A DNA stretch of 64,000 bases from an uncultured Actinomycetes bacterium (lineage in GTDB: Bacteria; Actinomycetota; UBA4738; HRBIN12), in the NCBI GenBank assembly GCA_964535065.1, contig CAZHRY010000001.1, positions 43,159 through 107,158 on the forward strand, given 5' to 3'. Below the pieces are notes generated by a model. That model had not been told where the DNA came from, did not search any database, and saw nothing but the letters and a program-made list of their open reading frames with translations. Of the stretch, positions 1 to 64,000 are shown one piece after another. Positions within the stretch are counted from its first letter, which is position 1. Each line of letters opens with the position of its first letter. The position numbers were made by a program, and so were the translations under genes.

Positions 1-2
1 TT

Positions 3-89
3 CGCGAGTCGCTCGAAGCCGTGCTGCCGATCCTGCCTCACGCCTTGGACCTGCTCGGCGGCAAGACGGGGCATGGGAGCCCGTCATGA
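3..89 (+). CDS. 3' end of an upstream gene (partial, unknown product)
   Basis: Frame-3 reading ...RESLEAVLPILPHALDLLGGKTGHGSPS ends at TGA 87-89, which overlaps the ATG at 86 of the next gene (ATGA coupling). Not in the ORF track because it is truncated by the window edge. Confidence 0.3.
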   Translation, partial: RESLEAVLPILPHALDLLGGKTGHGSPS

Positions 90-847
90 GTCGCGAGGAC
101 GTCCGCCAGAACCTCGAGCATTGGGAGTCGCACAGCGCCGAGTACCAGGAGACGAACAGAGCCCAACTCAACAGGTGGGACCGGCTGGCATGGGGCGTGT
201 GGGACGTGGCGGAGGACGAGATCCACGCGCTGGGCGACGTCAGGGACCTGGACGCTCTGGAGTTGGGTTGCGGGGCCGCGCAGTTCGGGATCAAGGTTGC
301 CATGAGAGGCGCCCGTGTCACGGGCCTCGACTTCAGCGAGAACCAGCTCCATCAGGCGCTCGCGAACATGCGCGAGACCGGCGTTCGTCTGCCTCTCGTG
401 CGCGCCAGCGCCGAGGAGCTTCCGTTCCGCGACGCGTCCTTCGACCTGGTGTTCTGCGATCACGGCGCTACGTCGTTCACGGACCCCCACGTCACGATCC
501 CCGAGGCTGCGCGCGTCCTCCGCAGCGGCGGGATGCTCGTGTTCGACATGGCTACCCCCATCGTGTGGATGGCCTGGGGTCATGACGAACGGCCGGTCGG
601 CCGCGAACTCCGCATGCCGTACTTCGAGATGGGCCGGGAGGTCGGGAACGATCCCGGATGGCGCACCGTCGAGTGGCAACTCACGTACGGCGGCTGGATC
701 CGCCTGTTCCGCTCATGCGGCTTGGTCGTGGAGGATCTGATCGAGCTGCGCCCGGAACCGGATGCCTCCACCACCTACGACTATGTCCCTCTCGACTGGG
801 CGAGGGACTTCCCGGGCGAACACATCTGGAGGGTGCGCAAGCAGTGA
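86..847 (+). CDS. class I SAM-dependent methyltransferase
   Basis: Has the Gly-rich SAM-binding motif LELGCGAAQFG and an acidic LDFS motif; 253 aa. The stop overlaps the next start (GTGA). Confidence 0.8.
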   Translation: MSREDVRQNLEHWESHSAEYQETNRAQLNRWDRLAWGVWDVAEDEIHALGDVRDLDALELGCGAAQFGIKVAMRGARVTGLDFSENQLHQALANMRETGVRLPLVRASAEELPFRDASFDLVFCDHGATSFTDPHVTIPEAARVLRSGGMLVFDMATPIVWMAWGHDERPVGRELRMPYFEMGREVGNDPGWRTVEWQLTYGGWIRLFRSCGLVVEDLIELRPEPDASTTYDYVPLDWARDFPGEHIWRVRKQ

Positions 848-2244
848 GGACCCTCGCGGCATCGCTTGCGGCTGCGCTCGCTGCCGCGGTCCTGGCGGTT
901 GTGGCGGCGACCGCCCCCACCCCGGCGATCGTCACGCCTGACCGGCCGAACATCGTGTTGATCGTCACCGACGACCAGCCCTTCGACACGTTGCCGAGCG
1001 ATCCGCCGGCGATGCCGTGGCTCCAGGCCCAGCTCGAGGACCCCAGCGGCCACTGGCTGAACTTCACGAACGCCGTGGTCAGTACGCCTCTCTGCTGTCC
1101 CTCCCGGGCAACGATCCTGACGGGGCAGTATGCGCGGCAGACCGGCGTCGAGAACAACAACCTGGGGTATCTGCTGGACGAGTCGAACACCCTCCCGGTA
1201 TGGCTGCAGCGGGCCGGATACCGCACGGGCCTGGTCGGCAAGTACCTCAACGAGTACCCGTGGAACCGCGGACCGTACGTTCCGCCGGGATGGGATCGCT
1301 GGCTCGCCAAGACGAACGACTCTGAGGCCACCACCTACTACAGGTACGGTCTGGTCGACCAGGGCACGTTCCGCAGGGTCGGAGACAACCCCGGCGACTA
1401 CGTCACCGACGTGTTGGGCCGTGAGGCGCTCGAGTTCGTGCGAACCTCTCCGCCCGGCACCCCCTGGTTCCTGGTGTTCTCGCCTCCGGCTCCGCACCGG
1501 CCATGGATCCCCGCGCCGCGCCATCGAACCGCGCTCGACGCTCCGTCACTTCCCCCGCCGAGCGAGGAGGTTCTGAACGACGTGGAGGGCAAGCCCGCGT
1601 GGGTGGCGGCGGAAGCGCCCGTAGATGCCGCCAGGTTGGAAGAGCTGCAGCGTGACCGAGTGACCCAGCGTTCCACCCTGCTCGCTGTGGACGAGTGGGT
1701 CGAAGGACTGGTTGCCTCCGTCGCGGCTCGCGGTGAGCTCGACCGTACGGTGTTCGTGTTGATCTCGGACAACGGGTACGCGTTCGGACAACACCGCTGG
1801 GACCGGAAGCACTGCCACTACGAGGAGTGCATCCGCGTTCCTATGGTCGCGTACTCACCATGGGCTTCGGGCGGCGACGTGGGCGAACTGGTCTCGAATG
1901 TGGACCTGGCGGCGACCTTCGCGGAGCTGGCCGGGGTCGAGCCGGGCCTTCCTCAGGACGGAACGAGCCTCGCTCCGATCTTCCGAGGCTCGTCGAGCAT
2001 CTCCCGCCAGGGCGTCCTGATCGACTGGAACGGCACGGATACCGAGGTCCCGCCGTGGGTGGGCGTAAGGACGGCCGATGCGGTCTACGTCAGGCACAGC
2101 GACGGGCACGAGGAGCTGTACGACCTGTCGAGCGACCCGAGCCAGCTCCACAACCTCGCCGACTCCGCTGATGCGACTTCGTTGCAGTCGCGCCTGGACG
2201 TCCTGCTGGACGTGCTCCTGTCTCGGGCGGCACCTGCCAGCTAG
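844..2244 (+). CDS. exported Cys-type sulfatase (arylsulfatase family)
   Basis: GTG start at 844 overlaps the upstream stop. Ala-rich signal peptide, then IVLIVTDDQ and the formylglycine motif [13 protein letters not shown] (C-x-P-x-R). Family call rests on these motifs. Confidence 0.85.
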
Positions 2245-2255
2245 ACTCCCAGTCG

Positions 2256-3806
2256 ATGCAGCAACGCCCTCCCGCCATCCGGCCCGTCTCCCGGCGGCGG
2301 CGCCCGACCCGTCAACAGATCGCCAGGCGTCGCGGCTTCGCCGCCACGATGGTTGTCTTGCTTGCCTTCTTGACGTGGCAGTTCTGGCCCGGGAGCGGCT
2401 CGACGACGACAGCAGGAACCAACTCACCCGCACCGACGGACGCGCCCACGTCCGGGCCCACGACCAGTCCCGGCCAGGTCGTGCCCGGGGAGACCCCCAT
2501 AGAGCACGTCGTGTTCCTCATCAAAGAGAATAGGACCTTCGATCACTACTTCGGTCAGTATCCGGGCGCCGAGGGCGTAACGGTGGGCCAAAGCATGAAG
2601 CGGAACGCTGAAGGCAACTGGGTCGACGGAGGCCCCGAGGTCCCACTCAAGCTGGCCCCCTACATCCAGCCGCACGACATCACCCACGGCTTCGCGAGCG
2701 GCCTGTACTCGATCAACGGCGGCAAGATGAACGGCTTCAACATCATCGGCGAGGGAGGAGACCTCTCCGGCTACACGCAGCACACCCGTCAGACGCTGCC
2801 CAACTACTGGGCATACGCCGACAGGTTCGTGCTGGCCGATCACTTCTTCACGTCGATGTATGGTCCAACGTTCCCCGAGCACCTCTACACGGTCGCTGCG
2901 CAGTCCTACGGGGTAGTGGACAACAAGACGAACGCAGACACCGAGGGGAGCTACTGCGACGACCATCTCGAGTACACGAAGCGGTTCGGGCTCGAGGACA
3001 TGTCCGGTGACGACATGGCCCGCGTCATGGAGCTGGAGGACAACATCACCGACGAGATCCCCGACCAGCTGGTTCGCATCGCATCGGAGTTCTGGGAGGA
3101 CACGCGAACCTGTTTCGACATCAAGGTGCTGCCGGACCTGCTCGAGAAGAACGGCATCAGCTGGAAGTACTACGGCCGGGCCAACCAGTGGATGAACGGG
3201 CTGCAAGCGATCGACCACGTCTGGAACGGCCCGATGCGGCAGAACATCCAGGATCCCGAGACGATCCTGGCCGACCTCGAGAAAGGCGACCTTCCTGCGG
3301 TCTCGTGGCTGATCCCTCCGGAGGGAAGCGCGAACGAACACCCGGGCGTCGGAACGAACGTCTGCCTAGGGGAGAACTGGACGGTGGAGTATGTGAACGC
3401 GATCATGGAGTCGGACGCTTGGCCGAGCACGGCCATCGTGATCGTTTGGGACGACTTCGGCGGGTTCTACGACCACGTGCCGCCGCCCCATGTGGACATC
3501 ATGGGGTACGGACCGAGGACGCCGGCGCTGATCATCAGCCCCTGGACACGGCGTGGCGACAACCCCGACGGCGGGTATATCGACTCGACGACCTATGAGT
3601 TCTCTTCCGTGCTGCGCTTCATCGAAGAGCTGCACGGGCTGCCGCCCATGACCGACCGGGACGCAGCCGCCGATCCGTTGTCGGGCGCCTTCGACTTCAC
3701 GCAGGAACCCGATCTGGAACCGCTGATCCTCGAAGAGCGCGACTGCGACGCCGCCCTGGCCGACTCGCTGTCGCCTCTCGAAGGCCTGTACCAGCCGGAG
3801 ACGTAG
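2256..3806 (+). CDS. phosphoesterase family protein (non-haemolytic phospholipase C / acid phosphatase AcpA family)
   Basis: Conserved [14 protein letters not shown] motif of the PLC/AcpA phosphoesterase family. N-terminal Arg-rich segment plus hydrophobic anchor and a Thr/Pro-rich linker. An alternative start is the ATG at about 2349 (MVVLLAF). Confidence 0.8.
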
Positions 3807-3807
3807 C

Positions 3808-4386
3808 TTGGGGCAGTGGGTGGTGTACCGGGTCGCCGAGGGGGCGCTGTTGAAGGCCCCGCTCCCGTCTGCGCCCGAGGCGGGGCAGGGGTGGCGGGGG
3901 ATCGGACTGCGCCGCCCACGCACGCTGGAGCAGCTGGACGACTTGGTGGAGGAAACGGCCGCGAAAGTGGAGGCCGCCGCCGCTTTCTCCGTTCATGAAG
4001 ACTTCGCGTACGTGGTTGCCGCGGCGAGCGGCCGCCCGACGGTTCGTCTCGTCTTCGGCTCCGGCGCAGCGGCGCCGGCTCCGGCCGCGGTGGAGGCGGC
4101 CGCTCGCCGCGGCCCCGCATCGGCCAAGCAGCAGGCGGCGGCGCTCGCGGCGTGGTCGGCGCATGCGCCTCACGAGGTCAGGGCCAAGGACGTCGCCGCC
4201 CTTCTGAAGGAGGCTATCGCCCCCGAGAAGGCTGCCGAGGCCCTTGCGCTGCTCCTCGGGCTCTCGTTGCCCGCCGAGGCCGTCCCCAACCCCTTGGACC
4301 TTCAATCGGTTGCCAGGAAGCATCTGGACGAAGCGTCCCAGGAGGGTCCCAAGCGACGGAAGGGCGGGTTCTGGCGCGCCCGCTGA
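3808..4386 (+). CDS. hypothetical Ala-rich protein
   Basis: 192-aa ORF with GC3-biased codons, immediately after the phosphoesterase stop. I recognise no family. Its stop abuts the kamA stop (TGATCA at 4384-4389). Confidence 0.35.
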   Translation: MGQWVVYRVAEGALLKAPLPSAPEAGQGWRGIGLRRPRTLEQLDDLVEETAAKVEAAAAFSVHEDFAYVVAAASGRPTVRLVFGSGAAAPAPAAVEAAARRGPASAKQQAAALAAWSAHAPHEVRAKDVAALLKEAIAPEKAAEALALLLGLSLPAEAVPNPLDLQSVARKHLDEASQEGPKRRKGGFWRAR

Positions 4387-5838
4387 TCAGGTGCTCACGG
4401 GGATGCCCTGCTCGGCTTGAAGCTCATCAAGCAGTTCGGCGAGGCCCGCAGCGACCTTGTTCCTCCACCACGCCTGACCCTCCTCGGGCAGCGTGTAGAT
4501 GGGGTCGTAGTAGTGGTAGCGGCGCTCGAGCGCCATCGGGTCGTCGGCCTCGATGCTCGTCCGGTAGTTCTTGCGCCAGTAGCTGATCCCGCGAACGCGG
4601 TCGTAGTCGGTGATCATGTGGATCCAACGCTTGCCCACGAAGGGCACGTCGCAGACGAAACGCGGAGTGGCGAACCCTGGCAGGTAGCCCAGGATCGAGT
4701 ACTGGAGCTCCTGAGCCTCGGCGACGGACAACCGCCAATGCTCGGCGTTGGGGATCATGTCGCACATGTAGAAGTAGTAGGGAAGGATCTTGCCGTGGTC
4801 GAGCAGCGTGAAGCACAGCTCCAATAGCTGCGTAGGCGTCGTGTTGACGCCCCGGAGCAGGACGCCCTGGTTGCGAACGTCGCGGAAGCCCATGTCGAGC
4901 AGGGCTCTCACGGCCTTGCCCACAAGAGGCGTCACCTGCTGCGCGGAGTTGACGTGGGTGTGGACCGCCACATCTATGTCGCGATCACGAGCACGCTTGG
5001 CTATCTCGTCGTAGGCCTGGAGCACCTCGTCCTGCAGGAAGTGCTGCGGGATGCCCATCAGGCCCTTGGTGGCGATCCGGATGTCGCGGACGTTCTCGAT
5101 GTCCATCAGCTTGAAGAGCCACTCCTGGAGCCTCTTCGCCGGCACGTTCGCCATGTCACCACCGCTCACGACCACGTCGCGGACCTGCGGCGTGCGCCTC
5201 AAGTAGTCGAGCATCGCGTCCCAGCGATCGCTCTGCTTCATCTCGAACTTGTACTTGAGGACCTGGTTCGTGTCGTTGCCGACCAGGTCCATTCGGGTGC
5301 AATGGCCGCAGTACTGCGGACACGTGGGGATCATCTCGGCCAGGACCTTGGTCGGATACCTGTGGGTCAGTCCTTCGACGGCCCACATGTCGGCTTCGTG
5401 CAACGAGTCGCGAGAGGCCATCGGATGGCTCGGCCACTCGGGCTCGCGTTCGCTGAACGCAGGAGCCATGTACCGGCGGACGGGGTCGGCCCTCAGGTCG
5501 GCCTCGTTCATGGTGTTGATCATCTGAGGGGGGATGAGCATCGACATGGTCGCGCGCTCTTGCTGGTCGCGCTCTATGTCTCGGTAGAGCTCGTCGGTGA
5601 GTGAGTCCCCCAGCGCTTCTTTGAACTCCTTGAGGTTCTTGACCGTGTGCGAACGCTGCCACTGCGCCGACTCCCACTGCTCTCGGGTGACGTCCCGGTA
5701 CCCAGGCAGCCGGGTCCAGTCAGGCTCGACGAACTCCCGCTTCAAGGGATACGAAAAGGGCTGCTGGGCAGCGGCCGTGTGAGCCTCTCGGTGGCTCGGC
5801 CTCACGTTCACCGGTTGCGCCTGGAAGTCGATGCTCAT
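4387..5838 (-). CDS. kamA: KamA-family radical SAM aminomutase (lysine 2,3-aminomutase-like, long form)
   Basis: Has the CPQYCGHCTRM (CxxxCxxC) radical-SAM cluster motif in a GLTHRYP...VLAEM context, plus SGGD and the PYYFYMCD and VCDVP motifs aligned with the lysine-binding Asp positions of KamA. 483 aa. Confidence 0.85.
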   Translation of the reverse strand: MSIDFQAQPVNVRPSHREAHTAAAQQPFSYPLKREFVEPDWTRLPGYRDVTREQWESAQWQRSHTVKNLKEFKEALGDSLTDELYRDIERDQQERATMSMLIPPQMINTMNEADLRADPVRRYMAPAFSEREPEWPSHPMASRDSLHEADMWAVEGLTHRYPTKVLAEMIPTCPQYCGHCTRMDLVGNDTNQVLKYKFEMKQSDRWDAMLDYLRRTPQVRDVVVSGGDMANVPAKRLQEWLFKLMDIENVRDIRIATKGLMGIPQHFLQDEVLQAYDEIAKRARDRDIDVAVHTHVNSAQQVTPLVGKAVRALLDMGFRDVRNQGVLLRGVNTTPTQLLELCFTLLDHGKILPYYFYMCDMIPNAEHWRLSVAEAQELQYSILGYLPGFATPRFVCDVPFVGKRWIHMITDYDRVRGISYWRKNYRTSIEADDPMALERRYHYYDPIYTLPEEGQAWWRNKVAAGLAELLDELQAEQGIPVST

Positions 5839-5975
5839 GGCTGTCGGTCACCCCCTGCCGTCACACGTCGGCACTGCGACGGACACGTGAAACGCAAGTT
5901 CATCGGAGCTCAGCCATGATACCCGGACATCATCCGGGCGAACAGCACGATGGCCGTAGGATCTACGGCCTGCAG

Positions 5976-6266
5976 TCAGCGGCGCGGGCCGTCGCCGCGA
6001 CCGGGCCCGCCCTCTCGCCGCGGCCGCCGTTGGTCGCGGATCTCGGGTCCCTGCTTGGGGAGCCTTGCCCGCATCGGAGCGTGGCCGGTGCGCTCGAACT
6101 TGACCTGGACGAACTCGGCCGTCTCGCGGCGCTCGAGCTCGCGCCATCCGTTGGCCAGCAAGTGTTTCAGTCTGGCGGCGGCGGTCTTCCTCAGCTTGTC
6201 CGTTCCCGGCACCTTGACGTACAGGCGCTCGTGGAGGATCTCCTTGTACTCGGCCATGGCGACCAA
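5976..6266 (-). CDS. hypothetical small protein upstream of kamA
   Basis: N-terminal 70 aa (MAEYKEILHERLYVKVPGTDKLRKTAAARLKHLL...) are rich in K, E and Y, which is atypical for GC-driven shadow ORFs. It sits 137 bp upstream of kamA on the same strand. The Arg/Pro-rich C-terminal tail may be read-through. Confidence 0.4.
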   Translation of the reverse strand: MVAMAEYKEILHERLYVKVPGTDKLRKTAAARLKHLLANGWRELERRETAEFVQVKFERTGHAPMRARLPKQGPEIRDQRRPRREGGPGRGDGPRR

Positions 6267-6286
6267 GGTTAGCAGCCGGATGGGTT

Positions 6287-8611
6287 GTGCGAGAGGTATA
6301 CCTTCAGAGGCCCATTAGGCCTGCCGATGCTGCAGACGTGATGGTCGCTTCCGAGAACCGGGGGGAGGCCGTCCCGAGGGCAGTGCGCGATGCGTTAGCG
6401 CGCCTAGCGGACGGCGACTGGCTAGCCGAGCTGGGCTCGGCGCTGGCCGCCGTTGGGTCGAGCGTGGGCGTCGATCGCGTCTACGTGTTCCAGAACATGC
6501 GCGGACCGGACGGTCGGCTCTGGATGGATCTGTGTGGGGAATGGGACGCGCCGGGGATCCGTGGCATCTTCGATGACCCGAAGAACCACCTTCATCCGTA
6601 CCACCCCGGCTTCACCAGTTGGATAGAGACGCTGGGTTCGGGCGGGCACATCCGCGCGCCGTCGGTCGCGGACCTTCCGGAGCCGGTCAGGCGGGTCCTT
6701 TCGTCCGAAGGCACGCGGTCGATACTCGTCCTTCCGGTCACGGTGGCCGGCGAGTGGTGGGGTTACGTGGGGTTCGATTCGTGCAGCGGCCGCGACTGGT
6801 CGGAGGACGACCTTGCGGCGGTACGCGCCCTGGCGTACTCGGTAACCGGGGCGGTTACCAGGGTTCGTGCGGAGGAAGACCGCCGCCTGCAGGCCGACCT
6901 GTTCCAGACGGTGGTCGAGCAAGGTCCAGCGGTGTCCTACATCGATGGTGTGGACGACGAAGCCTCGAGCGTCTTCATGAGCCCGCAGATCGCGTCCATC
7001 GTGGGGTACACGGCTGAGGAGTTCATGGCGGACGAGGAGTTGTGGCCGAGGTTGCTTCACCCTGATGACAAGGCGCGGGCGCTCGCCGAGAACCAACGTC
7101 ACAACGAGACCGGTGAACCCTTCCGGCTCGAGTACCGGATGTTCGCGAAGGACGGTCGTGTGGTGTGGGTACACGACGAAGCGATCATGGTGCGGGACGA
7201 GAGGGGTATGCCTCGCTACTCGGTCGGCATCATGGTCGATATCTCCGATCGCAAGGATGCGGAGGAACAGGTCGCCTTCCAGGCGTATCACGACGAGCTG
7301 ACAGGGCTCCCGTCGCGGGCGATGTTCGAGGAGCTGCTCGACCTCTCCGTCGCCAGGGCCAAGAGGCACGAGGGTGCTGTGGCGGTGCTCTGTGTGGATC
7401 TGGACGACTTCAAGCTCGTCAACGACTCGCTCGGACACAGGACGGGGGACGGCGTGCTTCAGCTCGTGGCCGATCGCCTCCGCGAGGCAACGCGTGAAAC
7501 CGACCTCGTCGCGCGCCGGGGCGGTGACCAGTTCCTCCTGCTGCTTGCGGACCTGGATCGCGAGGAGGGCGAGATCGATGCGGCGTTGGTCCGGGCCCAA
7601 TCGGTCGCCCAGCGGATCCTTGCGTCTCTGGCGCAGCCCTTCGTGCTGCACGGGACCGAGCTGTACGTGTCGGCGAGCATCGGCATCAGCTTGCTCCCCC
7701 ATGACGCTTCCGATGCCGGCACGCTGCAGAGGAATGCCGAAGCCGCGATGTACGAGGCGAAGAAGGGCGGATCGGCCGGCTTCGTCGTGGCGTCCGACGG
7801 GGGCGTGGATTCCGCCGCCAAGCTCGAGTTCGTCACGCGCCTCAGGAAGGCCGTGGAGCTGCAGAGGTGGACCCTTCACTACCAGCCGGTCCTTGAACTC
7901 GGCACGGGGAAGATGATCGGGGTCGAGGCCCTGATCCGCTGGATCGAGCCTGATGGCACGATGGTCCCGCCGCTCGAGTTCATCCCGCTGGCGGAGGAGC
8001 TGGGCTTGATCGAACGGATCGGCGATTGGGTGGTCCGTGAGATCGCCTACCAGATGCAGGCGTGGCGCGAGCTGGGGATCGACCTCGAGATCGGCTTCAA
8101 CCTGTCCCCGCGGCAGTTCTGGCAGCCAGATCTGGCCCAGCGGATCGTGGGCGAGATCACGGCGGCTGGGTCGGACCCTTCACGGATCATGGTGGAGGTC
8201 ACGGAGTCCTCGGCGATGATGGATCCGGACCGTGCGCAGCAGGTCCTGATGGAGCTGAAGGACGCCGGGTTCTCCCTGGCCATCGACGACTTCGGGACCG
8301 GTTACTCGTCGCTCTCTCGCCTTCGTGAGATGCCGGTGAACGTGCTCAAGATCGATCGGTCCTTCGTGAGCAGGGTGCACGAGGATCGGCAGTCGGCCGC
8401 GATAGTCGGGGCGTTCCTCGAGCTGGCCGGAGGACTGGACATGGTCACGCTGGCCGAAGGGATCGAGACCGAGGACGAGCTGGCCTTCTTGCGCGAGCGG
8501 GGCTGCTCCCTGGGTCAGGGCTTCCATTTCTCGAAGCCTGTGCCGCCCGAGGAGATCATCGTCTACGCGCTCGGTGGGATCCCGGCCGCGGCCGGACTCC
8601 GGTCCGCCTGA
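6287..8611 (+). CDS. GAF-PAS-GGDEF(degenerate)-EAL c-di-GMP signalling protein (likely phosphodiesterase)
   Basis: Contains a GAF-like N-terminus, a PAS segment, a GGDEF domain whose signature reads RRGGDQF (degenerate), and an EAL domain with EALIRW, DDFGTGYSS and KIDRSF motifs. The true start may be the internal M at about 6341. Confidence 0.85.
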   Translation: MREVYLQRPIRPADAADVMVASENRGEAVPRAVRDALARLADGDWLAELGSALAAVGSSVGVDRVYVFQNMRGPDGRLWMDLCGEWDAPGIRGIFDDPKNHLHPYHPGFTSWIETLGSGGHIRAPSVADLPEPVRRVLSSEGTRSILVLPVTVAGEWWGYVGFDSCSGRDWSEDDLAAVRALAYSVTGAVTRVRAEEDRRLQADLFQTVVEQGPAVSYIDGVDDEASSVFMSPQIASIVGYTAEEFMADEELWPRLLHPDDKARALAENQRHNETGEPFRLEYRMFAKDGRVVWVHDEAIMVRDERGMPRYSVGIMVDISDRKDAEEQVAFQAYHDELTGLPSRAMFEELLDLSVARAKRHEGAVAVLCVDLDDFKLVNDSLGHRTGDGVLQLVADRLREATRETDLVARRGGDQFLLLLADLDREEGEIDAALVRAQSVAQRILASLAQPFVLHGTELYVSASIGISLLPHDASDAGTLQRNAEAAMYEAKKGGSAGFVVASDGGVDSAAKLEFVTRLRKAVELQRWTLHYQPVLELGTGKMIGVEALIRWIEPDGTMVPPLEFIPLAEELGLIERIGDWVVREIAYQMQAWRELGIDLEIGFNLSPRQFWQPDLAQRIVGEITAAGSDPSRIMVEVTESSAMMDPDRAQQVLMELKDAGFSLAIDDFGTGYSSLSRLREMPVNVLKIDRSFVSRVHEDRQSAAIVGAFLELAGGLDMVTLAEGIETEDELAFLRERGCSLGQGFHFSKPVPPEEIIVYALGGIPAAAGLRSA

Positions 8612-8614
8612 GGG

Positions 8615-10540
8615 TCAGTCGGCTTCGAGAGCTTGCCGGGCAGCGGCCGCGATCCCGGCGGCGTCGATGCCTGCCCATGCGCGCAGCTCCTCGGGCGTGC
8701 CGCTCCCCGGCATCTGCGTGATGCCGAGCTTGACCACCCGCCCTTGGAAGCGACCCGCAGCAGCGAGCGCGTCCAGGACGGCGTCTCCCAGCCCGCCCTC
8801 TACTCGATGGTCCTCGGCCACGACCATGACGCCGGTCTCTTCCAGGGCCCGGCGAAGGGCTCGGGCGTCGATCGGCTTGACGCTGTAGCAGTCGAGCACT
8901 CGCGCGGCGATGCCCTCCGCGCCTAGGATGTCGTGGGCAGCTAGGCACTGGTGGACGGTCACCCCGGCGCCGACGAGCGTCACCCGGTCGTGCTCGGTGC
9001 CCGCGAGGGTCCGAGATCCACCGATCGGGAAGGTCTCGTCCGGCCCGTAGAGCGGCGGCGTGGCTTCCCGGGTCGTGCGGATGTAGGAGACGCCTCGCAT
9101 GTCGCACATGGCGGTCACGAGCTTCACAGTGCTGTTCCCGTCGGCCGGGTACAGCACGGTTGAGCCGTCCAGAGCTCGGAAAGCGGCCAGGTCCTCGAGC
9201 GCCATCTGGGAAGGGCCGTCCTCCCCGATGGACACCCCGGCGTGCGAACCACACAGGCGGAGGTTGGCGCGGCTGATCGCCCCCATCCGGACCTGGTCGT
9301 AGGCACGCGTGAGGAAGGCGCCGAACGAAGCTGCGAACGCAGTCTTCCCAAGGGCCTGAAGGCCGGTCTGGACGCCCACCATGCATTGCTCGGCTATGTA
9401 GAGCTGCACGAAGCGCTCAGGCGCGACGGCTTCGGCATCTTCGGTGTAGGTGGAGTTGCCGACCTCGCCGTCCAGAACCACGAGGTCGTCTCGATGGCCC
9501 ACCAGCCAAGCCAGGGTCTCGCCGAAGGCCTTGCGGGTAGCCACCGGCTTCTCGTAGGCCGGCGCCGGTGCCGCCCCCGACCTCTGCACCGTGGCAGGCT
9601 TGAACACGGGCGGCGCCGGCGCCGCGATGCGGAGGTCTCGGGGCCCGCCCAGCTCGGCGATCGCCTCGGCCTCCCGCTCCGCTTCGAGCTCATAGATCGT
9701 GTCCGGCAGCCACTCCTCCAGGGCTTGCTTCACCTGGGCGATCGCCTCGGCCTCCCGTTCCCTTGGCACCGGTTTGCCGTGCCAGCCCTCGGCATCGGCC
9801 AGGAAGGACACCCCGTGCCCCTTCTGCGTTCTCGCGATGATCATGGTCGGGCGTTCGTCCTCGACTGCCCGCCCGTATGCCTCGTGGATCGCCGCGGCGT
9901 CGTGACCGTCGATCTCGAGCGCGGACCAGCCGTAGGCGTGCGCTCTGTCGCGGAAGACGTCCGCCGTCCACCCGTGCATCGTGGGACCGCGCTGCCCGAG
10001 TCGATTGAGATCGACGATCGCGGTGAGGTTCGAAGCGTCGTGGAAGGCGGCAGCTTCGGCTGCCTCCCACACCGAGCCCTCCGCGCATTCGGAGTCGCCG
10101 AGGAGCACCCAAACCCGCCCATCGGACCCGTCCATCCGCATAGCGAGAGCCATCCCCAGTCCGACCGCCAAGCCCTGCCCCAGGGAGCCCGAGGCGACAT
10201 CGACCCAGGGAAGCTCGGGAACGGGTGCGGGGTGTCCCTGAAGCGGGGACCCCATCTTGCGCAGCGACATCAGTATGTCGTCGTCGAACGCCCCGACCGC
10301 CTTCAACACCGCGTACAGCGCAGGCGCCGCGTGTCCCTTCGACATCACGAAGCGGTCATTGGCAGCGTAGGCGGGATCCTTCACGTCGTAACGCAGGTGA
10401 TCGGCGAACAGGACGGCTACTAGGTGGGCGCAGGACATGCAAGATGTCGGATGACCGGACCCCGCCGCCGTGGTCGCCCTGATGCTGTCCACCGCGATCT
10501 GCGCTGCAAGGTCGTCCCAGAGTTGCCTTCGGTCCTCCAC
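8615..10540 (-). CDS. tkt: transketolase (single-chain form that looks like a fusion of the N- and C-terminal split subunits)
   Basis: ThDP-binding N-terminus SGHPTSCMSCAHLVAVLF...GSLGQGL and a C-terminal pyrimidine-binding/TKC half. 641 aa. Central linker carries a duplicated EREAEAIA peptide. GTG start with a GGGGAG ribosome-binding site. Confidence 0.9.
   Translation of the reverse strand: MEDRRQLWDDLAAQIAVDSIRATTAAGSGHPTSCMSCAHLVAVLFADHLRYDVKDPAYAANDRFVMSKGHAAPALYAVLKAVGAFDDDILMSLRKMGSPLQGHPAPVPELPWVDVASGSLGQGLAVGLGMALAMRMDGSDGRVWVLLGDSECAEGSVWEAAEAAAFHDASNLTAIVDLNRLGQRGPTMHGWTADVFRDRAHAYGWSALEIDGHDAAAIHEAYGRAVEDERPTMIIARTQKGHGVSFLADAEGWHGKPVPREREAEAIAQVKQALEEWLPDTIYELEAEREAEAIAELGGPRDLRIAAPAPPVFKPATVQRSGAAPAPAYEKPVATRKAFGETLAWLVGHRDDLVVLDGEVGNSTYTEDAEAVAPERFVQLYIAEQCMVGVQTGLQALGKTAFAASFGAFLTRAYDQVRMGAISRANLRLCGSHAGVSIGEDGPSQMALEDLAAFRALDGSTVLYPADGNSTVKLVTAMCDMRGVSYIRTTREATPPLYGPDETFPIGGSRTLAGTEHDRVTLVGAGVTVHQCLAAHDILGAEGIAARVLDCYSVKPIDARALRRALEETGVMVVAEDHRVEGGLGDAVLDALAAAGRFQGRVVKLGITQMPGSGTPEELRAWAGIDAAGIAAAARQALEAD
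9657..9757. repeat. 20-bp exact direct repeat (gcgatcgcctcggcctcccg) x2, 81 bp apart, inside the tkt linker
   Basis: Copies at 9657-9676 and 9738-9757. The repeat is in frame (27 codons apart) and encodes the repeated EREAEAIA peptide on the minus strand. Confidence 0.7.
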
Positions 10541-10662
10541 GTCCTCTCCCCTGCTCGTGACCGGGCAAAGGGTACAGGCCGAGGAAGGGCGACCGCGGGG
10601 TCACATATGCCGCTACCCGCGGGGATGCGCCAGGCGGTACCCTCGGCGGCTGCAGGGCCGCC

Positions 10663-11631
10663 ATGGAACGACCGTCCAGAACGCCGCACGCCGCAGCGAC
10701 CGCCGGCAACCGACCGGTCCTTCTCGCCCTGGCCGGCGACAGCGCCTCGGGCAAGAGCACGCTGTCGCGCGGGATCGAGTTCATCCTGGGCGTGGAGCGT
10801 GTCGGACGCGTGTGCACGGACGATTACCACCGGTACGACCGGGTGGAGCGAGCTCACCTGGGCATCACGCCGCTGGCTCCCGAGGCGAACAGGATGGATC
10901 TGATGGCAAGGCATCTGCGCGAGCTGGCGGATGGCAAGAAGGTGACGAAGCCGACCTACGATCACCACACGGGCACGTTCGGCACGGAGGAACAGGTGGA
11001 GCCGAGCGAGATCCTCATCGTCGAAGGGCTCCTTCCGCTCGCCGATCGCGCCGTGCGGGATCAGATCGACGTCGCCGTCTTCCTGGACCCCGAGGAGGAG
11101 CTGCGTCACCGTTGGAAGCTCGAGCGCGATGTCTTCGAGAGGGGGTACTCGCCGAAGGCGGTCGTGGCCGAACTGACGAAGCGGGAGCACGACGCCGCCA
11201 CGTACGTGCGTCCCCAACGCGACTACGCGGACGTCGTCGTGCGTTTCCACAGACGCGAGGGCGCCGGGGACCGGGAGCATCTATCGGCTGAGCTGGCCGT
11301 TCGGCCGACGCTTCCTTATCCGGCCCTGCGCGAGTTGGCGGGTTCCTTCCGGCACCGGGGCGTGGAGCCGGTCAGGTGGTCCACGCGGACCGACCGCCGC
11401 GGTCCGATGAGCGTCTTGGAGATCGACGGCAACTGCCCGCCCGAGGTCGGCGCCGAGCTGGAGCAGGCCCTCTGGGCTTCGCTGCGCCAGGGCGAGCGAC
11501 TGCAGAGGGATCGGATCGGGATGGTCCGCAGGCCGGGTAAGGAGCCCGAGCGAAGCGAGTCGCTCGCCCTGGCGCAGCTGCTGATAGTTGCCCACCTGGT
11601 GGGGGCTTTCGACGCGTCGGTCGAGCTCTGA
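10663..11631 (+). CDS. prk: phosphoribulokinase-like protein (PRK/uridine kinase family, plant/cyanobacterial type)
   Basis: P-loop LALAGDSASGKST, then CTDDYHRYDR, KPTYDHHTGTF, ILIVEGLLP and RHRWKLERDVFERGYS. These are collinear with class II PRK motifs (GCGKST / DDYHSLDR / KPIYNHVTG / KFAWKIQRD). Divergent from tkt. Confidence 0.65.
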   Translation: MERPSRTPHAAATAGNRPVLLALAGDSASGKSTLSRGIEFILGVERVGRVCTDDYHRYDRVERAHLGITPLAPEANRMDLMARHLRELADGKKVTKPTYDHHTGTFGTEEQVEPSEILIVEGLLPLADRAVRDQIDVAVFLDPEEELRHRWKLERDVFERGYSPKAVVAELTKREHDAATYVRPQRDYADVVVRFHRREGAGDREHLSAELAVRPTLPYPALRELAGSFRHRGVEPVRWSTRTDRRGPMSVLEIDGNCPPEVGAELEQALWASLRQGERLQRDRIGMVRRPGKEPERSESLALAQLLIVAHLVGAFDASVEL

Positions 11632-11655
11632 CCCGTGGAGCGGTAGCCTGTAGGG

Positions 11656-12852
11656 GTGAGCGGCCCTGAGAGCTTCTTGGATCTCGGGGTCTCCCAGCCG
11701 GTCGCCCGGGTGCTCGCCGAAAGGGGCATAACCAAGCCCTTCCCCATCCAGGCGATGGTCCTGCAGGACGCGACCTCCGGACGCGACACCCTGGCCAAGT
11801 CCAAGACCGGTTCGGGCAAGACCCTGGGGTTCGCGTTGCCCATCGTGGAGCGGTTGGACGCGGGCTCCGAACCGTTGCCGGCCGCTCTCGTGCTCGTCCC
11901 CACCAGAGAGCTTGCCCAGCAGGTCAGGCAGGAGTTCGCCGATATCGCCCGGGTCAAGGGGCTCGGCGTTCGGGCCGTCTACGGCGGCACGGGCGTGAGG
12001 GAACAGGCCAAGGGGCTCGGAGGCGCCCACGTGCTCATAGCCACCCCCGGCCGCCTGGACGACCTACGCCAGCGGGGGCTCGTGAACCTGGGCGGCGTTC
12101 GGATACTCGTGCTCGACGAAGCCGACCGGATGCTGGACATGGGATTCCAGCCCCAGGTTGATCGGATCGTGCGCCACCTGCCGTCGGATAGGCAGACCAT
12201 GTTCTTCTCGGCCACGTTGGACGGAGCGGTCGGTCGCATCGCCGAGGTCTACACGAAGAACCCAGTGCTCCACGAGGTCGGTGGCGATGAGCGCGCGGTG
12301 GTGGAGGAGGCCGACCACCGCTTCGTGCCGGTGCCGGCGCACGGCAAGCTGGACAAGCTCATCGAGCTGGCGGATGCCGCAGAAGGCTTGACGCTGGTCT
12401 TCGTGAACACGAAACGCATGGTGGACACACTCGCTCGCCAGTTGAAGGCTCAGGGGGTGAGCGCACTGGCGCTGCACGGGGACATGCGCCAAGAGGCCCG
12501 CGACCGGGCGCTCAAGCGTTTCGCCCAGGGGCACGTCGGCGTTCTGGTAGCCACCGACGTGGCCGCTCGGGGCCTCGACCTCGACGACATCACGCTGGTC
12601 GTCAACTACGAGCCCCCACAGGACGACAAGGGATACGTCCACCGTGCCGGGAGGACGGCGCGCGCGGGCAAGGGCGGAACCAGCGTCACGTTCGTCACGC
12701 CTCAGCAGCAGGGCGACGTGAGCCGCATGGCCGCTCGATTGGACCTGCACGAGGAGTTCCAGCAGGAGGGCATGAAGGTGGCCCCGCCTCGAGTCGTCTT
12801 CAGCGGCGGCCCACGGGGCCGTAGCCGCCTGGGCAAGCCGAAGCGGCGATGA
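11656..12852 (+). CDS. DEAD-box ATP-dependent RNA helicase
   Basis: Q-motif FPIQA; motif I SKTGSGKT; VLDEADRMLDMGF (DEAD box); SAT; HRAGRTARAG. Confidence 0.9.
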   Translation: MSGPESFLDLGVSQPVARVLAERGITKPFPIQAMVLQDATSGRDTLAKSKTGSGKTLGFALPIVERLDAGSEPLPAALVLVPTRELAQQVRQEFADIARVKGLGVRAVYGGTGVREQAKGLGGAHVLIATPGRLDDLRQRGLVNLGGVRILVLDEADRMLDMGFQPQVDRIVRHLPSDRQTMFFSATLDGAVGRIAEVYTKNPVLHEVGGDERAVVEEADHRFVPVPAHGKLDKLIELADAAEGLTLVFVNTKRMVDTLARQLKAQGVSALALHGDMRQEARDRALKRFAQGHVGVLVATDVAARGLDLDDITLVVNYEPPQDDKGYVHRAGRTARAGKGGTSVTFVTPQQQGDVSRMAARLDLHEEFQQEGMKVAPPRVVFSGGPRGRSRLGKPKRR

Positions 12853-15042
12853 TCAGCTGGCGAGTTCGCCCTGGATGAGGGTGAGACCAGAGCGGCGGTA
12901 CATGGCCAGGATCTCCTCCGGAGGCACGGGCTTCGAGAAGTAGTAGCCCTGACCGTATGCGCATCCACGGTCGGCGAGGAACCTCCACTCATCCACCGTC
13001 TCGATCCCTTCGGCGAGCGGTTGCATGCCGAGGTTGGATGCGAGCGCGATGATCGCCGAGACCATGCTGGCGCTCTGCGGGTCGGTGTGAACCTCGCGGA
13101 CGAAGGTACGGTCGATCTTGAGCACGTCAACCGGCATGTAGCGGAGCCGCGAGAGCGACGAGTAGCCGGTACCGAAATCGTCGATCGCCAGTCGCAGGCC
13201 CTCGTCGTGGAACCGATGGAGGATCGCCAGGGTGCGGTCGGGGTCGTTCATGGCCGTCGACTCCGTCACCTCTACGGTGATCCTCGAGGGGTCTGCTCCG
13301 GCCTCCGCGATCTGAGCACAGATCTTGGCCACCGGGTCGCTTTGCCAGAGCTGCCTGGGCGACAGGTTGAAGCTGATCTCAAGCTCCAGACCCTCGGCTC
13401 GCCACAGGGCGTCCTGCCGGCAGATCTCTTCGACGACCCATTCGCCGATGGCATCGATCAAGCCCATCTCCTCGGCCAGGGGTATGAAGTCGCCCGGAGG
13501 CATGAGACCGCCCGTGGGGTCGGGCCAGCGGATCAGAGCCTCCACGCCGACCATCTCGCAGCTCGCCAGGTCCAGCAGTGGCTGGTAGTGCAGGGCCCAG
13601 ACCTTGTTGTCCACCGCCTTGCGCAGGCGGGTGGAGAGGGACAGCTTGGTGAGCGCGTTCACGTTCTCGGCCTCATGCACGACGGAGACGCCTGGCCCCG
13701 CCTCCTTCGCCCGGAACATGGCCGCATCGGCGTTCCGCAGCAGGGTTCCGCCGTCCTCCGCGTCGTTCGGGAAGATGCTGATGCCGATCGAGACCGTCAC
13801 GTACAGCTCTGTCTCGCCGATCGTGAATGGCGTCTCCAGCGCCTCCTTGATGCGGCTCGCCACGGACCGAGCGGTAACGACCTCGTCCTCGGCACCGTCG
13901 CGCTCGAGGTCGGCCAGCAGCAGCAAGAACTCGTCTCCGCCCTGCCTCGCGACGAGGTCGGTATCACGCGTCGCCTGTCGGAGCCTGTCGGCGAGGCGGG
14001 CGATCAGCTCGTTCCCTGCCTCGTGTCCGAGCGAGTCGTTGATCAGCTTGAAGTTGTCCACGTCGAGCACCAGGACGGCGACCCCCAGATCGTGCCGCCG
14101 CGCGCGCGCCAGGGCCAGCTCCAAGCTCTCGTCGAACATCGCCTTGTTCGGAAGGCCCGTGAGGCTGTCGTGGTAGACGAGGAAGGCCAGACGCTCCTCG
14201 GCCTCCTTGCTTGCCGTAACGTCGAGCATGACACCGTGCTTCAGCCCGGGCTTGCCCTCTTCCCCGGGGATGATGACCATGTTGTCGCGGAACCAGACGA
14301 CCCTTCCGTCCCTCGCGATGAGGCGGTACTCCTGGGTGTACTGCTCGTACTCGAAGCCCTCCTGCAACTCCGCCAACGCCCGTTCGCGGTCGTCTGGATG
14401 CAGCATCCGGACCCAGAGCTCGGGGTCTGCGATGTACTCCTCAGGCGTGACGCCGAGGATGCTCTCGATCTGCGGACTGACATACGTCGTCACGAGTGAG
14501 TCGTCTGCGATGTCCGTATAGACGATGGCCGGTATCTGCTCGACGAGGGTGCCGTACTTGGCCTTCGCCTCCTGGAGTGAGCCGCGAGCCTCCATCAACT
14601 CGGTGATGTCGAGCATGATCCCCAGCCAATAAAGGGGGTTGCCTTCATCGTCGTTGATCAGGACGGAGTCCTCGCGGATCCAGACGATGCGGCCGTCGGC
14701 ATGGCGGGCGCGATACTCGACTCGGAAGGGCTCTCCGGTCTCGACGCAGTGATCACTCGTGGCCAGCACGCGCGCAGCGTCGTCGGGGTGGATGAAGCGC
14801 TCCCATGCCATGTAACTGTCGAGCCACTCGTCGGGATCGATGCCCAAGAGGTCCGCGATGCCGGGGCTGACATCGACCATGTTCTGCCCCGTAGCGATGC
14901 CGTCGATGTAGAGAACGGCGGGCAGGTGGTCGATGAGGCCGCGGTAGCGAGCTTCGAGGTCCTTCAGTTGAACCGCGGGGTCGTTCGACTTGAGGTCGGC
15001 GAAGAAGCCGTTGACGATCGGCTCGTCGGGGGTCTCGGGCAA
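12853..15042 (-). CDS. PAS-PAS-GGDEF-EAL bifunctional c-di-GMP cyclase/phosphodiesterase
   Basis: Intact RQGGDEF signature, EALIRW EAL motif, DDFGTGYSS and KIDRTF. N-terminal PAS repeats. Its stop abuts the helicase stop (TGATCA). Confidence 0.85.
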   Translation of the reverse strand: MPETPDEPIVNGFFADLKSNDPAVQLKDLEARYRGLIDHLPAVLYIDGIATGQNMVDVSPGIADLLGIDPDEWLDSYMAWERFIHPDDAARVLATSDHCVETGEPFRVEYRARHADGRIVWIREDSVLINDDEGNPLYWLGIMLDITELMEARGSLQEAKAKYGTLVEQIPAIVYTDIADDSLVTTYVSPQIESILGVTPEEYIADPELWVRMLHPDDRERALAELQEGFEYEQYTQEYRLIARDGRVVWFRDNMVIIPGEEGKPGLKHGVMLDVTASKEAEERLAFLVYHDSLTGLPNKAMFDESLELALARARRHDLGVAVLVLDVDNFKLINDSLGHEAGNELIARLADRLRQATRDTDLVARQGGDEFLLLLADLERDGAEDEVVTARSVASRIKEALETPFTIGETELYVTVSIGISIFPNDAEDGGTLLRNADAAMFRAKEAGPGVSVVHEAENVNALTKLSLSTRLRKAVDNKVWALHYQPLLDLASCEMVGVEALIRWPDPTGGLMPPGDFIPLAEEMGLIDAIGEWVVEEICRQDALWRAEGLELEISFNLSPRQLWQSDPVAKICAQIAEAGADPSRITVEVTESTAMNDPDRTLAILHRFHDEGLRLAIDDFGTGYSSLSRLRYMPVDVLKIDRTFVREVHTDPQSASMVSAIIALASNLGMQPLAEGIETVDEWRFLADRGCAYGQGYYFSKPVPPEEILAMYRRSGLTLIQGELAS

Positions 15043-15181
15043 GTTCGGACTCCAGGCGTCGATGAGGCGCAGGGCCGCGTACGTGTAGGCGAAGGAGACG
15101 AGGCGCTCGAGCCTTAAGGCCGCGGAGTAACGTTTTCTCCAGAGCCGTGGGGTCTCGAGATCAGCAACGCCGCAGCAGATA

Positions 15182-16045
15182 TCAGCAGGAGGTTTCGTCC
15201 GGAAGAAGAGGCCTGAAGGTCAGGGCGAACGTTTCTCCGCCACTGCGCCATGGCGTTCGCTCGTTCGCCTCCCTGGCCAGGGCCCTCAGCGCTTGCCATC
15301 CGTCACCCTCGGCGACGCCGCATCTGTAGCCGGGTCCGTAGGTCTCGGTGGCCTCACCGAAGTCCTGGAGGGGGGTGGGAAGGGGCCAGTCCTTGGACTC
15401 CTGAGGGAGCTGCGGATCGGGTTGGTACGGGCCCACCAAGATCCGTCCGGCGGTCCCGACGTATGGCTGCTGGTCGCCGAGGGAGCCCGTCGGCACCATC
15501 GAAGAGAGCTCGCCGACGCTCTCGAGGAAGGCCAGGAGTCGCACCCGGGCCGCGAACTCCGCGTCGGGCATCCCTTCAGGCTTGTCCGACCCCTCGAACC
15601 CCAGGGCGTAGGCGGAGATCACGTGGGTTTCCCCTCCTACGGACAGGGTGAAGACGGTCGTGGCCGCGTCCGCGACCCCGATGGTCCCAAGGTCTGTATA
15701 CGAAGCGTCGCCGTCCAGGCCGGCGTCGATCGCCGCGCGGAGCACGGCCTGGATCCCGTCCTCCGTCAGATGGCGCTGAAAGATCGCCGGAAGGGCGGGA
15801 GCCGGGTAGATGGCTATCTGCACTCCCGGCAGGACGACGGTGCCGTCACCGTAGAGCGCGAAAGCGGGGAGGTTCGTGAAGGAGTACTCGAGGGGCACGA
15901 ACCCGCCGGTGTGTTCGATCTTCAGCAGCGGTTGGTTCGCGCCGGCCCCGTGTTGGATGGGTTCGCTGCCCGGGGAGGTGGTCGATCCTTGCGCGCATCC
16001 GACCAGGACTACCGCGACGATGACGCTCATGACGGTCTGTCTCAT
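15182..16045 (-). CDS. hypothetical lipoprotein
   Basis: Start chosen at MRQTVMSVIVAVVLVGCAQG, which has a lipobox LVGC and a GGGGAG ribosome-binding site 6 nt upstream. The ORF-track start at 16120 is probably too long. I recognise no family. Confidence 0.55.
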   Translation of the reverse strand: MRQTVMSVIVAVVLVGCAQGSTTSPGSEPIQHGAGANQPLLKIEHTGGFVPLEYSFTNLPAFALYGDGTVVLPGVQIAIYPAPALPAIFQRHLTEDGIQAVLRAAIDAGLDGDASYTDLGTIGVADAATTVFTLSVGGETHVISAYALGFEGSDKPEGMPDAEFAARVRLLAFLESVGELSSMVPTGSLGDQQPYVGTAGRILVGPYQPDPQLPQESKDWPLPTPLQDFGEATETYGPGYRCGVAEGDGWQALRALAREANERTPWRSGGETFALTFRPLLPDETSC

Positions 16046-16122
16046 CCGCATCTCCCCGATCTGACGGGCTGCCCGGCCCCACGGTTCCCTCACAAGGTAC
16101 CCTGCCCGAAGTGACTCCAACG

Positions 16123-17190
16123 ATGCGGGCCTTGAGGAAGACCGAGCGTGCGCCGGGGGCCGAGCTGCTCGATGTGCCCGTGCCCCAACCCGGCGAGGGA
16201 GAGGTTCTGATCAGGGTTCACGCGGCGTCGATCTGCGGCACGGACCTGCACATCTTCGACTGGAACGAGTGGGCCGAGGGGCGCATCCGGGACGTCCCGA
16301 TGACGTTCGGTCACGAGGTGGCAGGCACCGTGGTCGAGGTGGGTCCTGAGGTTCATCACCTGCAGGAGGGAGCCTTCGTCGCCGCCGAGACCCATCTCGC
16401 TTGTGGCCATTGCTCGACGTGTCGCACCGGCCGAGAGCACATCTGCGAGAACCTGAGGATCCTGGGTGTGGACGTGGACGGGGCGTTCGCCGACTACGTC
16501 GTTCTGCCCGCCCACAACGCCTGGGTCGTTGGCCCGGGTATCGACCCCGACGCCGCATCCGTCATGGAACCGTTCGGCAACGCCGTACACGCGGTGTTCG
16601 GGCCGGAGGGCGGTGAAGATATCGCGACAAGCGCCGTCGCCGTGATCGGGTGTGGCCCCATCGGCCTGTTCTGCGTGGGGGTCGTGAGGTCGCTCGGAGC
16701 CTGGAAGGTGATCGCCGTCGAGCCCAACCCCTACCGGCTGAAGAAGGCGGCCGAGATGGGAGCCGATCTGCTCGTTGACCCATCCGCCGCGGACCCCGTG
16801 GCTGCGGTTATGGATGCCACGGGCGGCCAGGGTGCAGAGGTGGTCTTGGAGATGAGCGGGAACGCGCGAGCGATCGATCAGGGAACGCGCATGCTGGCCC
16901 GCGGCGGGCGCATGTCTCTCCTGGGCCTTCCCGACGGGCCGGTGACGCTGGATCTGAACGATCAGGTCATCTTCAAGGAAGCCCGCCTTCAGGGGATAAC
17001 AGGCAGGGAGATGTTCCGAACGTGGCAGCAGACGACCACGCTCCTTTCCACTGGAAGGGTGGACGTGGAGCCCGTCATCACGCATAGGTTCCCCCTGGAG
17101 CGGTTCGAAGAGGGGTTCGCGGCGACGGCGTCGGGGGACAGCGGGAAGGTGATCCTGCTACCCGATGCGACCGCTGGGACTCACAGGTAG
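16123..17190 (+). CDS. tdh: L-threonine 3-dehydrogenase (Zn-dependent MDR family)
   Basis: N-terminus MRALRK...LIRVHAASICGTDLHIFDWNEWAEGRIRDVPMTFGHEVAGTVVEVG is collinear with E. coli Tdh (ICGTDVHIYNWDEW...GHEYVGEVV). CGHCSTC structural-Zn motif. The GTG at 16111 is an alternative start. Confidence 0.85.
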   Translation: MRALRKTERAPGAELLDVPVPQPGEGEVLIRVHAASICGTDLHIFDWNEWAEGRIRDVPMTFGHEVAGTVVEVGPEVHHLQEGAFVAAETHLACGHCSTCRTGREHICENLRILGVDVDGAFADYVVLPAHNAWVVGPGIDPDAASVMEPFGNAVHAVFGPEGGEDIATSAVAVIGCGPIGLFCVGVVRSLGAWKVIAVEPNPYRLKKAAEMGADLLVDPSAADPVAAVMDATGGQGAEVVLEMSGNARAIDQGTRMLARGGRMSLLGLPDGPVTLDLNDQVIFKEARLQGITGREMFRTWQQTTTLLSTGRVDVEPVITHRFPLERFEEGFAATASGDSGKVILLPDATAGTHR

Positions 17191-17630
17191 ACGCCCGTCC
17201 CATACTGGATCGGCTCGGGCTCGGGCTTGGTCTGAAGGTTGAAGGGAAGGCGAGCGTGCTCCGATCCATCGACCGTCAGCACGAATTCGTATCTTCCCTC
17301 CTGTTCGAACACGAGCCCGTCCAGGTTCAACGCCAGCGTGACGTTGGCCTCGCCCTCGGGCGAGCTGAAGGGTAGCTCGAGCCCGGTCCTCGGCATGCCG
17401 TCGGCGTCGGCTCCGAAGGGGCGGGTCCTGCCCTCAGGCCCATTGAGGGTGAGCATGAGGCGATGGGCGCCTGCCTCCGAGGCCGAGGTCCTCACCATCA
17501 CGCCTATCCCGACGCGGTCATGGCGGGTCGGAAGTGCCTGGGCGTGCAGAACCCGCCATCCGACACCAAGCGCGTGGAGCTTGCCACCGGCCGCCTGGAC
17601 CGAGTCGGCGAGGAACGCGACGACTTCCAT
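17181..17630 (-). CDS. hypothetical protein (antisense-oriented, between tdh and kbl)
   Basis: 149-aa ORF with protein-like composition (F, Y, E, L rich; not an Arg/Pro shadow). It lies in the 490-bp tdh-kbl gap and overlaps the tdh 3' end by 10 nt. I recognise no family. Confidence 0.35.
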   Translation of the reverse strand: MEVVAFLADSVQAAGGKLHALGVGWRVLHAQALPTRHDRVGIGVMVRTSASEAGAHRLMLTLNGPEGRTRPFGADADGMPRTGLELPFSSPEGEANVTLALNLDGLVFEQEGRYEFVLTVDGSEHARLPFNLQTKPEPEPIQYGTGVYL

Positions 17631-17682
17631 CAGGAGTGCATCCTACGGCCCAGCGATAGGGTTGTAGAGCGGAGGTGATGGG

Positions 17683-18864
17683 GTGAGCGGTTCGCTGGAC
17701 TTCCTGAAGGAGGAGCTGGCCAAGCTGGATGCAGCCGGTCTGCTCCTGCATCCCAGGACGCTCGAAGGCCCGACAGGCGCGCGCGCCGTGTTCGACGGGA
17801 GGCCGGTGATCAACCTGGCTTCGAACAACTACCTCGGTCTGGCCGGGCATCCGCGGATGAACGAGGCGGCCGCAAGGGCCGCGGCCGAGTTCGGCGCCGG
17901 TACGGGAGCCGTCCGGACGATCGCCGGAACGATGACCATGCACAGGGAACTGGAAGACAGATTCGCGGCTTTCAAACATGCGGAGGCCGCGTTGATGTTC
18001 CAGTCCGGGTTCACGGCGAACTCGGGGACGGTCGCCGCTTTGCTGTCCAAGGGAGACGTCATCGTGTCGGACCGGCTCAACCACGCCTCGATCATCGACG
18101 GCGCGAGGCTCTCCAGGGCCCAGATCCGGGTCTTCGAGCACAAGGATGTCGAGCACGCCGACCGACTCCTCTCGGAGGCGGCGAGCGAGAACGGGCGCCG
18201 CCTGCTGATCACCGACGGCGTCTTCTCGATGGATGGTGACATCGCCCCGCTCCCCGCGCTCGTGGATGTGGCGGAACGCCACGGGGCGATCATGATGGTG
18301 GACGACGCTCACGCATCGGGTGTACTGGGAGCCGGCGGCGCGGGGACGGTCGATCACTTCGGCCTCCACGGGCGCGTGGACATCCAGGTGGGGACCCTTT
18401 CCAAGGCGATCGGCGTGCTTGGTGGCTTCATCGCCGGGCCGGCGCACCTGATCGAGTGGCTGCAGAACCGGGGCCGGCCCTACCTGTTCTCGACCAGTGC
18501 CCCGCCCGCCGTGGTCGCTGCCTGCATGGAGGCGCTCGAGATCATCCGCGACGAGCCCGAGAGGCTGGAGCGCCTCTGGTCGAACACGCGCGCCTTCAAG
18601 GAAGGCCTGCACGCCCTGGGGTTCGACACAGGCATGAGCGAGACTCCGATCACGCCGGTGATCACGGGCGATGAAACCGCGACCCAGCGTTTGGCCGCTC
18701 GGTTGTTCGAGGAAGGTGTGTTCGCCCCGGCGATCGTCTATCCGACCGTGGCGCAGGGTTCGGCCAGGGTGCGGACGATCGTGACCGCGAACCACACCGA
18801 AGACGACCTGGGCCAAGCCCTCGAGGTGTTCCGCACGGTCGGTCGGGAGCTAGGCCTGGTCTAG
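17683..18864 (+). CDS. kbl: 2-amino-3-ketobutyrate CoA ligase (glycine C-acetyltransferase)
   Basis: ANNYLGLAGHP, LNHASIIDGARL, DGVFSMDGD, MVDDAHASG and TLSKAIG (PLP-binding Lys) are collinear with E. coli Kbl. GTG start with a GGAGGTGA ribosome-binding site. Confidence 0.85.
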   Translation: MSGSLDFLKEELAKLDAAGLLLHPRTLEGPTGARAVFDGRPVINLASNNYLGLAGHPRMNEAAARAAAEFGAGTGAVRTIAGTMTMHRELEDRFAAFKHAEAALMFQSGFTANSGTVAALLSKGDVIVSDRLNHASIIDGARLSRAQIRVFEHKDVEHADRLLSEAASENGRRLLITDGVFSMDGDIAPLPALVDVAERHGAIMMVDDAHASGVLGAGGAGTVDHFGLHGRVDIQVGTLSKAIGVLGGFIAGPAHLIEWLQNRGRPYLFSTSAPPAVVAACMEALEIIRDEPERLERLWSNTRAFKEGLHALGFDTGMSETPITPVITGDETATQRLAARLFEEGVFAPAIVYPTVAQGSARVRTIVTANHTEDDLGQALEVFRTVGRELGLV

Positions 18865-18867
18865 GCG

Positions 18868-19557
18868 TCAGTGAGCCGAGAGCTGAGACTGCAGCCCCGC
18901 CAGCAATAGGTCGAGCCCGAAGTCGAATTGCTCGTCGGGGTCGCAGTCGGCCATGATGGCGAGCGAGGCGGCAAGCGCCGGGAACTCGTCCACAGGGAGG
19001 GAGCGGGCGAGTTCCCGGGCGGATGGAGTGTCGCCCCGGAAGGCGGAGGAGCCGAACATCTGCCCGACCTCCATCATCACGAAGCCCATGATGTAGCCGC
19101 CGAACACGTGGAAGGCCTTCACCGTGTCGAGCTGGTTCAGGCCGAGCCGGCCCAGGATCTCGAGCGCGATCTCAATGGGGATCAGCGCCTTCGGATCCGA
19201 AAGCGGTTTCTGCCTCTCGGCGAACAGCGACATCACGTTGGGGTGAGACTTCAGGATCCGCCGCCACTCATGGGCGATGTCGCGTGCGCTGGCGTACAGG
19301 TCAGCCTGATCCTCGGGTAGCTGGAAGTCCCTCATGACGCAGGAGCACACGCCGTCGAGGAGGTCCTCCTTGTCGCGAACGTGGTTGTAGAGGGACATGG
19401 CCTCCACGCCGACCTCCCGGGCGACGCGGCGCATCGTCACGGCGTCGAGGCCCTCCTCGTCCATGATCTTCATGGCGGCCTGGATGATCTTGTCCTTGGT
19501 TAGACGCCCGCGGACCGGAGGGGCATCCGAGCCCCTGGGTTTCGTCCTGTATGGCAT
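18868..19557 (-). CDS. TetR/AcrR family transcriptional regulator
   Basis: HTH region KIIQAAMKIMDEEGLDAVTMRRVAREVGVEAMSLYNHVRDKEDLL. Start chosen at MPYRT, which has an AAGGAAG ribosome-binding site. Divergent from the MMPL gene. Confidence 0.8.
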   Translation of the reverse strand: MPYRTKPRGSDAPPVRGRLTKDKIIQAAMKIMDEEGLDAVTMRRVAREVGVEAMSLYNHVRDKEDLLDGVCSCVMRDFQLPEDQADLYASARDIAHEWRRILKSHPNVMSLFAERQKPLSDPKALIPIEIALEILGRLGLNQLDTVKAFHVFGGYIMGFVMMEVGQMFGSSAFRGDTPSARELARSLPVDEFPALAASLAIMADCDPDEQFDFGLDLLLAGLQSQLSAH

Positions 19558-19597
19558 ATCGTGGCTTCCTTGAGATCGGGGTTGACTCACTTACGGC

Positions 19598-19639
19598 GTA
19601 TGTATATCCTCACGTACGTTGTAAGCATACACTGTACAT
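19598..19639. promoter_or_regulatory. candidate TetR operator / divergent promoter region (TGTA-rich, ACGTACGT and TGTAAGCATACA near-palindromes)
   Basis: The sequence tatgtatatcctcACGTACGTtGTAAGCATACactgTACAtc lies in the 126-bp gap between the TetR gene and the MMPL gene. Confidence 0.3.
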
Positions 19640-19683
19640 CAAATAGCCCGAGAACTCTTGCTTAGGAAGGGAAGGGGGGCATC

Positions 19684-22020
19684 ATGAGGATCGATCCGGA
19701 GTCGCTGGCCAGGGCCAGCAGCCGGCATCCCTGGCGGGTGATCGCCATCTGGGTCTTGATCGTGACGGGGCTTGGTTTCGTGTCGGGCAGGTTCCTTGGC
19801 GGAGCCCTGACTAACGACATCGCCTTCACGAACGAGCCCGAGTCGATCAGGGCGATGGACCTGATCGAAGAGAAGGTCACCGGGGAGCAGCGCGATACCG
19901 AGTTCATCATCGTGAAGAGCTCGTCGCTCGCGGTGGAGGATCCCGCGTTCCAGGAGTACGTGCAGAAGGTCCGAGAAGAGGTACTCGCGCTCGGCGAGGA
20001 GGTCGTGGCGCCGCCGCCCGAAGGGCAGCAGTCGAGCATAGTGACCGTCTACGACCTTCGGGCGGCGGCGGACGCCGCCGAGACACCCGAGGAGCAGGTG
20101 GAACTGGAGCGCCAGGCCGACCAGCTCGTGTCGTTCGACGGTAAGGGAACCCTGATCCCCGTACCGATCGTGGACATCGAGAGCGACACGATCGAGGAGC
20201 TCCGCGGAGTGGTGGACGAGCAGCCCCAGGATGGCTTCTCCCTCCTGCTCGCAGGCCAGGGCACGCTCCAGGACGACTCCTTGGAGGTGGCCGAGGAGGA
20301 CCTGCGGCAGGGCGAAGGCATCGGGTTGCTCTTCGCGCTCGTGGTTCTAGTGGTCGTCTTCGGCGCGATCATCGCAGCCCTCCTTCCCGTGAGCATGGCG
20401 ATGGTCTCGATCCCGATCGCGCTGGGTCTGGTCGCGGGCATCCACGAGGTGTTCGACGTCAAGTTCAGCGTCTTCACCTCCAACATCGCATCGATGATCG
20501 GACTGGCCGTCGGTATCGACTACGCCCTTTTCATCGTGGCGAGGTACCGCGAGGAGAGGATGAAGGGGTTCGACAAGCACGGGGCGATCGCGGCCAGCGG
20601 CGCCACAGCTAGCCGTGCCGTGTTCTTCAGCGGGCTGACCGTTGTGTTCGCACTTCTCGGTATGTTCATCCTGCCCACCACGATCTTCCGCGCGATGGCG
20701 ACGGGCTCGATCTTGGTGGTCCTGGCCTCGATCGCCGCGACACTGACCCTGCTGCCCGCAGTGCTCTCGCTGTTCGGAGACAGGATCAACTGGCCGAGGT
20801 TCACGAAGCGGGCGCGCTTGGAGGGCCACCACGACCCTCAGGGCGGGTTCTGGGATCGCTTCACCCGGACGGTCATGGCCCGGCCCGTGGTGTTCATGCT
20901 TGGAGCGGTTGTGCTGCTCGCCGCGCTGGGGAGCGCGTACTTCACCATCGACAAGGGCACCACGCAGAGTGCGGCCACGCTGCCGGACGAGGTCGAGTCC
21001 AAGCAGGCGTTCCTGTCGCTGGTCAACGACTTCGGACTAGGCGGCCAGACGCAACCTGTGCAGATAGTGGTGAAGGCGCCTTTCGAGGACCAGGTGACAC
21101 AGCAGGTGGTATCCGAGATCCAAGGCGGGATCGCTTCGATCGGCGCTCTCTCGCCGGAGAGCACCGTGCAGCCGGCGCCCGATGGCTCCTTGGTCGTGGT
21201 GAACGCCGTGCCCTCTGGCGACGCCTTCTCTCAGCCCGTGTTCGATGCTGTGGAAGCTCTCAGGGAGGACGTCATCCCCGCTGCCACCGAAGGGACGGGG
21301 ATCGAGGCTCTCGTCGGCGGGCAGCCGGCCATCTTCACCGACTTCCTGTCGCAGGTGGACACCTACCAGCCGTGGGTGTTCGCGCTGGTGCTGAGCCTGT
21401 CGTTCCTGCTGCTCACGATGGTGTTCCGGTCGATCGTTGTTCCGATCAAGGCGGTCATCATGAACCTGCTGTCCGTGGGCGCGGCGTACGGCGCCATCGT
21501 GCTGGTCTTCCAGCACGGCTGGGGGATCGGCATCTTCAACGCCCTCGGCTTCAAGTTCCAGCAGGTCGAATCGATCGAGGCGTGGCTGCCTCTGATGCTG
21601 TTCTCGATCCTGTTCGGGCTTTCGATGGACTACCACGTGTTCCTCCTCAGCCGAGTCAAGGAGGAGTACGACAAGACTGCAGACAACGACGAAGCCGTGG
21701 CGTACGGGCTGAGGACGACGGCTGGGATCATCACCGGCGCAGCGATCATCATGGTCGTGGTGTTCACGGCGTTCGCCGCCGGGCGGCTGGTCCCGCTGCA
21801 GCAGATGGGTTTCGGTCTCGCCGTCGCGGTGTTCATGGACGCCACCATCGTCCGGTCGGTACTGGTGCCTTCCACGATGAAGCTGCTCGGCGACCGGAAC
21901 TGGTACCTTCCGAAGTGGCTCCAGTGGCTCCCGAACCTGAACATCGAAGGCCACGAGCCCCCGGTTCCGGTGGTCGTTCCCGAGCCGCCGATAGCCGTCG
22001 TGACCGAGATGGCCGACTGA
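19684..22020 (+). CDS. MMPL family (RND superfamily) transporter
   Basis: 778 aa with two blocks of transmembrane helices. YALFIVARYREE and DYHVFLLSRVKEE motifs typical of MMPL. GGAAGGGGGG ribosome-binding site. Confidence 0.85.
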   Translation: MRIDPESLARASSRHPWRVIAIWVLIVTGLGFVSGRFLGGALTNDIAFTNEPESIRAMDLIEEKVTGEQRDTEFIIVKSSSLAVEDPAFQEYVQKVREEVLALGEEVVAPPPEGQQSSIVTVYDLRAAADAAETPEEQVELERQADQLVSFDGKGTLIPVPIVDIESDTIEELRGVVDEQPQDGFSLLLAGQGTLQDDSLEVAEEDLRQGEGIGLLFALVVLVVVFGAIIAALLPVSMAMVSIPIALGLVAGIHEVFDVKFSVFTSNIASMIGLAVGIDYALFIVARYREERMKGFDKHGAIAASGATASRAVFFSGLTVVFALLGMFILPTTIFRAMATGSILVVLASIAATLTLLPAVLSLFGDRINWPRFTKRARLEGHHDPQGGFWDRFTRTVMARPVVFMLGAVVLLAALGSAYFTIDKGTTQSAATLPDEVESKQAFLSLVNDFGLGGQTQPVQIVVKAPFEDQVTQQVVSEIQGGIASIGALSPESTVQPAPDGSLVVVNAVPSGDAFSQPVFDAVEALREDVIPAATEGTGIEALVGGQPAIFTDFLSQVDTYQPWVFALVLSLSFLLLTMVFRSIVVPIKAVIMNLLSVGAAYGAIVLVFQHGWGIGIFNALGFKFQQVESIEAWLPLMLFSILFGLSMDYHVFLLSRVKEEYDKTADNDEAVAYGLRTTAGIITGAAIIMVVVFTAFAAGRLVPLQQMGFGLAVAVFMDATIVRSVLVPSTMKLLGDRNWYLPKWLQWLPNLNIEGHEPPVPVVVPEPPIAVVTEMAD

Positions 22021-22027
22021 AGACATG

Positions 22028-22047
22028 GGGGGCGCCCGCGCGCCCCC
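22028..22047 (+). terminator. GC hairpin (gggggcgc-ccgc-gcgccccc) followed by C7/C6 tracts downstream of the MMPL gene
   Basis: 8-bp perfect stem with a 4-nt loop starting 8 nt after the MMPL stop. No U-tract, which is typical for high-GC actinobacterial terminators. Confidence 0.45.
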
Positions 22048-22082
22048 GCCCCCCCGCCCCCCACAAGCTGTAGCCTCACGCC

Positions 22083-22991
22083 GTGGGGACCGAACACGAC
22101 GCCGTTAGACGCGCCCTCGGCCAGGTCGGTGCCTGGACGTTCGCTTTCGATTCGAGGAAGGCCGCCCAGGTGGCTGCGGACGCCCGCGAGATCGAAGGCC
22201 TCGGCTACACGGCGCTCTGGGTGCCAGAGGGCGGAGGCTCACGCGACATCGTGGGGCACCTGTCGTTCCTGCTGTCGTCCACCGACAGGATCACGGTGGC
22301 CAGCGGGATAGCCAACATCACCGCCCGGCAGCCCGAGGTCCTGCAGGCCGGCGCCACGCTGCTGGCCGACGCGCACCCGGGCAGACTCGTTCTCGGCGTC
22401 GGAGTGGGTCACGAGTACACGACCGAGCGCCGTGGCTTCGGGTGGGACCGGCCCGTAGCTCGCACGCGCGCTTACCTGGACCAGATGGACGCCGCCGCCG
22501 AGACCTGGCCGGTTCCCGAGCCGCCGGTCAGAAGGTTGCTGGCGGCGCTCGGCGACTCGATGCTCCGGCTTTCGGCCGAGCGCGCCCTGGGGGCGCACAC
22601 CTACTTCGTTCCACCCGAGCACACAGCGCGTGCGCGTGGAGTCCTAGGACCCGAGCCCGTGCTGGCCGTGGAGCTGACCGTCGTTCTGTCGCCGGATCCC
22701 GAGCAGGCGCGCCGCATCGCTCGGGCCTGGACGGTGCACTACCTCGAACTTCCCAACTACGCGAAGAACTGGATGCGCCTGGGTTTCTCCGAGGAGGACG
22801 TGGCCGGCGCCGGCAGCGACCGCCTCGTGGATGCCGGTGTGGCATGGGGGAGCGTCGAAGACGTGAGCGCCCGGGCCCTGCAGCATCTCGACGCCGGCGC
22901 CGACCACGTCTGCATCCAGGTGATCTCGGACGACGACACCGACGTGTGCCTTCCCCAGCTCGGTGAGCTGGCTGCAGCCTTGATCGCCTAG
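22083..22991 (+). CDS. LLM-class F420-dependent oxidoreductase (luciferase-like monooxygenase family)
   Basis: N-terminus LGQVGAWTFAFD...EIEGLGYTALWVPEGGG is typical of TIGR-type LLM F420 oxidoreductases. 302 aa. Confidence 0.75.
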   Translation: MGTEHDAVRRALGQVGAWTFAFDSRKAAQVAADAREIEGLGYTALWVPEGGGSRDIVGHLSFLLSSTDRITVASGIANITARQPEVLQAGATLLADAHPGRLVLGVGVGHEYTTERRGFGWDRPVARTRAYLDQMDAAAETWPVPEPPVRRLLAALGDSMLRLSAERALGAHTYFVPPEHTARARGVLGPEPVLAVELTVVLSPDPEQARRIARAWTVHYLELPNYAKNWMRLGFSEEDVAGAGSDRLVDAGVAWGSVEDVSARALQHLDAGADHVCIQVISDDDTDVCLPQLGELAAALIA

Positions 22992-23638
22992 AGGCCCAGC
23001 CGCTCCCGGACGGCGTCGCTCCTCAGCTCTCGTAGGACGTCTCGCGCCACCCACCTGCCTCCTCTGGAGCCGGAGCGCACGGCCTCTGCGAGGATCCTCT
23101 CTGCTTCGGCGGCTGCGGCTCCGTTCAGCGCTCGGTTGCGCTTGCCGATCTGCCGCAGGGCCCAGCTCACCGCCTTCTTCACCTCGTTGCGCTCGTCCAT
23201 CGCGGCGCGCCGGATAACAGGGAAGAGCCGGGTGAAGGCTGCGTCCTTCGCCGCCTTGTCGCCCACGGCTCGCCTGGCGATCATCGCGAACGCGCATCTT
23301 CTGACGAACGGCTCTTCGCGCTTGGCCCAGTCTCGGATGGCGGCGTCACGGTGCGGCGTTGACGCGAACAGGTCGGCAGCGAAGTCGCCCACGTCCCACG
23401 AGTCGATGTCCTTGACCCAGGAGTCCATCTCTCGCCGTAAAATCGACGACGGATCGGCGACCAGCGTGGCCAGCATCCTCGCCTCGTGCACCCCGGACCT
23501 CCAGAGAGCCAGCGCGAGGGTGTGGTCCTGTCCGGCCCGCTTGGCTATGCGCCTGATGTCCGGCACCGACACGCCTAGGGCCCGGCTCACCTCGATGCCG
23601 ACATGCGCCATGCCCGGTTTGCGCGACGGGTCGGACAC
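22988..23638 (-). CDS. DNA alkylation repair protein (AlkD/AlkC-like HEAT-repeat family)
   Basis: Has WxR/W and helical-repeat motifs (RMLATLVADPS...WDVGDFAADLF...VRRCAFAMIARRAV...KKAVSWALRQIGKRN) consistent with the DNA_alkylation family. Convergent CTAG overlap with the LLM gene. Confidence 0.65.
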   Translation of the reverse strand: MSDPSRKPGMAHVGIEVSRALGVSVPDIRRIAKRAGQDHTLALALWRSGVHEARMLATLVADPSSILRREMDSWVKDIDSWDVGDFAADLFASTPHRDAAIRDWAKREEPFVRRCAFAMIARRAVGDKAAKDAAFTRLFPVIRRAAMDERNEVKKAVSWALRQIGKRNRALNGAAAAEAERILAEAVRSGSRGGRWVARDVLRELRSDAVRERLGL

Positions 23639-23746
23639 GGCCCGTAGTGCGGCGAGCGCCTCTCATGCTTGCACCGCCGTTCAGCCTACCGGCGCGCCTG
23701 GGAACATCAGGGCGTGCGATTCACCGATGGTTCCCGGCGAGCCCGG

Positions 23747-24115
23747 ATGGCGATGGCCGTCGACGGGGTGGCGCTAGCACTCTTCGTCGTGACCGGCTCG
23801 CGCTTCCACCAGGACGCCACCCCGCTGGCGGTCTTCCTGAGGAATGCCGTGCCGTTCGGCGGCGCGTGGCTGTTCTTCTCTGCGATCCTCGGCACCTACC
23901 GGCCCGTGAGCTGGGGCGGGTTGCTCAAGACGTGGGCCGCCGTGGTGCCCATGGGCTTGATCCTGAGGGCGGTTTGGATGGGTGCGCCTCTCGGGCCCTG
24001 GAACAGATCATTCGTCATCGCTGCGGCGGGATTCACGCTCGCGTTCCTGGTCGGGGGACGGCTGCTGCTGTCGGTGGGGATCCGTAGGCGACCTTCCAGC
24101 GGGAGGCAAGGATGA
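23747..24115 (+). CDS. DUF3054-family small membrane protein
   Basis: MAMAVDGVALALFVVTGSRFHQD... with 3-4 transmembrane helices. Its stop overlaps the next ATG (ATGA). Confidence 0.55.
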   Translation: MAMAVDGVALALFVVTGSRFHQDATPLAVFLRNAVPFGGAWLFFSAILGTYRPVSWGGLLKTWAAVVPMGLILRAVWMGAPLGPWNRSFVIAAAGFTLAFLVGGRLLLSVGIRRRPSSGRQG

Positions 24116-25563
24116 CGCCGAAGATACCGTCCCCGGGCGCGGCCCGGAGCTTCTGGCTACAAGAGGCCCTGGCGCACGATCCAGGCGACCCCTGCCCTCC
24201 CTTGAACTCTCACGTCAAGGCGGACGTGTGCATCGTCGGGGGAGGATTCGCCGGACTCTGGACGGCCGTCGAGCTGACGCAGCGGGAGCCGGGTCTGCGC
24301 GTCGTGTTGCTGGAGCAGGACATAGTGGGAGGGGGAGCCAGCGGACGCAACGGCGGGTTCATGTCGTCCTCGTGGTGGGACCTCTCGGGGCTGACGGGGC
24401 TGTACGGCGACGAAGAGGGGCTCCGGTACGCGACCGTCCTGGCGGATGCCGTCGGTGAGGCCGGGAGCTGGATCGAGGCCAGCGGCATCGACTGTTGGTT
24501 CCACCACGAGGGAGTGGTCGGAGCGCTCACGGGGGAGTGGCAGAAGTCGATCGGCCACGGCTCAGACCCCTTCTGGCATTGCGAGAGGCTCGGCGTGCCG
24601 GACCGCATGGTGCGTCTCTCGGCAGAGGAAACGCGTGCCTACGCGGATTCGCCGAGGTTCGTGGGGGGCTCGTTCATCCGTGACAGCGCCATCTGCCAGC
24701 CGGCGCGACTGGCGAGGGGGATGCGCCGAGTTCTCCTGGAGCGGAACGTCAGGATCTTCGAAGGGACCAAGGCCGCCGGCGTGGAGGACGTGCGTGGAGC
24801 CGCCGTGATCCGGACCGGGGAGGGGGCGGTCAAGGCCGATCAGGCCGTACTGACGGCCGGCTCATGGGCTGCCGAGTGGCCGGCCTTCCGCAGGAGCTTC
24901 GTCGTCGTGGCCGACTACGTGGTTGCGACCGAGCCGATCCCCGAGAAGCTCGAGCGGATCGGCTGGACCAGCGGCGTCGGCATAGGGGACGGCCGCGAGT
25001 GGCTCTACTACCTCCGGCCCACCGATGACGGCCGGATCGTGATCGGCGGCGGGACGGGCCGGGTGGCCTTCGGGAACCGGGCGGGGGCTCGTTCGATGAC
25101 GCACGTCGAGCGGGTGGCCAAGGTGGCGGCGGAGGGCCTGCTGTGGATGTTCCCGCAGCTCGAGGGGACGAGGTTGACGCACGCCTGGGGCGGGCCGATG
25201 GACATGAGCGCGACGCTCGTGCCTTTCTACCGGAGCCTGGCGCCGGGCAACGTGCACGCGGGTCTGGGGTTCAGCGGCCACGGCTTGACCCAGACGATGG
25301 TCGGCGGGCGGATCTTGGCCTCGAAGGTCCTGGGGGTGAAGGACCGGTGGACGCAGCTCGCCGTCAACCGTCCTGAACTGGCGAAGGTGCCGCCGGAGCC
25401 GTTCAGGTGGCCTGCGCTGGAGCTGTCGGCTCGGGCGCTGCGGATGGGCGATGTCAGGGAGGAAGCGGGGCGGCCGCGCGGGCGCCTGCTGGAGATGATC
25501 GGGAGCGCTCCCCTGGCGTACCGTGAGCGACTCATGGGGCGCCCGCGCGGCCGCCCTCAGTAG
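24112..25563 (+). CDS. FAD-dependent oxidoreductase (DAO family; PuuB / gamma-glutamylputrescine oxidase-like)
   Basis: Dinucleotide-binding motif CIVGGGFAGLWTAVEL. 483 aa. Confidence 0.75.
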   Translation: MTPKIPSPGAARSFWLQEALAHDPGDPCPPLNSHVKADVCIVGGGFAGLWTAVELTQREPGLRVVLLEQDIVGGGASGRNGGFMSSSWWDLSGLTGLYGDEEGLRYATVLADAVGEAGSWIEASGIDCWFHHEGVVGALTGEWQKSIGHGSDPFWHCERLGVPDRMVRLSAEETRAYADSPRFVGGSFIRDSAICQPARLARGMRRVLLERNVRIFEGTKAAGVEDVRGAAVIRTGEGAVKADQAVLTAGSWAAEWPAFRRSFVVVADYVVATEPIPEKLERIGWTSGVGIGDGREWLYYLRPTDDGRIVIGGGTGRVAFGNRAGARSMTHVERVAKVAAEGLLWMFPQLEGTRLTHAWGGPMDMSATLVPFYRSLAPGNVHAGLGFSGHGLTQTMVGGRILASKVLGVKDRWTQLAVNRPELAKVPPEPFRWPALELSARALRMGDVREEAGRPRGRLLEMIGSAPLAYRERLMGRPRGRPQ

Positions 25564-25568
25564 CTGCC

Positions 25569-25835
25569 TCAGTAGCGGTCGTCGCGCGGGCCGGGCAGCC
25601 CGCCGGGCTCCCTTCGCGCGTGGGGTTCACCCACGTGGATCCGGGTCTGCCCTGCAGGCGGCTCGAGGCGCTGCGTGACTCGCTCCAACTTCCTCCTCAG
25701 CGCGTAGACGGCAAGCGTCCCCAGCACTACGGCCGTCAGAACGGCCGTCAGAACGATGAAGGCGACGGCCTTGAGCACGGCGCCGAGCACGCCTGCGATG
25801 GCCGCCAGCAGAAGCAGGAATAGGATCACGACCAC
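25569..25835 (-). CDS. hypothetical small membrane protein
   Basis: GTG start (VVVILFLLLLAAIAGVLGAVL...) preceded by a GGAGGA ribosome-binding site with a 7-nt spacer, immediately after the hydrolase stop. Two hydrophobic helices then a charged tail. Confidence 0.3.
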   Translation of the reverse strand: MVVILFLLLLAAIAGVLGAVLKAVAFIVLTAVLTAVVLGTLAVYALRRKLERVTQRLEPPAGQTRIHVGEPHARREPGGLPGPRDDRY

Positions 25836-25839
25836 GCGG

Positions 25840-26688
25840 CTATCCTCCCACGCCGGCCGCGAATCGCTCGATGCGCGCGGCCAGTGCCCGGGGATGTTGG
25901 AGGGGCAGGTCGTGCACGCCCTCCATCCACTGCACGCGGATCGGTGAGCCCCGGAGCCGGTGCGCCGCCCGCTGCTTGGCTTCGGCGAAGCCTTCGCCTC
26001 CGCTCCTGGCGAGGATCGCGAGGGCCGGAACGCGTAGGCCGGGGTACAGGCGCGTGGGGTCGTGTTCCCATATGGCCCTGAGGATCCTGAAGTGGTTCGC
26101 TCTCGACAGACGCGGACGGATGTGGCCACCGCTCTGATGCATCACCGAAAGAACGATGCGCTCGACCTCCTGCGTGACCTCGAAGGGCAGGAAGCGGGGG
26201 ATCCGTTCCTTGAAGTCCTCGACGCGCATCCCGGCAAGCTGCGGCGGGGCCAGTTCTTCCTTGGCCTCGTTCCACGTGGTGAAGTCGTCGCGCATCCGGA
26301 ACACGCCCCCATCCACCATCACGAGCCCCGAGACGAGCCGGGGTTCGCGAGCCGCGAGTTCCAAGGCGACCATGGCTCCCCAGGAATGACCGACGACGAC
26401 GGGCTTGTGCAGGCGCGAAGCACGGATCACCGCCACGGCGTCATCCACCACCGGATCGAAGCCGTAGCCGGATGAGGGCTTGCCGCTGAGGCCGTGTCCT
26501 CTCGCGTCGAACGTCACCACGCGACGTCGCCGCGATAGTCGGGGAAGGGCCAGGTCCCACACGTGTTGGGTGGACGCCAGGCCGTGCATCAGGAGGAGCG
26601 GTGGGTCCTGGGTCGGCGGGCGATCCACCTTTCGGACCGCCAGCTTCACACCCCCGCGTCCGAGCACCTCGCTCCAGGTCTCGTTCAT
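25840..26688 (-). CDS. alpha/beta hydrolase fold protein
   Basis: LLLMHGLAST oxyanion region, nucleophile elbow VVGHSWGAM (GxSxG), 283 aa from the internal ATG MNETW. The ORF-track extension to 26886 overlaps the divergent SDR gene and is rejected. Confidence 0.7.
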   Translation of the reverse strand: MNETWSEVLGRGGVKLAVRKVDRPPTQDPPLLLMHGLASTQHVWDLALPRLSRRRRVVTFDARGHGLSGKPSSGYGFDPVVDDAVAVIRASRLHKPVVVGHSWGAMVALELAAREPRLVSGLVMVDGGVFRMRDDFTTWNEAKEELAPPQLAGMRVEDFKERIPRFLPFEVTQEVERIVLSVMHQSGGHIRPRLSRANHFRILRAIWEHDPTRLYPGLRVPALAILARSGGEGFAEAKQRAAHRLRGSPIRVQWMEGVHDLPLQHPRALAARIERFAAGVGG

Positions 26689-26698
26689 ACTCCTACCG

Positions 26699-27505
26699 AT
26701 GGTAGAGGCGTTCACGACTTCTCTCGCACCCGACGCGCTGGCACACAAGGTCGCGCTCGTGACCGGCGGCGGGACGGGGATCGGACGGGCCACCGCCACG
26801 CAGATCGTGGCAGCGGGTGGCCAGGTGGCCATCTGCGGGCGACGTCGCGAGCCGCTCGAGGAGACCGCCGCAGAGCTCGGCGACACATGCTTCGCGCTTC
26901 CGTGCGACGTGAGAGAGCAGGAACAGGTGACGGCGATGCTGGACGCCGTTCAGGAGCGCTTCGGCAGGGTCGACGTGCTCGTGAACAACGCGGGCGGTCA
27001 GTTCGCCGCTCCCCTCCAACAGGTGTCACTGAAGGGCCTTAGAGCCGTCCACCGACTCAACGTGGACGCGGTTTGGAACGTAACGCAACAGGTGGCTGGC
27101 CGGTGGTTCATCCCGCAGCGCTCCGGGCTCGTCGTCTTCGTGGGGTTCAGCCCGCGCCGCGGGATCCCGCTGATGGTGCACTCGTCCATGGCGAGGTCTG
27201 CTCTGGAGACCCTCGCAGCGGGCATCGCCCTCGAGTGGTCCAGGTACGGCATCCGCGCGGTGTGCGTGGCGTGCGGTTTGATCGACACGGAGGGGCTCCG
27301 CCAGTACGGAGGACCGGAGCTGCTTCAGGAGTACGCCTCACAGGTTCCCATGAAGAGGGCCGGGACACCGCACGAGGTGGGCGCCGTGATCGCCTTCCTC
27401 GCGACCCCTGATGCCGAATACATCACGGGAACCACGGTCGTGATCGACGGCGGTTCCGATGCGTGGGGTCTGGGCTTCATGCCTCCGGACCTCGAGCCGG
27501 ACTGA
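26699..27505 (+). CDS. SDR family oxidoreductase
   Basis: VALVTGGGTGIGRATA (TGxxxGxG), NNAG, and catalytic Ser...YxxxK context. Start at the internal ATG MVEAF; no Shine-Dalgarno sequence, so probably leaderless. Confidence 0.8.
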   Translation: MVEAFTTSLAPDALAHKVALVTGGGTGIGRATATQIVAAGGQVAICGRRREPLEETAAELGDTCFALPCDVREQEQVTAMLDAVQERFGRVDVLVNNAGGQFAAPLQQVSLKGLRAVHRLNVDAVWNVTQQVAGRWFIPQRSGLVVFVGFSPRRGIPLMVHSSMARSALETLAAGIALEWSRYGIRAVCVACGLIDTEGLRQYGGPELLQEYASQVPMKRAGTPHEVGAVIAFLATPDAEYITGTTVVIDGGSDAWGLGFMPPDLEPD

Positions 27506-27583
27506 TACCGGCCCCGGGGGTTCCAGTATCGCGCGTGGCGGCGTAGGCTGTTCCTGGGGAACGATCATATGAGGGGGGATGCT

Positions 27584-27868
27584 ATGTACGGCACGTGCGC
27601 GCGTACGCGGGTGAAGCCCGAGAACCGCGACCAGCTGGTGAAGGTGTTCGAGAGCCAGTCGTACGACACGCAGGTGAAGGGCTTCGTGAAGTCCTACGTC
27701 CTGTTCGAAGACGGCTCCGACGCTGCATGGATGTTCGCCGTGTTCACGGACAAGGAGTCCTACGACGCCAACGCCCATGACCCGAAGCAGCATGAGCGCT
27801 ACATGGAGTACCGGGCCCTGCTCGAAGAAGAGCCTGAGTGGCACGACGGTGAGATAACCGAGGGCTGA
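27584..27868 (+). CDS. small antibiotic-biosynthesis-monooxygenase (ABM)-like / stress-responsive alpha-beta barrel protein
   Basis: MYGTCARTRVKPENRDQLVKVFESQ...VKSYVLFEDGSD... 94 aa with protein-like composition. GAGGGGGGA ribosome-binding site 5 nt upstream. Confidence 0.5.
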   Translation: MYGTCARTRVKPENRDQLVKVFESQSYDTQVKGFVKSYVLFEDGSDAAWMFAVFTDKESYDANAHDPKQHERYMEYRALLEEEPEWHDGEITEG

Positions 27869-27883
27869 GGCTCGCATGGCGGC

Positions 27884-27916
27884 GGGAGGAAGCCCGGGCC
27901 GACCGGGCTTCCTCCC
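27884..27916 (+). terminator. intrinsic-terminator-like hairpin (14-bp perfect stem, 5-nt loop)
   Basis: gggaggaagcccgg-gccga-ccgggcttcctccc, 16 nt after the ABM stop and upstream of the aldehyde dehydrogenase gene. Confidence 0.55.
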
Positions 27917-28006
27917 ATCTGGGGGCCAGATGGGACTCCCGGCCGCAGATAGCCGCGTAGTACGCTGGCCGGGTCCGATGGCGAGGTCCCTAGGAGGGGA
28001 TATCTC

Positions 28007-29458
28007 ATGGTGGAAGTGCTGCAGAACTACATAGACGGGAAGTGGGTCGACGCGCTGGACGGCTCCCGTTTCGACGTCTTCAACCCGGGCACGGGCGAGG
28101 TCATCGCCACGGCCCCGGCGTGCAAGGCGGAGGACGCCGACGTGGCGGTCGCGGCTGCTCGTCGCGCGTTCGACGAGGGCTTCTGGTACCCGGGCACCGA
28201 TGAGCGCGAGCGCGGCCGGATCCTGCTGCGAGCCGCCGAGATCGTGATGCGTGAGCACGAGCGGCTGTCACGGCTGGAGTCGATGGACAACGGCAAGCCG
28301 ATCAACGAGGCGCGCGAGGACATCCGCGAGGTTGCCTTCATGTTCGAGTACTACGGCGGCTGGGCCACCAAGTACGCGGGCGAGGTGCAGACCTCCGGGC
28401 GCGACGCGATGCACATGATCCTGCGCGAGCCGGTCGGCGTGGTGGCCGCCATCCCGCCGTGGAACTACCCGCTCATGATGGCGAGCCAGAAGATCGCGCC
28501 GGCCCTGGCCGCGGGCTGCACGGTGGTGCTGAAGCCCGCCTCCTACACGCCTCTCACGGCCATCGAGTTGGCCAAGATCCTGGAAGAGGCAGGCGTGCCG
28601 CAGGGCGTATTCAACGTGATCACCGGCGGCGGCTCCACTGTCGGCGGTCACATGGTCAAGCATCCCGCCGTGGACAAGATCAGCCTCACCGGGTCCACCG
28701 AGGTGGGCAAGTGGGTCATGCGCGAGGGCGCAGAGACGATGAAGCGCGTGTCGCTCGAGCTGGGCGGCAAGTCGCCGAACATCGTGTTCGCCGACGCGGA
28801 CTTCGACTCGGCTGTCCTCGGATCGTGCAACGGGATCTTCTGGAACCAGGGTGAGATCTGCTCGGCGGGCAGCCGCGTCCTGGTCGAGAAGAGCATCTAC
28901 GACGATGCGCTTCAGGCGATGTCCGATCGCGCGGCCAGCATCAAGGTCGGCGATCAGCTCCAGGAAGACACCGAGATGGGTCCGATCGTCAGCGCCGACC
29001 AGAAGAAGGTCATCGACGACTACGTCACGATCGGCAAGGGCGAGGCCCGCTTGGCGGCCGAGGGACAGGTCCCGTCGGACCCGGCGCTGGCCGGCGGATA
29101 CTGGGTGCCCCCGACGATCTTCGCCGACGTGAACAACGATATGACGATCGCCCGCGAGGAGATCTTCGGGCCGGTCATGGCGGTCATCCCGTTCGACGGG
29201 GTCGAAGAGGCGATCAAGATCGCCAACGACAGTCCATACGGCCTGGCCGCGGCCATCTGGACGAAAGACATCAAGAAGGCGATCAACACGACGAGAGCGC
29301 TGCGGGCGGGGATCGTCTGGATCAACGACACGCAGCCCGCTCCCACGGAGATGCCCTGGGGCGGCTACAAGCAGTCCGGCATCGGCCGCGAGCTCGGGAA
29401 GCACGGCATGGACGACTTCCTCGAGGACAAGGCGGTCTACATCAACCTGTCGGAGTAG
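28007..29458 (+). CDS. NAD(P)-dependent aldehyde dehydrogenase (e.g. aminobutyraldehyde/betaine-aldehyde dehydrogenase-like)
   Basis: ALDH family motifs ELGGKSP, catalytic NQGEICSAGSR (Cys), and PWNYP. TAGGAGGGGA ribosome-binding site 7 nt upstream of the ATG. Confidence 0.9.
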   Translation: MVEVLQNYIDGKWVDALDGSRFDVFNPGTGEVIATAPACKAEDADVAVAAARRAFDEGFWYPGTDERERGRILLRAAEIVMREHERLSRLESMDNGKPINEAREDIREVAFMFEYYGGWATKYAGEVQTSGRDAMHMILREPVGVVAAIPPWNYPLMMASQKIAPALAAGCTVVLKPASYTPLTAIELAKILEEAGVPQGVFNVITGGGSTVGGHMVKHPAVDKISLTGSTEVGKWVMREGAETMKRVSLELGGKSPNIVFADADFDSAVLGSCNGIFWNQGEICSAGSRVLVEKSIYDDALQAMSDRAASIKVGDQLQEDTEMGPIVSADQKKVIDDYVTIGKGEARLAAEGQVPSDPALAGGYWVPPTIFADVNNDMTIAREEIFGPVMAVIPFDGVEEAIKIANDSPYGLAAAIWTKDIKKAINTTRALRAGIVWINDTQPAPTEMPWGGYKQSGIGRELGKHGMDDFLEDKAVYINLSE

Positions 29459-30680
29459 GCGAGAGGGGGGGCCGGGCCGGCGATCGCCGGCCCGGCCCCC
29501 CGCAGCCGTCGCCGGCCGGCACCGGCCTCTTCGGCGCGAGAAGGCCCGTGGCTATCAGGCCCAGGGTCGAGCAGACGATCGCCGTCATCGCGGCGCGCAG
29601 GCTGAACGCCTCCGCGAGCCAGCCGAAGATGGGCGGGCTCCAGACGAATCCCGAGTAGCCCACCGCGGTCACCGCCGCGATCGCTGCGGCCGGGTGCTCG
29701 TCGCTCGCCTCGATCAGCCCGAACGCCGCGGGGGCGGCCGCGGCGATCGCGAACCCCATGATCAGGAATCCGGCGGCCGCAGGCACCGGGCTATGGGCCA
29801 TCGCGGCGATCGTCCCCCCGGCCGCCGCTCCGACACCTGAGATCAGGATGGTCCGGCGAGGGCCGAGGCCGAAGAGTACGCGGCCGGCGAACAGTCTCCC
29901 CAGGAACAGCGAAGCCGAGAAGGTAACGAACGCAAGAGAGGCACCGAGGCTCGACGCACCGATCTCACGTCTGACGTAAAGGCCCGACCACGTGTCCATG
30001 GAACCTTCAACCAGGAAGGCGGCCAGGATGCCGAAGGCGGGGATCATCAGCACGGGCGACCGGGCGAAGGCGCTCAGCGAGAAGGACGTCTGGGTCCCGC
30101 GGGTGCTCTCCTCGTGGGAGACGTTCCGGGATACGAGCCAAGCCGTCATGAACAGCGCGACCCCCGCGACCGTCTGCCCGATACGGAAGTCGAGCTCCAG
30201 CACCCCGATCAGTCCGGCCAGGGCGGCGCCGGTCAGTCCCCCGAGTGCGTAGCAGGCGTGGAGCCACTGAAGCACGGGACGACGGTTGCGCACCTCGCTC
30301 CTCTGAGCGGCGACGTTGAGGTAGACGTCCACGAGCCCGTTCCCCACCCCCGACATCAGGAAGCCGGCCAGCAGCAGCGGGCCGGGAAGGAGTGCCAACC
30401 CGACCGAGCCGATCCCGAGGGACAGCAGCGCCACCGTGCAGGTGACCGACAGGGCGATGTGATGCAGGCGAGGCGCGACGAAGACCATGAACACGATGGC
30501 CGTGGCGGACAGGAGGGTGTATCGGAGGGCGAGTCTGCTGTCCGACAACCGGTGCCGGGTCTGGAAGTCCAAGACCAGGATCACCCACACGCCCCAGAAC
30601 TGGCCGAACGACCAGTAGGCCGCCAGGAGGGACGAAACCTCCCTTCGCGCCTGCCGATCCATCGGGGGGGAGCTGGCCAT
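29442..30680 (-). CDS. MFS transporter
   Basis: 412 aa with 12 predicted transmembrane segments. Its 3' end overlaps the aldehyde dehydrogenase 3' end by 17 nt (convergent) and includes the GC palindrome. Confidence 0.75.
   Translation of the reverse strand: MASSPPMDRQARREVSSLLAAYWSFGQFWGVWVILVLDFQTRHRLSDSRLALRYTLLSATAIVFMVFVAPRLHHIALSVTCTVALLSLGIGSVGLALLPGPLLLAGFLMSGVGNGLVDVYLNVAAQRSEVRNRRPVLQWLHACYALGGLTGAALAGLIGVLELDFRIGQTVAGVALFMTAWLVSRNVSHEESTRGTQTSFSLSAFARSPVLMIPAFGILAAFLVEGSMDTWSGLYVRREIGASSLGASLAFVTFSASLFLGRLFAGRVLFGLGPRRTILISGVGAAAGGTIAAMAHSPVPAAAGFLIMGFAIAAAAPAAFGLIEASDEHPAAAIAAVTAVGYSGFVWSPPIFGWLAEAFSLRAAMTAIVCSTLGLIATGLLAPKRPVPAGDGCGGPGRRSPARPPLSPTPTG
29466..29501. terminator. 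36-bp perfect GC-rich palindrome (ggggggccgggccggcgatcgccggcccggcccccc); candidate bidirectional terminator
   Basis: Perfect 18-bp arms centred on GCGATCGC, 8 nt after the aldehyde dehydrogenase stop. It lies within the last codons of the convergent MFS ORF. Confidence 0.5.
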
Positions 30681-30763
30681 CCGGCGTAGTCTGGCTGTCC
30701 GGAGCCCGGAAGTCCAAGACGGGGTTGACCCACACGCCCGCCAGCGATGTATGCTCCCCCACC

Positions 30764-31885
30764 ATGGCGGGCGGAGAGGTTCAACTGGTAGATCTCACGA
30801 AGCGCTTCGGCGATTTCACCGCGGTCGATGGACTGAGCCTGCAGATGCCCCCCGGCGAGTTCTTCTCCCTCTTGGGACCCTCTGGATGCGGGAAGACGAC
30901 CACCCTGCGCATGATCGCGGGGTTCGAGAGGCCGACCGAAGGCCAGATCCTGCTGGACGGGGCCGACATGGCCCAGACCCCTCCCCACAAGCGAAACGTC
31001 AACACCGTCTTCCAGAACTACGCCCTCTTCCCGCACCTGAACGTCGAGAAGAACGTGGCGTTCGGCCTGAAGTACAAGGGTGTTTCTAAGACGGAGGAAC
31101 GGGAGAGGGTCGGCCGGGCGCTTGAGCTGGTGCGGTTGACGGGGTTCGAGTCGCGCCGGCCCAACCAGCTTTCCGGAGGCCAGCAGCAGCGCGTCGCGCT
31201 TGCTCGCGCCCTGATCCTGAACCCGGCGGTCCTGCTCCTGGACGAGCCACTAGGTGCCCTGGACGCGAAGCTCCGTAAGGCCCTGCAGATCGAGCTGAAG
31301 GCGATCCAGGAGGAGGTCGGGATCACGTTCATCTACGTGACCCACGACCAGGAAGAGGCGCTGACGATGTCCGACCGTATCGCGGTCATGTCCAACGGTC
31401 GGGTGGAGCAGGTCGGGCCTCCCAAGGAGGTCTACGAGGAGCCCGCGACGGCCTACGTGGCCGACTTCCTCGGTGTGTCCAACCTCATGGACGCCGAGGC
31501 CGACGGCCCAGGCCCGCAGGGCTGCAAGGTCCGCCTCGGTGAGTTCGAACTCGTCGGGGGCCGCGGCGAGCCCGACGCGCGCGGGTCCGTGAAGCTCTCC
31601 ATCCGTCCCGAGAGGGTCGTCCTCGGTCAACCCGGCGAAACGGGCCAGAACCGTGTGCCCGGCATGGTGGAGAGGCTGGTCTACGTCGGGTCGGTCATGC
31701 ACGTCCTGGTCAACCTGGCTTCGGGCGACAAGATCCAGGTGTTCGTTCAGAACGAGGGCGAGGCTCTCAGCTACGCCTCCGGGACCGCCGTCAGCGTTCA
31801 CTTCCCGGTGGACGCCCTCCGTGTGCTGCCTCAGGGCGAGGTCTCGGCCGAGGGGTTCGCCGCAGCGGCCGCCGCGGTCGAGTAG
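30764..31885 (+). CDS. ABC transporter ATP-binding protein, PotA-like (spermidine/putrescine import)
   Basis: Walker [11 protein letters not shown]-loop, [15 protein letters not shown] signature, Walker B LLLDEP, and a C-terminal TOBE-like domain. Start at MAGGEV. Confidence 0.85.
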
Positions 31886-31916
31886 CTCTGCCGGCGGCGC
31901 TTCCCGGCACCGCCTG

Positions 31917-32822
31917 TCAGATCTCCAGGCGTGCGAAGTCCTCTACCGCCGACCGATCCCCCTCCTGCTTCTTGATGAAGACCTTCTGGATGGTGATAGA
32001 GGCCGCGATGGCCAGGAGGGACAGTGCCATCATGATCGTGGCCAGAGCGTTCAGGCTGGGGGACCCCGCGTTGCGCGCCGCTGAGTAGATCTTGATCGGG
32101 ATGGTCGTGCATCCCTCGACGCACAGGTAGCGACTTATGACGAAGTCGTCGATCGAGATGGCGAAGACGATGAACATGCTTGCGAACACCGCCGGCGCCA
32201 GCAGTGGCAGCAGTACCCGGCGGATGGCAGACGCCGACGAGGCCCCGAGGTCCATCGCGGCCTCTTCGTACTCACGCCCTATGGCGAACAGACGTCCCCT
32301 CGTGACGATCACGACGTACGAGATCGAGAACGTGACGTGGCCGACGACCTGCGCTTCTGTGCCCAGCGGGATCCACGAGTACAGGTTCACGAAGATGAAG
32401 AACAGCGAGACACCCATCACGATCTCGGGCGTGACCAGTGGGAAGAGCATCAGGAAGTTGGCGGCGCCCGAACCCCTTCCGCGCCACCTCGCCAGCCCCA
32501 ACGCGAGACCGACCCCCAGGATCGTCGCGATCGGCATCGTGAAGAAGGCCAACTTCAGGCTCTGCATCAGGGCCGGCAGCAGCGTCTCGTCGTAGTTCTC
32601 CGAGCCCCTGACGAAGATGCCCTCCCACCACTGGAGCGAGAACCCCTGGAACGAACTTCGCGAGCGCCCAGCGTTGAACGAGAACTGGACCGCGATCAGC
32701 ACCGGCACGATGGACCAGGCCACGTAGGCCCACGTGAAGACCTTCAGGAAGCGCGGCTTGGACCACGGGTTGGCGAACCAGGCACGGAGCCGTCCGCGGG
32801 GGGCCGGGAGGGTCGTACTCAC
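31917..32822 (-). CDS. ABC transporter permease (PotC-like)
   Basis: GTG start overlaps the upstream permease stop (GTGA). 301 aa with 6 transmembrane segments and an EAA-like loop YEEAAMDLGAS. The 586-aa ORF-track version is a frame run-on. Confidence 0.8.
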   Translation of the reverse strand: MSTTLPAPRGRLRAWFANPWSKPRFLKVFTWAYVAWSIVPVLIAVQFSFNAGRSRSSFQGFSLQWWEGIFVRGSENYDETLLPALMQSLKLAFFTMPIATILGVGLALGLARWRGRGSGAANFLMLFPLVTPEIVMGVSLFFIFVNLYSWIPLGTEAQVVGHVTFSISYVVIVTRGRLFAIGREYEEAAMDLGASSASAIRRVLLPLLAPAVFASMFIVFAISIDDFVISRYLCVEGCTTIPIKIYSAARNAGSPSLNALATIMMALSLLAIAASITIQKVFIKKQEGDRSAVEDFARLEI

Positions 32823-33751
32823 TGCCGCGCCTCCCTGGATGCCCTCGCGACGCTGACCAGGTAGTAGATCATCAGGGTTGCGATGAAGAGCGAGAGCAGG
32901 ATCGTGATCGAAGCTCCCTGCGGTCCTCGAGCCTGGCTGTTCATCCCGGCGTCGATCGCGTTCCCGATCATCGAGACGTTGGGAGCGCCCGACATCAGGT
33001 TCGGGGTGTAGTAGTCGCCGAACATCGGCAGCATGATGATCACGGAGCCGGCGAGGATCCCCTGCTTGGACAGCGGAAGGGTCACACGCCAGAACGTGCG
33101 AGCGGGACTGGCTCCGAGGTCGCGCGACGCCTCGAGCTGCGACTTGTCGATACGGTCCAGGGCGGCATACAGAGGCAGGATGAAGAAGGGGATATAGCCG
33201 TAGACGAGGCCTAGGATCACGGTGATGGGGGCGGCCCGCCCGGCGAACCAGTTGACGGGCTCGCCGAGCAGGGGAGTCAGCTGAAGGATCTTGTTGACCA
33301 AGCCCGGATCGCCCTGCTCGTTGTTGAGCAGGTTGACCCAAGCAAGCATCCGCATCAGGTAGCTCATCCAGAACGGAAGGATCATCAGGGTCAGGAAGAG
33401 CACCTTCCTGCGGCCGCTGTGGCGCGAGATGTAATAGGCGACCGGGTACCCGATGAGGATGCAGAGGGCCACGGCGACGAACACGAAGTAGAGGGTTCGC
33501 GTGAACTGTATGCGCAGCGTGCCGGAGACCAGCTCCTGAAGGACCCCGTTGAAGCGGGTGAAGTCCCAGTCCAGAGGGTTCCATGCCGGCACCGGCGCAG
33601 CGAATATCGGGTCGATCCCTCCGAAGGCGACCGCGACGATGGCGTAGAAGGGGGTCAGGAAGAGGAGGACCAGCCAAGTCAGGCCCGGTGCTGCGAAGAC
33701 GGGCCAGTACCAGCGTTTCTGGCCGACTATGTCGCCGGTCGGCGTGGGCAT
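32819..33751 (-). CDS. ABC transporter permease (PotB-like)
   Basis: 310 aa with 6 transmembrane segments and an EAA loop LEASRDLGASPARTFWRVTLP. Confidence 0.8.
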   Translation of the reverse strand: MPTPTGDIVGQKRWYWPVFAAPGLTWLVLLFLTPFYAIVAVAFGGIDPIFAAPVPAWNPLDWDFTRFNGVLQELVSGTLRIQFTRTLYFVFVAVALCILIGYPVAYYISRHSGRRKVLFLTLMILPFWMSYLMRMLAWVNLLNNEQGDPGLVNKILQLTPLLGEPVNWFAGRAAPITVILGLVYGYIPFFILPLYAALDRIDKSQLEASRDLGASPARTFWRVTLPLSKQGILAGSVIIMLPMFGDYYTPNLMSGAPNVSMIGNAIDAGMNSQARGPQGASITILLSLFIATLMIYYLVSVARASREARQ

Positions 33752-33782
33752 GGCGCTCCTGGCTCCTCCTTCCGTCTCACAA

Positions 33783-33817
33783 GGTAAGGTCCCGCCCCTG
33801 CGGGGCGGGACCTTACC
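33783..33817 (-). promoter_or_regulatory. intercistronic perfect hairpin (16-bp stem, 3-nt loop) between the substrate-binding protein gene and the permease genes
   Basis: ggtaaggtcccgcccc-tgc-ggggcgggaccttacc in the 96-bp gap between the substrate-binding protein stop (33848) and the PotB-like start (33751). Palindromic, so present in the minus-strand mRNA. Confidence 0.6.
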
Positions 33818-33847
33818 ACCCTGTCACTCGCGTTCGTTAGGTCCGAG

Positions 33848-35179
33848 CTACTCCTCCACGGTCGCGCCGGACCGGAACTCGTTGAAGGCTTCCTGGTAGG
33901 CCAGGTCCACCTCGACCGGAAGCCCGATGGCCCGCGAGCCCATGTCGAAGTCTTCCTCGGTGACTATCGTGCCCCTGAGGTTGTCCCAGTGCCCCTTGTA
34001 GTCCCATGAGAACCAGCCCTCGAGACCCGGGTAGCTCTCATCGAAGATCGACGCCGGGTCCACGTCCGTGAACGGCACCTGGTAGCCCACCCACGTCCAG
34101 TTCTTGACGCCGTTGAAGTTGTCGAGCATGAAGTTCAGGAACATGTGGGCGAGCACGGGGTTCTTCGCCGCCTTCGGTATGGCCATCGTGTCGTTGCCCA
34201 GGGTTCCGCCGAACCCCTCCCTCGCGGGCCACAGGTACCGGAGCGTGGCGGCGTCGTCCTTGCTCCCGTACCAGGGGCCGGCCTGGATGTCGCCTGACCA
34301 GGACTGGTGCAGGCCGAACTTACCTTCGGGGATCCCAGCGTAGGCGCCGTCGATCGTTAGGCGGATGTCCATCGTGGAGTTCAGTTCCATCAGGCTCGCC
34401 TTGGCGCGGTCGATGATCGCCTGATCGGAGGTGTTGACGTCCACGTCGGGACCCTCGTTGCGGAGCATCGCCAGGGCCATAGCCTCGCGGTAGTCGTCGT
34501 AGATGCCGGTCTTGCCCTTGTAGGCCGTGTCCCAGAAGATCCCGTAGGGGTCTCCGGTCGCGACCAGGTCCTCCGGCTCCATCGGCACGACGTCGTTCCG
34601 CCACGCGATGCCCGTGTGGTAGATCGTGTACGGAACCGTGTACTGCGAGCCCTTGTCGTAGAAGGGGTCCTGGAGCGCGGGCCACAGGTTCGAGATGTTC
34701 GGGATGTAGTCGTGGTTGAGCGGCTGGATCAGCTTGCTGGCCACCAACTTGGGCACCACATCGATCGTGGGGAAGAAGACGTCGAAGGTCGCCTGGCCGG
34801 TCGTGAACTTCTGGACGGCCTCCTCCATGTTGTAGAAGGTCTCGTAACGCCACTCGACCCCTGTCTCCTTGGTGAAGTCGTCGAGGACCTTCTTCCAGAG
34901 GTACTGCTCCCAGTTGTAGATGACGAGCGGTCCCTCTTCGGGCTCGAGATCGGACGCGAGCATCGGGTTGTCGTCGTACGTCTGGAGGGTGGCCGGGTTG
35001 TCGGGAGTGCCGAAGATCGGGACCGTGCTGTCGCCACCACCGGTGGCCGGGGTCTTCTCGCCGCAGGCGGCTAGGATCGCAGACATGCTCGGTACGGCCG
35101 CGGCCGTCATCAGCGATCTCTTGAGGAAATCCCGCCTGTCGAGGCGGCGGTACCGTGGATCGCGCGGGTGAAAGACCAT
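33848..35179 (-). CDS. spermidine/putrescine-type ABC substrate-binding lipoprotein (PotD/PotF-like)
   Basis: Twin-arginine-like signal RRLDRRDFLKRSLMTAAAVPSMSAILAAC with a lipobox. Start at MVFHP with an AAGGAGGGG ribosome-binding site. 443 aa PBP2 fold. Confidence 0.8.
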   Translation of the reverse strand: MVFHPRDPRYRRLDRRDFLKRSLMTAAAVPSMSAILAACGEKTPATGGGDSTVPIFGTPDNPATLQTYDDNPMLASDLEPEEGPLVIYNWEQYLWKKVLDDFTKETGVEWRYETFYNMEEAVQKFTTGQATFDVFFPTIDVVPKLVASKLIQPLNHDYIPNISNLWPALQDPFYDKGSQYTVPYTIYHTGIAWRNDVVPMEPEDLVATGDPYGIFWDTAYKGKTGIYDDYREAMALAMLRNEGPDVDVNTSDQAIIDRAKASLMELNSTMDIRLTIDGAYAGIPEGKFGLHQSWSGDIQAGPWYGSKDDAATLRYLWPAREGFGGTLGNDTMAIPKAAKNPVLAHMFLNFMLDNFNGVKNWTWVGYQVPFTDVDPASIFDESYPGLEGWFSWDYKGHWDNLRGTIVTEEDFDMGSRAIGLPVEVDLAYQEAFNEFRSGATVEE

Positions 35180-35214
35180 CCCGTTCCCCTCCTTGCGTCG
35201 AAGGACTGACCGGC

Positions 35215-35224
35215 GGTTCAAACC
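35215..35224. promoter_or_regulatory. GGTTCAAACC near-palindromic motif upstream of the pot-1 substrate-binding protein gene (variant CGGTTCGAACA at 35266-35276)
   Basis: The same 13-nt core ggcggttcaaacc also occurs at 55254-55266, and cgttcaaacc at 55187-55196, in the TetR/CrtI-like divergent promoter. Confidence 0.4.
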
Positions 35225-35465
35225 GGCCGATGGGGGTGAGTACCATAGGCCGGGCGTGCTATGCAAGGTCCGGTTCGAACAACCCCCTCTGACCTAGCCC
35301 CCTTGGAAGCCTTCGCTGAGACCGTTCCGAGTCCCGACCGGAGTTACGGATGGGAACGGCTCGGCGGATGGGTCTGCGGCCGAACCGCTCCTGCGCCGTC
35401 AGGCCATGTGGCAGTTGACGTTGCGGTGGAAGCGTTGTGATGTGCCGGTATCAGGGTCCGCCCGG

Positions 35466-35873
35466 CTAGCAGGCCGGGGCGTCGGGGTTGTCAAGGCAGA
35501 GCTCGATGTGGCTCTGGATCTCGTCGAACAGGTCTCCTACCTCGCCTGCGACAGAGATGATGAAGACCAGGAAGGAGATGCTGGCGAGGACGCTCACGAT
35601 CCCCAGCACCAGCCCTGCCGTCGCGCTTCCCTGGTTGGGGGCGCCGTGCTTCGCGTTGGACCGGCCGATCGCTCCAAAGATGATGGCCAGTGTTCCGAGC
35701 AGGAGGCCGGCCCAAACGGTCCAGAATAGGAAGACGCCGATGATCCCCAGGACCAGGGCGGCGGTGGCGAGGCCGTTCGACCTCTCGGGAGCCTGCACGT
35801 AGGGCTGCTGCCCGGGGGGCGGCGGAAGCGGCGACGCGCCCGGCGCCCGTGGCCGGCTCTCGCTGTCGGTCAT
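35466..35873 (-). CDS. DUF4190-family membrane protein
   Basis: Pro-rich N-terminus, then two transmembrane helices of the LATAALVLGIIGVF...IIFGAIGRSNAKHG type. GAGGAG ribosome-binding site 8 nt upstream. Confidence 0.6.
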   Translation of the reverse strand: MTDSESRPRAPGASPLPPPPGQQPYVQAPERSNGLATAALVLGIIGVFLFWTVWAGLLLGTLAIIFGAIGRSNAKHGAPNQGSATAGLVLGIVSVLASISFLVFIISVAGEVGDLFDEIQSHIELCLDNPDAPAC

Positions 35874-35905
35874 CTATCCGCTCCTCGTTCGGCGACGGAC
35901 TCGAG

Positions 35906-35925
35906 TCTAGGACGCATCTAGGACG
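35906..35925. promoter_or_regulatory. tandem direct repeat TCTAGGACG x2 (11-bp period) in the divergent promoter region
   Basis: gagTCTAGGACGcaTCTAGGACGatcc lies between the DUF4190 gene (-) and the enoyl-CoA hydratase gene (+). Confidence 0.35.
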
Positions 35926-36033
35926 ATCCGCGAGACCCGTCCGGCCGTTGGTACGCGCGACCTCGGCGTTGCTAGCATCCGGGCCTCGGTCCGGACCCGC
36001 CGGATCGGCGGTCACTAGGGAAGAGGGATACCC

Positions 36034-36861
36034 GTGAATGAAGCACCCGAGCCCGTTCTCCTCGTCGAGGACGTCGGCCCAGTCCGGCGCCTGACCATGA
36101 ACCGTCCGGGCGCGCTCAACGCCCTGAACGCGGAGCTCATCGAAGCGATCTCGGAGGCGATCGACGCCGCCGGGAAGGATGACTCGGTCTCCGTGGTGAT
36201 CCTGAGGGGGGCGGGGCGGGCGTTCTGCGCCGGCTACGACCTGAACGAGGACGCCGAGGGTGGCGTTCATGACGCCCGCTACTGGCACGAGGAACTGGCG
36301 CATTCCACCGCCCGGATGCTGGAGATCCTGGACTGCCCGAAGCCGGTGATCGCGTCGGTGCAGTCATACTGCCTTGCCGGCGGCACCGACCTGATGCTCG
36401 CGTGCGATCTCGCCGTTGCGGCCGACGACGCCTACTTCGGCTACGTGGACGTGCGGTTCGGCTCGGGTGTGGTCTCGATGTTCCTGCCGTGGGTGGTGGG
36501 TGTTCGCAAGGCGAAGGAGCTGATGTTCACCGGCGAGGACCGCATCCCCGCCGAGGAGGCCTTGCGTATCGGCCTGGTCAACCGGGTCGTGCCGCGCGAC
36601 CGGCTCGACGAGGCGACGCTGGCTCTGGCCGACGAGATAGCCAAGAACGAGCCCTTCGTCGTCCAGACGACCAAGCGAGCGCTGAACCGAGCCTGGGACG
36701 TCGCCGGCTTCCGCGCGGCGATGGCCTCGAACACCGAGCTGGACGTCATGATCGAGACGGCGAATCTGCCGGCTCGTGACGAGTTCCGCCGCATCACCTC
36801 GGAAGAGGGATTGAAGGCGGCGATCGCATGGCGAGACGCCCGGTACCGCGGGGAGGCGTAG
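36034..36861 (+). CDS. enoyl-CoA hydratase/isomerase (crotonase) family protein
   Basis: ILRGAGRAFCAGYDL oxyanion-hole region. 275 aa. GTG start with a GGGAAGAGGGA ribosome-binding site. Confidence 0.85.
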   Translation: MNEAPEPVLLVEDVGPVRRLTMNRPGALNALNAELIEAISEAIDAAGKDDSVSVVILRGAGRAFCAGYDLNEDAEGGVHDARYWHEELAHSTARMLEILDCPKPVIASVQSYCLAGGTDLMLACDLAVAADDAYFGYVDVRFGSGVVSMFLPWVVGVRKAKELMFTGEDRIPAEEALRIGLVNRVVPRDRLDEATLALADEIAKNEPFVVQTTKRALNRAWDVAGFRAAMASNTELDVMIETANLPARDEFRRITSEEGLKAAIAWRDARYRGEA

Positions 36862-36864
36862 GCC

Positions 36865-38970
36865 GTGGTGGCAGTCTGGAACCTGACGCCGCTGCTGGCG
36901 CCGAGGTCCATCGCGATCGTGGGGGCCTCGGAATCGCCCGATTCATGGGCACCTGAGATCGAGCGGTCGTTGAGGCACGTCGGCTACCCCGGTGAGCTGT
37001 ACCCGATCAATCCGAAGTACGACACCGTTTGGGGCCGACCCTGCCTGAAGAGCATCGAGGAGCTGCCGGCCGGCGTGGACCTGGTCGTGTTCGTGGTCCC
37101 CGCTCGCGTTGTCGTGCGGATGATCGACGCCTGCGGAGCTCGCAAGGTCCGGGGGATCATGGTTGTCTCGTCGGGGTTCGCCGAGGCGGGGGAAGAGGGG
37201 CGGGCCCTCCAGGAGGAGCTCCGCGCGGCGGCGCTGCGGAACCGGATCCCGGTGCTCGGGCCCAACGTCGAGGGGTTCGTGAACTACGTGGATCGGGTCG
37301 CTCCCTACGGAACCACGCCGCCACCCGAACCGCTCCCGGGCCGGATCAGCGTCATCTCCCAATCGGGAACGGTGGCCTGGACGATGAACCAGCTGGCCTC
37401 GGATCGAGGCGAGGGGCTCAGGATCATCCTCGGCGTCGGCAACGAAGCCGTGGTGGGACTCGGCGACATGTTCGAGTGGGCCGCGGCCGATCCCCATACC
37501 AAGGTCGTGACCAGCTACATCGAGACGATGAGGGATGTGGAGGGGATCGGCCGCGGCCTCGACGCGCTCAGGGCCGCGCGCAAGCCCGTGCTGATATGCG
37601 CCCCTGCCGGCCGCAGCGAGGCGGCCCTGCGTTCGATAATCGCCCACACCGGCGCGCTGGCCGGCAACACGGGACTACGCGACGCGTGGCTTCGGGGCAG
37701 AGGCGTGGTCCTCGTTGAAGATCCCGTCACGATGTTCGAAGCGGCGGTTCTGCTGTCGCGGGTCAAGAAGCTGCGAGCTCCCGGGGTCGCGGCGGCGCTC
37801 CAGTCCGGGGGGGCCTGCACGCTCTTCGCAGAAGCCGCCGGCGCCCAGGGGCTGCCCCTTCCAGAGTTCGCCGCGGGAACGAAGGCGAGGCTGAAGGAGG
37901 CGCTGCCGCATTTCGCGTCGCAGAACAACCCGCTGGACGTCACGGGGCAGGCGGCGGTCGAGACGGATATGTACGTCGGCGCACTCGAAGCGCTGGCCGA
38001 GGACCCGAGCGTCGGTTTCGTCGCCTTCGATGCGTTCCCTCCACGGTTGGAGGGCGAGACGCCGTGGGCACGTCCGGTGCTGGACGCCGTGAAGCGCCTC
38101 GGGAAGAGCACAGGCGTGGTCTTCGCCAGCGTCTCGATGAGCCCGCTCGGCTATATCCCCGAGGCCAAGTCCTTCGTGAAGGAAGAGAGGCTGCCGTTCC
38201 TGCAAGGCCACCATGCCGCGACGGGAGCGATCCGGGCCTTGATCGACTTCCAGTCGTCCGGAGTCAGGGCCGTGCCCGATCTGCCTCCGCACGAGAACAG
38301 GGCTGCCGCGTTGAGACTGATCCGCGGCTTGTCCGGTCCCCTCGACGAAGCTCAGGGCGCGAAGCTGCTCGAGCTGTACGGGGTACGCAGGCCTGCAGAG
38401 GCCGTTGCGGCAACCCCGGAGCAGGCAGCGGACGCCGCGCGGAAGATCGGCGGACCCGTGGCCGTCAAGGCGCTTGCCCCGGAGATCCCGCACAAGGCTC
38501 GCCTCGGCGGCGTTCGCCTGAATCTGCGCGGAACCGGTGAGGTCGAGCAGGCCGCGGCCGAGGTGCTGGAGGCGGCCCGCCGCGCGGGGGCGAAGGACCC
38601 GAAGGTGCTGGTTCAGCAGATGGCCAGCGGCCACGAGGTCCTGGTTGGGGCCATCGTCGACAGGCAGTTCGGAGCGTGTATCACGATCCGCCCCGGCGGC
38701 GCTCTGGCCGAAGCCGGCGATGCGACCTTCGTTGCCTGCCCGCTGACACCCAAGCAAGCCCTGGCGTACGTGGGGTCGCAGGCCGCGCGGGCGGGGTTGG
38801 ACGGCTCGCGCCACGACCTCAAGGCCGTGGCGCGAGCCGTCGAAGCGATCGCCCGCGCGGCCCACGACCTGCGCGACAGGATCACGTCGCTGGAGGCCAA
38901 CCCGCTGCTCGTCGGCGCTCGGGGCGCCGTGGCCGTGGACGCCCTCGCCGAAGCCGGGCCACCCGCGTGA
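36865..38970 (+). CDS. acyl-CoA synthetase (NDP-forming; fused alpha/beta, ADP-forming acetate--CoA ligase family)
   Basis: N-terminal CoA-binding domain (SIAIVGASES...LYPINPKY), a succinyl-CoA-synthetase-like ligase-CoA domain, and a C-terminal ATP-grasp. 701 aa. Paralogue of the gene at 57014. Confidence 0.8.
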   Translation: MVAVWNLTPLLAPRSIAIVGASESPDSWAPEIERSLRHVGYPGELYPINPKYDTVWGRPCLKSIEELPAGVDLVVFVVPARVVVRMIDACGARKVRGIMVVSSGFAEAGEEGRALQEELRAAALRNRIPVLGPNVEGFVNYVDRVAPYGTTPPPEPLPGRISVISQSGTVAWTMNQLASDRGEGLRIILGVGNEAVVGLGDMFEWAAADPHTKVVTSYIETMRDVEGIGRGLDALRAARKPVLICAPAGRSEAALRSIIAHTGALAGNTGLRDAWLRGRGVVLVEDPVTMFEAAVLLSRVKKLRAPGVAAALQSGGACTLFAEAAGAQGLPLPEFAAGTKARLKEALPHFASQNNPLDVTGQAAVETDMYVGALEALAEDPSVGFVAFDAFPPRLEGETPWARPVLDAVKRLGKSTGVVFASVSMSPLGYIPEAKSFVKEERLPFLQGHHAATGAIRALIDFQSSGVRAVPDLPPHENRAAALRLIRGLSGPLDEAQGAKLLELYGVRRPAEAVAATPEQAADAARKIGGPVAVKALAPEIPHKARLGGVRLNLRGTGEVEQAAAEVLEAARRAGAKDPKVLVQQMASGHEVLVGAIVDRQFGACITIRPGGALAEAGDATFVACPLTPKQALAYVGSQAARAGLDGSRHDLKAVARAVEAIARAAHDLRDRITSLEANPLLVGARGAVAVDALAEAGPPA

Positions 38971-39827
38971 TCTACGGGCTCGTCGCGGCCGTTGGCTGGG
39001 GTCTCGCGGAGTTCTTCGGTGCGCTCTCGGGCCAGCGGATGGGCTCGATCTCCACCGTCGTCGTGGGTCAGGGCCTGTCGGCTGCGTTCATGACGGTCGT
39101 GCTCGTTGCGACAGGGCGCCCACTCGGCGCCCTCACCGCGGTGATCTTTCTGATCGCGCTCAACGGTTTGGCCGCGGCCGTGGCGTACCTGAGTCACTAC
39201 CGAGCGCTGGAGCTTGGTCCGGTGGCCGTGGTCTCCCCGATAGGTGCGTCTTACGCGGTATCCGGCGTTCTGCTGGCCATCGTCTTCCTCGGAGAGAGGC
39301 CGACGGGCCTCGCCGTCGCCGGCATGGTCATCACGGTGCTGGGTGCGATGCTCGTATCGACCGACCTGGCGGCGGTGAGGGCGGGGGTTCACCAGCGGGC
39401 GCCCGGCGTCCCATGGGCGGTGGGCTCGTCCGTGACCTTCGGGGTCGCAGGTTTCCTTCTCGGTTGGATCGTTCAGGAGAGCGACTGGATAGTCGGCCTG
39501 TGGGCTTCGCGCGTAGCGCAGATGGTCTTCTACCTTCCGCTGTTCGCCACCCATCGCCACGAGCTGAGCAGGCTCAAGACCGCTGGTCTGGTCGCGCTTG
39601 CGGCCGCTCTGGCGGCGGGCGCGGCCGACATCCTGGGTGTGACCACCTATTCGATCGGGGTTGAGACCGGGGACGACGTCTCGCTCGTCCTGGCTGCCAG
39701 CGCCGTCTTCCCCCTGGTCGCAGTCGTGGCTTCGCACGTCTGGCTGAAGGAGCGGCTCGTGTCCAACCAGTACGGGGGAGTGGCGGCCGTCGTGGCGGGG
39801 CTGGTCCTGCTTGGACTCGGTTCCTAG
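38965..39827 (+). CDS. EamA/DMT family transporter
   Basis: GTG start overlaps the acyl-CoA synthetase stop. 10 transmembrane helices with two EamA repeats. The ORF-track N-terminal extension (from 38676) is rejected. Confidence 0.7.
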
Positions 39828-39883
39828 CAGCTCAGGGCCGTCCCCGGCTACGATGCGTGTCCGTTCTCAGGGGGGAGATCGCG

Positions 39884-40186
39884 ATGCCCGAACTCAGTGT
39901 GATCCGCTGGCGTGATATACCGGCTCAGGTGGTGGCGCGAGGCCCCGACGACTCCGCGCGAGCTCTTCTTCCGGATCGTTTCCAGGAGGCGATCGATGCT
40001 GCGGCGATGGTGTCGGGCCTGACGGATTCCGACGACTACATGACCAACTTCGTTACTGACACGAGACCCTGCGACGACGATCTGCAGGCCGAGGTGGACG
40101 CTGAAGTCGGGCGGCTGCTCGCGGAGTGGGACGACGCGACGCTGAAGGCGGCCATCCGCGCCGGCGGGCTTCGCGTCGGGAGCTGA
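39884..40186 (+). CDS. hypothetical protein (possibly the small actinobacterial 'virulence factor' PF13769-like family)
   Basis: MPELSVIRWRDIPAQVVARG... GGGGGAG ribosome-binding site 7 nt upstream of this ATG. Protein-like composition. The family name is from memory only. Confidence 0.45.
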   Translation: MPELSVIRWRDIPAQVVARGPDDSARALLPDRFQEAIDAAAMVSGLTDSDDYMTNFVTDTRPCDDDLQAEVDAEVGRLLAEWDDATLKAAIRAGGLRVGS

Positions 40187-40235
40187 CCGGGAGTAGGCTC
40201 GGCCCCCTCGGGGATCGCCGAGACGGGAACGGGAG

Positions 40236-41264
40236 GTGAGGAGGTTGCCGGGCGACTCGTACACGTCACTGCTCGACGCCGTCGGAGGCACCCCTCTCGT
40301 ACGCCTGGCCAGGGTCGCTCCCGACGTCGACCTGTTAGCGAAGGTCGAGTGGTACGGGCCGACCGGTTCCGTCAAGGATCGCATCTATGCCCACATGCTC
40401 CGCAAGGCCGAGGAACGTGGCGACCTGCGGCCGGGGATGACCATCATCGAGAGCACGACCGGGAACGCGGGCATCGCATGCGCGGCCGCTGCCGCGATCA
40501 AGGGCTACAGGTGCGTCATCGTCATGCCCGAAGGCATGAGCTCTGAGCGCAAGAAGATGATCGCGGCGTACGGGGCAGAGCTCGTACTGACCCCGGGGGC
40601 CGGAACCGATATCGATCTCGCCCTCGCAGAGCTCGCGAGGATCGTCTCTGAAGATCCAGGCTCGTACTTCTTCCCCGGCGAGTTCGAGAACCCGGACAAC
40701 CCCGAAGCCCAAGAGGCGTCCGGCGAGGAGATCTGGCAGCAGACCGGCGGCGCTGTGGATGCCGTCGTGGCCTCGCAGGGGACGGGGGGATGGATCACGG
40801 GTGTCGCCCGGGCACTCAAGGCCCACAAGCCCTCGGTCGTCGCCTACGCGGTCGAGCCGGCGGAGAGCCCGCTCATCTCCGAGCAGCGATGGGGGACTCA
40901 CGGCGTTCCGGGCATCGGCGACGGGATAGTGCCGAAGAACCTTGATCTGGCGGTCCTCGACGGGATAGTGACGGTGACCACGGCCGACTCGCTGGCGATG
41001 GCTGCGAGGCTGGCGCGGGAGGAGGGGATGCTGTGCGGGCCTTCGTCGGGCATGAACGTCGTGGCAGCCCTGAAGGTTGCCGCGAAGCATCCTGAGCTGA
41101 AGAGGATCGTCACCGTGATCCCCGACACCGGCCAGCGATACCTCTCCGGTGAGCTGTTCGGGGAGAGGCCAAAGGTCGAAGAACCCGAGCGTGATCACAG
41201 CTTCGACGTGGAGACCGTCGAGAGACTGGCGGAGCATCGAGACAGATTGGAGTTCTTGAGTTGA
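40236..41264 (+). CDS. PLP-dependent cysteine synthase / cystathionine beta-synthase family protein
   Basis: GSVKDRIYAHML (PLP Lys), TTGNAGIACAAAA, and GTGGWITG. About 340 aa with a C-terminal extension. Start ambiguous: GTG at 40236 or TTG at 40245 after a GGGAGG ribosome-binding site. Confidence 0.75.
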   Translation: MRRLPGDSYTSLLDAVGGTPLVRLARVAPDVDLLAKVEWYGPTGSVKDRIYAHMLRKAEERGDLRPGMTIIESTTGNAGIACAAAAAIKGYRCVIVMPEGMSSERKKMIAAYGAELVLTPGAGTDIDLALAELARIVSEDPGSYFFPGEFENPDNPEAQEASGEEIWQQTGGAVDAVVASQGTGGWITGVARALKAHKPSVVAYAVEPAESPLISEQRWGTHGVPGIGDGIVPKNLDLAVLDGIVTVTTADSLAMAARLAREEGMLCGPSSGMNVVAALKVAAKHPELKRIVTVIPDTGQRYLSGELFGERPKVEEPERDHSFDVETVERLAEHRDRLEFLS

Positions 41265-42685
41265 GCGAACCGTGGCAGCTGACGGCGGCTGAGGCTCTGC
41301 GCCAGATGCGCGCGAAGCAACTCTCGCCGGTAGAGCTTCTCGACAGCGTCATCGAGCGGGCGGAGGTGGCGGAGCCCGTCGTGAACGCCCTGTGCGAGCG
41401 TCGGTACGGCGAAGCACGCGATGCCGCGAAGGGGTCGGAGCGCAGGTACCAGGCCGGCGAGAGGATCCGTCCGCTCGAGGGCATCCCGGTAGGCCTGAAG
41501 GAAGAGGTGCCCGTGCGCGGCTGGACCATGAGGTATGGCTCCCTCGCCATGAACGAGAAGGCTGACGCGACGGCACCGATCGCCGAGCGGCTCTTGAAAG
41601 CGGGCGCCGTGGTTCACGCCAGGACCACCACCCCGGAGCTGTCGTGCGCCGGCTTCACGCATTCGAAGCTCTGGGGTGTGACGAGGAACCCATGGAACAC
41701 GTCGGTCGCCGTCGGCGGGTCCAGTGGGGGTTCGGGAGCGTCCCTCGCGTCCGGCACCTCGCTGCTCGCTAGCGGTTCGGACATCGGAGGTTCCATCCGG
41801 CTTCCCGCTTCGATGAACGGGGTGGTCGGGTTCAAGCCGCCTCACGGCCGGGTGCCGACCTATCCGCCCTTCAACCTCGACCGCTACTGCCACGACGGCC
41901 CCATGGCTCGCACGGTCGAAGACTGCGCGCTGTTCCAGAACGTGATCGCTGGACCCCATCCCATCGATGTGGCCTCGCTGAGGCCGAGGCTCCGCGTCCC
42001 CCTCGAGCCCAAGGGGATCGAGGGGTGGAGGATCGCGGTGTGCACCGACCTGGGCGCTTGGAAGGTAGAGGAGGAGGTCGTGGCCAATACGCTGGCGGCG
42101 GCCGACGCCCTCAGCCAGGCGGGGGCCGTCGTCGAAGAGGTGAGCCTTCCGTGGGACCTCGAGGAGATCATGGGCGTCGGCCGCCGCCACTTCGCAGCGA
42201 TCTTCGGGGCGCAGATCGCCGACCTCGTCCATCGAGTCCCGGACCTCGTTTGCGACTACGTGGCGGCCTGGGCTGAAGAGGCGGAGCTAGTGGCCGGCGA
42301 ACCGGGCTCGTTCCTGATCGGGCTCGAGGGAGAGCAGCGGATATGGGAGCCGTTGTCACGGATCCTCCGCCGGTACCGGGCTCTCATCGCCCCGACGTGG
42401 GCGACCATCGGCATCCCGGCCGGCGACAGCTTCCTCGGCAAGATCTTCCCGAGCGGCGGTCCGCTCGACGCCCAGTTCCAAGTCATGATGACGACGCCGT
42501 TCAACATCCTGTCCCCCTGTCCCGTGCTCGCCGTACCGTCGGGGAGGGCTTCGAACGGTGTTCCCACCGGAGTCCAGATCGTGGGACGCACGTACAGCGA
42601 CGTCGACGTGTTCCGCGTGGGCGCGGCCCTCGAGCGGGTGCGTCCCTGGCCGGTGAATGCTCCGGAAGGCCTCCCGGCTATCTGA
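41261..42685 (+). CDS. amidase (amidase-signature family)
   Basis: Amidase signature GGSSGGSGASLASGTSLLASGSDIGGSIRLPA. TTG start overlaps the upstream stop (TTGA). Confidence 0.8.
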   Translation: MSEPWQLTAAEALRQMRAKQLSPVELLDSVIERAEVAEPVVNALCERRYGEARDAAKGSERRYQAGERIRPLEGIPVGLKEEVPVRGWTMRYGSLAMNEKADATAPIAERLLKAGAVVHARTTTPELSCAGFTHSKLWGVTRNPWNTSVAVGGSSGGSGASLASGTSLLASGSDIGGSIRLPASMNGVVGFKPPHGRVPTYPPFNLDRYCHDGPMARTVEDCALFQNVIAGPHPIDVASLRPRLRVPLEPKGIEGWRIAVCTDLGAWKVEEEVVANTLAAADALSQAGAVVEEVSLPWDLEEIMGVGRRHFAAIFGAQIADLVHRVPDLVCDYVAAWAEEAELVAGEPGSFLIGLEGEQRIWEPLSRILRRYRALIAPTWATIGIPAGDSFLGKIFPSGGPLDAQFQVMMTTPFNILSPCPVLAVPSGRASNGVPTGVQIVGRTYSDVDVFRVGAALERVRPWPVNAPEGLPAI

Positions 42686-43598
42686 CAGCGGCCGCGAGCG
42701 CGGAGATGTCGTCGGGGGTCGTGCCGCAGCAGCCGCCGACCAGCATCGCGCCTGCGGAGCGCCAAGCGGGAGCCAGCGCACCGAAGTCGGGCCGGGGGCC
42801 GCCGTCGGCACGCCAGACCTTCCGATCCGCGTCCCATGTAGAGCCGAGATTGGGGTAAGCGACCAGCGGCTTCGTCACCCCCGCCCGACCAGCGCTTCCT
42901 AGCAGGTCGGGGACGAAGGCGGGCGGTGAGCAGTTGACGCCGACGGCTGCCACCCGGTCGCTCGAGGCCGCCAGCGTGGCCGCTTCTGCGAAGGAAGTGC
43001 CGTCGCTGATGCTGGCACCGTCGCGGCAGCTGAAGCTCACCCAGGCGATCGCCTCCGGATAGGCATCCAGCAACTCGACCAATGCTTCGGCCTCTTCCCT
43101 GGCGGGGATCGTTTCGATCGCCAGCAGGTCCGGTTCGGCGCTCAGCAGCACCTCCAGGCGTGGCCGGTGGAAGTCGATCAGGTCCTGTACCGAGAGTCCG
43201 TACCTGCCTCGATACTCCGACCCGTCGGCGAGCATGGCGCCGTAGGGGCCCACCGAGGCCGCCACCAGGTGGCCGGGCCCTGCCTCTTCGGCGGCTTCTC
43301 GGGCCAGCCGGACGCTCAGCCGGAGCAGTTCCTCGGCGCGTGAGCGGTCTGTACCCCGCGAAGCGAAGCCCTCGAACGAGGCCTGGTAGCTCGCGGAGAT
43401 GACCACATCCGCCCCGGCCCCGAAGTAGTCGGCGTGTACCGCTCGTATCGACCCCGGGTCGTCCAGCAGCAGCCGAGCCGACCAGAGGGCGTCCCGGAGG
43501 TCTTGGCCGCGCGCCTCGAGCTCCGACGCGAGCCCCCCATCCAGCACGAGCCCGCCTCGCATCCGTTCGCGCACGTCCATGAACCGAACCATACCCAA
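42678..43598 (-). CDS. mmuM: homocysteine S-methyltransferase
   Basis: LDGGLASELE, DVVISASYQAS and GGCCGTTP (Zn-binding Cys) are collinear with MmuM. Overlaps the amidase 3' end by 8 nt (convergent). Confidence 0.8.
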   Translation of the reverse strand: MGMVRFMDVRERMRGGLVLDGGLASELEARGQDLRDALWSARLLLDDPGSIRAVHADYFGAGADVVISASYQASFEGFASRGTDRSRAEELLRLSVRLAREAAEEAGPGHLVAASVGPYGAMLADGSEYRGRYGLSVQDLIDFHRPRLEVLLSAEPDLLAIETIPAREEAEALVELLDAYPEAIAWVSFSCRDGASISDGTSFAEAATLAASSDRVAAVGVNCSPPAFVPDLLGSAGRAGVTKPLVAYPNLGSTWDADRKVWRADGGPRPDFGALAPAWRSAGAMLVGGCCGTTPDDISALAAAVR

Positions 43599-43651
43599 CT
43601 CACGGCCGGGGTTCGGGCCGCCGTATGCTCCGGCGCCGGAGGTGACCGACC

Positions 43652-44830
43652 GTGACGACGTATCCGCTGAGCGAGGAAGACCGCGCGATCCAAGAGCGCG
43701 CTCGCAGGTTCGTGAACGAGGAGCTGATCCCCTGGGAGGAACATGCCGAGGAGCACGATGGCCGGATCCCCGACGAGGTGCGCCTCAAGCACAGGCGGAT
43801 GGCCGAGGAGCTGGGCCTTTCTGCGATGAACATGCCGAAGGAGCTGGGCGGGCAGGGGATGACCACCCTGCAGCAGGTTCTGGTTTCGGAGCAGATGGGC
43901 AGGGTGACGAACGCCCTGGGTTGGTGCATGTACACACCGCCCGAGTGGGCGCCGGAGGTCGTGTCCCCGATGCAGCTGGAACGTTGGATCATCCCGGCCA
44001 TCAAGGGCGAGCGGGCCGAGTGCTACGCGATCACCGAGGCCGGCGCAGGCTCGGACGTGGACGCGATCCAGGCGACCGCACGCCGCGACGCAGACGAGTA
44101 CGTGCTGAACGGCACGAAGATGCACGTGACCTCGTACAACCGGGCCGACTTCATCTTCTTCCAGGCCAAGATCGTGGGCGGCCCGAGCGCCGGCGCCCAC
44201 GCGATGTTCTTCGTCGATAAGGACACCCCAGGTGTGAGGCTCGTGCGCGAACCCAGATACACGCACACCTTCCCCGATTCGCACGCGGTCGTGGCCTTCG
44301 AGGACGTTCGCGTACCGGCGGACCATCTCATCGGTGAAGAGGGCGACGGCTTGGCTTTCACGTACGCGTGGTTCCGGTACGAACGCATGATGATCGCCGC
44401 TCGCTGCTGTGGCGCCGCCGAGCGACTGATCGACGAGGCCACCGCCTTCGCGCGCGAGCGTATCCAGTTCGGCAGGCCGATCGTCGAGTTCCAGGCGATC
44501 GCGCACATGCTGGCCGACTCCCTTACGGAGCTGTGGGCAGCGCGGCTCATGACCTACCGGCTCGCGGAGAACATCGACGCGGGTGTGGACGTGAAGATCC
44601 AGCACGCGCAGTGCTCGATGGCCAAGCTCTACGCGAGCGAGATGGCGGGCCGGGTGGCCGACCGGGCGGTCCAGATCTTCGGGGGCAGGGGCTACATGCG
44701 GGAGAACGTCGCGGAGCGCTTCTGGCGCGAGGTGAGGGTCGACCGGATCTGGGAGGGCACGAGCGAAGTCCAGCGGAACATCATCGCGGACCAGCTCGTG
44801 AAGCGGGGAACCCGGACGCTGACGGGATGA
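43652..44830 (+). CDS. acyl-CoA dehydrogenase
   Basis: ACAD N/M/C domains (YAITEAGAGSD, FGGRGYMRE, and IWEGTSEVQR containing the catalytic-base region). GTG start. Confidence 0.85.
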   Translation: MTTYPLSEEDRAIQERARRFVNEELIPWEEHAEEHDGRIPDEVRLKHRRMAEELGLSAMNMPKELGGQGMTTLQQVLVSEQMGRVTNALGWCMYTPPEWAPEVVSPMQLERWIIPAIKGERAECYAITEAGAGSDVDAIQATARRDADEYVLNGTKMHVTSYNRADFIFFQAKIVGGPSAGAHAMFFVDKDTPGVRLVREPRYTHTFPDSHAVVAFEDVRVPADHLIGEEGDGLAFTYAWFRYERMMIAARCCGAAERLIDEATAFARERIQFGRPIVEFQAIAHMLADSLTELWAARLMTYRLAENIDAGVDVKIQHAQCSMAKLYASEMAGRVADRAVQIFGGRGYMRENVAERFWREVRVDRIWEGTSEVQRNIIADQLVKRGTRTLTG

Positions 44831-45928
44831 TCAGTCCTGACGGAGGATCGCCGCGTCCTCACGCATCCAGCTGAGAACTACCGGGTCGCCCTCTCGCACC
44901 TGCGACACCGAAGCGTCGGATAGCTCATGCACGATGAGCCGCTTGCCCATGTCCGTGTCCACGTGGAACTGGGTCAGGGTGCCCAGGTAGACGACCTGAG
45001 CGACCTTCCCGGACACACGGCTGGGATGCTCCAGCTGCTCGGCATCGGCGGGTCTCAGCCAGATGCGCTCGGGTCTGACGGTCACCGTGAGGGTCGAGCC
45101 CGCCGACGCGCCCGTCGATGCGATCGGAACGACTATCCGCTCTCTATCACCGAGTCGCATGACGGCGTCCGGACCCGACACCTCGTCCACGCGGAAGTCG
45201 ATCGCGTTCAACACGCCGACGAAATCGGCGACGAAGGGCGTTTCGGGGAAGTCGTAGATATCGCGAGGGGTCCCCAGCTGCTCGATCCGGCCCTGATTCA
45301 TCACCGCTATCCGGTCCGACATGGACAGGGCTTCTTCCTGGTCGTGGGTCACATAGACGAAGGTGGTTCCCAGCTCGTGCTGGATGCGCTTCAGCTCCAG
45401 CTGCATGGCCTTGCGCAGCTTCACGTCCAGGGCGCCGAGCGGCTCGTCCAGCAGGAGCGCCGCCGGCCGGTTGACCAGGGCCCGGGCTAGAGCCACGCGC
45501 TGCTGCTGGCCGCCAGACAACTGTGCCGGCTTGCGCGCACCCATCCCGGCAAGCCCCACGATCTCGAGCATCTCTGCAACGCGGGCGTCCCGCTCTGCCT
45601 TCGGAACCTTCTTCAGCTTGAGGCCATACGCGATGTTCTTCTCCACCGTCATGTGAGGGAAGAGCGCGTAGTGCTGGAAGCACATGTTCACCTCACGCTT
45701 GTTGGGCGGCACACCCACGACGTCCGCTCCGCGGAGGAGGATCGCGCCCCGGTCGGGCTCCTCGAAGCCCGCGATCATCCGCATGGTCGTCGTCTTGCCG
45801 CAACCGGAAGGCCCAAGCAAGGTGATGAACTCCCCTTCGGCGATCTCCAACGACACGTCGAGAACGGCACGGACGTCGCCGAACGACTTGCTGACATCGC
45901 GGATGCTTATCGCAGACCCTTCGTTCAT
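44831..45928 (-). CDS. ABC transporter ATP-binding protein, PotA-like
   Basis: [30 protein letters not shown] and a C-terminal TOBE domain. The ATG overlaps the upstream permease stop (ATGA). The ORF-track 651-aa version is a frame run-on. Confidence 0.85.
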
Positions 45929-46824
45929 CCATCCCCTCCTGCGCCTGCAACAGGCGTGAGTTCCGTGTCTTCGAATACCTCGCGCACTCCCTCGCCAAGC
46001 GTCCTGGCCGACCTGACCCACAAGACTTCGGTGAGAATGACGGCGATCGAGGACACGACCAGCACCACCACCGCCACCGCCGGCATCTGGGGCAGCTGTC
46101 TGGGCAGTCGCAACTGGGAGTAGATGTACAGGGGAAACGTGGTCGTCTGTCCTGCTACGAACGAGGCCAGGACTATCTCGTCGAACGAGATCACGTAGCT
46201 CAGGACGAACGACGAGACCACGGCGGGTGCGAGCAGGGGGAACGTGACCGACCGGAACGCGACCCACCATCCGGCACCTAAGTCGCGGGCCGCCTCTTCC
46301 AGCGCGACAGGGATCCGCTCGAGGCGCGGGATGATCGTCAGGACGGCGAACGGCAGGGCTATGACCACGTGCGCGATGATGAGTGTGATCGCCCCGAACT
46401 CGAACGGGATGCCTGCGGGCTCTAGGACGTAGACCTTGACGTAGTTGAACAGGATCAGCATCGCCGTTCCCAGGACGACCAGCGGGACGACCAGAGGTGC
46501 GAGCAGGAAGCCTGATGCGAGGCCCTTGCCGAAGAAGCGTCTCCGCTGCATCGCGATGGACGCGGGGATGGCGAGCGTCGTCGTGATGACACTGGCTATA
46601 GCCGCTATCCAAGCGCTGGTCTTCAAGGCGTTCATCAGCTCGCTGTTGTGGATGAACTCGGAATACCAGCGGGTGGTGAAGCCCTCCCACGGGAACGAGA
46701 CGAACTCCCTGTCGTTGAAGCTGAAGATCATCAGGATCAGGAGCGGTGCATACAGGAACAAGACGAGGATCCAGAAAACGATCCAAAGACCTGCCTTGCC
46801 ACCTCTGGATGCGGCCATGTTCAT
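45925..46824 (-). CDS. ABC transporter permease (PotC-like)
   Basis: 299 aa, 6 transmembrane segments, EAA loop LEEAARDLGAGWW. Confidence 0.8.
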   Translation of the reverse strand: MNMAASRGGKAGLWIVFWILVLFLYAPLLILMIFSFNDREFVSFPWEGFTTRWYSEFIHNSELMNALKTSAWIAAIASVITTTLAIPASIAMQRRRFFGKGLASGFLLAPLVVPLVVLGTAMLILFNYVKVYVLEPAGIPFEFGAITLIIAHVVIALPFAVLTIIPRLERIPVALEEAARDLGAGWWVAFRSVTFPLLAPAVVSSFVLSYVISFDEIVLASFVAGQTTTFPLYIYSQLRLPRQLPQMPAVAVVVLVVSSIAVILTEVLWVRSARTLGEGVREVFEDTELTPVAGAGGDG

Positions 46825-47741
46825 GCCGCCACGCTCCTGACGTTCAGGTAGCGGCCGAAAACCGCTAGCAGGATCGCTACGGCGAACACCAGGAACATCG
46901 CCATCGCCGAGCCGAACTGCCAGTCCAGCCCGAAGGTGAAGGCGCTCTGGATCGCGCTGCCGAACATGAAGCCCTTGGGTCCTCCCACGAGCTGTGGTGT
47001 GACGAACTCACCGATCGTCGGGATGAACACGAAGATGAACCCGGCGATCGCACCCGGGATCGACAGGGGGAACGTGATCGACCAGAAGGTACGCAGACGA
47101 GAGGCGCCCAGGTCCGAGCTGGCCTCAAGCAGCCTGACATCCATGCCCTCCAGCGCAACGAAGATAGGCAGAGCGACGAACGGCACCCACACGTAGCTGA
47201 GCACCACGTAGATGGCGAACTGGCTGTTGAAGAGCCATGAGATGGGTTGGTCCAGGACTCCCAGAGTGTCGACGAGGAACGTGTTGATGACGCCCTGCGG
47301 GTTGAGCAGGACACGCCATGCGAGGATCCTGAGCAGGTAGCTGGTCAGGAACGGAACCATGAGCACCAGGAGCAAGGTGTACTTGCGTGCCCCCGCAAGC
47401 AGGGCGAGCAGATAGGCGATGGGGTACGCGAGGATGAGGGTCGTGAAGGAGACGATCAGGGACATGCGAACCGACTTCCAGAACAGGCCCTTGCCGAGGA
47501 CGTGGAAGCCGCCCATGTACGTGTCGGAGAACAGGAAGTCCTTCCACGGCGTCACGGTCCACTCGGAGATGTCGTTGGGTGAGAGCCCCGAGACCCCGCC
47601 GACGCTGTAGACGGCTATCAGCACGACCGGAACCACGAAGAACCGACCTACCCAGCCGAGGGGTGCTGCGCGGATGGTCCTGGTGGCGGCGGCGCCCTTC
47701 GGACGCCGCCGCCGCACTCCGGTCACGTCGGTCGTGGTCAT
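46821..47741 (-). CDS. ABC transporter permease (PotB-like)
   Basis: 306 aa, 6 transmembrane segments, EAA loop LEASSDLGASRLRTFWSITFP. Confidence 0.8.
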   Translation of the reverse strand: MTTTDVTGVRRRRPKGAAATRTIRAAPLGWVGRFFVVPVVLIAVYSVGGVSGLSPNDISEWTVTPWKDFLFSDTYMGGFHVLGKGLFWKSVRMSLIVSFTTLILAYPIAYLLALLAGARKYTLLLVLMVPFLTSYLLRILAWRVLLNPQGVINTFLVDTLGVLDQPISWLFNSQFAIYVVLSYVWVPFVALPIFVALEGMDVRLLEASSDLGASRLRTFWSITFPLSIPGAIAGFIFVFIPTIGEFVTPQLVGGPKGFMFGSAIQSAFTFGLDWQFGSAMAMFLVFAVAILLAVFGRYLNVRSVAA

Positions 47742-48893
47742 CTAGCCGATCGACGCCTTCACCTCGTCCCAGGCTCGGTTGTACTTGTCGCGCTCAGGCT
47801 GATACCGGTCGAAATAGCTCGCCGGTTCGGCGAGGTTCGTCTCGGGGTCATCGAGGCCGAACACTTCGACGACCTCAGGATCGATGGCATCCAGGTCGAT
47901 GTTGGTGTTCGCATGCCCGTAGCCCCACGAACTCACCAACCGCTGGCCCACCTCCACGCTTGCCCAGGCGTCCGCGAACTCGTGCGCGTGGTAGTAGTTC
48001 TCCGTCTCGGACCTGAGCACCAGCCCCTCTGCCCATGAGAGGACCCCCTCCTTGGGCCTGCTGTAGTGCACGGGCACGTCTTCCTTCAGGACCACGAACG
48101 CATCCGGCCAGGCGTAGGTCGCCCACAGGTTCCCCTGGCGCACGTCATCCCACATCTGGGTGAAATCCACCCAGATGGAGTAGACGTTCTTCGCCTTCGA
48201 GATGCAGTAGTTCTTCGCCTCTTCCAGCTCCTCGTCCGTCATGAAGAACGTCTGATCTCCGGCGATGCCGAGGGTCAGCGCCGCCATCTGGATCACCCAG
48301 GGAGTGTCGAACCAACCGATGTGTCCCGCGTTGGCGTCATCGAAGATGTAGGAGTATGAGTTGATGCTTGGATCCACGTGGTCGCTGCGGATCAGCACAC
48401 CCGAATAGCCCCAGTCGGTGACGATCTCGTACTGGTCTTCGCCGATCCGTCCGTGCTGCTCCAGCACATCCGTGAGTTGAGAGAAGTTGGGGATCAGCGA
48501 AGTGTCCCAGGGCTGCAAGGCCCTCATGTTCACGTAGTCCTGGATGTATCCGGTCTCGGGGTGAGTGATGTCCCACTCGAAACCCCCTTGGGTCTTCGCG
48601 ATGACCCCCTCGGTGTTCGTGAGGAAGGAGAACTTGGGGTCCGGATACCCCTTCTCGGCGTACTGCTTCCAGATCCACTTGGCCTCATAGCCCGACCACT
48701 CGTGGATGGCGAGCACACCCGGCTCTTCCTCGATCGGCGGTCGCTGGGTCGTTGTCGTGCCGCCTCCAGGCGAAGTCGCGGTGGTCTCCTTCCGGCACGC
48801 CGCCAGCACACCCATCCCGCCTACCGCGGCCATGCCCTTCAGGAACTGCCTGCGGCTCGCGGCGTTGCTTAGCACCGCATCGAATTGACCCAT
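47742..48893 (-). CDS. polyamine-type ABC substrate-binding protein (PotD/PotF-like)
   Basis: Start at MGQFDAV... with the Tat-like signal SRRQFLKGMAAVGGMGVLAAC (lipobox) and an AGGAGGG ribosome-binding site. The ORF-track N-terminal extension is rejected. Confidence 0.8.
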   Translation of the reverse strand: MGQFDAVLSNAASRRQFLKGMAAVGGMGVLAACRKETTATSPGGGTTTTQRPPIEEEPGVLAIHEWSGYEAKWIWKQYAEKGYPDPKFSFLTNTEGVIAKTQGGFEWDITHPETGYIQDYVNMRALQPWDTSLIPNFSQLTDVLEQHGRIGEDQYEIVTDWGYSGVLIRSDHVDPSINSYSYIFDDANAGHIGWFDTPWVIQMAALTLGIAGDQTFFMTDEELEEAKNYCISKAKNVYSIWVDFTQMWDDVRQGNLWATYAWPDAFVVLKEDVPVHYSRPKEGVLSWAEGLVLRSETENYYHAHEFADAWASVEVGQRLVSSWGYGHANTNIDLDAIDPEVVEVFGLDDPETNLAEPASYFDRYQPERDKYNRAWDEVKASIG

Positions 48894-49004
48894 GGGATCT
48901 CCCTCCTCCTGCTCCCCCGTCGCCCCTCGACCCGCGGATGATGTCGTGCTAGCTCGGGTTGTGCAAGCCGAGTTGCGCTGGACGGTACCTGGGAACATCT
49001 GAGC

Positions 49005-50264
49005 ATGACCGACTTCTGGCACCCATTCGCTGACATGGCGTCGATCGAGGCTGGCGGTGAACTGACGGTCTCGCGCGGTGAGGGCAGCCACATCTGGGAC
49101 TCGGATGGACGGCGCTACCTGGATGCGACCGCCGGGCTCTGGTACTGCAACGTGGGTCACGGGCGGGTCGAGATAGCCGACGCGGTTAGCAGGCAGCTGA
49201 CCGAGCTCGAGGCCTACTCCTGCTTCCAGGACCTGACGAATCCGCCGACCGCCGCTCTGGCCGAACGGGTGGCGGCGCTCGCGCCGGTTCCCGGGTCGAA
49301 GGTGTTCTTCACCAGCGGTGGCTCGGACTCGATCGACACCGCCACCAAGATCGTGCTGAGGCACTGGTCCCTGGTCGGCGAGCCGCAGAGGACCGTGCTC
49401 ATCCGGAGGGAGCGCGCCTACCACGGCATGCACACGGCCGGGACGTCGCTCGCGGGCATCCCGGCCAACCTGGAGGGGTATGGAGGCCTGCTCCGCGACG
49501 TGGTGGAGGTGCCCTGGGACGACGCGGAGGCGCTTCGCGAGGCGATCGAACGGATCGGGCCGGACAGGGTCGCCGCCTTCTTCTGCGAACCGGTCATCGG
49601 GGCGGGTGGGGTGTTCCCGCCGCCGGATGGCTACCTGGAAGCGGCGCGGCTGGTGTGTCGCGAGACGGGCGCGCTGTTCATCGCCGATGAGGTCATCACC
49701 GGGTTCGGCCGGTGCGGTGAGTGGTTCGCCAGTTCCAGGTGGAACCTGGAGCCCGACCTGATCACATGCGCGAAGGGCATCACCAGCGGGTACCTACCCC
49801 TGGGAGCCGTGATAGCCGCGCCGCGGGTGTGGGAGCCTTTCTGGAAGAAGGAGGCCGGCATGTTCCGCCACGGCTACACCTACACCGGGCACGCCGCCGT
49901 CTCGGCGGCCGCGTTGGCCAACCTCGACATCATCGAACACGAAGGACTGCTCGAACGCGCCGGGCAGCTTGAAAGGGAGCTTGCGGCGGCCCTGGCGCCG
50001 CTGGAGCGGAAGGCCCTGGTGAGCGAGGTTCGCCGTGGAACCGGCGTCCTGGCGGCGGTGCAGGTCGATGGGGACGCGCTGGCCGCCGACCCTTCCCTGC
50101 TGGGTCGCGTGGTGCCTGCGTGCCGAAGGAACGGCGTTATGACCAGGATCCTTGCGACCGGAGCGATCCAGGTGTCGCCCCCTCTGATCCTGGACGGCGA
50201 AGGCCTGGATGAGCTGGCCGGGGGCCTGGAGGCGGCCATCGACGAGATGGAGGCGGGGTCGTGA
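49005..50264 (+). CDS. class III (omega) aminotransferase, putrescine--pyruvate aminotransferase SpuC-like
   Basis: WHPFADMASIEAGGELTVSRGEGSHIWDSDGRRYLDATAGLWYCNVGHGR and IADEVITGFGRCGEWF...CAKGITSGYLPLGAV (PLP Lys) are collinear with P. aeruginosa SpuC. Confidence 0.85.
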   Translation: MTDFWHPFADMASIEAGGELTVSRGEGSHIWDSDGRRYLDATAGLWYCNVGHGRVEIADAVSRQLTELEAYSCFQDLTNPPTAALAERVAALAPVPGSKVFFTSGGSDSIDTATKIVLRHWSLVGEPQRTVLIRRERAYHGMHTAGTSLAGIPANLEGYGGLLRDVVEVPWDDAEALREAIERIGPDRVAAFFCEPVIGAGGVFPPPDGYLEAARLVCRETGALFIADEVITGFGRCGEWFASSRWNLEPDLITCAKGITSGYLPLGAVIAAPRVWEPFWKKEAGMFRHGYTYTGHAAVSAAALANLDIIEHEGLLERAGQLERELAAALAPLERKALVSEVRRGTGVLAAVQVDGDALAADPSLLGRVVPACRRNGVMTRILATGAIQVSPPLILDGEGLDELAGGLEAAIDEMEAGS

Positions 50265-51376
50265 TCGTAGGTATACCCACCGAGGTCAAGAACCACGAGT
50301 ACCGGGTGGCCGCCACACCGGAGGGTGTGCGGGAGCTGGTTCACGCGGGTCACAGGGTTGTGGTCGAGGCAGGGGCCGGGCTTGGCTCCGCCATCACCGA
50401 CGAGCAGTACGCGGCTGCCGGTGCCGAGGTCCTGCCGGATGCGGACTCGGTGTTCGCTGCCGCTGAGCTGATCGTGAAGGTGAAGGAACCGCAGGCGGAA
50501 GAGTACGAGCGGTTCCGTTCCGACCACATCTTGTTCACCTATCTGCATCTGGCTGCCGACGAGGGCTTGACCAAGTTCCTCGTGGAACGCGGTCTCCGCG
50601 CAGTGGCCTACGAGACGGTGCAGACGCCGGACGGGCACCTGCCGCTCCTGGCGCCCATGTCCGAGATCGCGGGTCGTATGGCTCCCCAGGTCGGCGCCAA
50701 GGCCTTGGAGAAGCCGCAGGGCGGCCGCGGCGTCTTGATGGGGGGAGCATCGGGCGTGCTCCCCGCCAAGGTGGTCGTGCTCGGTGGCGGCATGGCCGGC
50801 TGGAACGCCGCCGAGATCGCAGCGGGCATGCAGGCTGAGGTCGTCGTCGTGGACAAGAACGTGGACCGGCTGCGTGAGATAGACCGGATCTGGCACGGGC
50901 GGATCCAGACGGTCATGTCGTCTCGCCTTGCCATCGAGCACCTCGTGCTCGGCGCGGACCTGGTGATCGGTGCCGTGCTGGTTCCCGGCGCCCGGGCGCC
51001 CCACCTGGTGACGGAGGACACGGTCAAGGCGATGCGCCCGGGCGCCGTCTTGGTCGACATCTCGATCGACCAGGGGGGCTGCTTCGAGACCTCGCACGTG
51101 ACCATGCACGCGGACCCCACCTACGTGCTGCACGATGTCGTCCACTACTGCGTCGGGAACATGCCCGGCGCGGTGCCGCGGACCTCCACATATGCGCTGA
51201 CCAACGTGACCCTTCCCTACGTCGCAGCGATCGCCGGGAAGGGGCTCGAGGGCGCCGTTCGCTCGGATCCTGCCCTCTCCTTGGGTGTGAACGTCTGGGA
51301 CGGGCGGGTGACGAACGCTGGGGTGGCCGAGGCTACGGGCCTCGAGGCCTCGGAGCTGGCCGAGGTATTGACTTAG
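50261..51376 (+). CDS. ald: alanine dehydrogenase
   Basis: [23 protein letters not shown]... almost collinear with the M. tuberculosis Ald N-terminus. NAD motif [13 protein letters not shown] start overlaps the spuC-like stop (GTGA). Confidence 0.9.
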
Positions 51377-51397
51377 CTAACCAAGATGACTTAGTCT
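51368..51397 (+). promoter_or_regulatory. putative promoter/operator of the TA operon: -35 TTGACT, -10 TAGTCT, direct repeat TGACTTAG x2
   Basis: TTGACTtagctaaccaagaTGACTTAGTCTtgtcgcgATG. The -10 ends about 8 nt before the antitoxin ATG, suggesting a leaderless transcript. Repeats at 51369-51376 and 51387-51394. Confidence 0.4.
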
Positions 51398-51404
51398 TGT
51401 CGCG

Positions 51405-51668
51405 ATGGCTACGGCTGAAGAGATCGCGCACCTGGAGACAGTCAACGTCCACGAGGCCAAGACCCACCTTTCTCGCCTGCTCGAGCGCGTCGAGAGGGGC
51501 GAGGAGGTGGTCATCGCTCGTGCGGGCAAGCCGGTCGCGAAGCTTGTGCCGATCGAGCCGAAGGGCCGTCGCGGGCTCCTGGGCAAGTACAAAGGTCAGA
51601 TCTGGATGTCGGAGGACTTCGACGACCCGCTCCCCTGGCAGATCTTCCCGGGGTTCCCGCTCGAGTGA
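51405..51668 (+). CDS. type II antitoxin, Phd/YefM family
   Basis: [37 protein letters not shown] is the classic Phd/YefM N-terminus. 87 aa. Confidence 0.8.
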
Positions 51669-52054
51669 GGCTCCTACTCGACTCTCATGCCTTCCTGTGG
51701 CATCTGCTGGACGACGAACGCCTGCCCCGGGAGATGAAGGATCTGGTGGAGGATCCGGGAGTGCACGTGGCTGTCAGCGTGACGACCCAGTGGGAGCTCA
51801 TGCTCAAAGCCCTCGCTGGCCGGCTGCGCATCCCAGATGTGCCGGAGCGGTTCTTGATAGACCTTCCCTTGGACGAGGGCCTCAGAGTCATCCACATACA
51901 ACCCCGCCACGTCGCCGCCCTTGCCGAGCTGCCCCAGATCCACGCGGACCCCTTCGATCGGATGCTCGTGGCGCAGGCTCTCGTCGAGGATCTTGACCTG
52001 GTGACCGGAGACGAGACGCTTCGTCGCTACCCGGTCAGAACCCTCTGGGACTGA
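51665..52054 (+). CDS. vapC: type II toxin, VapC (PIN domain RNase)
   Basis: [12 protein letters not shown] (PIN acidic residue D6), with further acidic residues downstream. 129 aa. The start overlaps the antitoxin stop. Confidence 0.8.
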
Positions 52055-52113
52055 CGATCGGCTCACGCACCCCGCTGGACGCGCGCTAGGCTTCCGATCC
52101 CAAGGAGGTGCCG

Positions 52114-52551
52114 ATGGATAAGGGCGAACTGCTTCGGCGTGAAGAAGAGGCATGGGCCAGGTTGCAGGCTGCGATCGCGCAGGTGCCGGAGGGTCGCAGG
52201 ACCGAGCCCGGGGTCGTGCCTGGATGGTCGGTCCAGGATCTGGTGTGGCACTGCGGCAAGTGGGCCGACTACGTGGCCGGGGAGCTCGAGGCCATAGCGT
52301 CCGGCGGCCCTCAGGACGGTGACCACGACGACGCCTACTGGGACGGGCTGAACGAGGCGATCGCGCAGGAAGCCAGGACCATGACCTGGGCGGACGTGAT
52401 GGCGGGCGCAACCGGGATGCGGGAACGGGCGCGGGGAGCGCTTGAAGCCATGGCCGAGATACCCGAAGAGGCTGCGCAGGAGTTCTCCGACGAGACCTTC
52501 GCGCATTACGAGGAGCATGCAGCCGAGATAGCCAGCTTCGCGGGTAGCTAG
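52114..52551 (+). CDS. hypothetical four-helix-bundle protein (DinB/ClbS-DfsB-like)
   Basis: WSVQDLVWHCGKWADYVAGELEAI resembles the DinB_2/ClbS family. AAGGAGG ribosome-binding site 9 nt upstream of the ATG. Convergent CTAG overlap with rbsK. Confidence 0.45.
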   Translation: MDKGELLRREEEAWARLQAAIAQVPEGRRTEPGVVPGWSVQDLVWHCGKWADYVAGELEAIASGGPQDGDHDDAYWDGLNEAIAQEARTMTWADVMAGATGMRERARGALEAMAEIPEEAAQEFSDETFAHYEEHAAEIASFAGS

Positions 52552-53432
52552 GGAGCTTCCCCTGTGTGAGGGGCGCCGCGCGCGCCGGCGACCGTGACCG
52601 ACAGGGTCGCCGCTTCGACGGCGCGCGCGGCGCCCCCCTCCAGGTCCATCCCCTCCCAGAGCGCAGCTGCGAGCGCGCCGTTCAGGCAGTCTCCCGCTCC
52701 CGTCGTGTCCACCACCTCGACTTCCGGAGCGGCGATCGGGGTCGCTTCGCCCCCATGAACGAGGAGCGCTCCTTTGGGGCCGAGGGTTACCAGGATCGCC
52801 AGCCCTTGGATCCGCGACGCGAGCGCCAGCGCCGCCTCCTCGGCGTTCTGGTGCCCGGGGGACAACTCGGTGAGCTCGTCCCTGTTCGGCGTAGCGACGA
52901 GGGCCCCGTCGAGCAGGTTCCGCAGCCGGGGCGAAGAGGGGGCCGGGTTCACGATGAAGCCGACGCCGTTCTCGCGGCACCAGCGCGTGGCGGATGAGAG
53001 GGCGGCGTAGGGGACCTCGCAGCTCATGAGGACGAGCGACGGTGCGAGAACGGCCAGCGGCTCGGCGGGGTCGAAGGTCCAGTTGTTGGCCCCCGGTGCG
53101 ACGGCGATCTGGTTCTCGCCCTTGGCGTCGACAGCTATCAGCGCCACTCCGGTGGGCTCGGCCTGGACCTGCACCGAGGACACGTCGATACCCTCGGTTC
53201 GAAGCGCCTCAACTGCCTCCTTCCCGAGGGCGTCGTCGCCCACCGCGCCGATCATCGCGACGTGCGCCCCGGCACGCGCCGCCGCGACAGCCTGATTCCC
53301 ACCTTTGCCGCCGTGATGGGTGGCGAACGAGCCTCCGACCACCGTCTGCCCCGGCCTGGGCAAGGCGGCCCCGGAGATCACCAGGTCTTCGTTTATCGCG
53401 CCGAGGACGGCCAGGGGACCGTGACGGCTCAT
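52548..53432 (-). CDS. rbsK: ribokinase
   Basis: GGKGGNQAVAAARAG, DTTGAGDCLNGALAAAL and an anion-hole region. 294 aa from MSRHGPLAVLGAINEDL. The ATG overlaps the nucleoside hydrolase stop (ATGA). The ORF-track 550-aa version is a frame run-on. Confidence 0.85.
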   Translation of the reverse strand: MSRHGPLAVLGAINEDLVISGAALPRPGQTVVGGSFATHHGGKGGNQAVAAARAGAHVAMIGAVGDDALGKEAVEALRTEGIDVSSVQVQAEPTGVALIAVDAKGENQIAVAPGANNWTFDPAEPLAVLAPSLVLMSCEVPYAALSSATRWCRENGVGFIVNPAPSSPRLRNLLDGALVATPNRDELTELSPGHQNAEEAALALASRIQGLAILVTLGPKGALLVHGGEATPIAAPEVEVVDTTGAGDCLNGALAAALWEGMDLEGGAARAVEAATLSVTVAGARGAPHTGEAP

Positions 53433-54421
53433 GCTCGGGCCTCGACCAGACCGCGAAGCCTCTCGACCATCAGCGTCACCACTGCGGGTGCATCGACCGA
53501 GGTAGCCACGCATGCGTTGTCTTGTTCCGTCCAGTCGGACCAAGGGCTCGTGCGGATCCCGAGCAGGTCGGTCACGGTCTCCCCGCGAGTGAAGCGGCCG
53601 TCCAGCTCGACCTCGACGCGCGTCATGGCCCAGGTGCAGAGCGCAGGGTTCAACGCCGCCGCGAGCGCGAGCGGGTCGTGCATGCACGCGCCCTCGTACC
53701 GGCCGGTCGACGCGTAGAAGTCGGCGTAGGAGCTGACCGATCCTTGGATCAGCCGAGCCAGCTCGGAGCCGGGAGCCGGAGCGCAGATGGCGTCGACGTC
53801 CTTCTGCGAGAGCCACACCTGCTCCGTCACGTCCAGCCCGAGGCAGCGAGGCAGCTTCGACGGCCCTGCCCCGGACCAGGATGCGAACACGCGCGATGCG
53901 GCATCCGCGTCCATCCATACGTTCGCCTCGGCGCGAGGAGTGACGTTGCCCCCTTCGCGGAAGGCACCGCCCATCAGCGTGTAGCCGCCGAGCAGCTCCG
54001 GCAGCAGCGGTTCCCGTTCGACGGCCGTGGCGACGTTCGTGAGCGGGCCCGTGGAAACGAGGAAGACCTCGCCGGGCCGGCGGCGCGCCTCCTCCACGAT
54101 CAACGTCGCCGCATCGCGGGCCGACGGCGTGCCGGCCGGCTCCCCGGGCGTGAACGCTCCCAGTCCCTCCGCCCCGTGGACGATCTCGAAGGCCTTCCAA
54201 TCCTGGACCAGCGGCCGCTCGGCCCCGCGTGCTACTTCGACCCGTTTCAGGCCGGCCAGCTCCAGCACGAGGAGGGAGTTCCTGACCACCTTGTCCAAGT
54301 GGACGTTGCCGGTCACGCAGGTGACACCCACGAGTTCGACCTCCGGAGAGGCGGCGGCGAGGAGCAACGCCACCAGGTCGTCCACCCCCGTGTCGACGTC
54401 CATGATGACCGGCATGGGCAT
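53429..54421 (-). CDS. nucleoside hydrolase (inosine-uridine-preferring IUNH family)
   Basis: VIMDVDTGVDDLVALLLA (DxDxxxDD Ca-binding motif). 330 aa. Confidence 0.85.
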   Translation of the reverse strand: MPMPVIMDVDTGVDDLVALLLAAASPEVELVGVTCVTGNVHLDKVVRNSLLVLELAGLKRVEVARGAERPLVQDWKAFEIVHGAEGLGAFTPGEPAGTPSARDAATLIVEEARRRPGEVFLVSTGPLTNVATAVEREPLLPELLGGYTLMGGAFREGGNVTPRAEANVWMDADAASRVFASWSGAGPSKLPRCLGLDVTEQVWLSQKDVDAICAPAPGSELARLIQGSVSSYADFYASTGRYEGACMHDPLALAAALNPALCTWAMTRVEVELDGRFTRGETVTDLLGIRTSPWSDWTEQDNACVATSVDAPAVVTLMVERLRGLVEARA

Positions 54422-54498
54422 GGCCCGAACCTTAGTCGCTGCGATCCGCGGGCGAACCCGCCTGAGTCATGGCTGAAGGAGCCGGCGGGAAGCCGCGC

Positions 54499-55128
54499 TC
54501 AGGTGCCCAGCCCGCCGTCGTAGCCGATCAGGCGCTTGGCCACGTCGCTCGCGATCTCCTTCATCTTGTCCGGCGTCATGCGCGTGTCGTTCAGCATGAC
54601 CTGGATCGCGAGGCCGTCGATGATGGCACCTAGCTGGAGCGCCAGATCGTCGGCATCCTTGCCGTCGGCCGGGAATTCACCCGTCTGGCGGCCGTACCTG
54701 ATCACGTCGGCGATCGACTGGACCCACCGGCGGTCCAGGGACTCCCGCTCCTTGGCCAGGTCGGGATCGCGGAGGGCGCGGACCCAGATCTCGAGCCAGA
54801 GCGCCCATTCGTCCAGCAGCGAATACTCCGGGAGCAGCCCCGGCACCGACAGCTCCAGCAGCCGCGCGAGCCTCTCCTTCGCGGAAGTCATGCGCCGCAT
54901 CTCGCGCGACACCCGGAGATAGAACTGGTCGTTCGTGTAAGTCAGGGCCTCCACCAGGAGCCTGTCCTTGGATTCGAAGTAGTAGAGGATCAGGCCGGGT
55001 GAGACCCCGCAGCGCTCGGCGATGTCCTGGATCCGGGTCTCGGCCATCCCCCTCTCGGTGATGACGGCCGAAGCCGCTTCCAGGATCTCCTGGTGGCGGT
55101 CCCTCTGCCTCTGCCTCGCCTTCGCCAT
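54499..55128 (-). CDS. TetR/AcrR family transcriptional regulator
   Basis: HTH region ILEAASAVITERGMAETRIQDIAERCGVSPGLILYYFESKDRLL. Divergent from the CrtI-like oxidoreductase gene. Confidence 0.8.
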   Translation of the reverse strand: MAKARQRQRDRHQEILEAASAVITERGMAETRIQDIAERCGVSPGLILYYFESKDRLLVEALTYTNDQFYLRVSREMRRMTSAKERLARLLELSVPGLLPEYSLLDEWALWLEIWVRALRDPDLAKERESLDRRWVQSIADVIRYGRQTGEFPADGKDADDLALQLGAIIDGLAIQVMLNDTRMTPDKMKEIASDVAKRLIGYDGGLGT

Positions 55129-55187
55129 CCTGCTCTCCTTGAACGCCGTACAGGTATCGGCCCTTCACAGCCCGTTCCTGTATGCCC

Positions 55188-55265
55188 GTTCAAACCACTG
55201 TACCTGCCTGACCTGGGATGTCAAAACGGGACCGCATATCGTCAAGTTGACTGGCGGTTCAAACC
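55188..55265. promoter_or_regulatory. two copies of the cGTTCAAACC / gGTTCAAACC motif 69 bp apart in the TetR/CrtI-like divergent promoter
   Basis: Copies at 55188-55196 and 55257-55265 (extended: ggcggttcaaaccg). The same motif is upstream of the pot-1 substrate-binding protein gene at 35215-35224. Also CAGGTA/TACCTG inverted elements at 55148-55156 and 55199-55206. Confidence 0.4.
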
Positions 55266-55346
55266 GAGTGCATGATAGGCGGGTCTGGCGCCCTTGGCCG
55301 GCGGGGCGCCGCCGGGGGTTAGCGCCGGGGGAAGGACAGAACGATC

Positions 55347-56969
55347 ATGGCTTCCAACGTCTACGACGCCATAGTCATAGGAGGCGGTCACAACGGCCTC
55401 ACGAGCGGGGCGTACTTCGCTCGCGACGGAGCGAAGACCGTCGTTCTCGAGGCTCGGGAGAAGACCGGAGGCGCGGCCGACACGAGCGCGCCGTTCCCCG
55501 ACCACCCTGAGATCAGCGTCACGACCTACTCCTACGTCATGTCCCTGATGCCGCCGACCATCATCAGGGAACTCAAGCTCAAGCAGTTCGGCTACGACGT
55601 GACCCCGTTCGGCCCGTACTTCCAGGCCTATCCCGACGGCCGGGCCGTGACCGTGTACGCCGACGACGCTGCGAAGTCCTACGACTCGATCTCCCAGTTC
55701 TCGAAGAAGGACGCGGACACCTTGCCCAAGTGGGAGGCGTGGCTCAAGGGAGTTGCAGACGTCCTCGGCCCGCTGCTCCTTCAGGTGCCACCCCACGTTG
55801 GGTCGATGAAGCCGATGGACCTCCTGCAGACGGTCCAGACCGCGTGGAAGATGCGCAAGCTGGGCGAGCGCGGCGTCGGCGACGTGACGCGGCTGTTCTC
55901 GATGAGCGTCACCGACCTGCTCAGCGATTGGTTCGAGTCCGACGCGGTCAAGGGGATGCTGGCCGTCAACGGCGTCATCGGCACGTGGGCGGGCCCCGAC
56001 GAGCCCGGGACCGCATACGTGATGCTCCACCACTCGATCGGCGACGTCGGGGACGGCCACCTCGGCTCCTGGGGGTTCCAGCAGGGCGGCATGGGTGCGG
56101 TCAGCGATTCGATCCGGCGCAGCGCCGAGGCGTTCGGATGCGAGATCCGCACGAACGCGAGGGTCAAGAAGATCCTGGTGCGCGGCGGGCGTGTGGTGGG
56201 CGTGGCGCTGGAGAGCGGCGAGGAGCTTCGCGCTCCGGTGGTCGTGAGCGCGATCCATCCCAAGTTCGCGTTCCTGGAACTGCTGGAACGTCTCGAGCTG
56301 CCGGCCGACTTCGTCTGGGACATCGAGCGTTGGAAGACGCGCTCGGGGGTCGTCAAGATCAACGTCGCCCTGGGCGAGCTGCCGGAGTTCTCGTCGCGGC
56401 CCGGCAAGGGCCTGCAGGATCACCACACCGGCTCGGTCGAGCTGTGCTTCTCTACCGAGTATGCGGAGAGGGCGTTCCAGGACGCACACATGGAGCGCAA
56501 GCCTGCCGTCGCGCCTTTCGTGGATGGGACCATCCCGACGACGCTGGACAAGAAGCTGGCGCCGGAGGGTACGCACGTGATGTCGATGTTCACGCAGTGG
56601 GTTCCCGACGACTGGACCCAGGAGCCCCATCGGGAGGAGCTGGATGCCTACGCGAAGAGGATCTTCGACCTCTACGACGAGCTGGCTCCCAACTTCAAGA
56701 GCTCGATCATCGACTATCAGGTGATCGGGCCCTACGACATGGAGCAGGATCTGGGCCTGATCGGCGGGAACATCTTCCACGGCGAGCTATCGGTGGACCA
56801 GCTCTTCCACATGCGGCCGGCACCCGGATACTCGGATTACAGGACGCCGCTCAAGGGCCTGTACCACGGGTCGTGCGCCACCCACGCCGGCGGCGGGGTC
56901 AACGGCATCCCGGGGTGGCAGGCTTACCGCATGGCCAAGAAGGACAAGGCGCTGGGCTCGAAGAAGTAG
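55347..56969 (+). CDS. phytoene-desaturase-family (CrtI-like) NAD(P)/FAD-dependent oxidoreductase, possibly an amine oxidase
   Basis: YDAIVIGGGHNGLTSGAYFARDGAKTVVLEAREKTGGAA (Rossmann GxGxxG plus downstream E). 540 aa. Paralogue of the partial gene at 62895. Confidence 0.8.
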   Translation: MASNVYDAIVIGGGHNGLTSGAYFARDGAKTVVLEAREKTGGAADTSAPFPDHPEISVTTYSYVMSLMPPTIIRELKLKQFGYDVTPFGPYFQAYPDGRAVTVYADDAAKSYDSISQFSKKDADTLPKWEAWLKGVADVLGPLLLQVPPHVGSMKPMDLLQTVQTAWKMRKLGERGVGDVTRLFSMSVTDLLSDWFESDAVKGMLAVNGVIGTWAGPDEPGTAYVMLHHSIGDVGDGHLGSWGFQQGGMGAVSDSIRRSAEAFGCEIRTNARVKKILVRGGRVVGVALESGEELRAPVVVSAIHPKFAFLELLERLELPADFVWDIERWKTRSGVVKINVALGELPEFSSRPGKGLQDHHTGSVELCFSTEYAERAFQDAHMERKPAVAPFVDGTIPTTLDKKLAPEGTHVMSMFTQWVPDDWTQEPHREELDAYAKRIFDLYDELAPNFKSSIIDYQVIGPYDMEQDLGLIGGNIFHGELSVDQLFHMRPAPGYSDYRTPLKGLYHGSCATHAGGGVNGIPGWQAYRMAKKDKALGSKK

Positions 56970-57013
56970 TGGGGAGTCCAGAGGGATCGGGAGCCGGAGG
57001 AGGCCTCGAGCGG

Positions 57014-59113
57014 ATGCTCGAGGCTCGGTCCGTCGCGGTCGTCGGCGCCTCCGTCAAGGAGGGCTCGCTCGGCGCGCAGATGATGACCGAGCTGCGCCGA
57101 GGGGGGTTCGACGGCTCGGTCTACCCGGTCAACCCTGGGTACGAAGAGGTAGACGGATACACCTGCTTCCCTTCGATACTCGAGGTGCCTGAGCCGCCCG
57201 ACCTGGCCATCATCGGCGTGGCCAATGCCCGCATCGAAGCGGCCGTCGGTGACGCGGTCAAGGCCGGTGCGGGGAGCATCGTGACCTTCTCCTCTCTGCA
57301 CGAGGAGCCGGACGACCGGCCCAGCCCCGATGCGCCGTCGCTGCGCGAGCGGGTCGCCGCGATCTGCGCGCAGCATGGGGTCCCGCTCTGTGGAGGCAAC
57401 GGCATGGGGTTCATGAACGAGGAGCGCCGTCTGCGGGCGACGGGGTTCCCGACGCCGGAGGGCTCGAGGATGGGGCCCGTGACCTTCATCTCACATTCGG
57501 GTTCCGCCTTCGCTGCCTTCGCGTTCAACGACAGGCAGATCGGCTTCAACCTGCTGATCTCCAGCGGCCAGGAGATCGTCACGACGATGGGCGAGTACAT
57601 GGAGTACGCGCTCGGACTGCCTTCGACCCGGGTGCTCGCGTTGCTGCTCGAAACGGTGCGGAACCCGTCCCTGTTCATCTCGCAGCTCGCGCGCGCCGCC
57701 GAACTCGACATCCCCGTGATAGCTCTGAAGGTCGGCAGGACCGAGAGCGCCAAGGCGATGGTCACGGCACACTCGGGGGCCTTGGCGGGCGAGCATGGCG
57801 CCTACGAGGCTCTGTTCGACGCCTACGGGGTGCACGAGGTTCGGTCGGTGGACGAGCTAGCGGACACGATCGAGTTGTTCGCATGCCCGAGGCGCGTCAC
57901 ATCCGGCGCTGGGATCGCGAGCGTTCACGACAGCGGCGGGGAGCGGGCGCTCTTCGTGGACCAGGCACACGACGAGGGCGCCTTCCTGGCGAACGTGTCC
58001 GATGAAACCCTGCGCCGCATACAGGACACGCTGGATCCTGGGCTAGAAGCGGCCAACCCCCTCGACGCCTGGGGGACGGGGATCGACGCCGATCGCATCT
58101 TCCGGGATTCCTTCATGGCGTTCGCGGACGATCCCGAGGTGGCCGCGCTGGCCTTCGTCGTCGACCTGACCAGGCAGGGAGAGCCGTACGACGAGGGCTA
58201 CCTGCAGATCGCGCGGGACGTCTTCGCCGCGACCACCAAACCTTTCTGCGTACTGTCCAACCTTCCAGCGGCCATCGCAGCCGAAGAGGTGAGGCTGCTC
58301 CGTGACGCGGGCATACCCGTGCTCGAGGGGACGGCGAGCGGGCTCAGGGCGCTGAGGCATCTGATACTCGACCGGGACTTCCGTGCTCGTCCCGATCCCG
58401 AGATCGCCCCTGTGCCGGCAGCGGTACGCGACCGCTGGCGGGCCCGGCTGAGTGAGGGTGGAGAGATCCGGGAACTGGAGGGCTTGGCGCTGTTCGCGGA
58501 CTACGGCATCCCGGTCGTGGAGGCTGCCGCCGCCGCGACCGCCGAGGAGGCGGTCGCGGCGGCGGGCACGATCGGGTATCCGGTCGTCCTGAAGACGGCC
58601 GCACCCGGGGTACACCACAAATCCGACGTCGGGGGCGTGAAGGTCGGCCTGGAAGGACCTGAGGAGCTGGTCGCGGCGTACGAGGAGATGTCGAGCAGGC
58701 TGGGGCCCGAGGTCGCCGTGGCGGCGATGGCCCCCGATGGCGTCGAGGTGGCGCTCGGCGTGGTCAGAGATCCCACGTTCGGCCCACTCGTGCTGGTCGC
58801 GGCGGGCGGCGTGCTGGTGGAACTGCTGAAGGACCGCAGGCTAGGACTCCCACCGCTCGACCGGCGCGCCGCCCGCCGCTTGATCGACGGATTGAAGATC
58901 CGCCCGATACTGGACGGTGTCCGCGGCGCGCCGGCCGCCGACGTGGACGCGCTGGCACGGGCCGTCTCTGCGCTGGCGACGCTGGCCTCCGACCTGGGAG
59001 ATCGCCTGGACGCCCTGGATGCCAACCCGGTGATCGTCTCGCCTTCGGGCTGCGTGGCCGTGGACGCTCTCGTGATCCCCCGAGCGCCGCAGGACCAGCC
59101 GCCCTTGCCCTGA
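57014..59113 (+). CDS. acyl-CoA synthetase (NDP-forming; fused alpha/beta), paralogue of 36865..38970
   Basis: Start at MLEARSVAVVGAS (CoA-binding motif) with a GGAGGAGG ribosome-binding site. 699 aa. The ORF-track 1127-aa version is an upstream frame run-on through the CrtI-like gene. Confidence 0.8.
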   Translation: MLEARSVAVVGASVKEGSLGAQMMTELRRGGFDGSVYPVNPGYEEVDGYTCFPSILEVPEPPDLAIIGVANARIEAAVGDAVKAGAGSIVTFSSLHEEPDDRPSPDAPSLRERVAAICAQHGVPLCGGNGMGFMNEERRLRATGFPTPEGSRMGPVTFISHSGSAFAAFAFNDRQIGFNLLISSGQEIVTTMGEYMEYALGLPSTRVLALLLETVRNPSLFISQLARAAELDIPVIALKVGRTESAKAMVTAHSGALAGEHGAYEALFDAYGVHEVRSVDELADTIELFACPRRVTSGAGIASVHDSGGERALFVDQAHDEGAFLANVSDETLRRIQDTLDPGLEAANPLDAWGTGIDADRIFRDSFMAFADDPEVAALAFVVDLTRQGEPYDEGYLQIARDVFAATTKPFCVLSNLPAAIAAEEVRLLRDAGIPVLEGTASGLRALRHLILDRDFRARPDPEIAPVPAAVRDRWRARLSEGGEIRELEGLALFADYGIPVVEAAAAATAEEAVAAAGTIGYPVVLKTAAPGVHHKSDVGGVKVGLEGPEELVAAYEEMSSRLGPEVAVAAMAPDGVEVALGVVRDPTFGPLVLVAAGGVLVELLKDRRLGLPPLDRRAARRLIDGLKIRPILDGVRGAPAADVDALARAVSALATLASDLGDRLDALDANPVIVSPSGCVAVDALVIPRAPQDQPPLP

Positions 59114-59142
59114 GGGCGCCGGTCGGGCATCATCCGCCTGCG

Positions 59143-59505
59143 ATGGGCGTTTTCGGAAGCTCCGGCCAGGCACCCAACCCGATGGGTGCGATGGGCATCC
59201 TCACCGGGTTCATAGGGACGGCCTTCAGCGTCGTCCTCTGGATCCACCACTACCAACCCGACACCGGCATGCTGGGCACCTACTCCACCCAGATCGCGGG
59301 TGGTGGGCCGCTCGCCGACCAGCTGCGACTGCTGGCAGCCACGTTCGGCGCGCTGGGCGTGATCGCGGGGATCGGCGCCGGCCTCGGCGGCAGGGGGAGC
59401 GCCACGACGGTGGCCTCGCTGCTGCTGGGCATCGCAGCGCTGTCCTATCCGGTGCTCACGTGGGTCAACGTGGTCCAGCGCTTCGTGCCCAACCCGGTTG
59501 GCTGA
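59143..59505 (+). CDS. hypothetical small membrane protein
   Basis: 120 aa with 3 hydrophobic helices (ILTGFIGTAFSVVLWI..., LLAATFGALGVIAGIGAGL, LLLGIAALSYPVLTWV). Immediately downstream of the acyl-CoA synthetase gene. Confidence 0.45.
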   Translation: MGVFGSSGQAPNPMGAMGILTGFIGTAFSVVLWIHHYQPDTGMLGTYSTQIAGGGPLADQLRLLAATFGALGVIAGIGAGLGGRGSATTVASLLLGIAALSYPVLTWVNVVQRFVPNPVG

Positions 59506-59545
59506 CGCCAAGAGCTGAGCCGGTTACCGGTTCGGTTCGCGGGAT

Positions 59546-60724
59546 TCAGGCGCCGGGCCACCCGGTGTAGGCTCCGGGCCCTCTCTTGCGCAGCTCGTTG
59601 CCTATGATCATCCGCTGTATCTCGGATGTCCCCTCCCATATCCGGTCCACGCGGAGCTCGCGGTAGAGACGCTCGACGGGCTGCTCGCGCATGTATCCGC
59701 GTCCGCCGTGTATCTGAACCGCCCTGTCGATCACACGTCCCGCCGTCTCGCTGCAGACCAGCTTCACGGCGCTGGCCATGGCGTGCGTCTGCTTCCGGTC
59801 GGCGCCGCCCCGTGCCGCCTCCCAGCACACCCGATACAGCATGGATTTCGCGGCCATGATCTCGGCGGCCATGTCGGCCAGCATGAACTCGACCGCCTGG
59901 AAGTCGACGATCGGCCTGCCGAACTGCTCCCGGCGCTGAGCGAACTCCAGCGACAGCTCGAGCGCCCGTGCGGAGGCGCCCATGGTCCTGGCGCCGATCA
60001 TCAGCCTCTCCTCCACGAACCAATCCTTGGTCAGATCGAACCCTTCGCCCACCTCGCCAAGGACCCGGTCGTCTCCGACCCTGACGTCCTCGAACGCGAA
60101 GATCGGGTGCTCGAACACGAACGTATGCATGTACTTCGGGGTGCGAACGAGGCGAACGCCCGGCATATCCTTGTCCACAAGGAAGATCGTGGCCTTGGCG
60201 GGATCACCGTCCACATGGGCATGGACCAGGAAGAAGTCCGCGACGTCCCCGCTGGTCACGTGCCACTTGGTCCCGTTGAGCACCCACTCGCCGCCGTCGC
60301 GCCGGGCTGTGGTCTCCACGTAGGTGACGTCCGAGCCTGCCCCCGCTTCCGTGATGGCGTAGGCGTCGCGCCGCTCACCCCGGCAGGCGGGACGGAGGAA
60401 CCGCTCCTTCTGTTCCTCGGTTCCGCGAGCCAGCGGTATCGACGGGCGCCAAGGGATGTCCCACAAGGCTCCGGTCGCGCGTCCCCACTGCTCTTCGATC
60501 AGCATGACCTGGAAGGGGTCGTAGCCCTTCCCGCCGTCCTCCACCGAGTGGTTGATCGCCTGGAAGTCCCAGTCGATCACCGCCTGCTTCGCCTTCGCAT
60601 GGCTCTCTAGCGAAAGCCCGTCGTTCTCTTCGCATTCGTCCTCCAGCGGGATGAGAACCTGCTCGGCGAAGTCACGAGCCTTCCGTGCGAGTTCGCGGTC
60701 TTCGGGGGTGAGTCGTATGTCCAA
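59546..60724 (-). CDS. acyl-CoA dehydrogenase
   Basis: TTG start (MDIRLTPEDRELARKARDF...) with an AGGAG ribosome-binding site 6 nt upstream. YAITEAGAGSD, HGGRGYMRE and IWEGTSEIQR. The ORF-track N-terminal extension is rejected. Confidence 0.8.
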   Translation of the reverse strand: MDIRLTPEDRELARKARDFAEQVLIPLEDECEENDGLSLESHAKAKQAVIDWDFQAINHSVEDGGKGYDPFQVMLIEEQWGRATGALWDIPWRPSIPLARGTEEQKERFLRPACRGERRDAYAITEAGAGSDVTYVETTARRDGGEWVLNGTKWHVTSGDVADFFLVHAHVDGDPAKATIFLVDKDMPGVRLVRTPKYMHTFVFEHPIFAFEDVRVGDDRVLGEVGEGFDLTKDWFVEERLMIGARTMGASARALELSLEFAQRREQFGRPIVDFQAVEFMLADMAAEIMAAKSMLYRVCWEAARGGADRKQTHAMASAVKLVCSETAGRVIDRAVQIHGGRGYMREQPVERLYRELRVDRIWEGTSEIQRMIIGNELRKRGPGAYTGWPGA

Positions 60725-60789
60725 GTCGAGCTCCTGGGATGTAGGGTTCGCCCGGAGTGTAGGGCGAGTCTGAGGGGGAGAGTGAGCCG

Positions 60790-61992
60790 GTGACCAGGAC
60801 GCTGTTCCGAGGCGGGAAGGTATTCGACGGCACGGGAGCACCGCTGGCCGAGGCCGACGTCGTGATCGAGGACGGCCTGATAGTCGATGTCGGTTCGGGC
60901 CTGGACGGCGATGACGAGGTTAACTGCACGGGAAAGGCTCTCCTCCCGGGGCTGTTCGACTGCCATATCCACCTCGCAGGCCGCTACGAGGATGACGAGC
61001 TGACCGTCCAGCATCGCCCCTTCTCGTACGGCTTCTTCTTGATCCCGGAGAACCTGCGCAAGACGCTCGCGCTCGGCATCACGACGGTCCGCGACGCCGG
61101 TGGCGCCGACCTCGGTCTCAAGAAGGCGGTCGAGGACGGGGTGTTGGTCGGGCCGCGCATGCACGTGGCGATCACGATGCTCAGCCAGACCGGCGGTCAC
61201 AACGATGAGTGGCTCCCGAGTGGCGGCCGCTCCGCGAGCTGGGTCACCTACCCGGGGTTCCCCGACGGCGTCTGCGACGGTGCCGAGGGCGTTCGGTTGA
61301 AGGTACGTGAGGTTGTTCGAGCCGGCGCCGATGTGATCAAGATCGCGTCCAGCGGCGGGTTCTTCTCGCCGTCCGACGATCCGAAGCACCCGCACTTCGC
61401 GCAGGACGAGCTGAACGAGATCGTCAGGACGGCGGCCGACCTCGGCGTGTGGGTGATGTCGCATGCTCACGGACCCGAAGGGATCAAGCGAGCGGTGCGG
61501 GCGGGCGTTCGTTCGATCGAGCACGGAACCTACCTGGACGAAGAGGCCGCCGAGATGATGGTCGAAGCCGGGACCTGGCTGGTTCCCACGCTCACGGCCG
61601 GAGACACGACCGAGGAGCTGGCGAACGACCCGAAGCTGGCGCCCGAGATCCGGGCCAAGTTCGTCGGGCTGGGAAGGCCCGAGTTCGACGCGATGCGTCT
61701 TGCCGCCGAGGCGGGCGTGAAGGTGGCTATGGGAACCGACTGCCCGGTCGCTCCGCACGGGTGGAACCTTCACGAGCTGAAGCACATGGCAGCCAACGGG
61801 TTCACGCCGGAGCAGGCGCTCGTGGCAGCTACGTCCAGCGCTGCCGAGCTGATGGGGTTGCAGGACGAGCTGGGGACGCTGTCGGCGGGCAAGCGGGCCG
61901 ACGTCGTCGTCGTGGGAGGCGACCCGTTCGACTTCGAGACCCTGGACGGGCGGATCGAGCAGGTCTGGAAAGACGGCGCGCGGGTCGTCTGA
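60790..61992 (+). CDS. metal-dependent amidohydrolase family protein
   Basis: ALLPGLFDCHIHL (HxH metal ligands), SHAHGPEGI and GTDCPVAPHG. 400 aa. GTG start. Confidence 0.8.
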   Translation: MTRTLFRGGKVFDGTGAPLAEADVVIEDGLIVDVGSGLDGDDEVNCTGKALLPGLFDCHIHLAGRYEDDELTVQHRPFSYGFFLIPENLRKTLALGITTVRDAGGADLGLKKAVEDGVLVGPRMHVAITMLSQTGGHNDEWLPSGGRSASWVTYPGFPDGVCDGAEGVRLKVREVVRAGADVIKIASSGGFFSPSDDPKHPHFAQDELNEIVRTAADLGVWVMSHAHGPEGIKRAVRAGVRSIEHGTYLDEEAAEMMVEAGTWLVPTLTAGDTTEELANDPKLAPEIRAKFVGLGRPEFDAMRLAAEAGVKVAMGTDCPVAPHGWNLHELKHMAANGFTPEQALVAATSSAAELMGLQDELGTLSAGKRADVVVVGGDPFDFETLDGRIEQVWKDGARVV

Positions 61993-62011
61993 GGCGAGCG
62001 GGTAGCGCTCG

Positions 62012-62851
62012 ATGTTCTCTCTCGTCCTGGCCTTGGTGTCGGGCCTTTCTTGGGGGGCCGCCGACTTCGTCGGCGGCCTCATGACGAGGAGGCTTCCACC
62101 TCAGGTGGTGCTCCTGGTCAGCCAGGGATCGGGCCTAGTGCTTACCGGCGCCCTCGTGCTGGCTTCAGGTGGCCCCGTCCCCGAGGCACGGCTCTTGGTC
62201 TACGGCCTGCTCGGGGGGGTTGCGGGATCCGTGGGCCTCGCCTGCCTCTACGCAGGGCTGGCGGTCGGTCCGATGAGCGTCGTGGCGCCGACCGCGGCCC
62301 TGTCGGGGATCGTCCCGGTTGTCGCCGGTTTCATCCAAGGGGACCGCCCGGCCATGATGCAGCTCACCGGGATGGGCCTGGCTGGAGCCGGAGTCGTCCT
62401 TGCCGCGCGGACCCGGGATGAGGATGGAAGGGGAAAGGGCTTCTCGAGGGGTTTCGCACTGGCTCTGATGGCGGCCCTGTTCCTCGGGTTGCTCGTACTC
62501 TCGCTGGATGCGGCGGGGCAAGGTGGCGCCCTTTGGGCTGCATTCATGGTTCGCGCCTCGTCGGTGCCGATCCTGTTCGTCGCATGGTTGCTGCGCTCGG
62601 ACCGGCGTGCGCCTACCCGCCGGCAACTCGGAGCTCTGGTCGCGGTGGGCGCTTTCGACAACATGGCGAACGTGCTGTTCGCCCTCGCCTCTCGCGAAGG
62701 GCTCCTCACCCTGACGGCGGTCTTGGGTTCGCTCTATCCGGTGTCGACCGTTCTGCTGGCTCGCGGGTTCCTGCACGAGCGGCTGCTGCGCCATCAGACG
62801 ATGGGTGTCGTGGCCGCCTTTGCCGGCGTGGCGTTGATGGCGGCCGGGTAG
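62012..62851 (+). CDS. EamA/DMT family transporter
   Basis: 279 aa, 10 transmembrane helices, with duplicated EamA halves (SWGAADFVGG ... YPVSTVLLARGFLHERL). Confidence 0.7.
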   Translation: MFSLVLALVSGLSWGAADFVGGLMTRRLPPQVVLLVSQGSGLVLTGALVLASGGPVPEARLLVYGLLGGVAGSVGLACLYAGLAVGPMSVVAPTAALSGIVPVVAGFIQGDRPAMMQLTGMGLAGAGVVLAARTRDEDGRGKGFSRGFALALMAALFLGLLVLSLDAAGQGGALWAAFMVRASSVPILFVAWLLRSDRRAPTRRQLGALVAVGAFDNMANVLFALASREGLLTLTAVLGSLYPVSTVLLARGFLHERLLRHQTMGVVAAFAGVALMAAG

Positions 62852-62894
62852 TCTCGCTTGTGAAGCCGGCAGCGCGGCGGCTAGCCTGCGTCAC

Positions 62895-64000
62895 ATGGGA
62901 ACTACCGAACGAGATGTCGTCATCGTGGGCGGAGGGCACAACGGCTTGGCCTGCGCCATCTACCTGGCCAGGGCGGGCATGGACGTTCTCGTCCTGGAGA
63001 AGCGCGGGATCCTGGGTGGAGCGTCGGCGACCGAGGAGATGTGGGGCGGCTACAGGATCTCCAGCGCGTCCTACGTCGTCTCGCTCATGCCCGACCGGAT
63101 CGTGGCCGAGCTGGGCTTGAAGCGTCACGGGTACGAGGTCTCGATCATCACCCCTGACTACTTCGTGCCTTTCCCGGACGGGACGGCGCTGACGCTTTGG
63201 GGCGACATGAAGCGCGATCGGGAGGGCATCGCCAAGCTCAGCCCCCACGACGCCGACGCGTACGTGGAGTTCGACACCTACTTCGAGCGCATCGCCGGCC
63301 TGATGAAGGAGCTGCTGTTCGTCGTTCCGCCGAACATGAGGCTCGCTGAGCTTCCCGCCTGGGTGCGGACCGCCGCCCGGCTACGCGACTGGACGGGGCG
63401 CGACATCCACGAGCTGGTTCGCCTGTTCACGATGAGCGCTGCGGACTTCCTGGATGAGTGGTTCGAGGATCCGCGAGTGAAGGGAGCGATGGCCACCCAA
63501 GCGATCGTCGGAGCCTGGGCGGGTCCGATGACCCCAGGGTCCGCCTACGTCCTGATGCACCACTGGATAGGAGAGGTGGACGGGCACTTCGGGGCGTGGG
63601 GCTGGGTCAAGGACGGGATGGGCGGTGTGGCAGCAGCCATGGCTTCGGCAGCGCGAGAGGCCGGCGTCGAGATTAGGACCGACTCGCCGGTGGCTCGGGT
63701 GGCCGTGAACAGCCTGGGACGGGCCACGGGGGTCGAACTGGAGGACGGAACGCTCATACGAGCCAGGCAGGTCGTCGCCAACACACACCCGATCACGACG
63801 TATTTGGATCTGATCGGGCGTGAACACCTGCCGGCCGACGTGGTGAGGGACGTGGAACGGCTGCGCACTCGGAGCGGGAGCGTCAAGGTAAACATCGCCC
63901 TGTCGGAGCTGCCCGTGTTCCCGCAGTGGGATCAGGAGGGCGACGTTCACAAGGGACTGATGGCGGTCTCGCCGAGCATGGAGTACCTGGAGAAGGCGTT
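62895..64000 (+). CDS. phytoene-desaturase-family (CrtI-like) FAD oxidoreductase, 5' partial (runs off the window end)
   Basis: Not in the ORF track because there is no stop in the window. ATG at 62895: MGTTERDVVIVGGGHNGLACAIYLARAGMDVLVLEKRGILGGAS... The frame stays open to 64000 and is collinear with the 55347 paralogue (WKTRSGVVKINVALGELPEF vs LRTRSGSVKVNIALSELPVF). Confidence 0.75.
   Translation, partial: MGTTERDVVIVGGGHNGLACAIYLARAGMDVLVLEKRGILGGASATEEMWGGYRISSASYVVSLMPDRIVAELGLKRHGYEVSIITPDYFVPFPDGTALTLWGDMKRDREGIAKLSPHDADAYVEFDTYFERIAGLMKELLFVVPPNMRLAELPAWVRTAARLRDWTGRDIHELVRLFTMSAADFLDEWFEDPRVKGAMATQAIVGAWAGPMTPGSAYVLMHHWIGEVDGHFGAWGWVKDGMGGVAAAMASAAREAGVEIRTDSPVARVAVNSLGRATGVELEDGTLIRARQVVANTHPITTYLDLIGREHLPADVVRDVERLRTRSGSVKVNIALSELPVFPQWDQEGDVHKGLMAVSPSMEYLEKA

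What the first reader, a model, noticed from the sequence alone, without database searches (positions are those of the whole stretch)
8615..11631. Plant/cyanobacterial-type phosphoribulokinase homologue divergent from transketolase, with no RuBisCO in view
The 10663-11631 product carries the PRK-family P-loop and, in my reading, is collinear with class II (oxygenic-phototroph type) PRK over the DDYH, KPxYxHxTG, ILIVEGL and WKLERD blocks, rather than with uridine kinase. It lacks the regulatory Cys in the P-loop (SASGKST instead of GCGKST). It is divergently transcribed from a transketolase, a Calvin-cycle partner. No RuBisCO, CP12 or GAPDH is present in the 64 kb. The window also encodes nucleoside hydrolase plus ribokinase (52548-54421), which could feed ribose 5-phosphate towards a PRK-dependent pentose-bisphosphate-type route. 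A PRK in a heterotroph-looking actinobacterial context is unusual and worth placing phylogenetically.
Basis: partly seen in the sequence, partly recalled or inferred. Interest (0 to 1): 0.6.

Follow-up and report, generated by a model that had tools for sequence, protein, structure and literature searches.

The report
Phosphoribulokinase paired with transketolase, RuBisCO unseen
The gene is a real, intact phosphoribulokinase (the Calvin-cycle enzyme that makes RuBisCO's substrate) kept next to a transketolase throughout an uncultured soil actinobacterial lineage; databases already annotate it this way, its relatives sit in ordinary Calvin-cycle operons, and whether this genome has RuBisCO elsewhere could not be checked, so it is a fairly ordinary find.

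Summary
Window 10663-11631(+) encodes a 322-aa PRK-family kinase. It is transcribed divergently from a 641-aa transketolase at 8615-10540(-). No RuBisCO, GAPDH or CP12 lies in the 64 kb.

The protein passes NCBI's phosphoribulokinase model (320.6 bits, cutoff 236) and fails the uridine kinase, pantothenate kinase and class I PRK models. Every residue that is invariant in the reference PRKs is also invariant in 120 clade members. The AlphaFold model (pLDDT 90.7) superposes best on the 2026 "cyanobacteria specific PRK" structures 9qkn/9qko/9qkp (TM 0.86-0.90).

It is not the canonical redox-regulated plant/cyanobacterial PRK: the P-loop Cys is Ser, there is no C-terminal Cys pair, and only the N-terminal half aligns by sequence.

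Relatives at about 40% identity sit in true cbb clusters (RbcL-RbcS-PRK-Tkt-FBA-GlpX-RPE; RPE-PRK-GAPDH beside RbcLS-CbbX), in a photosynthesis gene cluster, or are fused to RbcS or transaldolase. The tkt-PRK adjacency survives rearrangement in two sister lineages.

Most likely reading: an active ribulose-5-phosphate kinase forming a RuBP-regeneration module with transketolase. Published genome surveys find Prk without Rubisco in most Prk-positive genomes. Verdict: new member of a known kind, low-to-moderate interest.

The parts
10663..11631 (+). Phosphoribulokinase (322 aa) of the non-redox-regulated, 9qko-like bacterial subclass. It has an N-terminal P-loop kinase domain (about residues 16-197) and a C-terminal PRK-type domain (about 198-320).
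   Evidence: Pfam PF00485, E 3.8e-42. NCBIfam NF005655, 320.6 bits against cutoff 236. PDB 9qko E 1.3e-70 over the full length. AlphaFold pLDDT 90.7. Foldseek TM 0.86-0.90 to 9qkp/9qkn. All residues invariant in the reference PRKs are conserved.
8615..10540 (-). Transketolase (641 aa) of the short, mammalian-type form, transcribed divergently from PRK.
   Evidence: NCBIfam NF004559, 839.9 bits against cutoff 488. Best PDB match is human TKT 4kxu/3mos, E 1e-155, versus 1e-37 to 1e-54 for bacterial TktA-type enzymes. Adjacent to PRK in all complete related loci and in both sister lineages.
10541..10662 (.). 122-bp divergent intergenic region. It carries two conserved TAnnnT (-10-like) boxes: TACCCT at 10638-10643 on the + strand (towards PRK) and TACCCT at 10569-10574 on the - strand (towards tkt). 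A purine-rich ribosome-binding site (AGGGGAG on the - strand, about 10544-10552) lies before the tkt GTG.
   Evidence: Alignment of the spacers from 43 loci shows only these two short blocks conserved. Sequence read directly. A sigma-70 consensus scan found nothing. Promoter function is inferred, not shown.
11656..12852 (+). DEAD-box RNA helicase, 24 bp downstream of PRK on the same strand. It is a conserved neighbour and probably co-transcribed. No metabolic link to PRK is known.
   Evidence: Pfam DEAD plus Helicase_C. Best NCBIfam model is CshA, below its cutoff. Syntenic in 47 loci and in L054 and L062.
9656..9736 (-). 81-bp in-frame insertion (27 aa) in the transketolase linker, flanked by a direct repeat of about 19 bp. 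It is specific to this strain.
   Evidence: Absent from the otherwise near-identical copies L049-L053.

Best explanation
The ORF encodes an active phosphoribulokinase (ATP + ribulose 5-phosphate -> ribulose 1,5-bisphosphate). It belongs to a bacterial subclass that is dimer-type and class II-like but lacks the thioredoxin/CP12 redox switch.

It is maintained as a two-gene unit with a mammalian-type transketolase. The two genes are divergent promoter partners here and co-directional in a sister lineage. Together with housekeeping epimerase and isomerase, the pair supplies and phosphorylates Ru5P. It is therefore the RuBP-regeneration arm of a Calvin-type pathway whose carboxylase, RuBisCO, is encoded elsewhere in the genome.

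Shown: family membership, intact active site, fold, purifying conservation, conserved tkt linkage, and Calvin-cluster context of relatives.

Inferred: Ru5P kinase activity in this protein, and the presence of RuBisCO (or another RuBP sink) outside the window.
For: HMM membership is above the curated cutoff, at the same level as cbb-linked relatives: 320.6 bits here versus 350.5 for P0287, 338.1 for P0128 and 323.2 for P0168.

All 40-odd positions invariant across the reference PRKs are invariant in 120 clade members, with no specificity switches. These include the P-loop, D53-D54-Y55-H56, R60, R63, K96/Y99/H101, E121, K152/R155/D156/R160, R174 and D177.

The model is confident and full-length PRK-like.

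Contexts of relatives:
- P0280 (40% identity): HAD-RbcL-RbcS-PRK-Tkt-FBA-GlpX-RPE.
- P0287 (42%, Actinomycetota): RPE-PRK-GAPDH beside LysR/RbcL/RbcS/CbbX.
- P0203: inside a photosynthesis gene cluster.
- P0128 is an RbcS-PRK fusion and P0168 a transaldolase-PRK fusion.

The tkt-PRK adjacency persists despite inversion in the P0121 lineage (59% identity, co-directional, 88-bp gap) and in the P0154/P0275 lineage.

PRK is 64-78% identical across the complete loci of about 45 MAG species, similar to its neighbours, which indicates purifying selection.

Transketolase next to Prk is a recognised Calvin-operon pattern (PMC7895386).

From established knowledge (not tested here): PRK activity without an RuBP sink is growth-inhibitory in E. 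coli. This is the basis of PRK-based RuBisCO selection strains, and it argues that a maintained active PRK implies a sink.
Against: No RuBisCO, CbbX, GAPDH, RPE, FBA or FBPase lies within the 64-kb window or within +/-10 kb of PRK in any of 53 related loci. In the cbb-positive relatives, RuBisCO lies within 5 kb of PRK.

The window's gene content looks heterotrophic: acyl-CoA dehydrogenases, ABC sugar uptake, aldehyde and alanine dehydrogenases, and no hydrogenase or CO dehydrogenase.

Genome-wide presence of RuBisCO could not be tested. Many genomes carry Prk homologues without Rubisco. No enzyme assay exists for this clade.
Confidence: 0.55

Rival explanations
1. Orphan PRK-transketolase module with a RuBisCO-independent role. 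The lineage has no RuBisCO. In this reading the kinase either makes RuBP for another sink or signal, or has drifted to phosphorylate another transketolase-linked ketose phosphate. One example would be sedoheptulose 7-phosphate to sedoheptulose 1,7-bisphosphate, giving a transaldolase-independent pentose-phosphate route.
For: There are no Calvin-specific genes near PRK in 53 loci from three related lineages. The only conserved metabolic partner is transketolase. About two thirds of Prk-positive genomes in a large survey lacked Rubisco. The surrounding genes look heterotrophic.
Against: No active-site substitution distinguishes the clade from cbb-operon PRKs, so there is no sequence sign of a new substrate. 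No candidate alternative sink lies in the conserved neighbourhood. Absence of RuBisCO from the genome is unproven.
Confidence: 0.25
2. Evolutionary leftover of a dismantled cbb cluster. RuBisCO was lost, and PRK and tkt persist with little or no PRK function.
For: An Acidimicrobiia cbb cluster (L060) has a GAF-HisKA_3/GerE two-component pair next to PRK. A 43-50% identical pair flanks the tkt-PRK-helicase block in the sister lineages L054 and L062, hinting at a shared ancestral neighbourhood. The P0154 lineage has lost the C-terminal domain (228 aa). Three long-read MAG copies (L045-L047) contain frameshifts.
Against: The gene is intact in about 45 species at 64-78% identity with every catalytic residue invariant, which is not the pattern of a decaying gene. 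The frameshifts fall in long-read MAGs. In L047 they affect tkt as well, at many sites, which is typical of consensus errors.
Confidence: 0.1
3. It is a uridine/cytidine kinase mis-named as PRK.
For: It shares Pfam family PF00485 with uridine kinases. One of the closest PDB entries (9qkn) still carries the molecule name 'Uridine kinase'.
Against: The Udk equivalog models score 107.2 and 95.4 bits against cutoffs of 180 and 220.3. Udk structures cover only the N-terminal half (TM normalised to the query 0.51), whereas PRKs cover the full length. The PRK-specific DDYH and DR..R motifs are present. The 9qkn entry title itself calls the protein a PRK.
Confidence: 0.03
4. One reading: the PRK is part of a pentose-bisphosphate-type nucleoside salvage route fed by the nucleoside hydrolase and ribokinase at 52548-54421.
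For: Both genes exist, and ribose 5-phosphate can reach Ru5P through the isomerase.
Against: The pair is 41 kb from PRK and absent from the +/-10 kb neighbourhoods of PRK in the related loci. No ribose-1,5-bisphosphate isomerase, AMP phosphorylase or form III RuBisCO is in the window. The known archaeal pathway does not use PRK (established knowledge).
Confidence: 0.03

Closest known systems
'Cyanobacteria specific PRK' of Pleurocapsales/Gloeocapsa (PDB 9qkn, 9qko, 9qkp; released April 2026)
   Same: It is the best sequence match (E 1e-70, full length 16-313, 42% identity) and the best structural match (TM 0.86-0.90, rmsd 2.3-2.5 A). Both have the same two-domain architecture, a P-loop without Cys, and the shared C-terminal LALxQLLI helix.
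   Different: In Stanieria it is a second, stand-alone PRK gene in an oxygenic phototroph that also has RuBisCO, and it is not next to transketolase. No paper describing its function could be found in the library. The subclass is not in fact confined to cyanobacteria: 9qko is 58% identical to a Rhodocaloribacter cbb-operon PRK.
Bacterial cbb-cluster PRKs of the same subclass (Rhodocaloribacter sp. WP_457654648-type, P0280; Ilumatobacteraceae/Actinomycetota MDQ3178876, P0287)
   Same: They are 40-42% identical over the full length, hit the same NCBIfam model, have identical catalytic residues, and in P0280 are adjacent to transketolase.
   Different: Those genes lie within 1-5 kb of RbcL/RbcS and other Calvin genes. 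The window's gene has only transketolase, and that transketolase is the short mammalian type rather than the 690-aa bacterial type.
Canonical redox-regulated class II PRK (T. elongatus 6gve, S. elongatus 6kev, Arabidopsis 6h7h/6kex)
   Same: They share the N-terminal catalytic domain motifs and about 40% identity over 180 residues. The overall fold matches at TM about 0.7.
   Different: The window's protein has no P-loop Cys (Ser29), no C-terminal Cys pair (its only cysteines are Cys51 and Cys258), and no CP12 in the window. The C-terminal half is not alignable by sequence.
Archaeal PRK (Methanospirillum hungatei 5b3f)
   Same: Both are non-redox-regulated dimer-type PRKs. The fold matches at TM 0.72-0.76.
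   Different: The archaeal-type group forms a separate clade with 100% bootstrap, and its members match 5b3f over the full length. The query matches 5b3f only over its N-terminal domain by sequence.
Class I (proteobacterial, CbbP/PrkB) PRK and uridine kinase
   Same: All belong to the same P-loop kinase superfamily, PF00485.
   Different: NF011997 scores 36 bits against a cutoff of 362, and the Udk models are below their cutoffs. Udk lacks the C-terminal domain.

Membership tests
Phosphoribulokinase, class II-like subfamily (NCBIfam NF005655 / PRK07429) | Profile score above the curated cutoff over the full length | tested here: met
   320.6 bits against cutoff 236, covering residues 15-317 of the protein and positions 5-315 of the 326-position profile. 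Canonical, archaeal-type and cbb-operon PRKs all hit the same model.
Phosphoribulokinase, class II-like subfamily (NCBIfam NF005655 / PRK07429) | Walker A P-loop plus the PRK catalytic and Ru5P-binding residues (DDYH, R60/R63, K96-P-x-Y99-x-H101, E121, K152/R155/D156/R160, R174) | tested here: met
   All are present in the query and 99-100% conserved in 120 clade members. They are identical to the T. elongatus, cbb-operon and 9qko sequences. Residue roles are taken from PMC6800369 and from established mutagenesis of R. sphaeroides PRK (own knowledge).
Phosphoribulokinase, class II-like subfamily (NCBIfam NF005655 / PRK07429) | Two-domain PRK fold, with the C-terminal extension of the sheet that is absent from Udk | tested here: met
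   The pLDDT 90.7 model gives TM 0.86-0.90 to 9qkp/9qkn and 0.67-0.74 to 5b3f, 6kev and 6kex over more than 300 columns. Udk covers only about 190 columns.
Phosphoribulokinase, class II-like subfamily (NCBIfam NF005655 / PRK07429) | ATP-dependent phosphorylation of ribulose 5-phosphate | not testable with these tools
   This needs a recombinant enzyme assay.
Calvin-Benson-Bassham gene set | Co-occurrence with RuBisCO in the same genome | not testable with these tools
   RuBisCO is absent from the 64-kb window and from +/-10 kb around PRK in 53 related loci.
Canonical redox-regulated plant/cyanobacterial PRK | Regulatory Cys pair (P-loop Cys with Cys41/55) and C-terminal Cys pair; CP12 partner | tested here: not met
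   The P-loop position is Ser29 in 100% of the clade, while Cys51 is kept. The protein has only two cysteines, at 51 and 258. No AWD.VEEL CP12 motif occurs in any frame of the window.
Uridine/cytidine kinase (Udk) | Score above the Udk equivalog cutoffs | tested here: not met
   NF004018 scores 107.2 bits against 180. TIGR00235 scores 95.4 against 220.3.
Class I PRK (CbbP/PrkB, NF011997) | Score above the equivalog cutoff | tested here: not met
   36 bits against a cutoff of 362.
Archaeal pentose bisphosphate pathway | Ribose-1,5-bisphosphate isomerase, AMP phosphorylase and form III RuBisCO encoded together | tested here: not met
   None is found in the window by Pfam survey or tblastn.
Transketolase (NF004559, short/mammalian type) | Score above the equivalog cutoff with all three TK domains | tested here: met
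   839.9 bits against cutoff 488. The Transketolase_N, Transket_pyr and Transketolase_C domains are all present. Human TKT matches at E 1e-155.

The most novel reading that the evidence does not exclude
An entire uncultured soil/desert Actinomycetota lineage, together with its two sister lineages, keeps a catalytically intact PRK welded to a mammalian-type transketolase but has no RuBisCO at all. In that case RuBP, or another ketose bisphosphate made by this kinase, would serve a RuBisCO-independent function, such as a transaldolase-free pentose-phosphate shunt or a stress or dormancy metabolite.
Probability: 0.15. Interest if true: 0.65.

Novelty: new member of a known kind. Interest (0 to 1): 0.25.

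Why it matters
If RuBisCO is present elsewhere, this is one more facultatively CO2-fixing soil actinobacterial lineage with a dispersed Calvin gene set. That would be useful for annotation but not surprising.

Two modest points go beyond routine. First, the PRK subclass that the 2026 PDB entries call 'cyanobacteria specific' is in fact spread across Actinomycetota, Rhodothermota and phototrophs, including genuine cbb operons. Second, a tight and rearrangement-resistant PRK-transketolase pair detached from all other Calvin genes is a clean test case for what Prk does in the many genomes that have Prk without Rubisco.

Tried and rejected
- Literature on the cyanobacterial PRK paralogue behind PDB 9qkn/9qko/9qkp: four full-text searches found nothing. 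The 'PRK2' hits were either a bare accession or meant the Prk dimer.
I considered using the last protein-database search with RbcL and matching contig lengths. I judged it too unlikely to list this lineage's RbcL among the best 120 hits.
- Deep phylogeny: NJ trees on the kinase domain and on full-length sequences resolve the query clade (100%) and its union with P0121 (83% and 100%). Placement among the other bacterial PRKs is unresolved, with supports of 3-65%. No maximum-likelihood software was available.
- Possible pseudogenes (L045-L047): rejected as probable long-read consensus errors.
- Shared operator in the tkt/PRK spacer: only two -10-like TAnnnT boxes are conserved. The sigma-70 scan found nothing.
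- Context of the cyanobacterial paralogue: uninformative. It is a stand-alone gene next to chemotaxis-like genes.
- Two-component system next to PRK in L060, L054 and L062: only 43-50% identical, so shared ancestry of the neighbourhood is a hint and not a result.
- Tandem-repeat search in tkt found nothing relevant. The insertion was found by direct comparison instead.
Full report
**Observation**

Window 10663-11631(+) is a 322-codon ORF and 8615-10540(-) a 641-codon ORF. Both have third-position GC of 0.83-0.85, typical of real genes in this 67% GC sequence. The exact 322-aa protein occurs on six public metagenome or MAG contigs and is labelled phosphoribulokinase by JGI.

The genes are divergent, separated by 122 bp. 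The long transketolase start is correct, because the protein aligns from its first residues with the sister-lineage transketolases.

**What the kinase is**

Pfam places it in PF00485. NCBIfam separates the sub-families:
- PRK model NF005655: 320.6 bits, cutoff 236, full length.
- Uridine kinase models: 107 and 95 bits, cutoffs 180 and 220.
- Pantothenate kinase: 38 bits.
- Class I PRK NF011997: 36 bits, cutoff 362.

Against solved structures, the best sequence matches are the 'cyanobacteria specific PRK' entries 9qko/9qkp and 9qkn (E 1e-70 and 2e-69, residues 16-316). Canonical cyanobacterial and plant PRKs, and the archaeal PRK, match only over residues 16-197.

An AlphaFold model built on a 47-sequence alignment is confident (pLDDT 90.7, pTM 0.89). 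It superposes on 9qkp/9qkn at TM 0.86-0.90, on archaeal and canonical PRKs at about 0.7 over more than 300 columns, and on uridine kinases only over the N-terminal 190 residues. So it is a two-domain PRK, not a Udk.

**Active site**

I aligned 120 clade members with reference PRKs: T. elongatus 6gve, a canonical cyanobacterial representative, 9qko/9qkn, two cbb-cluster PRKs, the RbcS and transaldolase fusions, and an archaeal-type protein. Every column invariant in the references is also invariant in the clade, and there is not a single clade-specific switch.

The regulatory P-loop Cys (T. elongatus Cys19; PMC6800369) is Ser29. Its partner is retained as Cys51. The only other cysteine is Cys258, so the C-terminal regulatory pair is absent too. 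No CP12 motif occurs in the window.

**Relatives and their contexts**

A scan of one genome per species found 47 loci in uncultured Actinomycetota/'Actinomycetes' MAGs (soil, desert, glacier forefield, hot spring) at 64-78% identity. The whole neighbourhood is syntenic in these loci: KamA-like radical-SAM protein, a 96-aa ORF, GGDEF-EAL protein, tkt(-), PRK(+), DEAD-box helicase(+), GGDEF-EAL protein(-).

An exhaustive search of 1.84 billion cluster representatives gave only 233 hits below 1e-30. Contexts of informative ones:
- P0280 (Rhodocaloribacter, 40% identical; 58% identical to 9qko) lies in HAD-RbcL-RbcS-PRK-Tkt-FBA-GlpX-RPE.
- P0287 (Actinomycetota/Ilumatobacteraceae, 42%) lies in RPE-PRK-GAPDH, next to a LysR regulator and RbcL-RbcS-CbbX.
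- P0203 lies inside a photosynthesis gene cluster.
- P0128 is an RbcS-PRK fusion and P0168 a transaldolase-PRK fusion.

The subclass therefore contains bona fide Calvin-cycle kinases and is not confined to cyanobacteria.

The two nearest outgroups of the query clade keep the same short transketolase beside PRK. In P0121 (59% identity) the order is tkt->PRK, co-directional with an 88-bp gap. In the P0154/P0275 lineage the genes are divergent, and the PRK is a 228-aa form lacking the C-terminal domain.

NJ bootstrap gives 100% for the query clade. It gives 83% (kinase domain) and 100% (full length) for its union with P0121, and 100% for a separate archaeal-type group. Deeper placement is unresolved.

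**The partner gene**

The transketolase passes equivalog model NF004559 (839.9 bits, cutoff 488). It resembles human transketolase (E 1e-155) far more than the bacterial TktA-type enzymes.

Across 43 loci the spacer conserves only two TAnnnT boxes, one facing each gene. I read these as back-to-back -10 elements. That is an inference.

**What is absent**

tblastn with RbcL, RbcS, CbbX, RPE, GAPDH, FBA and GlpX taken from the two cbb loci finds nothing in the window or in any of the 53 loci of the query clade. A Pfam/NCBIfam survey of virtually all ORFs in the window shows acyl-CoA dehydrogenases, ABC sugar transporters, aldehyde and alanine dehydrogenases, an amidase, aminotransferases, a nucleoside hydrolase and a ribokinase-like kinase. 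It shows no autotrophy markers.

**Interpretation**

The most economical reading is an active Ru5P kinase kept with transketolase as the RuBP-regeneration arm of a Calvin-type pathway, with the carboxylase encoded elsewhere.

Arguments for it:
- The catalytic machinery is intact and under purifying selection.
- Relatives sit in Calvin clusters.
- Prk-transketolase adjacency is known to be common in Calvin operons (PMC7895386).
- From established knowledge, PRK activity without an RuBP sink is harmful.

The main rival is a true orphan module with a RuBisCO-independent role. It is kept alive by the complete lack of Calvin genes near PRK in three related lineages. It is also supported by a survey in which 4,284 genomes had Prk but only 1,490 had Prk plus Rubisco. 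That same survey makes 'PRK without RuBisCO in view' unremarkable.

**Verdict**

The gene is a new member of a known kind. It is already annotated as phosphoribulokinase by NCBI and JGI, and it belongs to a non-redox-regulated bacterial PRK subclass whose first structures were released in 2026.

Interest is low to moderate (0.25). The one open question worth a follow-up is whether this lineage has any RuBisCO at all.

Noticed in passing
window 9656-9736 (inside tkt, - strand): An 81-bp in-frame insertion adds 27 aa (EREAEAIAQVKQALEEWLPDTIYELEA) to the linker between the transketolase PP and Pyr domains. It is bounded by a direct repeat of about 19 bp (GGCGATCGCCTCGGCCTCC). It is absent from the otherwise near-identical population copies L049-L053.
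   Followed up: partly
window 4387-5838 (-) and 5976-6266 (-): The 483-aa protein has no Pfam hit. It resembles KamA-family radical-SAM / lysine 2,3-aminomutase proteins but scores below the NCBIfam cutoffs (177.5 bits against 199.2). At 76-87% identity across MAG species it is the most conserved gene of the syntenic block. A 96-aa ORF with no family assignment follows it.
   Followed up: partly
window 6287-8611 (+) and 12853-15042 (-); L054, L062, L060: Two paralogous GAF/PAS-GGDEF-EAL proteins bracket the tkt-PRK-helicase trio. In the sister lineages a GAF-HisKA_3 kinase plus GerE-type regulator occupies that position. A 43-50% identical pair sits between cbbR-RbcLS-CbbX and RPE-PRK-GAPDH in an Acidimicrobiia cbb cluster. 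This may point to a shared, possibly redox- or hypoxia-type, regulatory neighbourhood.
   Followed up: partly
representatives P0226, P0233, P0235, P0245, P0246, P0257, P0261, P0265, P0267: A family of 650-830-aa proteins joins a large polytopic membrane domain to a PRK/Udk-like kinase domain carrying a GDDYHxWERG-type motif. These form their own clade in the kinase-domain tree. Their function is unknown.
   Followed up: no
P0128 and P0168: Two natural fusions were seen: a RuBisCO small-subunit domain joined to PRK (434 aa) and transaldolase joined to PRK (711 aa).
   Followed up: partly
PDB 9qkn/9qko/9qkp versus P0280 (L056): The structures titled 'cyanobacteria specific PRK' are 58% identical to a Rhodocaloribacter PRK encoded inside an RbcL-RbcS-PRK-Tkt operon. 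The subclass also occurs in Actinomycetota, so 'cyanobacteria specific' does not hold at the subclass level.
   Followed up: yes
L036 and L037 (MAG CAWHGC01): One MAG carries two copies of the tkt-PRK-helicase block on different contigs.
   Followed up: no
L062 3215-3901 (P0275, P0154 cluster): In one sister lineage a 226-228-aa PRK lacking the entire C-terminal domain is still paired with the short transketolase. It just passes the NCBIfam PRK cutoff (249.1 bits against 236).
   Followed up: partly
window 36865-38970 (+) and about 57000-59113 (+): There are two ADP-forming acyl-CoA synthetase-like genes (CoA_binding_2 / Succ_CoA_lig / ATP-grasp_5), each near enoyl-CoA hydratase or acyl-CoA dehydrogenase genes.
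   Followed up: no

Follow-up and report, generated by a model that had tools for sequence, protein, structure and literature searches.

Does a stretch of actinobacterial DNA that carries two polyamine-type importers together with an aminotransferase (AT), an alanine dehydrogenase (Ald), an aldehyde dehydrogenase (ALDH) and a flavoprotein encode one polyamine pathway, or a smaller functional unit within an ordinary chromosomal neighborhood? We addressed this question for a window of 64,000 nucleotides, i.e., the whole stretch analyzed here, from an uncultured Actinomycetes bacterium. A preliminary description had proposed a single polyamine uptake and catabolism island of about 27 kb, and the importers, AT, Ald, ALDH and flavoprotein it named were all found where it had placed them.

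The idea of one coherent island did not hold. GC content is flat across the region (0.63–0.70), and this uniformity is that of ordinary chromosome. About 60% of the 27 kb is taken up by genes unrelated to the claimed pathway (MFS, DUF4190, enoyl-CoA hydratase, ADP-forming acyl-CoA synthetase, EamA, CysK-like, amidase, homocysteine S-methyltransferase and acyl-CoA dehydrogenase), and the neighborhoods of the two importers occur apart from each other in relatives. The only association in the region that is shown to go beyond chance is that of importer 2 with AT and Ald. The remaining candidate genes are the following:

24112–25563, plus strand: DAO-family FAD oxidoreductase (Pfam DAO)
28007–29458, plus strand: ALDH (Pfam Aldedh)
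30764–31885, plus strand: ATPase 1, PotA subfamily (TIGR01187, 371.6 bits, cut-off 355.6)
31917–32822, minus strand: permease 1B, PotC/PotI-like (best matches PotC/I)
32819–33751, minus strand: permease 1A, PotB/PotH-like (best matches PotB/H)
33848–35179, minus strand: substrate-binding protein 1 (SBP1), PotD-like Tat lipoprotein of 443 aa (Pfam SBP_bac_8, SBP_bac_1)

The complete route from putrescine to GABA that had been suggested found no support. The ALDH, described as standing alone, is distant from AT and forms the third and last gene of a run with an SDR (26699–27505) and an ABM protein (27569–27868), whose order is kept in the comparison loci L172 and L173; its best NCBIfam match is BADH (567 bits, below the cut-off of 669) and in the PDB it resembles betaine-aldehyde and generic ALDHs most. 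Likewise, the label “PuuB-like” for the flavoprotein found no support: the best NCBIfam match is Phn_aa_oxid, a putative aminophosphonate oxidoreductase (320 bits, cut-off 633), no PDB match was obtained at E ≤ 1e-10, the gene is absent from the corresponding neighborhood of L172, and neither PuuA nor PuuD is encoded within the window. Importer 1 is a separate PotD-like system, independently conserved with neighbors of its own, in which ATPase 1 lies on the opposite strand and converges on the SBP1–permease–permease operon, a layout also found in L172 and L173.

The genes of importer 2 and the enzyme pair, by comparison, lie side by side:

44831–45928, minus strand: ATPase 2, PotA subfamily with TOBE domain (Pfam ABC_tran, TOBE_2)
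45925–46824, minus strand: permease 2B, PotC/PotI-like (Pfam BPD_transp_1; NCBIfam PotC 174 and PotI 147 bits, both below cut-off)
46821–47741, minus strand: permease 2A, PotB/PotH-like (Pfam BPD_transp_1; NCBIfam PotB 174 and PotH 161 bits, both below cut-off)
47742–48893, minus strand: SBP2, Tat-exported lipoprotein of PotD/PotF fold, 383 aa (Pfam SBP_bac_8, TAT_signal)
48894–49004, no strand: divergent intergenic region of 111 nt between SBP2 and AT, read from the sequence; presumed control region
49005–50264, plus strand: AT, a short class-III pyruvate-type omega-aminotransferase of 419 aa (Pfam Aminotran_3)
50261–51376, plus strand: NAD-dependent L-alanine dehydrogenase, Ald (TIGR00518, 519.7 bits, cut-off 391.85)

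Judged by its profile score, Ald is a genuine alanine dehydrogenase. Its GTG start overlaps the stop codon of AT by 4 nt as GTGA (misprinted earlier as “GVTA”), which agrees with the translational coupling proposed before. At the sequence level, AT groups with the pyruvate-using omega-transaminases (omega-TAs): in a PDB sequence search it matched TR2 with 306 bits, HEWT with 293, SpuC (6HX9) with 274 and CV-TA with 267, and it is about 35% identical to, and about equally distant from, many such enzymes, SpuC among them. Thus, of the former assignment as SpuC-like the pyruvate-type omega-TA stands, whereas specific orthology to SpuC does not (274 versus 306 bits for the best omega-TA, every NCBIfam match below its cut-off). 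In comparison with solved omega-TAs, AT starts about 15 residues further in and shows an internal gap of about 15–20 residues around residues 150–175.

An enzyme pair of this kind is also known from taurine degradation. In Bilophila wadsworthia and other taurine degraders, the genes of the taurine:pyruvate aminotransferase Tpa and of Ald form a cluster, Ald serving to regenerate the amino acceptor (PMC6386719), and with Tpa likewise being a class-III enzyme, AT and Ald could form a taurine/hypotaurine module as in Bilophila or Rhodococcus, with matching gene pairing and logic. We regard this as highly improbable, as the window lacks Xsc (sulfoacetaldehyde acetyltransferase), isethionate enzymes and any transporter of the TauABC type, the adjoining importers are of the Pot type with the taurine ATPase model scoring far lower, and AT matches the solved taurine:2-oxoglutarate aminotransferase only distantly (164 bits, compared with 306 for the best omega-TA).

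The linkage of AT and Ald is clade-specific. Ald follows AT directly in 11 distinct loci with an AT identity of 62–100% (the window, L084/85, L086, L087, L088, L089, L090, L091, L001, L093 and L171), and it was found in the flanks of AT homologues below 50% identity in 0 of 147 loci. The pair is kept in at least four different surroundings, with an SBP2-type ABC system, a third ABC type, acyl-CoA dehydrogenase directly or DUF6282 upstream, and a TA module, DinB, ALDH or CO-DH-like genes downstream; in at least four rearranged contexts, the two genes still overlap by 4 nt or stand only a few nucleotides apart. An SBP2-type importer adjoins AT-Ald divergently in the lineage of the window and in L171 (SBP identity 63%) and is located near AT in L086 and L094. 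In L001, L090 and L091, the importer slot beside AT-Ald is occupied by a non-orthologous, canonical SpuE/PotD-like SBP (125 bits to 3TTL; equivalents of Glu171, WSGD and FWHD retained), so that the proposed neighborhood of AT-Ald and a Pot-family importer recurs with two non-orthologous importer kinds. Moreover, ALDH directly follows Ald in L088, adjoins AT in L086 and L002, and takes the AT-Ald position beside SBP2 orthologues in L169 and L170; distant AT homologues are commonly grouped with ALDH and Pot-type ABC genes.

Nevertheless, all comparison loci stem from one lineage of uncultured Actinomycetota, and the synteny may therefore be partly inherited rather than selected. Importers, AT and Ald could accordingly be functionally unlinked, with Ald in a housekeeping function and AT in another role, e.g., in biosynthetic amination, since the AT-Ald pair is reversible. 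Close AT relatives lacking both Ald and importer (L002–L006, L092), AT-Ald pairs with no adjoining importer (L087, L088) and the likewise conserved surrounding order of DinB, PfkB, nucleoside hydrolase and TetR genes, which have no obvious functional tie, are in line with this option. It is, however, improbable in view of the tight AT/Ald junction surviving rearrangement, the replacement of the importer by a non-orthologous one at an unchanged position, the recruitment of ALDH beside AT-Ald in several loci and the missing pairing among distant homologues. The pairing, kept across many rearrangements, agrees with the earlier proposal of a pyruvate/alanine shuttle, which is the best reading of the coupled genes.

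Which amine would be taken up? As claimed before, both importers are complete Pot-type systems, each with a Tat/lipobox SBP, two permeases and an ATPase. Their paralogy was upheld only as an ancient relationship, with an identity of 24.5% between the SBPs (over 151 aa), 31–34% between the permeases and 53% between the ATPases. Importer 2 forms a single minus-strand operon (44831–48893) with overlapping or abutting genes, permease 2B sharing 4 nt with each neighbor, and ATPase 2 passes the TIGR01187 potA cut-off (389.7 versus 355.6 bits). The N-terminus of SBP2 carries an SRRQFLK Tat motif and an LAAC lipobox, read directly (TAT_signal 23.9 bits, cut-off 22.7), while SBP1 shows RRDFLK and LAAC.

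Neither SBP comes near the PotD/PotF HMM cut-offs (SBP2 46.6 bits against 582 for PotD), and the PotD/PotF fold of both is shown by predicted structures (AF2 pLDDT 82.9 for SBP2, 85.0 for SBP1), with PotD, PotF, SpuD and SpuE as best matches. For SBP1, all of the top 30 Foldseek matches are polyamine binders, hhalign to PotD gives a probability of 99.5 and most polyamine-contact residues are retained. SBP2 aligns with E. coli PotD at a probability of 97.7, and its top Foldseek matches are PotD, YdcS, VcPotD1 and PotF. Since the models place both proteins among the polyamine binders, the clustering with thiamine, Fe3+ or AEP binders that had been named as counter-evidence was not found.

The binding site of SBP2 leaves room for the same architecture serving a non-polyamine substrate, such as an omega-amino acid (beta-alanine, GABA, 5-aminovalerate), a monoamine/alkylamine or another terminal amine. 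Its family has an invariant Gly68 at the position of PotD Glu36 and a nearly invariant Trp199 in place of PotD Glu171 and PotF Glu185, acidic residues that are key contacts to ligand amino groups according to PotD/PotF mutagenesis. Both the aromatic box and four acids (Glu113, Asp196, Asp264 and Glu289) are retained, and as PotD- and PotF-based alignments differ locally, Asp264 may replace PotF Asp247. GABA and opine binders share the fold and appear among the lower Foldseek matches, albeit with E-values 3–4 orders worse than the polyamine binders at the top. SBP2-type importers are always flanked by acyl-CoA dehydrogenase, and solved relatives of AT include omega-amino-acid:pyruvate transaminases. 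SpuC-type enzymes show promiscuity for both diamines and omega-amino acids, and SpuC paralogues use omega-amino acids besides polyamines (bioRxiv 10.1101/2021.12.09.472016). With a canonical SpuE/PotD-type binder in the same slot of sister loci, we consider a non-polyamine substrate rather unlikely; it would make SBP2 a new specificity class inside the PotD fold.

Overall, we lean slightly towards a functional unit of about 6.5 kb for amine uptake and deamination, in which importer 2 diverges from AT-Ald (49005–51376). SBP2, the two permeases and the PotA-type ATPase would import a primary amine, most likely di- or polyamine-like, and AT would transfer its terminal amino group to pyruvate, yielding an aldehyde and L-alanine. 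Ald would oxidize L-alanine back to pyruvate with release of NH4+ and NADH (net: amine + NAD+ + H2O → aldehyde + NH4+ + NADH), so that pyruvate would be catalytic and a pull on the transaminase equilibrium built in. The aldehyde would then be oxidized by an ALDH encoded elsewhere in the genome, which in relatives lies adjacent. The 111-nt intergenic region may serve co-regulation of both arms; it contains no sigma-70-like site and no Rfam match, and neither a regulator nor a promoter or riboswitch of the module came to light.

The earlier proposal is thus partly supported: this soil actinobacterium probably has a conserved amine-catabolism module, an importer beside a coupled transaminase-Ald pair, as a modest variant of the SpuC pathway and the Tpa-Ald system. 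Like the Pseudomonas SpuC pathway (SpuDEFGH/PotFGHI), it combines a PotD/PotF-fold SBP, two permeases and a PotA-type ATPase with a class-III pyruvate-dependent omega-aminotransferase forming aldehyde and alanine, with an ALDH expected next. Unlike in Pseudomonas, AT is about 35–45 residues shorter than SpuC, to which it is not more closely related than to other omega-TAs, the SBPs fall far short of the PotD/PotF HMM cut-offs, and alanine would be returned to pyruvate through a translationally coupled, NAD-dependent Ald. Pseudomonas recycles alanine by the DadA/DadX route. Alanine catabolism via DadA has been described in the bioRxiv study cited above. With Tpa-Ald, the module shares an amine:pyruvate aminotransferase paired with Ald, but it belongs to soil Actinomycetota, places AT before Ald, the stop codon of the first overlapping the start codon of the second, and adjoins polyamine-type importers in place of taurine-specific downstream enzymes or transporter. 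E. coli PotABCD/PotFGHI and YdcSTUV have the same four components and provide the best SBP-model matches (PotD, PotF, YdcS); here, in contrast, the SBPs are lipoproteins with Tat signals, SBP1 is extended by roughly 40 aa N-terminally and 70 aa C-terminally, SBP2 lacks the two PotD glutamates, and the ATPase of importer 1 is convergent on the other strand. Finally, engineered omega-transaminase/alanine dehydrogenase cascades in biocatalysis use the same enzyme pair and cofactor logic, whereas the pairing described here occurs naturally on a chromosome, is translationally coupled and presumably works towards deamination.

Gene calling by the GC3 frame criterion, with identification by Pfam and NCBIfam, recovered every gene named in the preliminary description at the same position. 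The genes of main concern, encoding an aminotransferase (AT), an alanine dehydrogenase (Ald) and two ABC importers, each with a substrate-binding protein (SBP), are arranged as follows:

49005-50264, plus strand, AT, class III aminotransferase
50261-51376, plus strand, Ald
48893-47742, minus strand, SBP2 of importer 2, first gene of a compact operon
47741-46821, minus strand, permease of importer 2
46824-45925, minus strand, permease of importer 2
45928-44831, minus strand, ATPase of importer 2
35179-33848, minus strand, SBP1 of importer 1
33751-32819, minus strand, permease of importer 1
32822-31917, minus strand, permease of importer 1
30764-31885, plus strand, ATPase of importer 1, convergent with the SBP-permease-permease operon

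The TGA stop codon of AT and the GTG start codon of Ald share bases in the sequence GTGA, and Ald passes the alaDH equivalog TIGR00518 over its full length (519.7 bits vs. a cut-off of 391.85). Loci with relatives of AT and of both SBPs were collected from related uncultured Actinomycetota, and the window proteins were mapped onto them by tblastn. Ald was found directly downstream of AT, with a 4-nt overlap or a gap of a few nt, in 11 distinct loci at AT identities of 62–100% (the window, L084/85, L086, L087, L088, L089, L090, L091, L001, L093 and L171); such co-occurrence counts among close relatives rest on about 17 loci, the metagenome scan having used exact peptide patterns and returned few close relatives. 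The surroundings of the pair vary. Its upstream neighbour is an importer of the SBP2 type or of a third type, directly an acyl-CoA dehydrogenase gene, or a DUF6282 gene. On the downstream side lie a DinB-like gene, a gene for an aldehyde dehydrogenase (ALDH), CO-dehydrogenase-like genes or the two genes of a Phd/PIN toxin-antitoxin system. Ald is missing from an AT sub-clade at 67–70% identity as well as from L002 and L006, and was seen in none of 147 loci (flanks up to 10 kb) carrying AT homologues of less than 50% identity. Given its retention in 11 loci across rearranged contexts and the lack of Ald near distant homologues, the coupling of AT and Ald is a conserved, clade-specific trait rather than a chance adjacency. 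In L086 (11263-12367), a long-read MAG, the Ald gene following AT is split into two frames, which could reflect an assembly frameshift or a pseudogene.

AT comprises 419 amino acids and matches Pfam Aminotran_3 (class III) with 259 bits. In a PDB sequence search its best relatives were pyruvate-dependent omega-transaminases, with 306 bits for TR2, 299 for an amine transaminase and 293 for Halomonas HEWT, followed by Pseudomonas putida SpuC 6HX9 (274), the polyamine:pyruvate transaminase 9J4Z (273), the Chromobacterium violaceum enzyme (267), beta-alanine:pyruvate enzymes (about 230) and taurine:2-oxoglutarate aminotransferase (164), such bit scores being a rough proxy for a tree with characterised transaminases. 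Judged by sequence, AT is a class III, fold-type-I PLP enzyme of the pyruvate-using omega-transaminase group. The more specific naming as SpuC did not hold, given that SpuC is outscored by TR2 and HEWT and that AT stays below every NCBIfam cut-off (best 372.6 vs. 510 bits); near-identical homologues are annotated at source variously as BioA, PatA or SpuC. Moreover, SpuC paralogues of P. putida are active on nearly all polyamines and omega-amino acids tested (bioRxiv 10.1101/2021.12.09.472016), so that a resemblance of this degree cannot identify the substrate. AT is also about 35–45 residues shorter than every solved omega-transaminase matched: its start lies about 15 residues inside theirs, and there is an internal gap of about 15–20 residues around residues 150–175; lengths in its clade are 415–421 amino acids.

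The genes of importer 2 abut or overlap by 4 nt, while the odd, split layout of importer 1 is conserved in the relatives L172 and L173 at 65–72% SBP identity. In the same loci, as in the window, the importer 1 ATPase gene is also divergent from an MFS transporter gene. The two systems are ancient paralogues, with SBPs 24.5% identical over 151 residues and ATPases 53% identical. Both ATPases pass the PotA-subfamily model TIGR01187 (371.6 and 389.7 bits vs. a cut-off of 355.6) and score below the equivalog cut-offs for PotA and PotG. Among the permease models, PotB/H and PotC/I gave the highest scores, 157–176 bits (about half of the equivalog cut-offs), compared with at most 104 bits for molybdenum, sulfate, 2-aminoethylphosphonate or thiamine permeases.

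The N-termini of both SBPs carry a twin-arginine motif and a lipobox (LAAC), Pfam TAT_signal being significant for SBP2. Neither passes the PotD equivalog HMM (cut-off 582; SBP1 85.7 bits, SBP2 46.6 bits) or the PotF equivalog (cut-off 636; SBP1 62.8 bits, SBP2 no match). Their solved relatives by sequence are nevertheless restricted to PotD, PotF, SpuD, SpuE and the like (103 bits for SBP1, 49 for SBP2), and profile comparison with E. coli PotD gave probabilities of 99.5 and 97.7 for the SBP1 and SBP2 families, respectively. The folded domain was modelled confidently by AlphaFold in both cases (pLDDT 85.0 for SBP1, 82.9 for SBP2). With both models, the top 30 or so Foldseek matches in the PDB (E-values 1e-19 to 1e-26) were PotD, PotF, SpuD, SpuE and VcPotD1, joined by YdcS in the case of SBP2. 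Binders of opines and GABA trailed by 3–4 orders of magnitude, and no binder of thiamine, Fe3+ or aminoethylphosphonate appeared near the top of either list. On these models, SBP1 and SBP2 have the predicted PotD/PotF fold and stand nearest to polyamine binders; a grouping with non-polyamine binders, which would have spoken against the polyamine reading, was not found.

We take W34, E36, Y37, D168, E171, W229, W255, D257 and Y293 (PotD numbering) and PotF D247 to be ligand contacts. SBP1 retains Trp34, Tyr37, Asp168, Glu171, Trp229, Asp257 and Tyr293 together with the PotF-type Asp247, and lacks Trp255 and Glu36. The SBP2 family keeps five of the five aromatics and the equivalents of D167/168 and D257 (the latter as Glu), and features Gly at Glu36 and Glu at Ser83, both invariant, as well as a Trp at PotD Glu171/PotF Glu185 that is almost invariant. 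In the PotF-based profile alignment, Asp264 of SBP2 could stand in for PotF Asp247. Since PotD- and PotF-based alignments disagree around W257/W262/D264 and Asp264 is a possible substitute, the SBP2 ligand cannot be called from sequence. With about 300 clusters at 90% identity, this PotD-fold family with its putatively altered ligand clamp has a specificity worth measuring.

An association of such importers with the AT-Ald pair is seen repeatedly. Importers of the SBP2 type flank AT-Ald in divergent orientation in the window lineage and, at 63% SBP identity, in L171; in L086 and L094 they are found close to AT. In L001, L090 and L091, the slot between the acyl-CoA dehydrogenase gene and AT-Ald is taken by a non-orthologous SBP-permease-permease set. 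Its SBP scores 125 bits with SpuE 3TTL and retains the PotD Glu171 equivalent and the PotF-type WSGD and FWxD motifs, which makes it, among the three SBPs, the one closest to a canonical polyamine binder. The exchange of one Pot-family importer for another in the same slot speaks for a functional connection and for a substrate resembling a polyamine. This third system (e.g., L090 4884-7902) encodes a SpuE-like Tat lipoprotein and two permeases; an ATPase gene is absent from the operon, and the gap between permease and acyl-CoA dehydrogenase genes is too small for one. ALDH genes also recur: they adjoin AT-Ald in L088 and L086, lie beside AT in L002 and, in L169 and L170, occupy the position of AT-Ald next to SBP2 orthologues, which fits a conversion of amine via aldehyde to acid. 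Distant AT homologues, too, often share their gene clusters with ALDH and Pot-type ABC genes.

The wider interpretation of the region fared less well. It had been described as a putative 27-kb polyamine uptake and catabolism island, and more than half of these 27 kb encode unrelated functions. GC content is high and uniform across the window (0.63–0.70 in 2-kb bins), neither an integrase nor a tRNA gene was detected, a search of the window for RNA families was empty, and flanking gene order is kept in relatives, where the neighbourhood of importer 1 is found apart from importer 2. Flat composition, absent mobility genes and separate importer neighbourhoods speak against a genomic island. Searches for riboswitches and sigma-70-type promoters likewise gave none. 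Proteins identical to AT, SBP2 and Ald are encoded on soil metagenome contigs, and the closest relatives in genome collections are MAGs labelled Actinomycetota, Actinomycetes or Thermoleophilaceae; the MMPL and mycothiol-type DinB genes of the window are in keeping with Actinomycetota.

A complete route from putrescine to GABA had also been proposed, in which AT and Ald would act together with a stand-alone ALDH (28007-29458); a PuuB-like DAO protein (24112-25563) was noted alongside. The ALDH gene in fact closes an SDR-ABM-ALDH run, repeated in L172 and L173, and travels with SDR and ABM rather than with AT. It resembles betaine-aldehyde and generic ALDHs and falls below every equivalog cut-off, including that of PuuC (430 vs. 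850 bits). For the DAO protein, the best model was the putative aminophosphonate oxidoreductase Phn_aa_oxid (below cut-off), no solved relative was found at E ≤ 1e-10, and the corresponding neighbourhood of L172 lacks the gene. The window encodes neither the glutamine-synthetase-like PuuA nor PuuD, GabT or GabD. In view of these findings, the complete putrescine-to-GABA route is not demonstrated for this region, and the Puu gamma-glutamylation pathway was rejected because PuuA and PuuD are absent and the DAO protein and ALDH miss the expectations for PuuB and PuuC.

Two further pathways were considered and discarded. For taurine degradation, Xsc, isethionate enzymes and a taurine transporter were all absent among the window proteins scanned with Pfam. 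A lysine/arginine route would cast the conserved FAD protein 55347-56969 as a DavB-like 2-monooxygenase, acting together with the amidase, acyl-CoA dehydrogenase, enoyl-CoA hydratase and acyl-CoA synthetase via 5-aminovalerate to glutaryl-CoA; NCBIfam places this protein in the CrtO/CrtI family. Subfamily searches with the acyl-CoA dehydrogenase, enoyl-CoA hydratase, acyl-CoA synthetase, SDR and amidase gave generic matches below cut-off.

Several neighbouring genes deserve mention. A Phd/YefM antitoxin (51405-51668) and a PIN toxin (51665-52054) lie between Ald and a small DinB/MDMPI-like gene (52108-52551). This pair occurs in the window lineage and L084/85 and not at this position in L087 and L171, and hence looks like an inserted cassette. 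The DinB/MDMPI-like gene, of a mycothiol-dependent enzyme family, recurs after Ald, or after the ALDH gene that stands in for AT-Ald (window, L087, L169, L170, L171), and could be a conserved extra component of the module. Genes for an amidase, an acyl-CoA dehydrogenase and a CysK-like PLP enzyme that narrowly misses the cysK cut-off (333 vs. 351 bits) form a conserved block (40236-44830 in the window), often joined by an IclR regulator gene. The block is found beside SBP2-type importers or AT-Ald in L087, L169 and L170 as well; in the window, a genuine homocysteine S-methyltransferase gene (42678-43598) is inserted into it. The window also has two genes for ADP-forming (NDP-forming) acyl-CoA synthetases, at 36865-38970 and about 57014-59113, within the stretches 36034-38970 and 54499-60841. 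Both lie close to genes for CoA-ester enzymes, namely enoyl-CoA hydratase and the acyl-CoA dehydrogenase at 59546-60841, and a BetI-type TetR gene (54499-55128) is divergent from that of the CrtO/CrtI-like flavoprotein. Further away, two large PAS-GGDEF-EAL proteins (6287-8611 and 12853-15042), one of them with a GAF domain too, flank genes for a transketolase-like protein (8615-10540), a member of the phosphoribulokinase/uridine-kinase family (10663-11631) and a DEAD-box helicase.

Altogether, the genes and the overlap of the preliminary description stood almost throughout, and of its interpretation the importer and AT-Ald module remains, without the island and the GABA route. In the proposed mechanism, the importer would take up a primary amine, presumably polyamine-like, AT would pass its amino group to pyruvate, and Ald would regenerate pyruvate with release of ammonium and NADH. 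The net reaction would be an NAD-linked oxidative deamination with pyruvate as catalyst, provided that flux runs in this direction and that the genes are co-regulated, as we infer. A bolder version appears rather unlikely at present: the clade of the 419-residue AT with overlapping Ald might represent a self-regenerating, two-protein NAD-dependent amine dehydrogenase confined to uncultured soil Actinomycetota, and SBP2 a new specificity class of the PotD fold, with Trp in place of the Glu clamp, for a non-canonical amine. Should the proposed mechanism hold, abundant uncultured soil Actinomycetota would take nitrogen from imported amines by a compact design of three parts: uptake by a Pot-type importer, a shortened omega-transaminase and, translationally coupled to it, alanine dehydrogenase. 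The natural transaminase/alanine dehydrogenase pair and the truncated omega-transaminase scaffold may also be of interest for biocatalysis.

Our literature searches returned no described SpuC-Ald or putrescine-Ald operon, nor such a coupling for a SpuC-type polyamine route. Current understanding is not overturned by the module, and the conserved importer with AT-Ald, which is the real feature of this region, represents a modest variant of the SpuC and Tpa-Ald themes. In the textbook routes of Pseudomonas and E. coli, alanine is processed via DadAX, or 2-oxoglutarate serves as amino acceptor, whereas the module described here pairs the aminotransferase with a coupled alanine dehydrogenase.

Follow-up and report, generated by a model that had tools for sequence, protein, structure and literature searches.

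BetI, the choline-responsive repressor of the bet genes (betA, betB and betT) in Proteobacteria, controls its own gene through an operator in a divergent promoter region, and TetR-family regulators typically have such a palindrome, of 16 bp, at the promoter of their own gene. Actinobacterial TetR operators with GAAC/GTTC half-sites are known from KstR (TnnAACnnGTTnnA) and BioQ (TGAAC-N3-GTTCA). A related gene arrangement occurs in M. tuberculosis, where the TetR gene Rv3830c adjoins Rv3829c ("phytoene dehydrogenase"), and a frameshift in Rv3830c was accompanied by 14-fold higher expression of Rv3829c, which was interpreted as lost repression (PMC3814196). The likeness of this pair to the locus described below is one of gene arrangement; the text consulted gives neither an operator sequence nor a transporter link (PMC3814196). 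Literature searches on the operator, on BetI operators and on this combination of genes returned nothing usable beyond this analogy.

The window, that is, the whole 64-kb stretch of DNA analysed here, encodes a 209-aa TetR-family regulator whose C-terminal domain is of the BetI type (54499..55128, minus strand), the presumed operator binder. It has the same architecture as BetI, TetR_N (E = 2.2e-15, 56.6 bits against a Pfam cut-off of 24) followed by TetR_C_6, and BetI is its best NCBIfam match, yet both BetI models stay below their cut-offs (TIGR03384, 87.8 vs an equivalog cut-off of 201.3 bits; NF001978, 78.3 vs 118 bits). No bet genes lie beside it, and a BADH-like aldehyde dehydrogenase, under its cut-off, is 26 kb away. 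Its neighbours are instead an inosine-uridine-type nucleoside hydrolase (53429..54421, minus strand; Pfam IU_nuc_hydro), which lies on the same strand downstream of tetR in 45 of 80 loci and is probably co-transcribed with it, and a divergent operon. The first gene of this operon encodes a CrtI/CrtO-family FAD oxidoreductase of 540 aa (55347..56969, plus strand; Pfam and NCBIfam), and the second an ADP-forming acyl-CoA synthetase (56969..59113, plus strand; Pfam CoA_binding_2, Succ_CoA_lig and ATP-grasp_5), which begins with a GTG that overlaps the stop codon of the CrtI-like gene and which in 70 of 80 loci lies downstream of that gene. Whereas BetI acts on betA, betB and betT, the candidate targets here are the CrtI-like/acyl-CoA synthetase operon and, 20 kb from the tetR/CrtI-like region, the operon of a PotD-type ABC importer. 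The importer operon starts with a PotD/PotF-family substrate-binding lipoprotein (33848..35179, minus strand; Tat signal and lipobox, Pfam SBP_bac_8) and continues with two ABC permease genes on the same strand (32819-33751 and, with a GTG start, 31917-32822, overall 31917..33751; Pfam BPD_transp_1), which have PotB/PotH-like NCBIfam matches below cut-off.

The earlier note had linked these two regions through a near-palindromic 10-mer. A search of the whole window found exact GGTTCAAACC just at 35215-35224 and 55256-55265, in agreement with the remark that the motif was not seen elsewhere in it, and the copy near the binding-protein gene does start 36 bp ahead of the start codon (ATG at 35179). 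That cGGTTCAAACCg occurs twice, 69 bp apart, between tetR and the CrtI-like gene is right for the spacing and wrong for the identity, the copy at 55187-55196 being CGTTCAAACC, with one mismatch and the flanks cc...ac. Likewise, a string identical at both loci exists but measures 14 rather than 13 nucleotides (GGCGGTTCAAACCG), and 55248-55266 agrees with 35207-35225 at 18 of 19 positions. The 10-mer with at most one mismatch has 5 matches in the window against 1.5 expected, a count reached in 0 of 100 shuffles; two of the matches, at 13084 and 41829, are intragenic. When 76 intergenic regions were scanned, GGTTCAAACC with at most one mismatch was present in 13 of 75 orthologous regions. As the functional unit the 10-mer was rejected and the motif redefined: the comparison of orthologous intergenic regions that had been proposed as a check kept the GTTCA cores, with the alignment retaining just xGTTCAr, whereas the GG and ACC flanks of the supposed GGTT-ca-AACC near-palindrome vary, the right half alone having been seen. 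The palindromic variant CGGTTCGAACA, given as 35266-35276, lies at 35271-35281, and it does not belong to the motif set; GTTCGAAC misfits the 16-bp architecture described below, is absent from orthologs, having changed to GTTCGGGC even in the 89%-identical one (L102), and was rejected as chance.

The longer element is a 16-bp imperfect palindrome, YTGWMY-N4-RTTCAR, of which the 10-mer is the strong half. The corresponding 16-mer YTGWMYNNNNRTTCAR has three matches in the 64-kb window against 0.08 expected, all of them promoter-proximal; this pattern was composed after the sites had been seen, and its independent support comes from orthologs. Candidate operator A (55178..55193, CTGTAT-GCCC-GTTCAA) contains the first intergenic copy of the 10-mer and spans 4-19 nt beyond the tetR -10 box in the downstream direction. 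Candidate operator B (55247..55262, TTGACT-GGCG-GTTCAA) contains the second. Candidate operator C (35206..35221, CTGACC-GGCG-GTTCAA, or TTGAAC-CGCC-GGTCAG on the gene strand) follows a -10-like box and is located 27-42 bp ahead of the ATG of the binding-protein gene. In all three, the left half-site is weak (CTGTAT, TTGACT and CTGACC). Of the two predicted divergent promoters, one has A over its transcription start and the other has B over its -35 element, the placement of a short palindrome that is expected of a TetR-family operator.

We consider it likely that the motif represents the strong half-site, GTTCAA, of a 16-bp operator that is common to three promoters and bound by the adjacent TetR repressor of the BetI type, and judged by sequence, tetR, the CrtI-like operon and the importer operon very probably form one small regulon. 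We infer the adjacent TetR as the binder, its role as a repressor and the nature of its inducer. A TetR dimer at A would sit over the tetR transcription start and provide autoregulation, probably including the nucleoside hydrolase; at B, over the -35 element and spacer, it would switch off the CrtI-like/acyl-CoA synthetase operon; and at C, just past the -10-like box, it would block the binding-protein/permease operon. The inducer that releases the repressor would be either a small cationic amine or some metabolite of the imported compound, and import and catabolism would be turned on together. As regulation, this is a standard TetR/operator system and ordinary regulatory biology. It resembles KstR and BioQ in its short palindromes with (T)GAAC/GTTC(A) half-sites over promoters, but those operators serve other regulators and regulons and the main window operators have a 4-nt spacer, and we take the resemblance as a lead only.

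Of 80 related species-level genomes, 75 keep tetR and the CrtI-like gene as a divergent pair that has A and B in place. In the 76-sequence alignment of the intergenic region, which is 218 bp long in the window, few blocks are conserved, and the GTTCA cores of A and B belong to them: the CGTTCAR half of A is kept in 65-73 of 76 regions, and TTGACT and xTTCA of B are invariant or nearly so in all 76. The 16-mer pattern has no other match anywhere in the 80 TetR/CrtI loci. Across 925 kb of related loci, matches of at least 17 bits beyond the intergenic region occurred in four loci only, all in promoter regions of an acyl-CoA-dehydrogenase operon. In one assembly, GCA_026003015.1, the TetR/CrtI-like locus (L022) and the binding-protein locus (L100) both bear the element. 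Throughout, orthologous sites are phylogenetically related, so that matrices and conservation counts overstate independence, and the motif search covered the 64-kb window and about 1.1 Mb of related loci.

Two further conserved operator-like blocks in the same intergenic region had been overlooked in the first reading. E1 (55138..55152, TTGAAC-GCC-GTACAG) is an operator-like palindrome that abuts the tetR ribosome-binding site; it is the most conserved intergenic block (TGAACG in 72-76 of 76), has exactly the BioQ-type layout TGAAC-N3-GTNCA, and was missed by the matrices with a 4-nt spacer. P35 (55208..55225, CTGACC-TGGGAT-GTCAAA) is palindrome-like and covers the -35 element and spacer of the tetR promoter, with column conservation of 54-75 of 76 that includes non-promoter positions; its half-sites are operator-like, but their spacing is longer (about 5 nt vs 4). 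With spacers of 3 nt in E1 and about 5 nt in P35, a single TetR dimer binding mode is an insufficient explanation for all of these blocks.

The same three spacings, those of E1, the operators and P35, hint at more than one protein or binding mode, and A, B and C might be true shared operators bound by another protein encoded elsewhere, with the adjacent TetR just one of its targets. We regard this as improbable on several grounds. The element tracks the TetR gene, as the loci without a divergent TetR (L067, L074 and L078) contain no match to it, and a TetR homolog of 47% identity lying immediately upstream of a binding-protein homolog is itself preceded by the element (GTTGACTCGTTATTCAAG, L091). 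The helix-turn-helix (residues 10-66) is nearly invariant among 74 aligned TetR sequences, as is the half-site, and a palindrome at the regulator's own promoter is the usual TetR layout. No other regulator genes were found in 29-39 kb around the transporter. Joint control of the importer and the CrtI-like gene by a single regulator, in the simplest case the adjacent TetR, is thus well supported by comparative sequence analysis: the element is conserved at both promoters, in about 75 species, stands upstream of every orthologous binding-protein gene examined and is absent from TetR-less loci, and in other lineages the transporter adjoins the CrtI-like/acyl-CoA synthetase operon or a TetR homolog.

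The promoters themselves were located with a consensus scan. The predicted tetR promoter (55197..55224, minus strand; 10/12) consists of TTGACA (55224-55219), 16 nt and TACAGT (55202-55197), and T, A and the final T of its -10 box are kept in 76 of 76 regions. The predicted CrtI-like promoter (55247..55276, plus strand; 9/12) consists of TTGACT (55247-55252), 18 nt and CATGAT (55271-55276), with an invariant -35 and with A2 and T6 of the -10 kept in 75-76 of 76. Upstream of the binding-protein gene, the scan found no canonical sigma-70 promoter; a CTTGCA block (35267-35262) and a -10-like TATGGT (35247-35242), spaced by just 14 nt and for that reason not called, lie upstream of C on the minus strand (35242..35267) as an inferred promoter. 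Both blocks are kept when the upstream regions of 10 orthologs are aligned, and the placement of C with respect to the start of transcription is likewise a prediction. The left half of B coincides with the predicted -35 hexamer, and at the L024 and L068 sites, too, a -35-like hexamer comes first and a -10-like TATGCT after it, as if the blocks were mere core promoter elements (-35-like TTGACT/TTGAAC hexamers) and not operators. However, the invariant half is GTTCA, which falls in the spacer, A and C are placed downstream of -10 boxes, and the symmetry is perfect in several orthologs, such as L083 and L085 (TTGAAC-CGGC-GTTCAA), which makes a promoter-only explanation very unlikely.

The operator reading of C was evaluated with weight matrices made from orthologs alone, with the window left out. 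B, C, A and one extra site were the best of 128,000 window positions. B was the best window match under every ortholog-only matrix and C the second-best, with 17.3, 16.9 and 20.9 bits; at 20.9 bits, 0.01 matches are expected per shuffled window. It is because matrices built only from orthologs recover C at 20.9 bits that the element has independent support. In the window, no site was found at the promoters of the enoyl-CoA hydratase, the aldehyde dehydrogenase and both acyl-CoA dehydrogenases, nor at those of the second Pot-like system or the ATPase/MFS region. A fourth site upstream of DUF3054/FAD-oxidoreductase genes (23669-23684, 16.9 bits) was left unconfirmed: in L106, the closest ortholog, just its right half survives, and L107 and L108 lack it.

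At the position equivalent to C, the element was present in L081, L083-85, L100-L105 and L108, and upstream of ortholog binding-protein genes it was the top or near-top match in every ortholog examined. In L081, L083-85, L100-L104 and L108, whose binding proteins are 59-89% identical, it was the top and often the sole match in loci of up to 17 kb. The more distant L105 (52% identity) has a 14.1-bit copy upstream of the binding-protein gene and stronger copies beside enoyl-CoA hydratase and aldehyde dehydrogenase genes. Across all these loci the element scores 14.1-19.8 bits and lies a few tens of bp before the ATG, in surrounding sequence that has diverged. In loci outside the 80, the 16-mer was also promoter-proximal (binding-protein upstream regions, the L105 aldehyde-dehydrogenase, the L091 TetR homolog). 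In a further set of lineages (L086-L090, L092 and L093), the binding-protein homolog and the CrtI-like gene are divergent neighbours, with the acyl-CoA synthetase detected downstream in L086-L090. The element is absent from those lineages, which indicates that the link between transporter and CrtI-like gene is made there by other means.

These results bear on whether C resembles the TetR region by chance, as a GC-poor word in AT-richer intergenic DNA, with only A and B functional. A common 13- or 14-mer somewhere in 64 kb is by itself not improbable by an estimate from base composition, and with single matrices the window-wide expectation for C is 0.07-0.1. Against this, the site is kept in place, between diverged flanks, in all examined ortholog upstream regions at 59-89% identity, is the single best match in loci of up to 17 kb, and is accompanied by a gene-neighbourhood link that is independent of C; we give chance resemblance a slight probability at most. 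Least probable of all is that the blocks act as RNA, through an E1/A leader hairpin in the tetR 5' untranslated region or a riboswitch, since the stable fold of the tetR leader (55196 to 55126, -23.7 kcal/mol, z = -3.2) is set against no Rfam matches of note, zero consensus pairs by RNAalifold over 76 orthologs, E1/A hairpin pairing in 72.2% of cells vs 71.6% in shuffled ones with no excess covariation, a predicted transcription start within A that leaves the 5' arm incomplete, and the lack of partner arms at B and C.

Among 80 species-level genomes of uncultured soil Actinomycetota, the CrtI-like protein shows 80-89% identity, and the genome collection contains 516 confirmed relatives. By sequence similarity, the protein is placed in the CrtI/CrtO clade: CrtI (PDB 4dgk) gave a full-length match over residues 9-523, and the NCBIfam models crtI_fam (TIGR02734, 90.3 vs 238.1 bits) and CrtO (NF045689, 226.8 vs 1000 bits) remained below cut-off. 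The earlier note had suggested a flavin polyamine oxidase rather than a carotenoid enzyme. The non-carotenoid context stands, as a Pfam scan of the approximately 50 window proteins revealed no phytoene synthase, GGPP synthase or cyclase genes, and the conserved partners of the CrtI-like gene are the acyl-CoA synthetase, the TetR and the ABC importer. Similarity to amine oxidases is local: the solved amine oxidases 7u6l and 7e7h matched residues 5-48 only and 6cr0 residues 2-112, sharing only the FAD-binding motif with no full-length similarity, and the Pfam Amino_oxidase match (35.3 bits) belongs to a family that also spans CrtI-type enzymes. A flavin polyamine oxidase is at this point a conjecture.

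The common operator and the recurrent adjacency tie the CrtI-like protein to a PotD-type importer and a TetR, and together with the amine-binding TetR relative, they give a testable hypothesis on its substrate class. This relative, a putative TetR from Saccharomonospora viridis (PDB 4ich, 4kwa, 4jnn and 4nel), is the nearest structure solved so far, with 36% identity along nearly the full protein (E about 5e-31), and its crystals contained choline, benzamidine or an N,N-dimethyl amine. It stems from structural genomics, has no described operator or regulon and so offers no guide to DNA targets; its ligand preference may carry over at 36% identity. A single-sequence AlphaFold model of the window TetR was poor (pLDDT 58). 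The PotD-like binding protein and the choline bound by the TetR relative point to a cationic amine as the substrate class. More speculatively, the regulon could mark a catabolic route for a polyamine-like or quaternary amine, fed by the PotD-type importer and switched on by the BetI-like TetR, in which a CrtI/CrtO-family flavoenzyme acts on a non-isoprenoid substrate together with the ADP-forming acyl-CoA synthetase; we hold this as a tentative and rather doubtful proposal. If true, the route would be new and widespread in uncultured soil Actinomycetota and would give the phytoene-desaturase family a new catalytic role. For an uncharacterised CrtI-like enzyme without carotenoid context the regulon is a useful clue, and work in vitro, for which one small protein and three short DNA probes are available from the sequence, could define both regulon and inducer although the organism is uncultured.

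The importer was compared with PotABCD and PotFGHI. The top 22 PDB matches of the window binding protein are all of the PotD/PotF type, while its NCBIfam scores for PotD (86 vs 582 bits) and PotF (63 vs 636 bits) are below cut-off. The window ATPase exceeds the potA subfamily cut-off (371.6 vs 355.6) and differs from these systems in being encoded convergently, on the other strand. In an alignment with E. coli PotD, 7 of the 12 positions that we take to be its ligand contacts are kept (W34, Y37, D168, E171, W229, D257 and Y293), namely the acidic and most of the aromatic ones, and five are changed (T35E, E36Q, S83T, Y85D and W255G).

The earlier note had linked two promoter regions through the 10-mer GGTTCAAACC, read as a near-palindrome GGTT-ca-AACC. 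One lies between the gene for a TetR-family regulator with a BetI-type C-terminal domain (54499-55128, minus strand) and the divergent gene for a CrtI/CrtO-family FAD oxidoreductase (CrtI-like, 55347-56969, plus strand), and the other precedes the gene for a PotD/PotF-like lipoprotein (33848-35179, minus strand), which is followed by two permease genes. Searching the window confirmed that the exact 10-mer is present only at 35215-35224 and 55256-55265. Of the two copies claimed between tetR and the CrtI-like gene, the second is exact and the spacing of 69 bp holds, but the first (55187-55196) reads CGTTCAAACC. The copy near 35.2 kb does start 36 bp ahead of the PotD-type binding-protein gene, whose ATG is at 35179, and the identical string common to both regions, given as a 13-mer, is in fact the 14-mer GGCGGTTCAAACCG. 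With at most one mismatch, five matches to the 10-mer were found against 1.5 expected in the window (G+C about 67%), the two extra ones being intragenic. A 13- or 14-mer common to two places in 64 kb is unremarkable by itself, so the case for the motif rests on ortholog, matrix and neighbourhood evidence. The palindromic variant placed at 35266-35276 is CGGTTCGAACA at 35271-35281, five bases away, and GTTCGAAC was rejected as a conserved element, as it reads GTTCGGGC in the 89%-identical ortholog L102.

For comparison of the intergenic region, we used the best 80 of 516 confirmed relatives of the CrtI-like protein in a species-representative genome collection, nearly all from uncultured soil Actinomycetota. 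A TetR divergent from the CrtI-like gene was kept in 75 of these 80 loci, with an intergenic length of 185-294 bp wherever the full region was present. The 10-mer, even with one mismatch allowed, occurred in just 13 of the 75 orthologous regions, and its GG and ACC flanks were not conserved, so that GGTT-ca-AACC does not hold as a unit. The alignment instead revealed yTGtatGnnCGTTCAr followed by the -10 at the first copy, and TTGACTggyGrTTCAAA followed by the -10 at a conserved distance at the second. These blocks indicate that what is conserved is an imperfect palindrome of 16 bp, YTGWMY-N4-RTTCAR, and that the motif is real and functional-looking but was wrongly delimited. The window contains exactly three such putative operators, namely A (55178-55193, CTGTAT-GCCC-GTTCAA), B (55247-55262, TTGACT-GGCG-GTTCAA) and, with the same architecture, C at the binding-protein gene (35206-35221, CTGACC-GGCG-GTTCAA), against 0.08 matches expected for a pattern that was composed post hoc with the sites already known. 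In a consensus scan, the predicted tetR promoter was TTGACA-16-TACAGT (55224 to 55197, minus strand) and the predicted CrtI-like promoter TTGACT-18-CATGAT (55247 to 55276, plus strand); the first copy lies directly downstream of the tetR -10 and the second inside the CrtI-like promoter spacer. Across the 80 loci no 16-mer match was found outside this intergenic region, and three loci without a divergent TetR (L067, L074 and L078) had none at all. B and C match at 18 of the 19 positions compared (55248-55266 and 35207-35225), sharing the non-consensus GGCG spacer as well as ACCG on the 3' side. This exceeds what the motif needs; in L102, the closest ortholog, GACG and ACAG stand there instead.

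Weight matrices were then derived exclusively from the A and B sites of the orthologs, leaving the window out. Of about 128,000 positions scored in the window, B, C and A came out on top, together with 23669-23684. From 200 dinucleotide-preserving shuffles of the window, the combined matrix would be expected to give 0.01 matches as good as C per window, and the single matrices 0.07-0.1. Beyond the tetR/CrtI-like intergenic region, matches of at least 17 bits were found in just four of the 80 related loci (925 kb), all in the promoter region of an operon with an acyl-CoA dehydrogenase paralog. Outlying operators of 16-22 bits (L024 ~1823, L068 ~2963, L076 ~2455, L079 ~1828, L105 7845 and 13912) were located upstream of the acyl-CoA dehydrogenase paralog operon, at the enoyl-CoA hydratase start and at a betaine-aldehyde-dehydrogenase-like (BADH-like) gene. 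The periphery of the proposed regulon varies between lineages. The site at 23669-23684 (TTGCAC-CGCC-GTTCAG, 16.9 bits) precedes the genes for a DUF3054 protein and for a DAO-family FAD oxidoreductase (24112-25563). The closest ortholog, L106, retains just the right half, and L107 and L108 lack the site. It could represent either chance or a lineage-specific member of the regulon.

Orthologous binding-protein loci of 52-89% protein identity (L081, L083-L085, L100-L105 and L108) were obtained through metagenome and assembly look-ups. In those of 59-89% identity, the best and often sole matrix match within up to 17 kb preceded the binding-protein ATG by a few tens of bp, reading TTGAAC-CGGC-GTTCAA (L083, L085), CTGAAC-CGGC-GTTCAA (L084, L103), TTGTTC-GACC-GTTCAA (L100), CTGATC-GACC-GTTCAA (L081, L108) and TTGGCT-CGCC-GTTCAA (L104), in upstream sequence that had otherwise diverged save for a CTTGCr block and a -10-like box. 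L105 (52% identity) had a 14.1-bit copy there and stronger copies by enoyl-CoA hydratase and 20 nt upstream of aldehyde dehydrogenase. L100 and the TetR locus L022 share assembly GCA_026003015.1, so a single genome has the element at both loci. Gene neighbourhood gave a functional association of the transporter, the CrtI-like/acyl-CoA synthetase operon and TetR that is independent of the motif: in the more distant lineages L086-L090, L092 and L093 a binding-protein homolog (46-50% identical) is directly beside and divergent from a CrtI-like homolog (61-73%), and L086-L090 also show the acyl-CoA synthetase downstream; in L091 the gene directly upstream of the binding-protein homolog encodes a 47%-identical TetR and is preceded by GTTGACTCGTTATTCAAG; and in L067 ABC transporter genes take the place of TetR beside the CrtI-like gene. 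The proposal that one regulator controls the importer and the CrtI-like operon is therefore supported at the level of sequence comparison.

In most orthologs (L100, L103-L105), an operon of enoyl-CoA hydratase, a paralogous ADP-forming acyl-CoA synthetase and EamA is directly divergent from the binding-protein gene and may thus share operator C; a DUF4190 gene is inserted between them in the window (35466-35873) and in L102. The transporter ATPase gene (30725-31885) is convergent to the binding-protein/permease operon and divergent from an MFS gene (29442-30680), an arrangement kept in L100-L105 and L108; a strong operator (20 bits) was found in this intergenic region in L108 only, and the window has none there. 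On the minus strand, 44831-49433 encodes a second PotD-like ABC system, divergent from the genes for a class-III aminotransferase (49005-50264) and an alanine dehydrogenase (50261-51376); no operator was found across 44831-51376, so this system would be separately regulated.

TetR regulators usually have a 16-bp palindrome both at their own promoter and at a divergent target. The helix-turn-helix region of the adjacent TetR (residues 10-66) is nearly invariant among 74 aligned sequences, in parallel with the invariant GTTCA half-site, and on these grounds we infer that this TetR is the protein that binds A, B and C, the whole resembling a standard TetR/operator regulon. Two more blocks, absent from the earlier note, are as conserved as the operators. 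E1 (55138-55152, cTGAACGnCGtACAg, TTGAAC-GCC-GTACAG), in which operator-type half-sites stand 3 nt apart, lies directly against the ribosome-binding site of tetR. It is the most strongly conserved intergenic block, with TGAACG kept in 72-76 of 76 orthologs. P35 (55208-55225, CTGACCtGcgaaGTCAAA) spans the -35 box of the predicted tetR promoter together with its spacer, has operator-like half-sites about 5 nt apart and is kept in 54-75 of 76 orthologs, including positions without a promoter role. One dimer in one register would not account for the three spacings; a pair of dimers bound in offset registers might do so, or else a second factor. Action at the RNA level, through an E1-A hairpin in the tetR leader instead of protein-binding DNA, is very improbable: the leader does fold with E1 paired to A (-23.7 kcal/mol, z = -3.2), but Rfam gave nothing relevant, RNAalifold on 76 orthologs gave zero consensus pairs, pairing was 72.2% versus 71.6% in shuffled columns with covariation likewise no higher, and the complementarity follows from a palindromic DNA site being present twice in inverted orientation. 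Returning to TetR control, an inosine-uridine type nucleoside hydrolase gene (53429-54421, minus strand) lies 3' of tetR in the same orientation in 45 of 80 loci and is probably co-transcribed with it, and would thus be autoregulated together with the repressor.

The CrtI-like gene is followed by an ADP-forming acyl-CoA synthetase gene (56969-59113, plus strand) whose GTG overlaps its stop codon. Among the 80 loci, identity was 80-89% for the CrtI-like protein, 60-82% for the adjacent TetR and 53-72% for the acyl-CoA synthetase, which suggests an unusually strong constraint on the CrtI-like protein for an accessory-looking enzyme. It resembled CrtI (4dgk) over its full length and, in NCBIfam, CrtO, and solved amine oxidases matched its N terminus only, mainly the FAD-binding motif. 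No carotenoid-pathway genes were detected among about 50 window proteins scanned. No protein reached an NCBIfam equivalog cut-off; the one exception was the ATPase, which exceeded the potA subfamily cut-off. Every closest solved relative of the binding protein was PotD or PotF; aligned to E. coli PotD at what we take to be its ligand-contact residues, it retains the acidic D168, E171 and D257 as well as most of the aromatic box, and differs at five contact positions. The wider gene context has an amine/CoA-thioester character, comprising the BADH-like aldehyde dehydrogenase, enoyl-CoA hydratase with the paralogous acyl-CoA synthetase and EamA exporter, acyl-CoA dehydrogenases, the second Pot-like system beside aminotransferase and alanine dehydrogenase, and GMC oxidoreductase or dimethylglycine-dehydrogenase-like genes in orthologous loci. 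A non-carotenoid, amine-related catabolic role is likely, for which the polyamine oxidase of the earlier note is one possibility. Choline/betaine-flavoured genes (window intervals 42678-43598 and 28007-29458) recur at the transporter locus, including GMC oxidoreductase (L100, L103 and L104), homocysteine S-methyltransferase, BADH-like aldehyde dehydrogenase and, in L105 (1-4016), a dimethylglycine-dehydrogenase-like gene with ETF; such neighbours make quaternary amines an alternative candidate to polyamines. The closest solved relative of TetR, by a sequence match (36% identity, E ~5e-31) and not by the poor structural model behind the PDB-title retrieval (pLDDT 58), was a Saccharomonospora viridis regulator crystallized with choline, benzamidine or N,N-dimethyl amine. 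The window's TetR is BetI-like, yet not a BetI equivalog. An analogous pair is reported for M. tuberculosis (PMC3814196), where expression of the 'phytoene dehydrogenase' Rv3829c was 14-fold higher on loss of the TetR Rv3830c.
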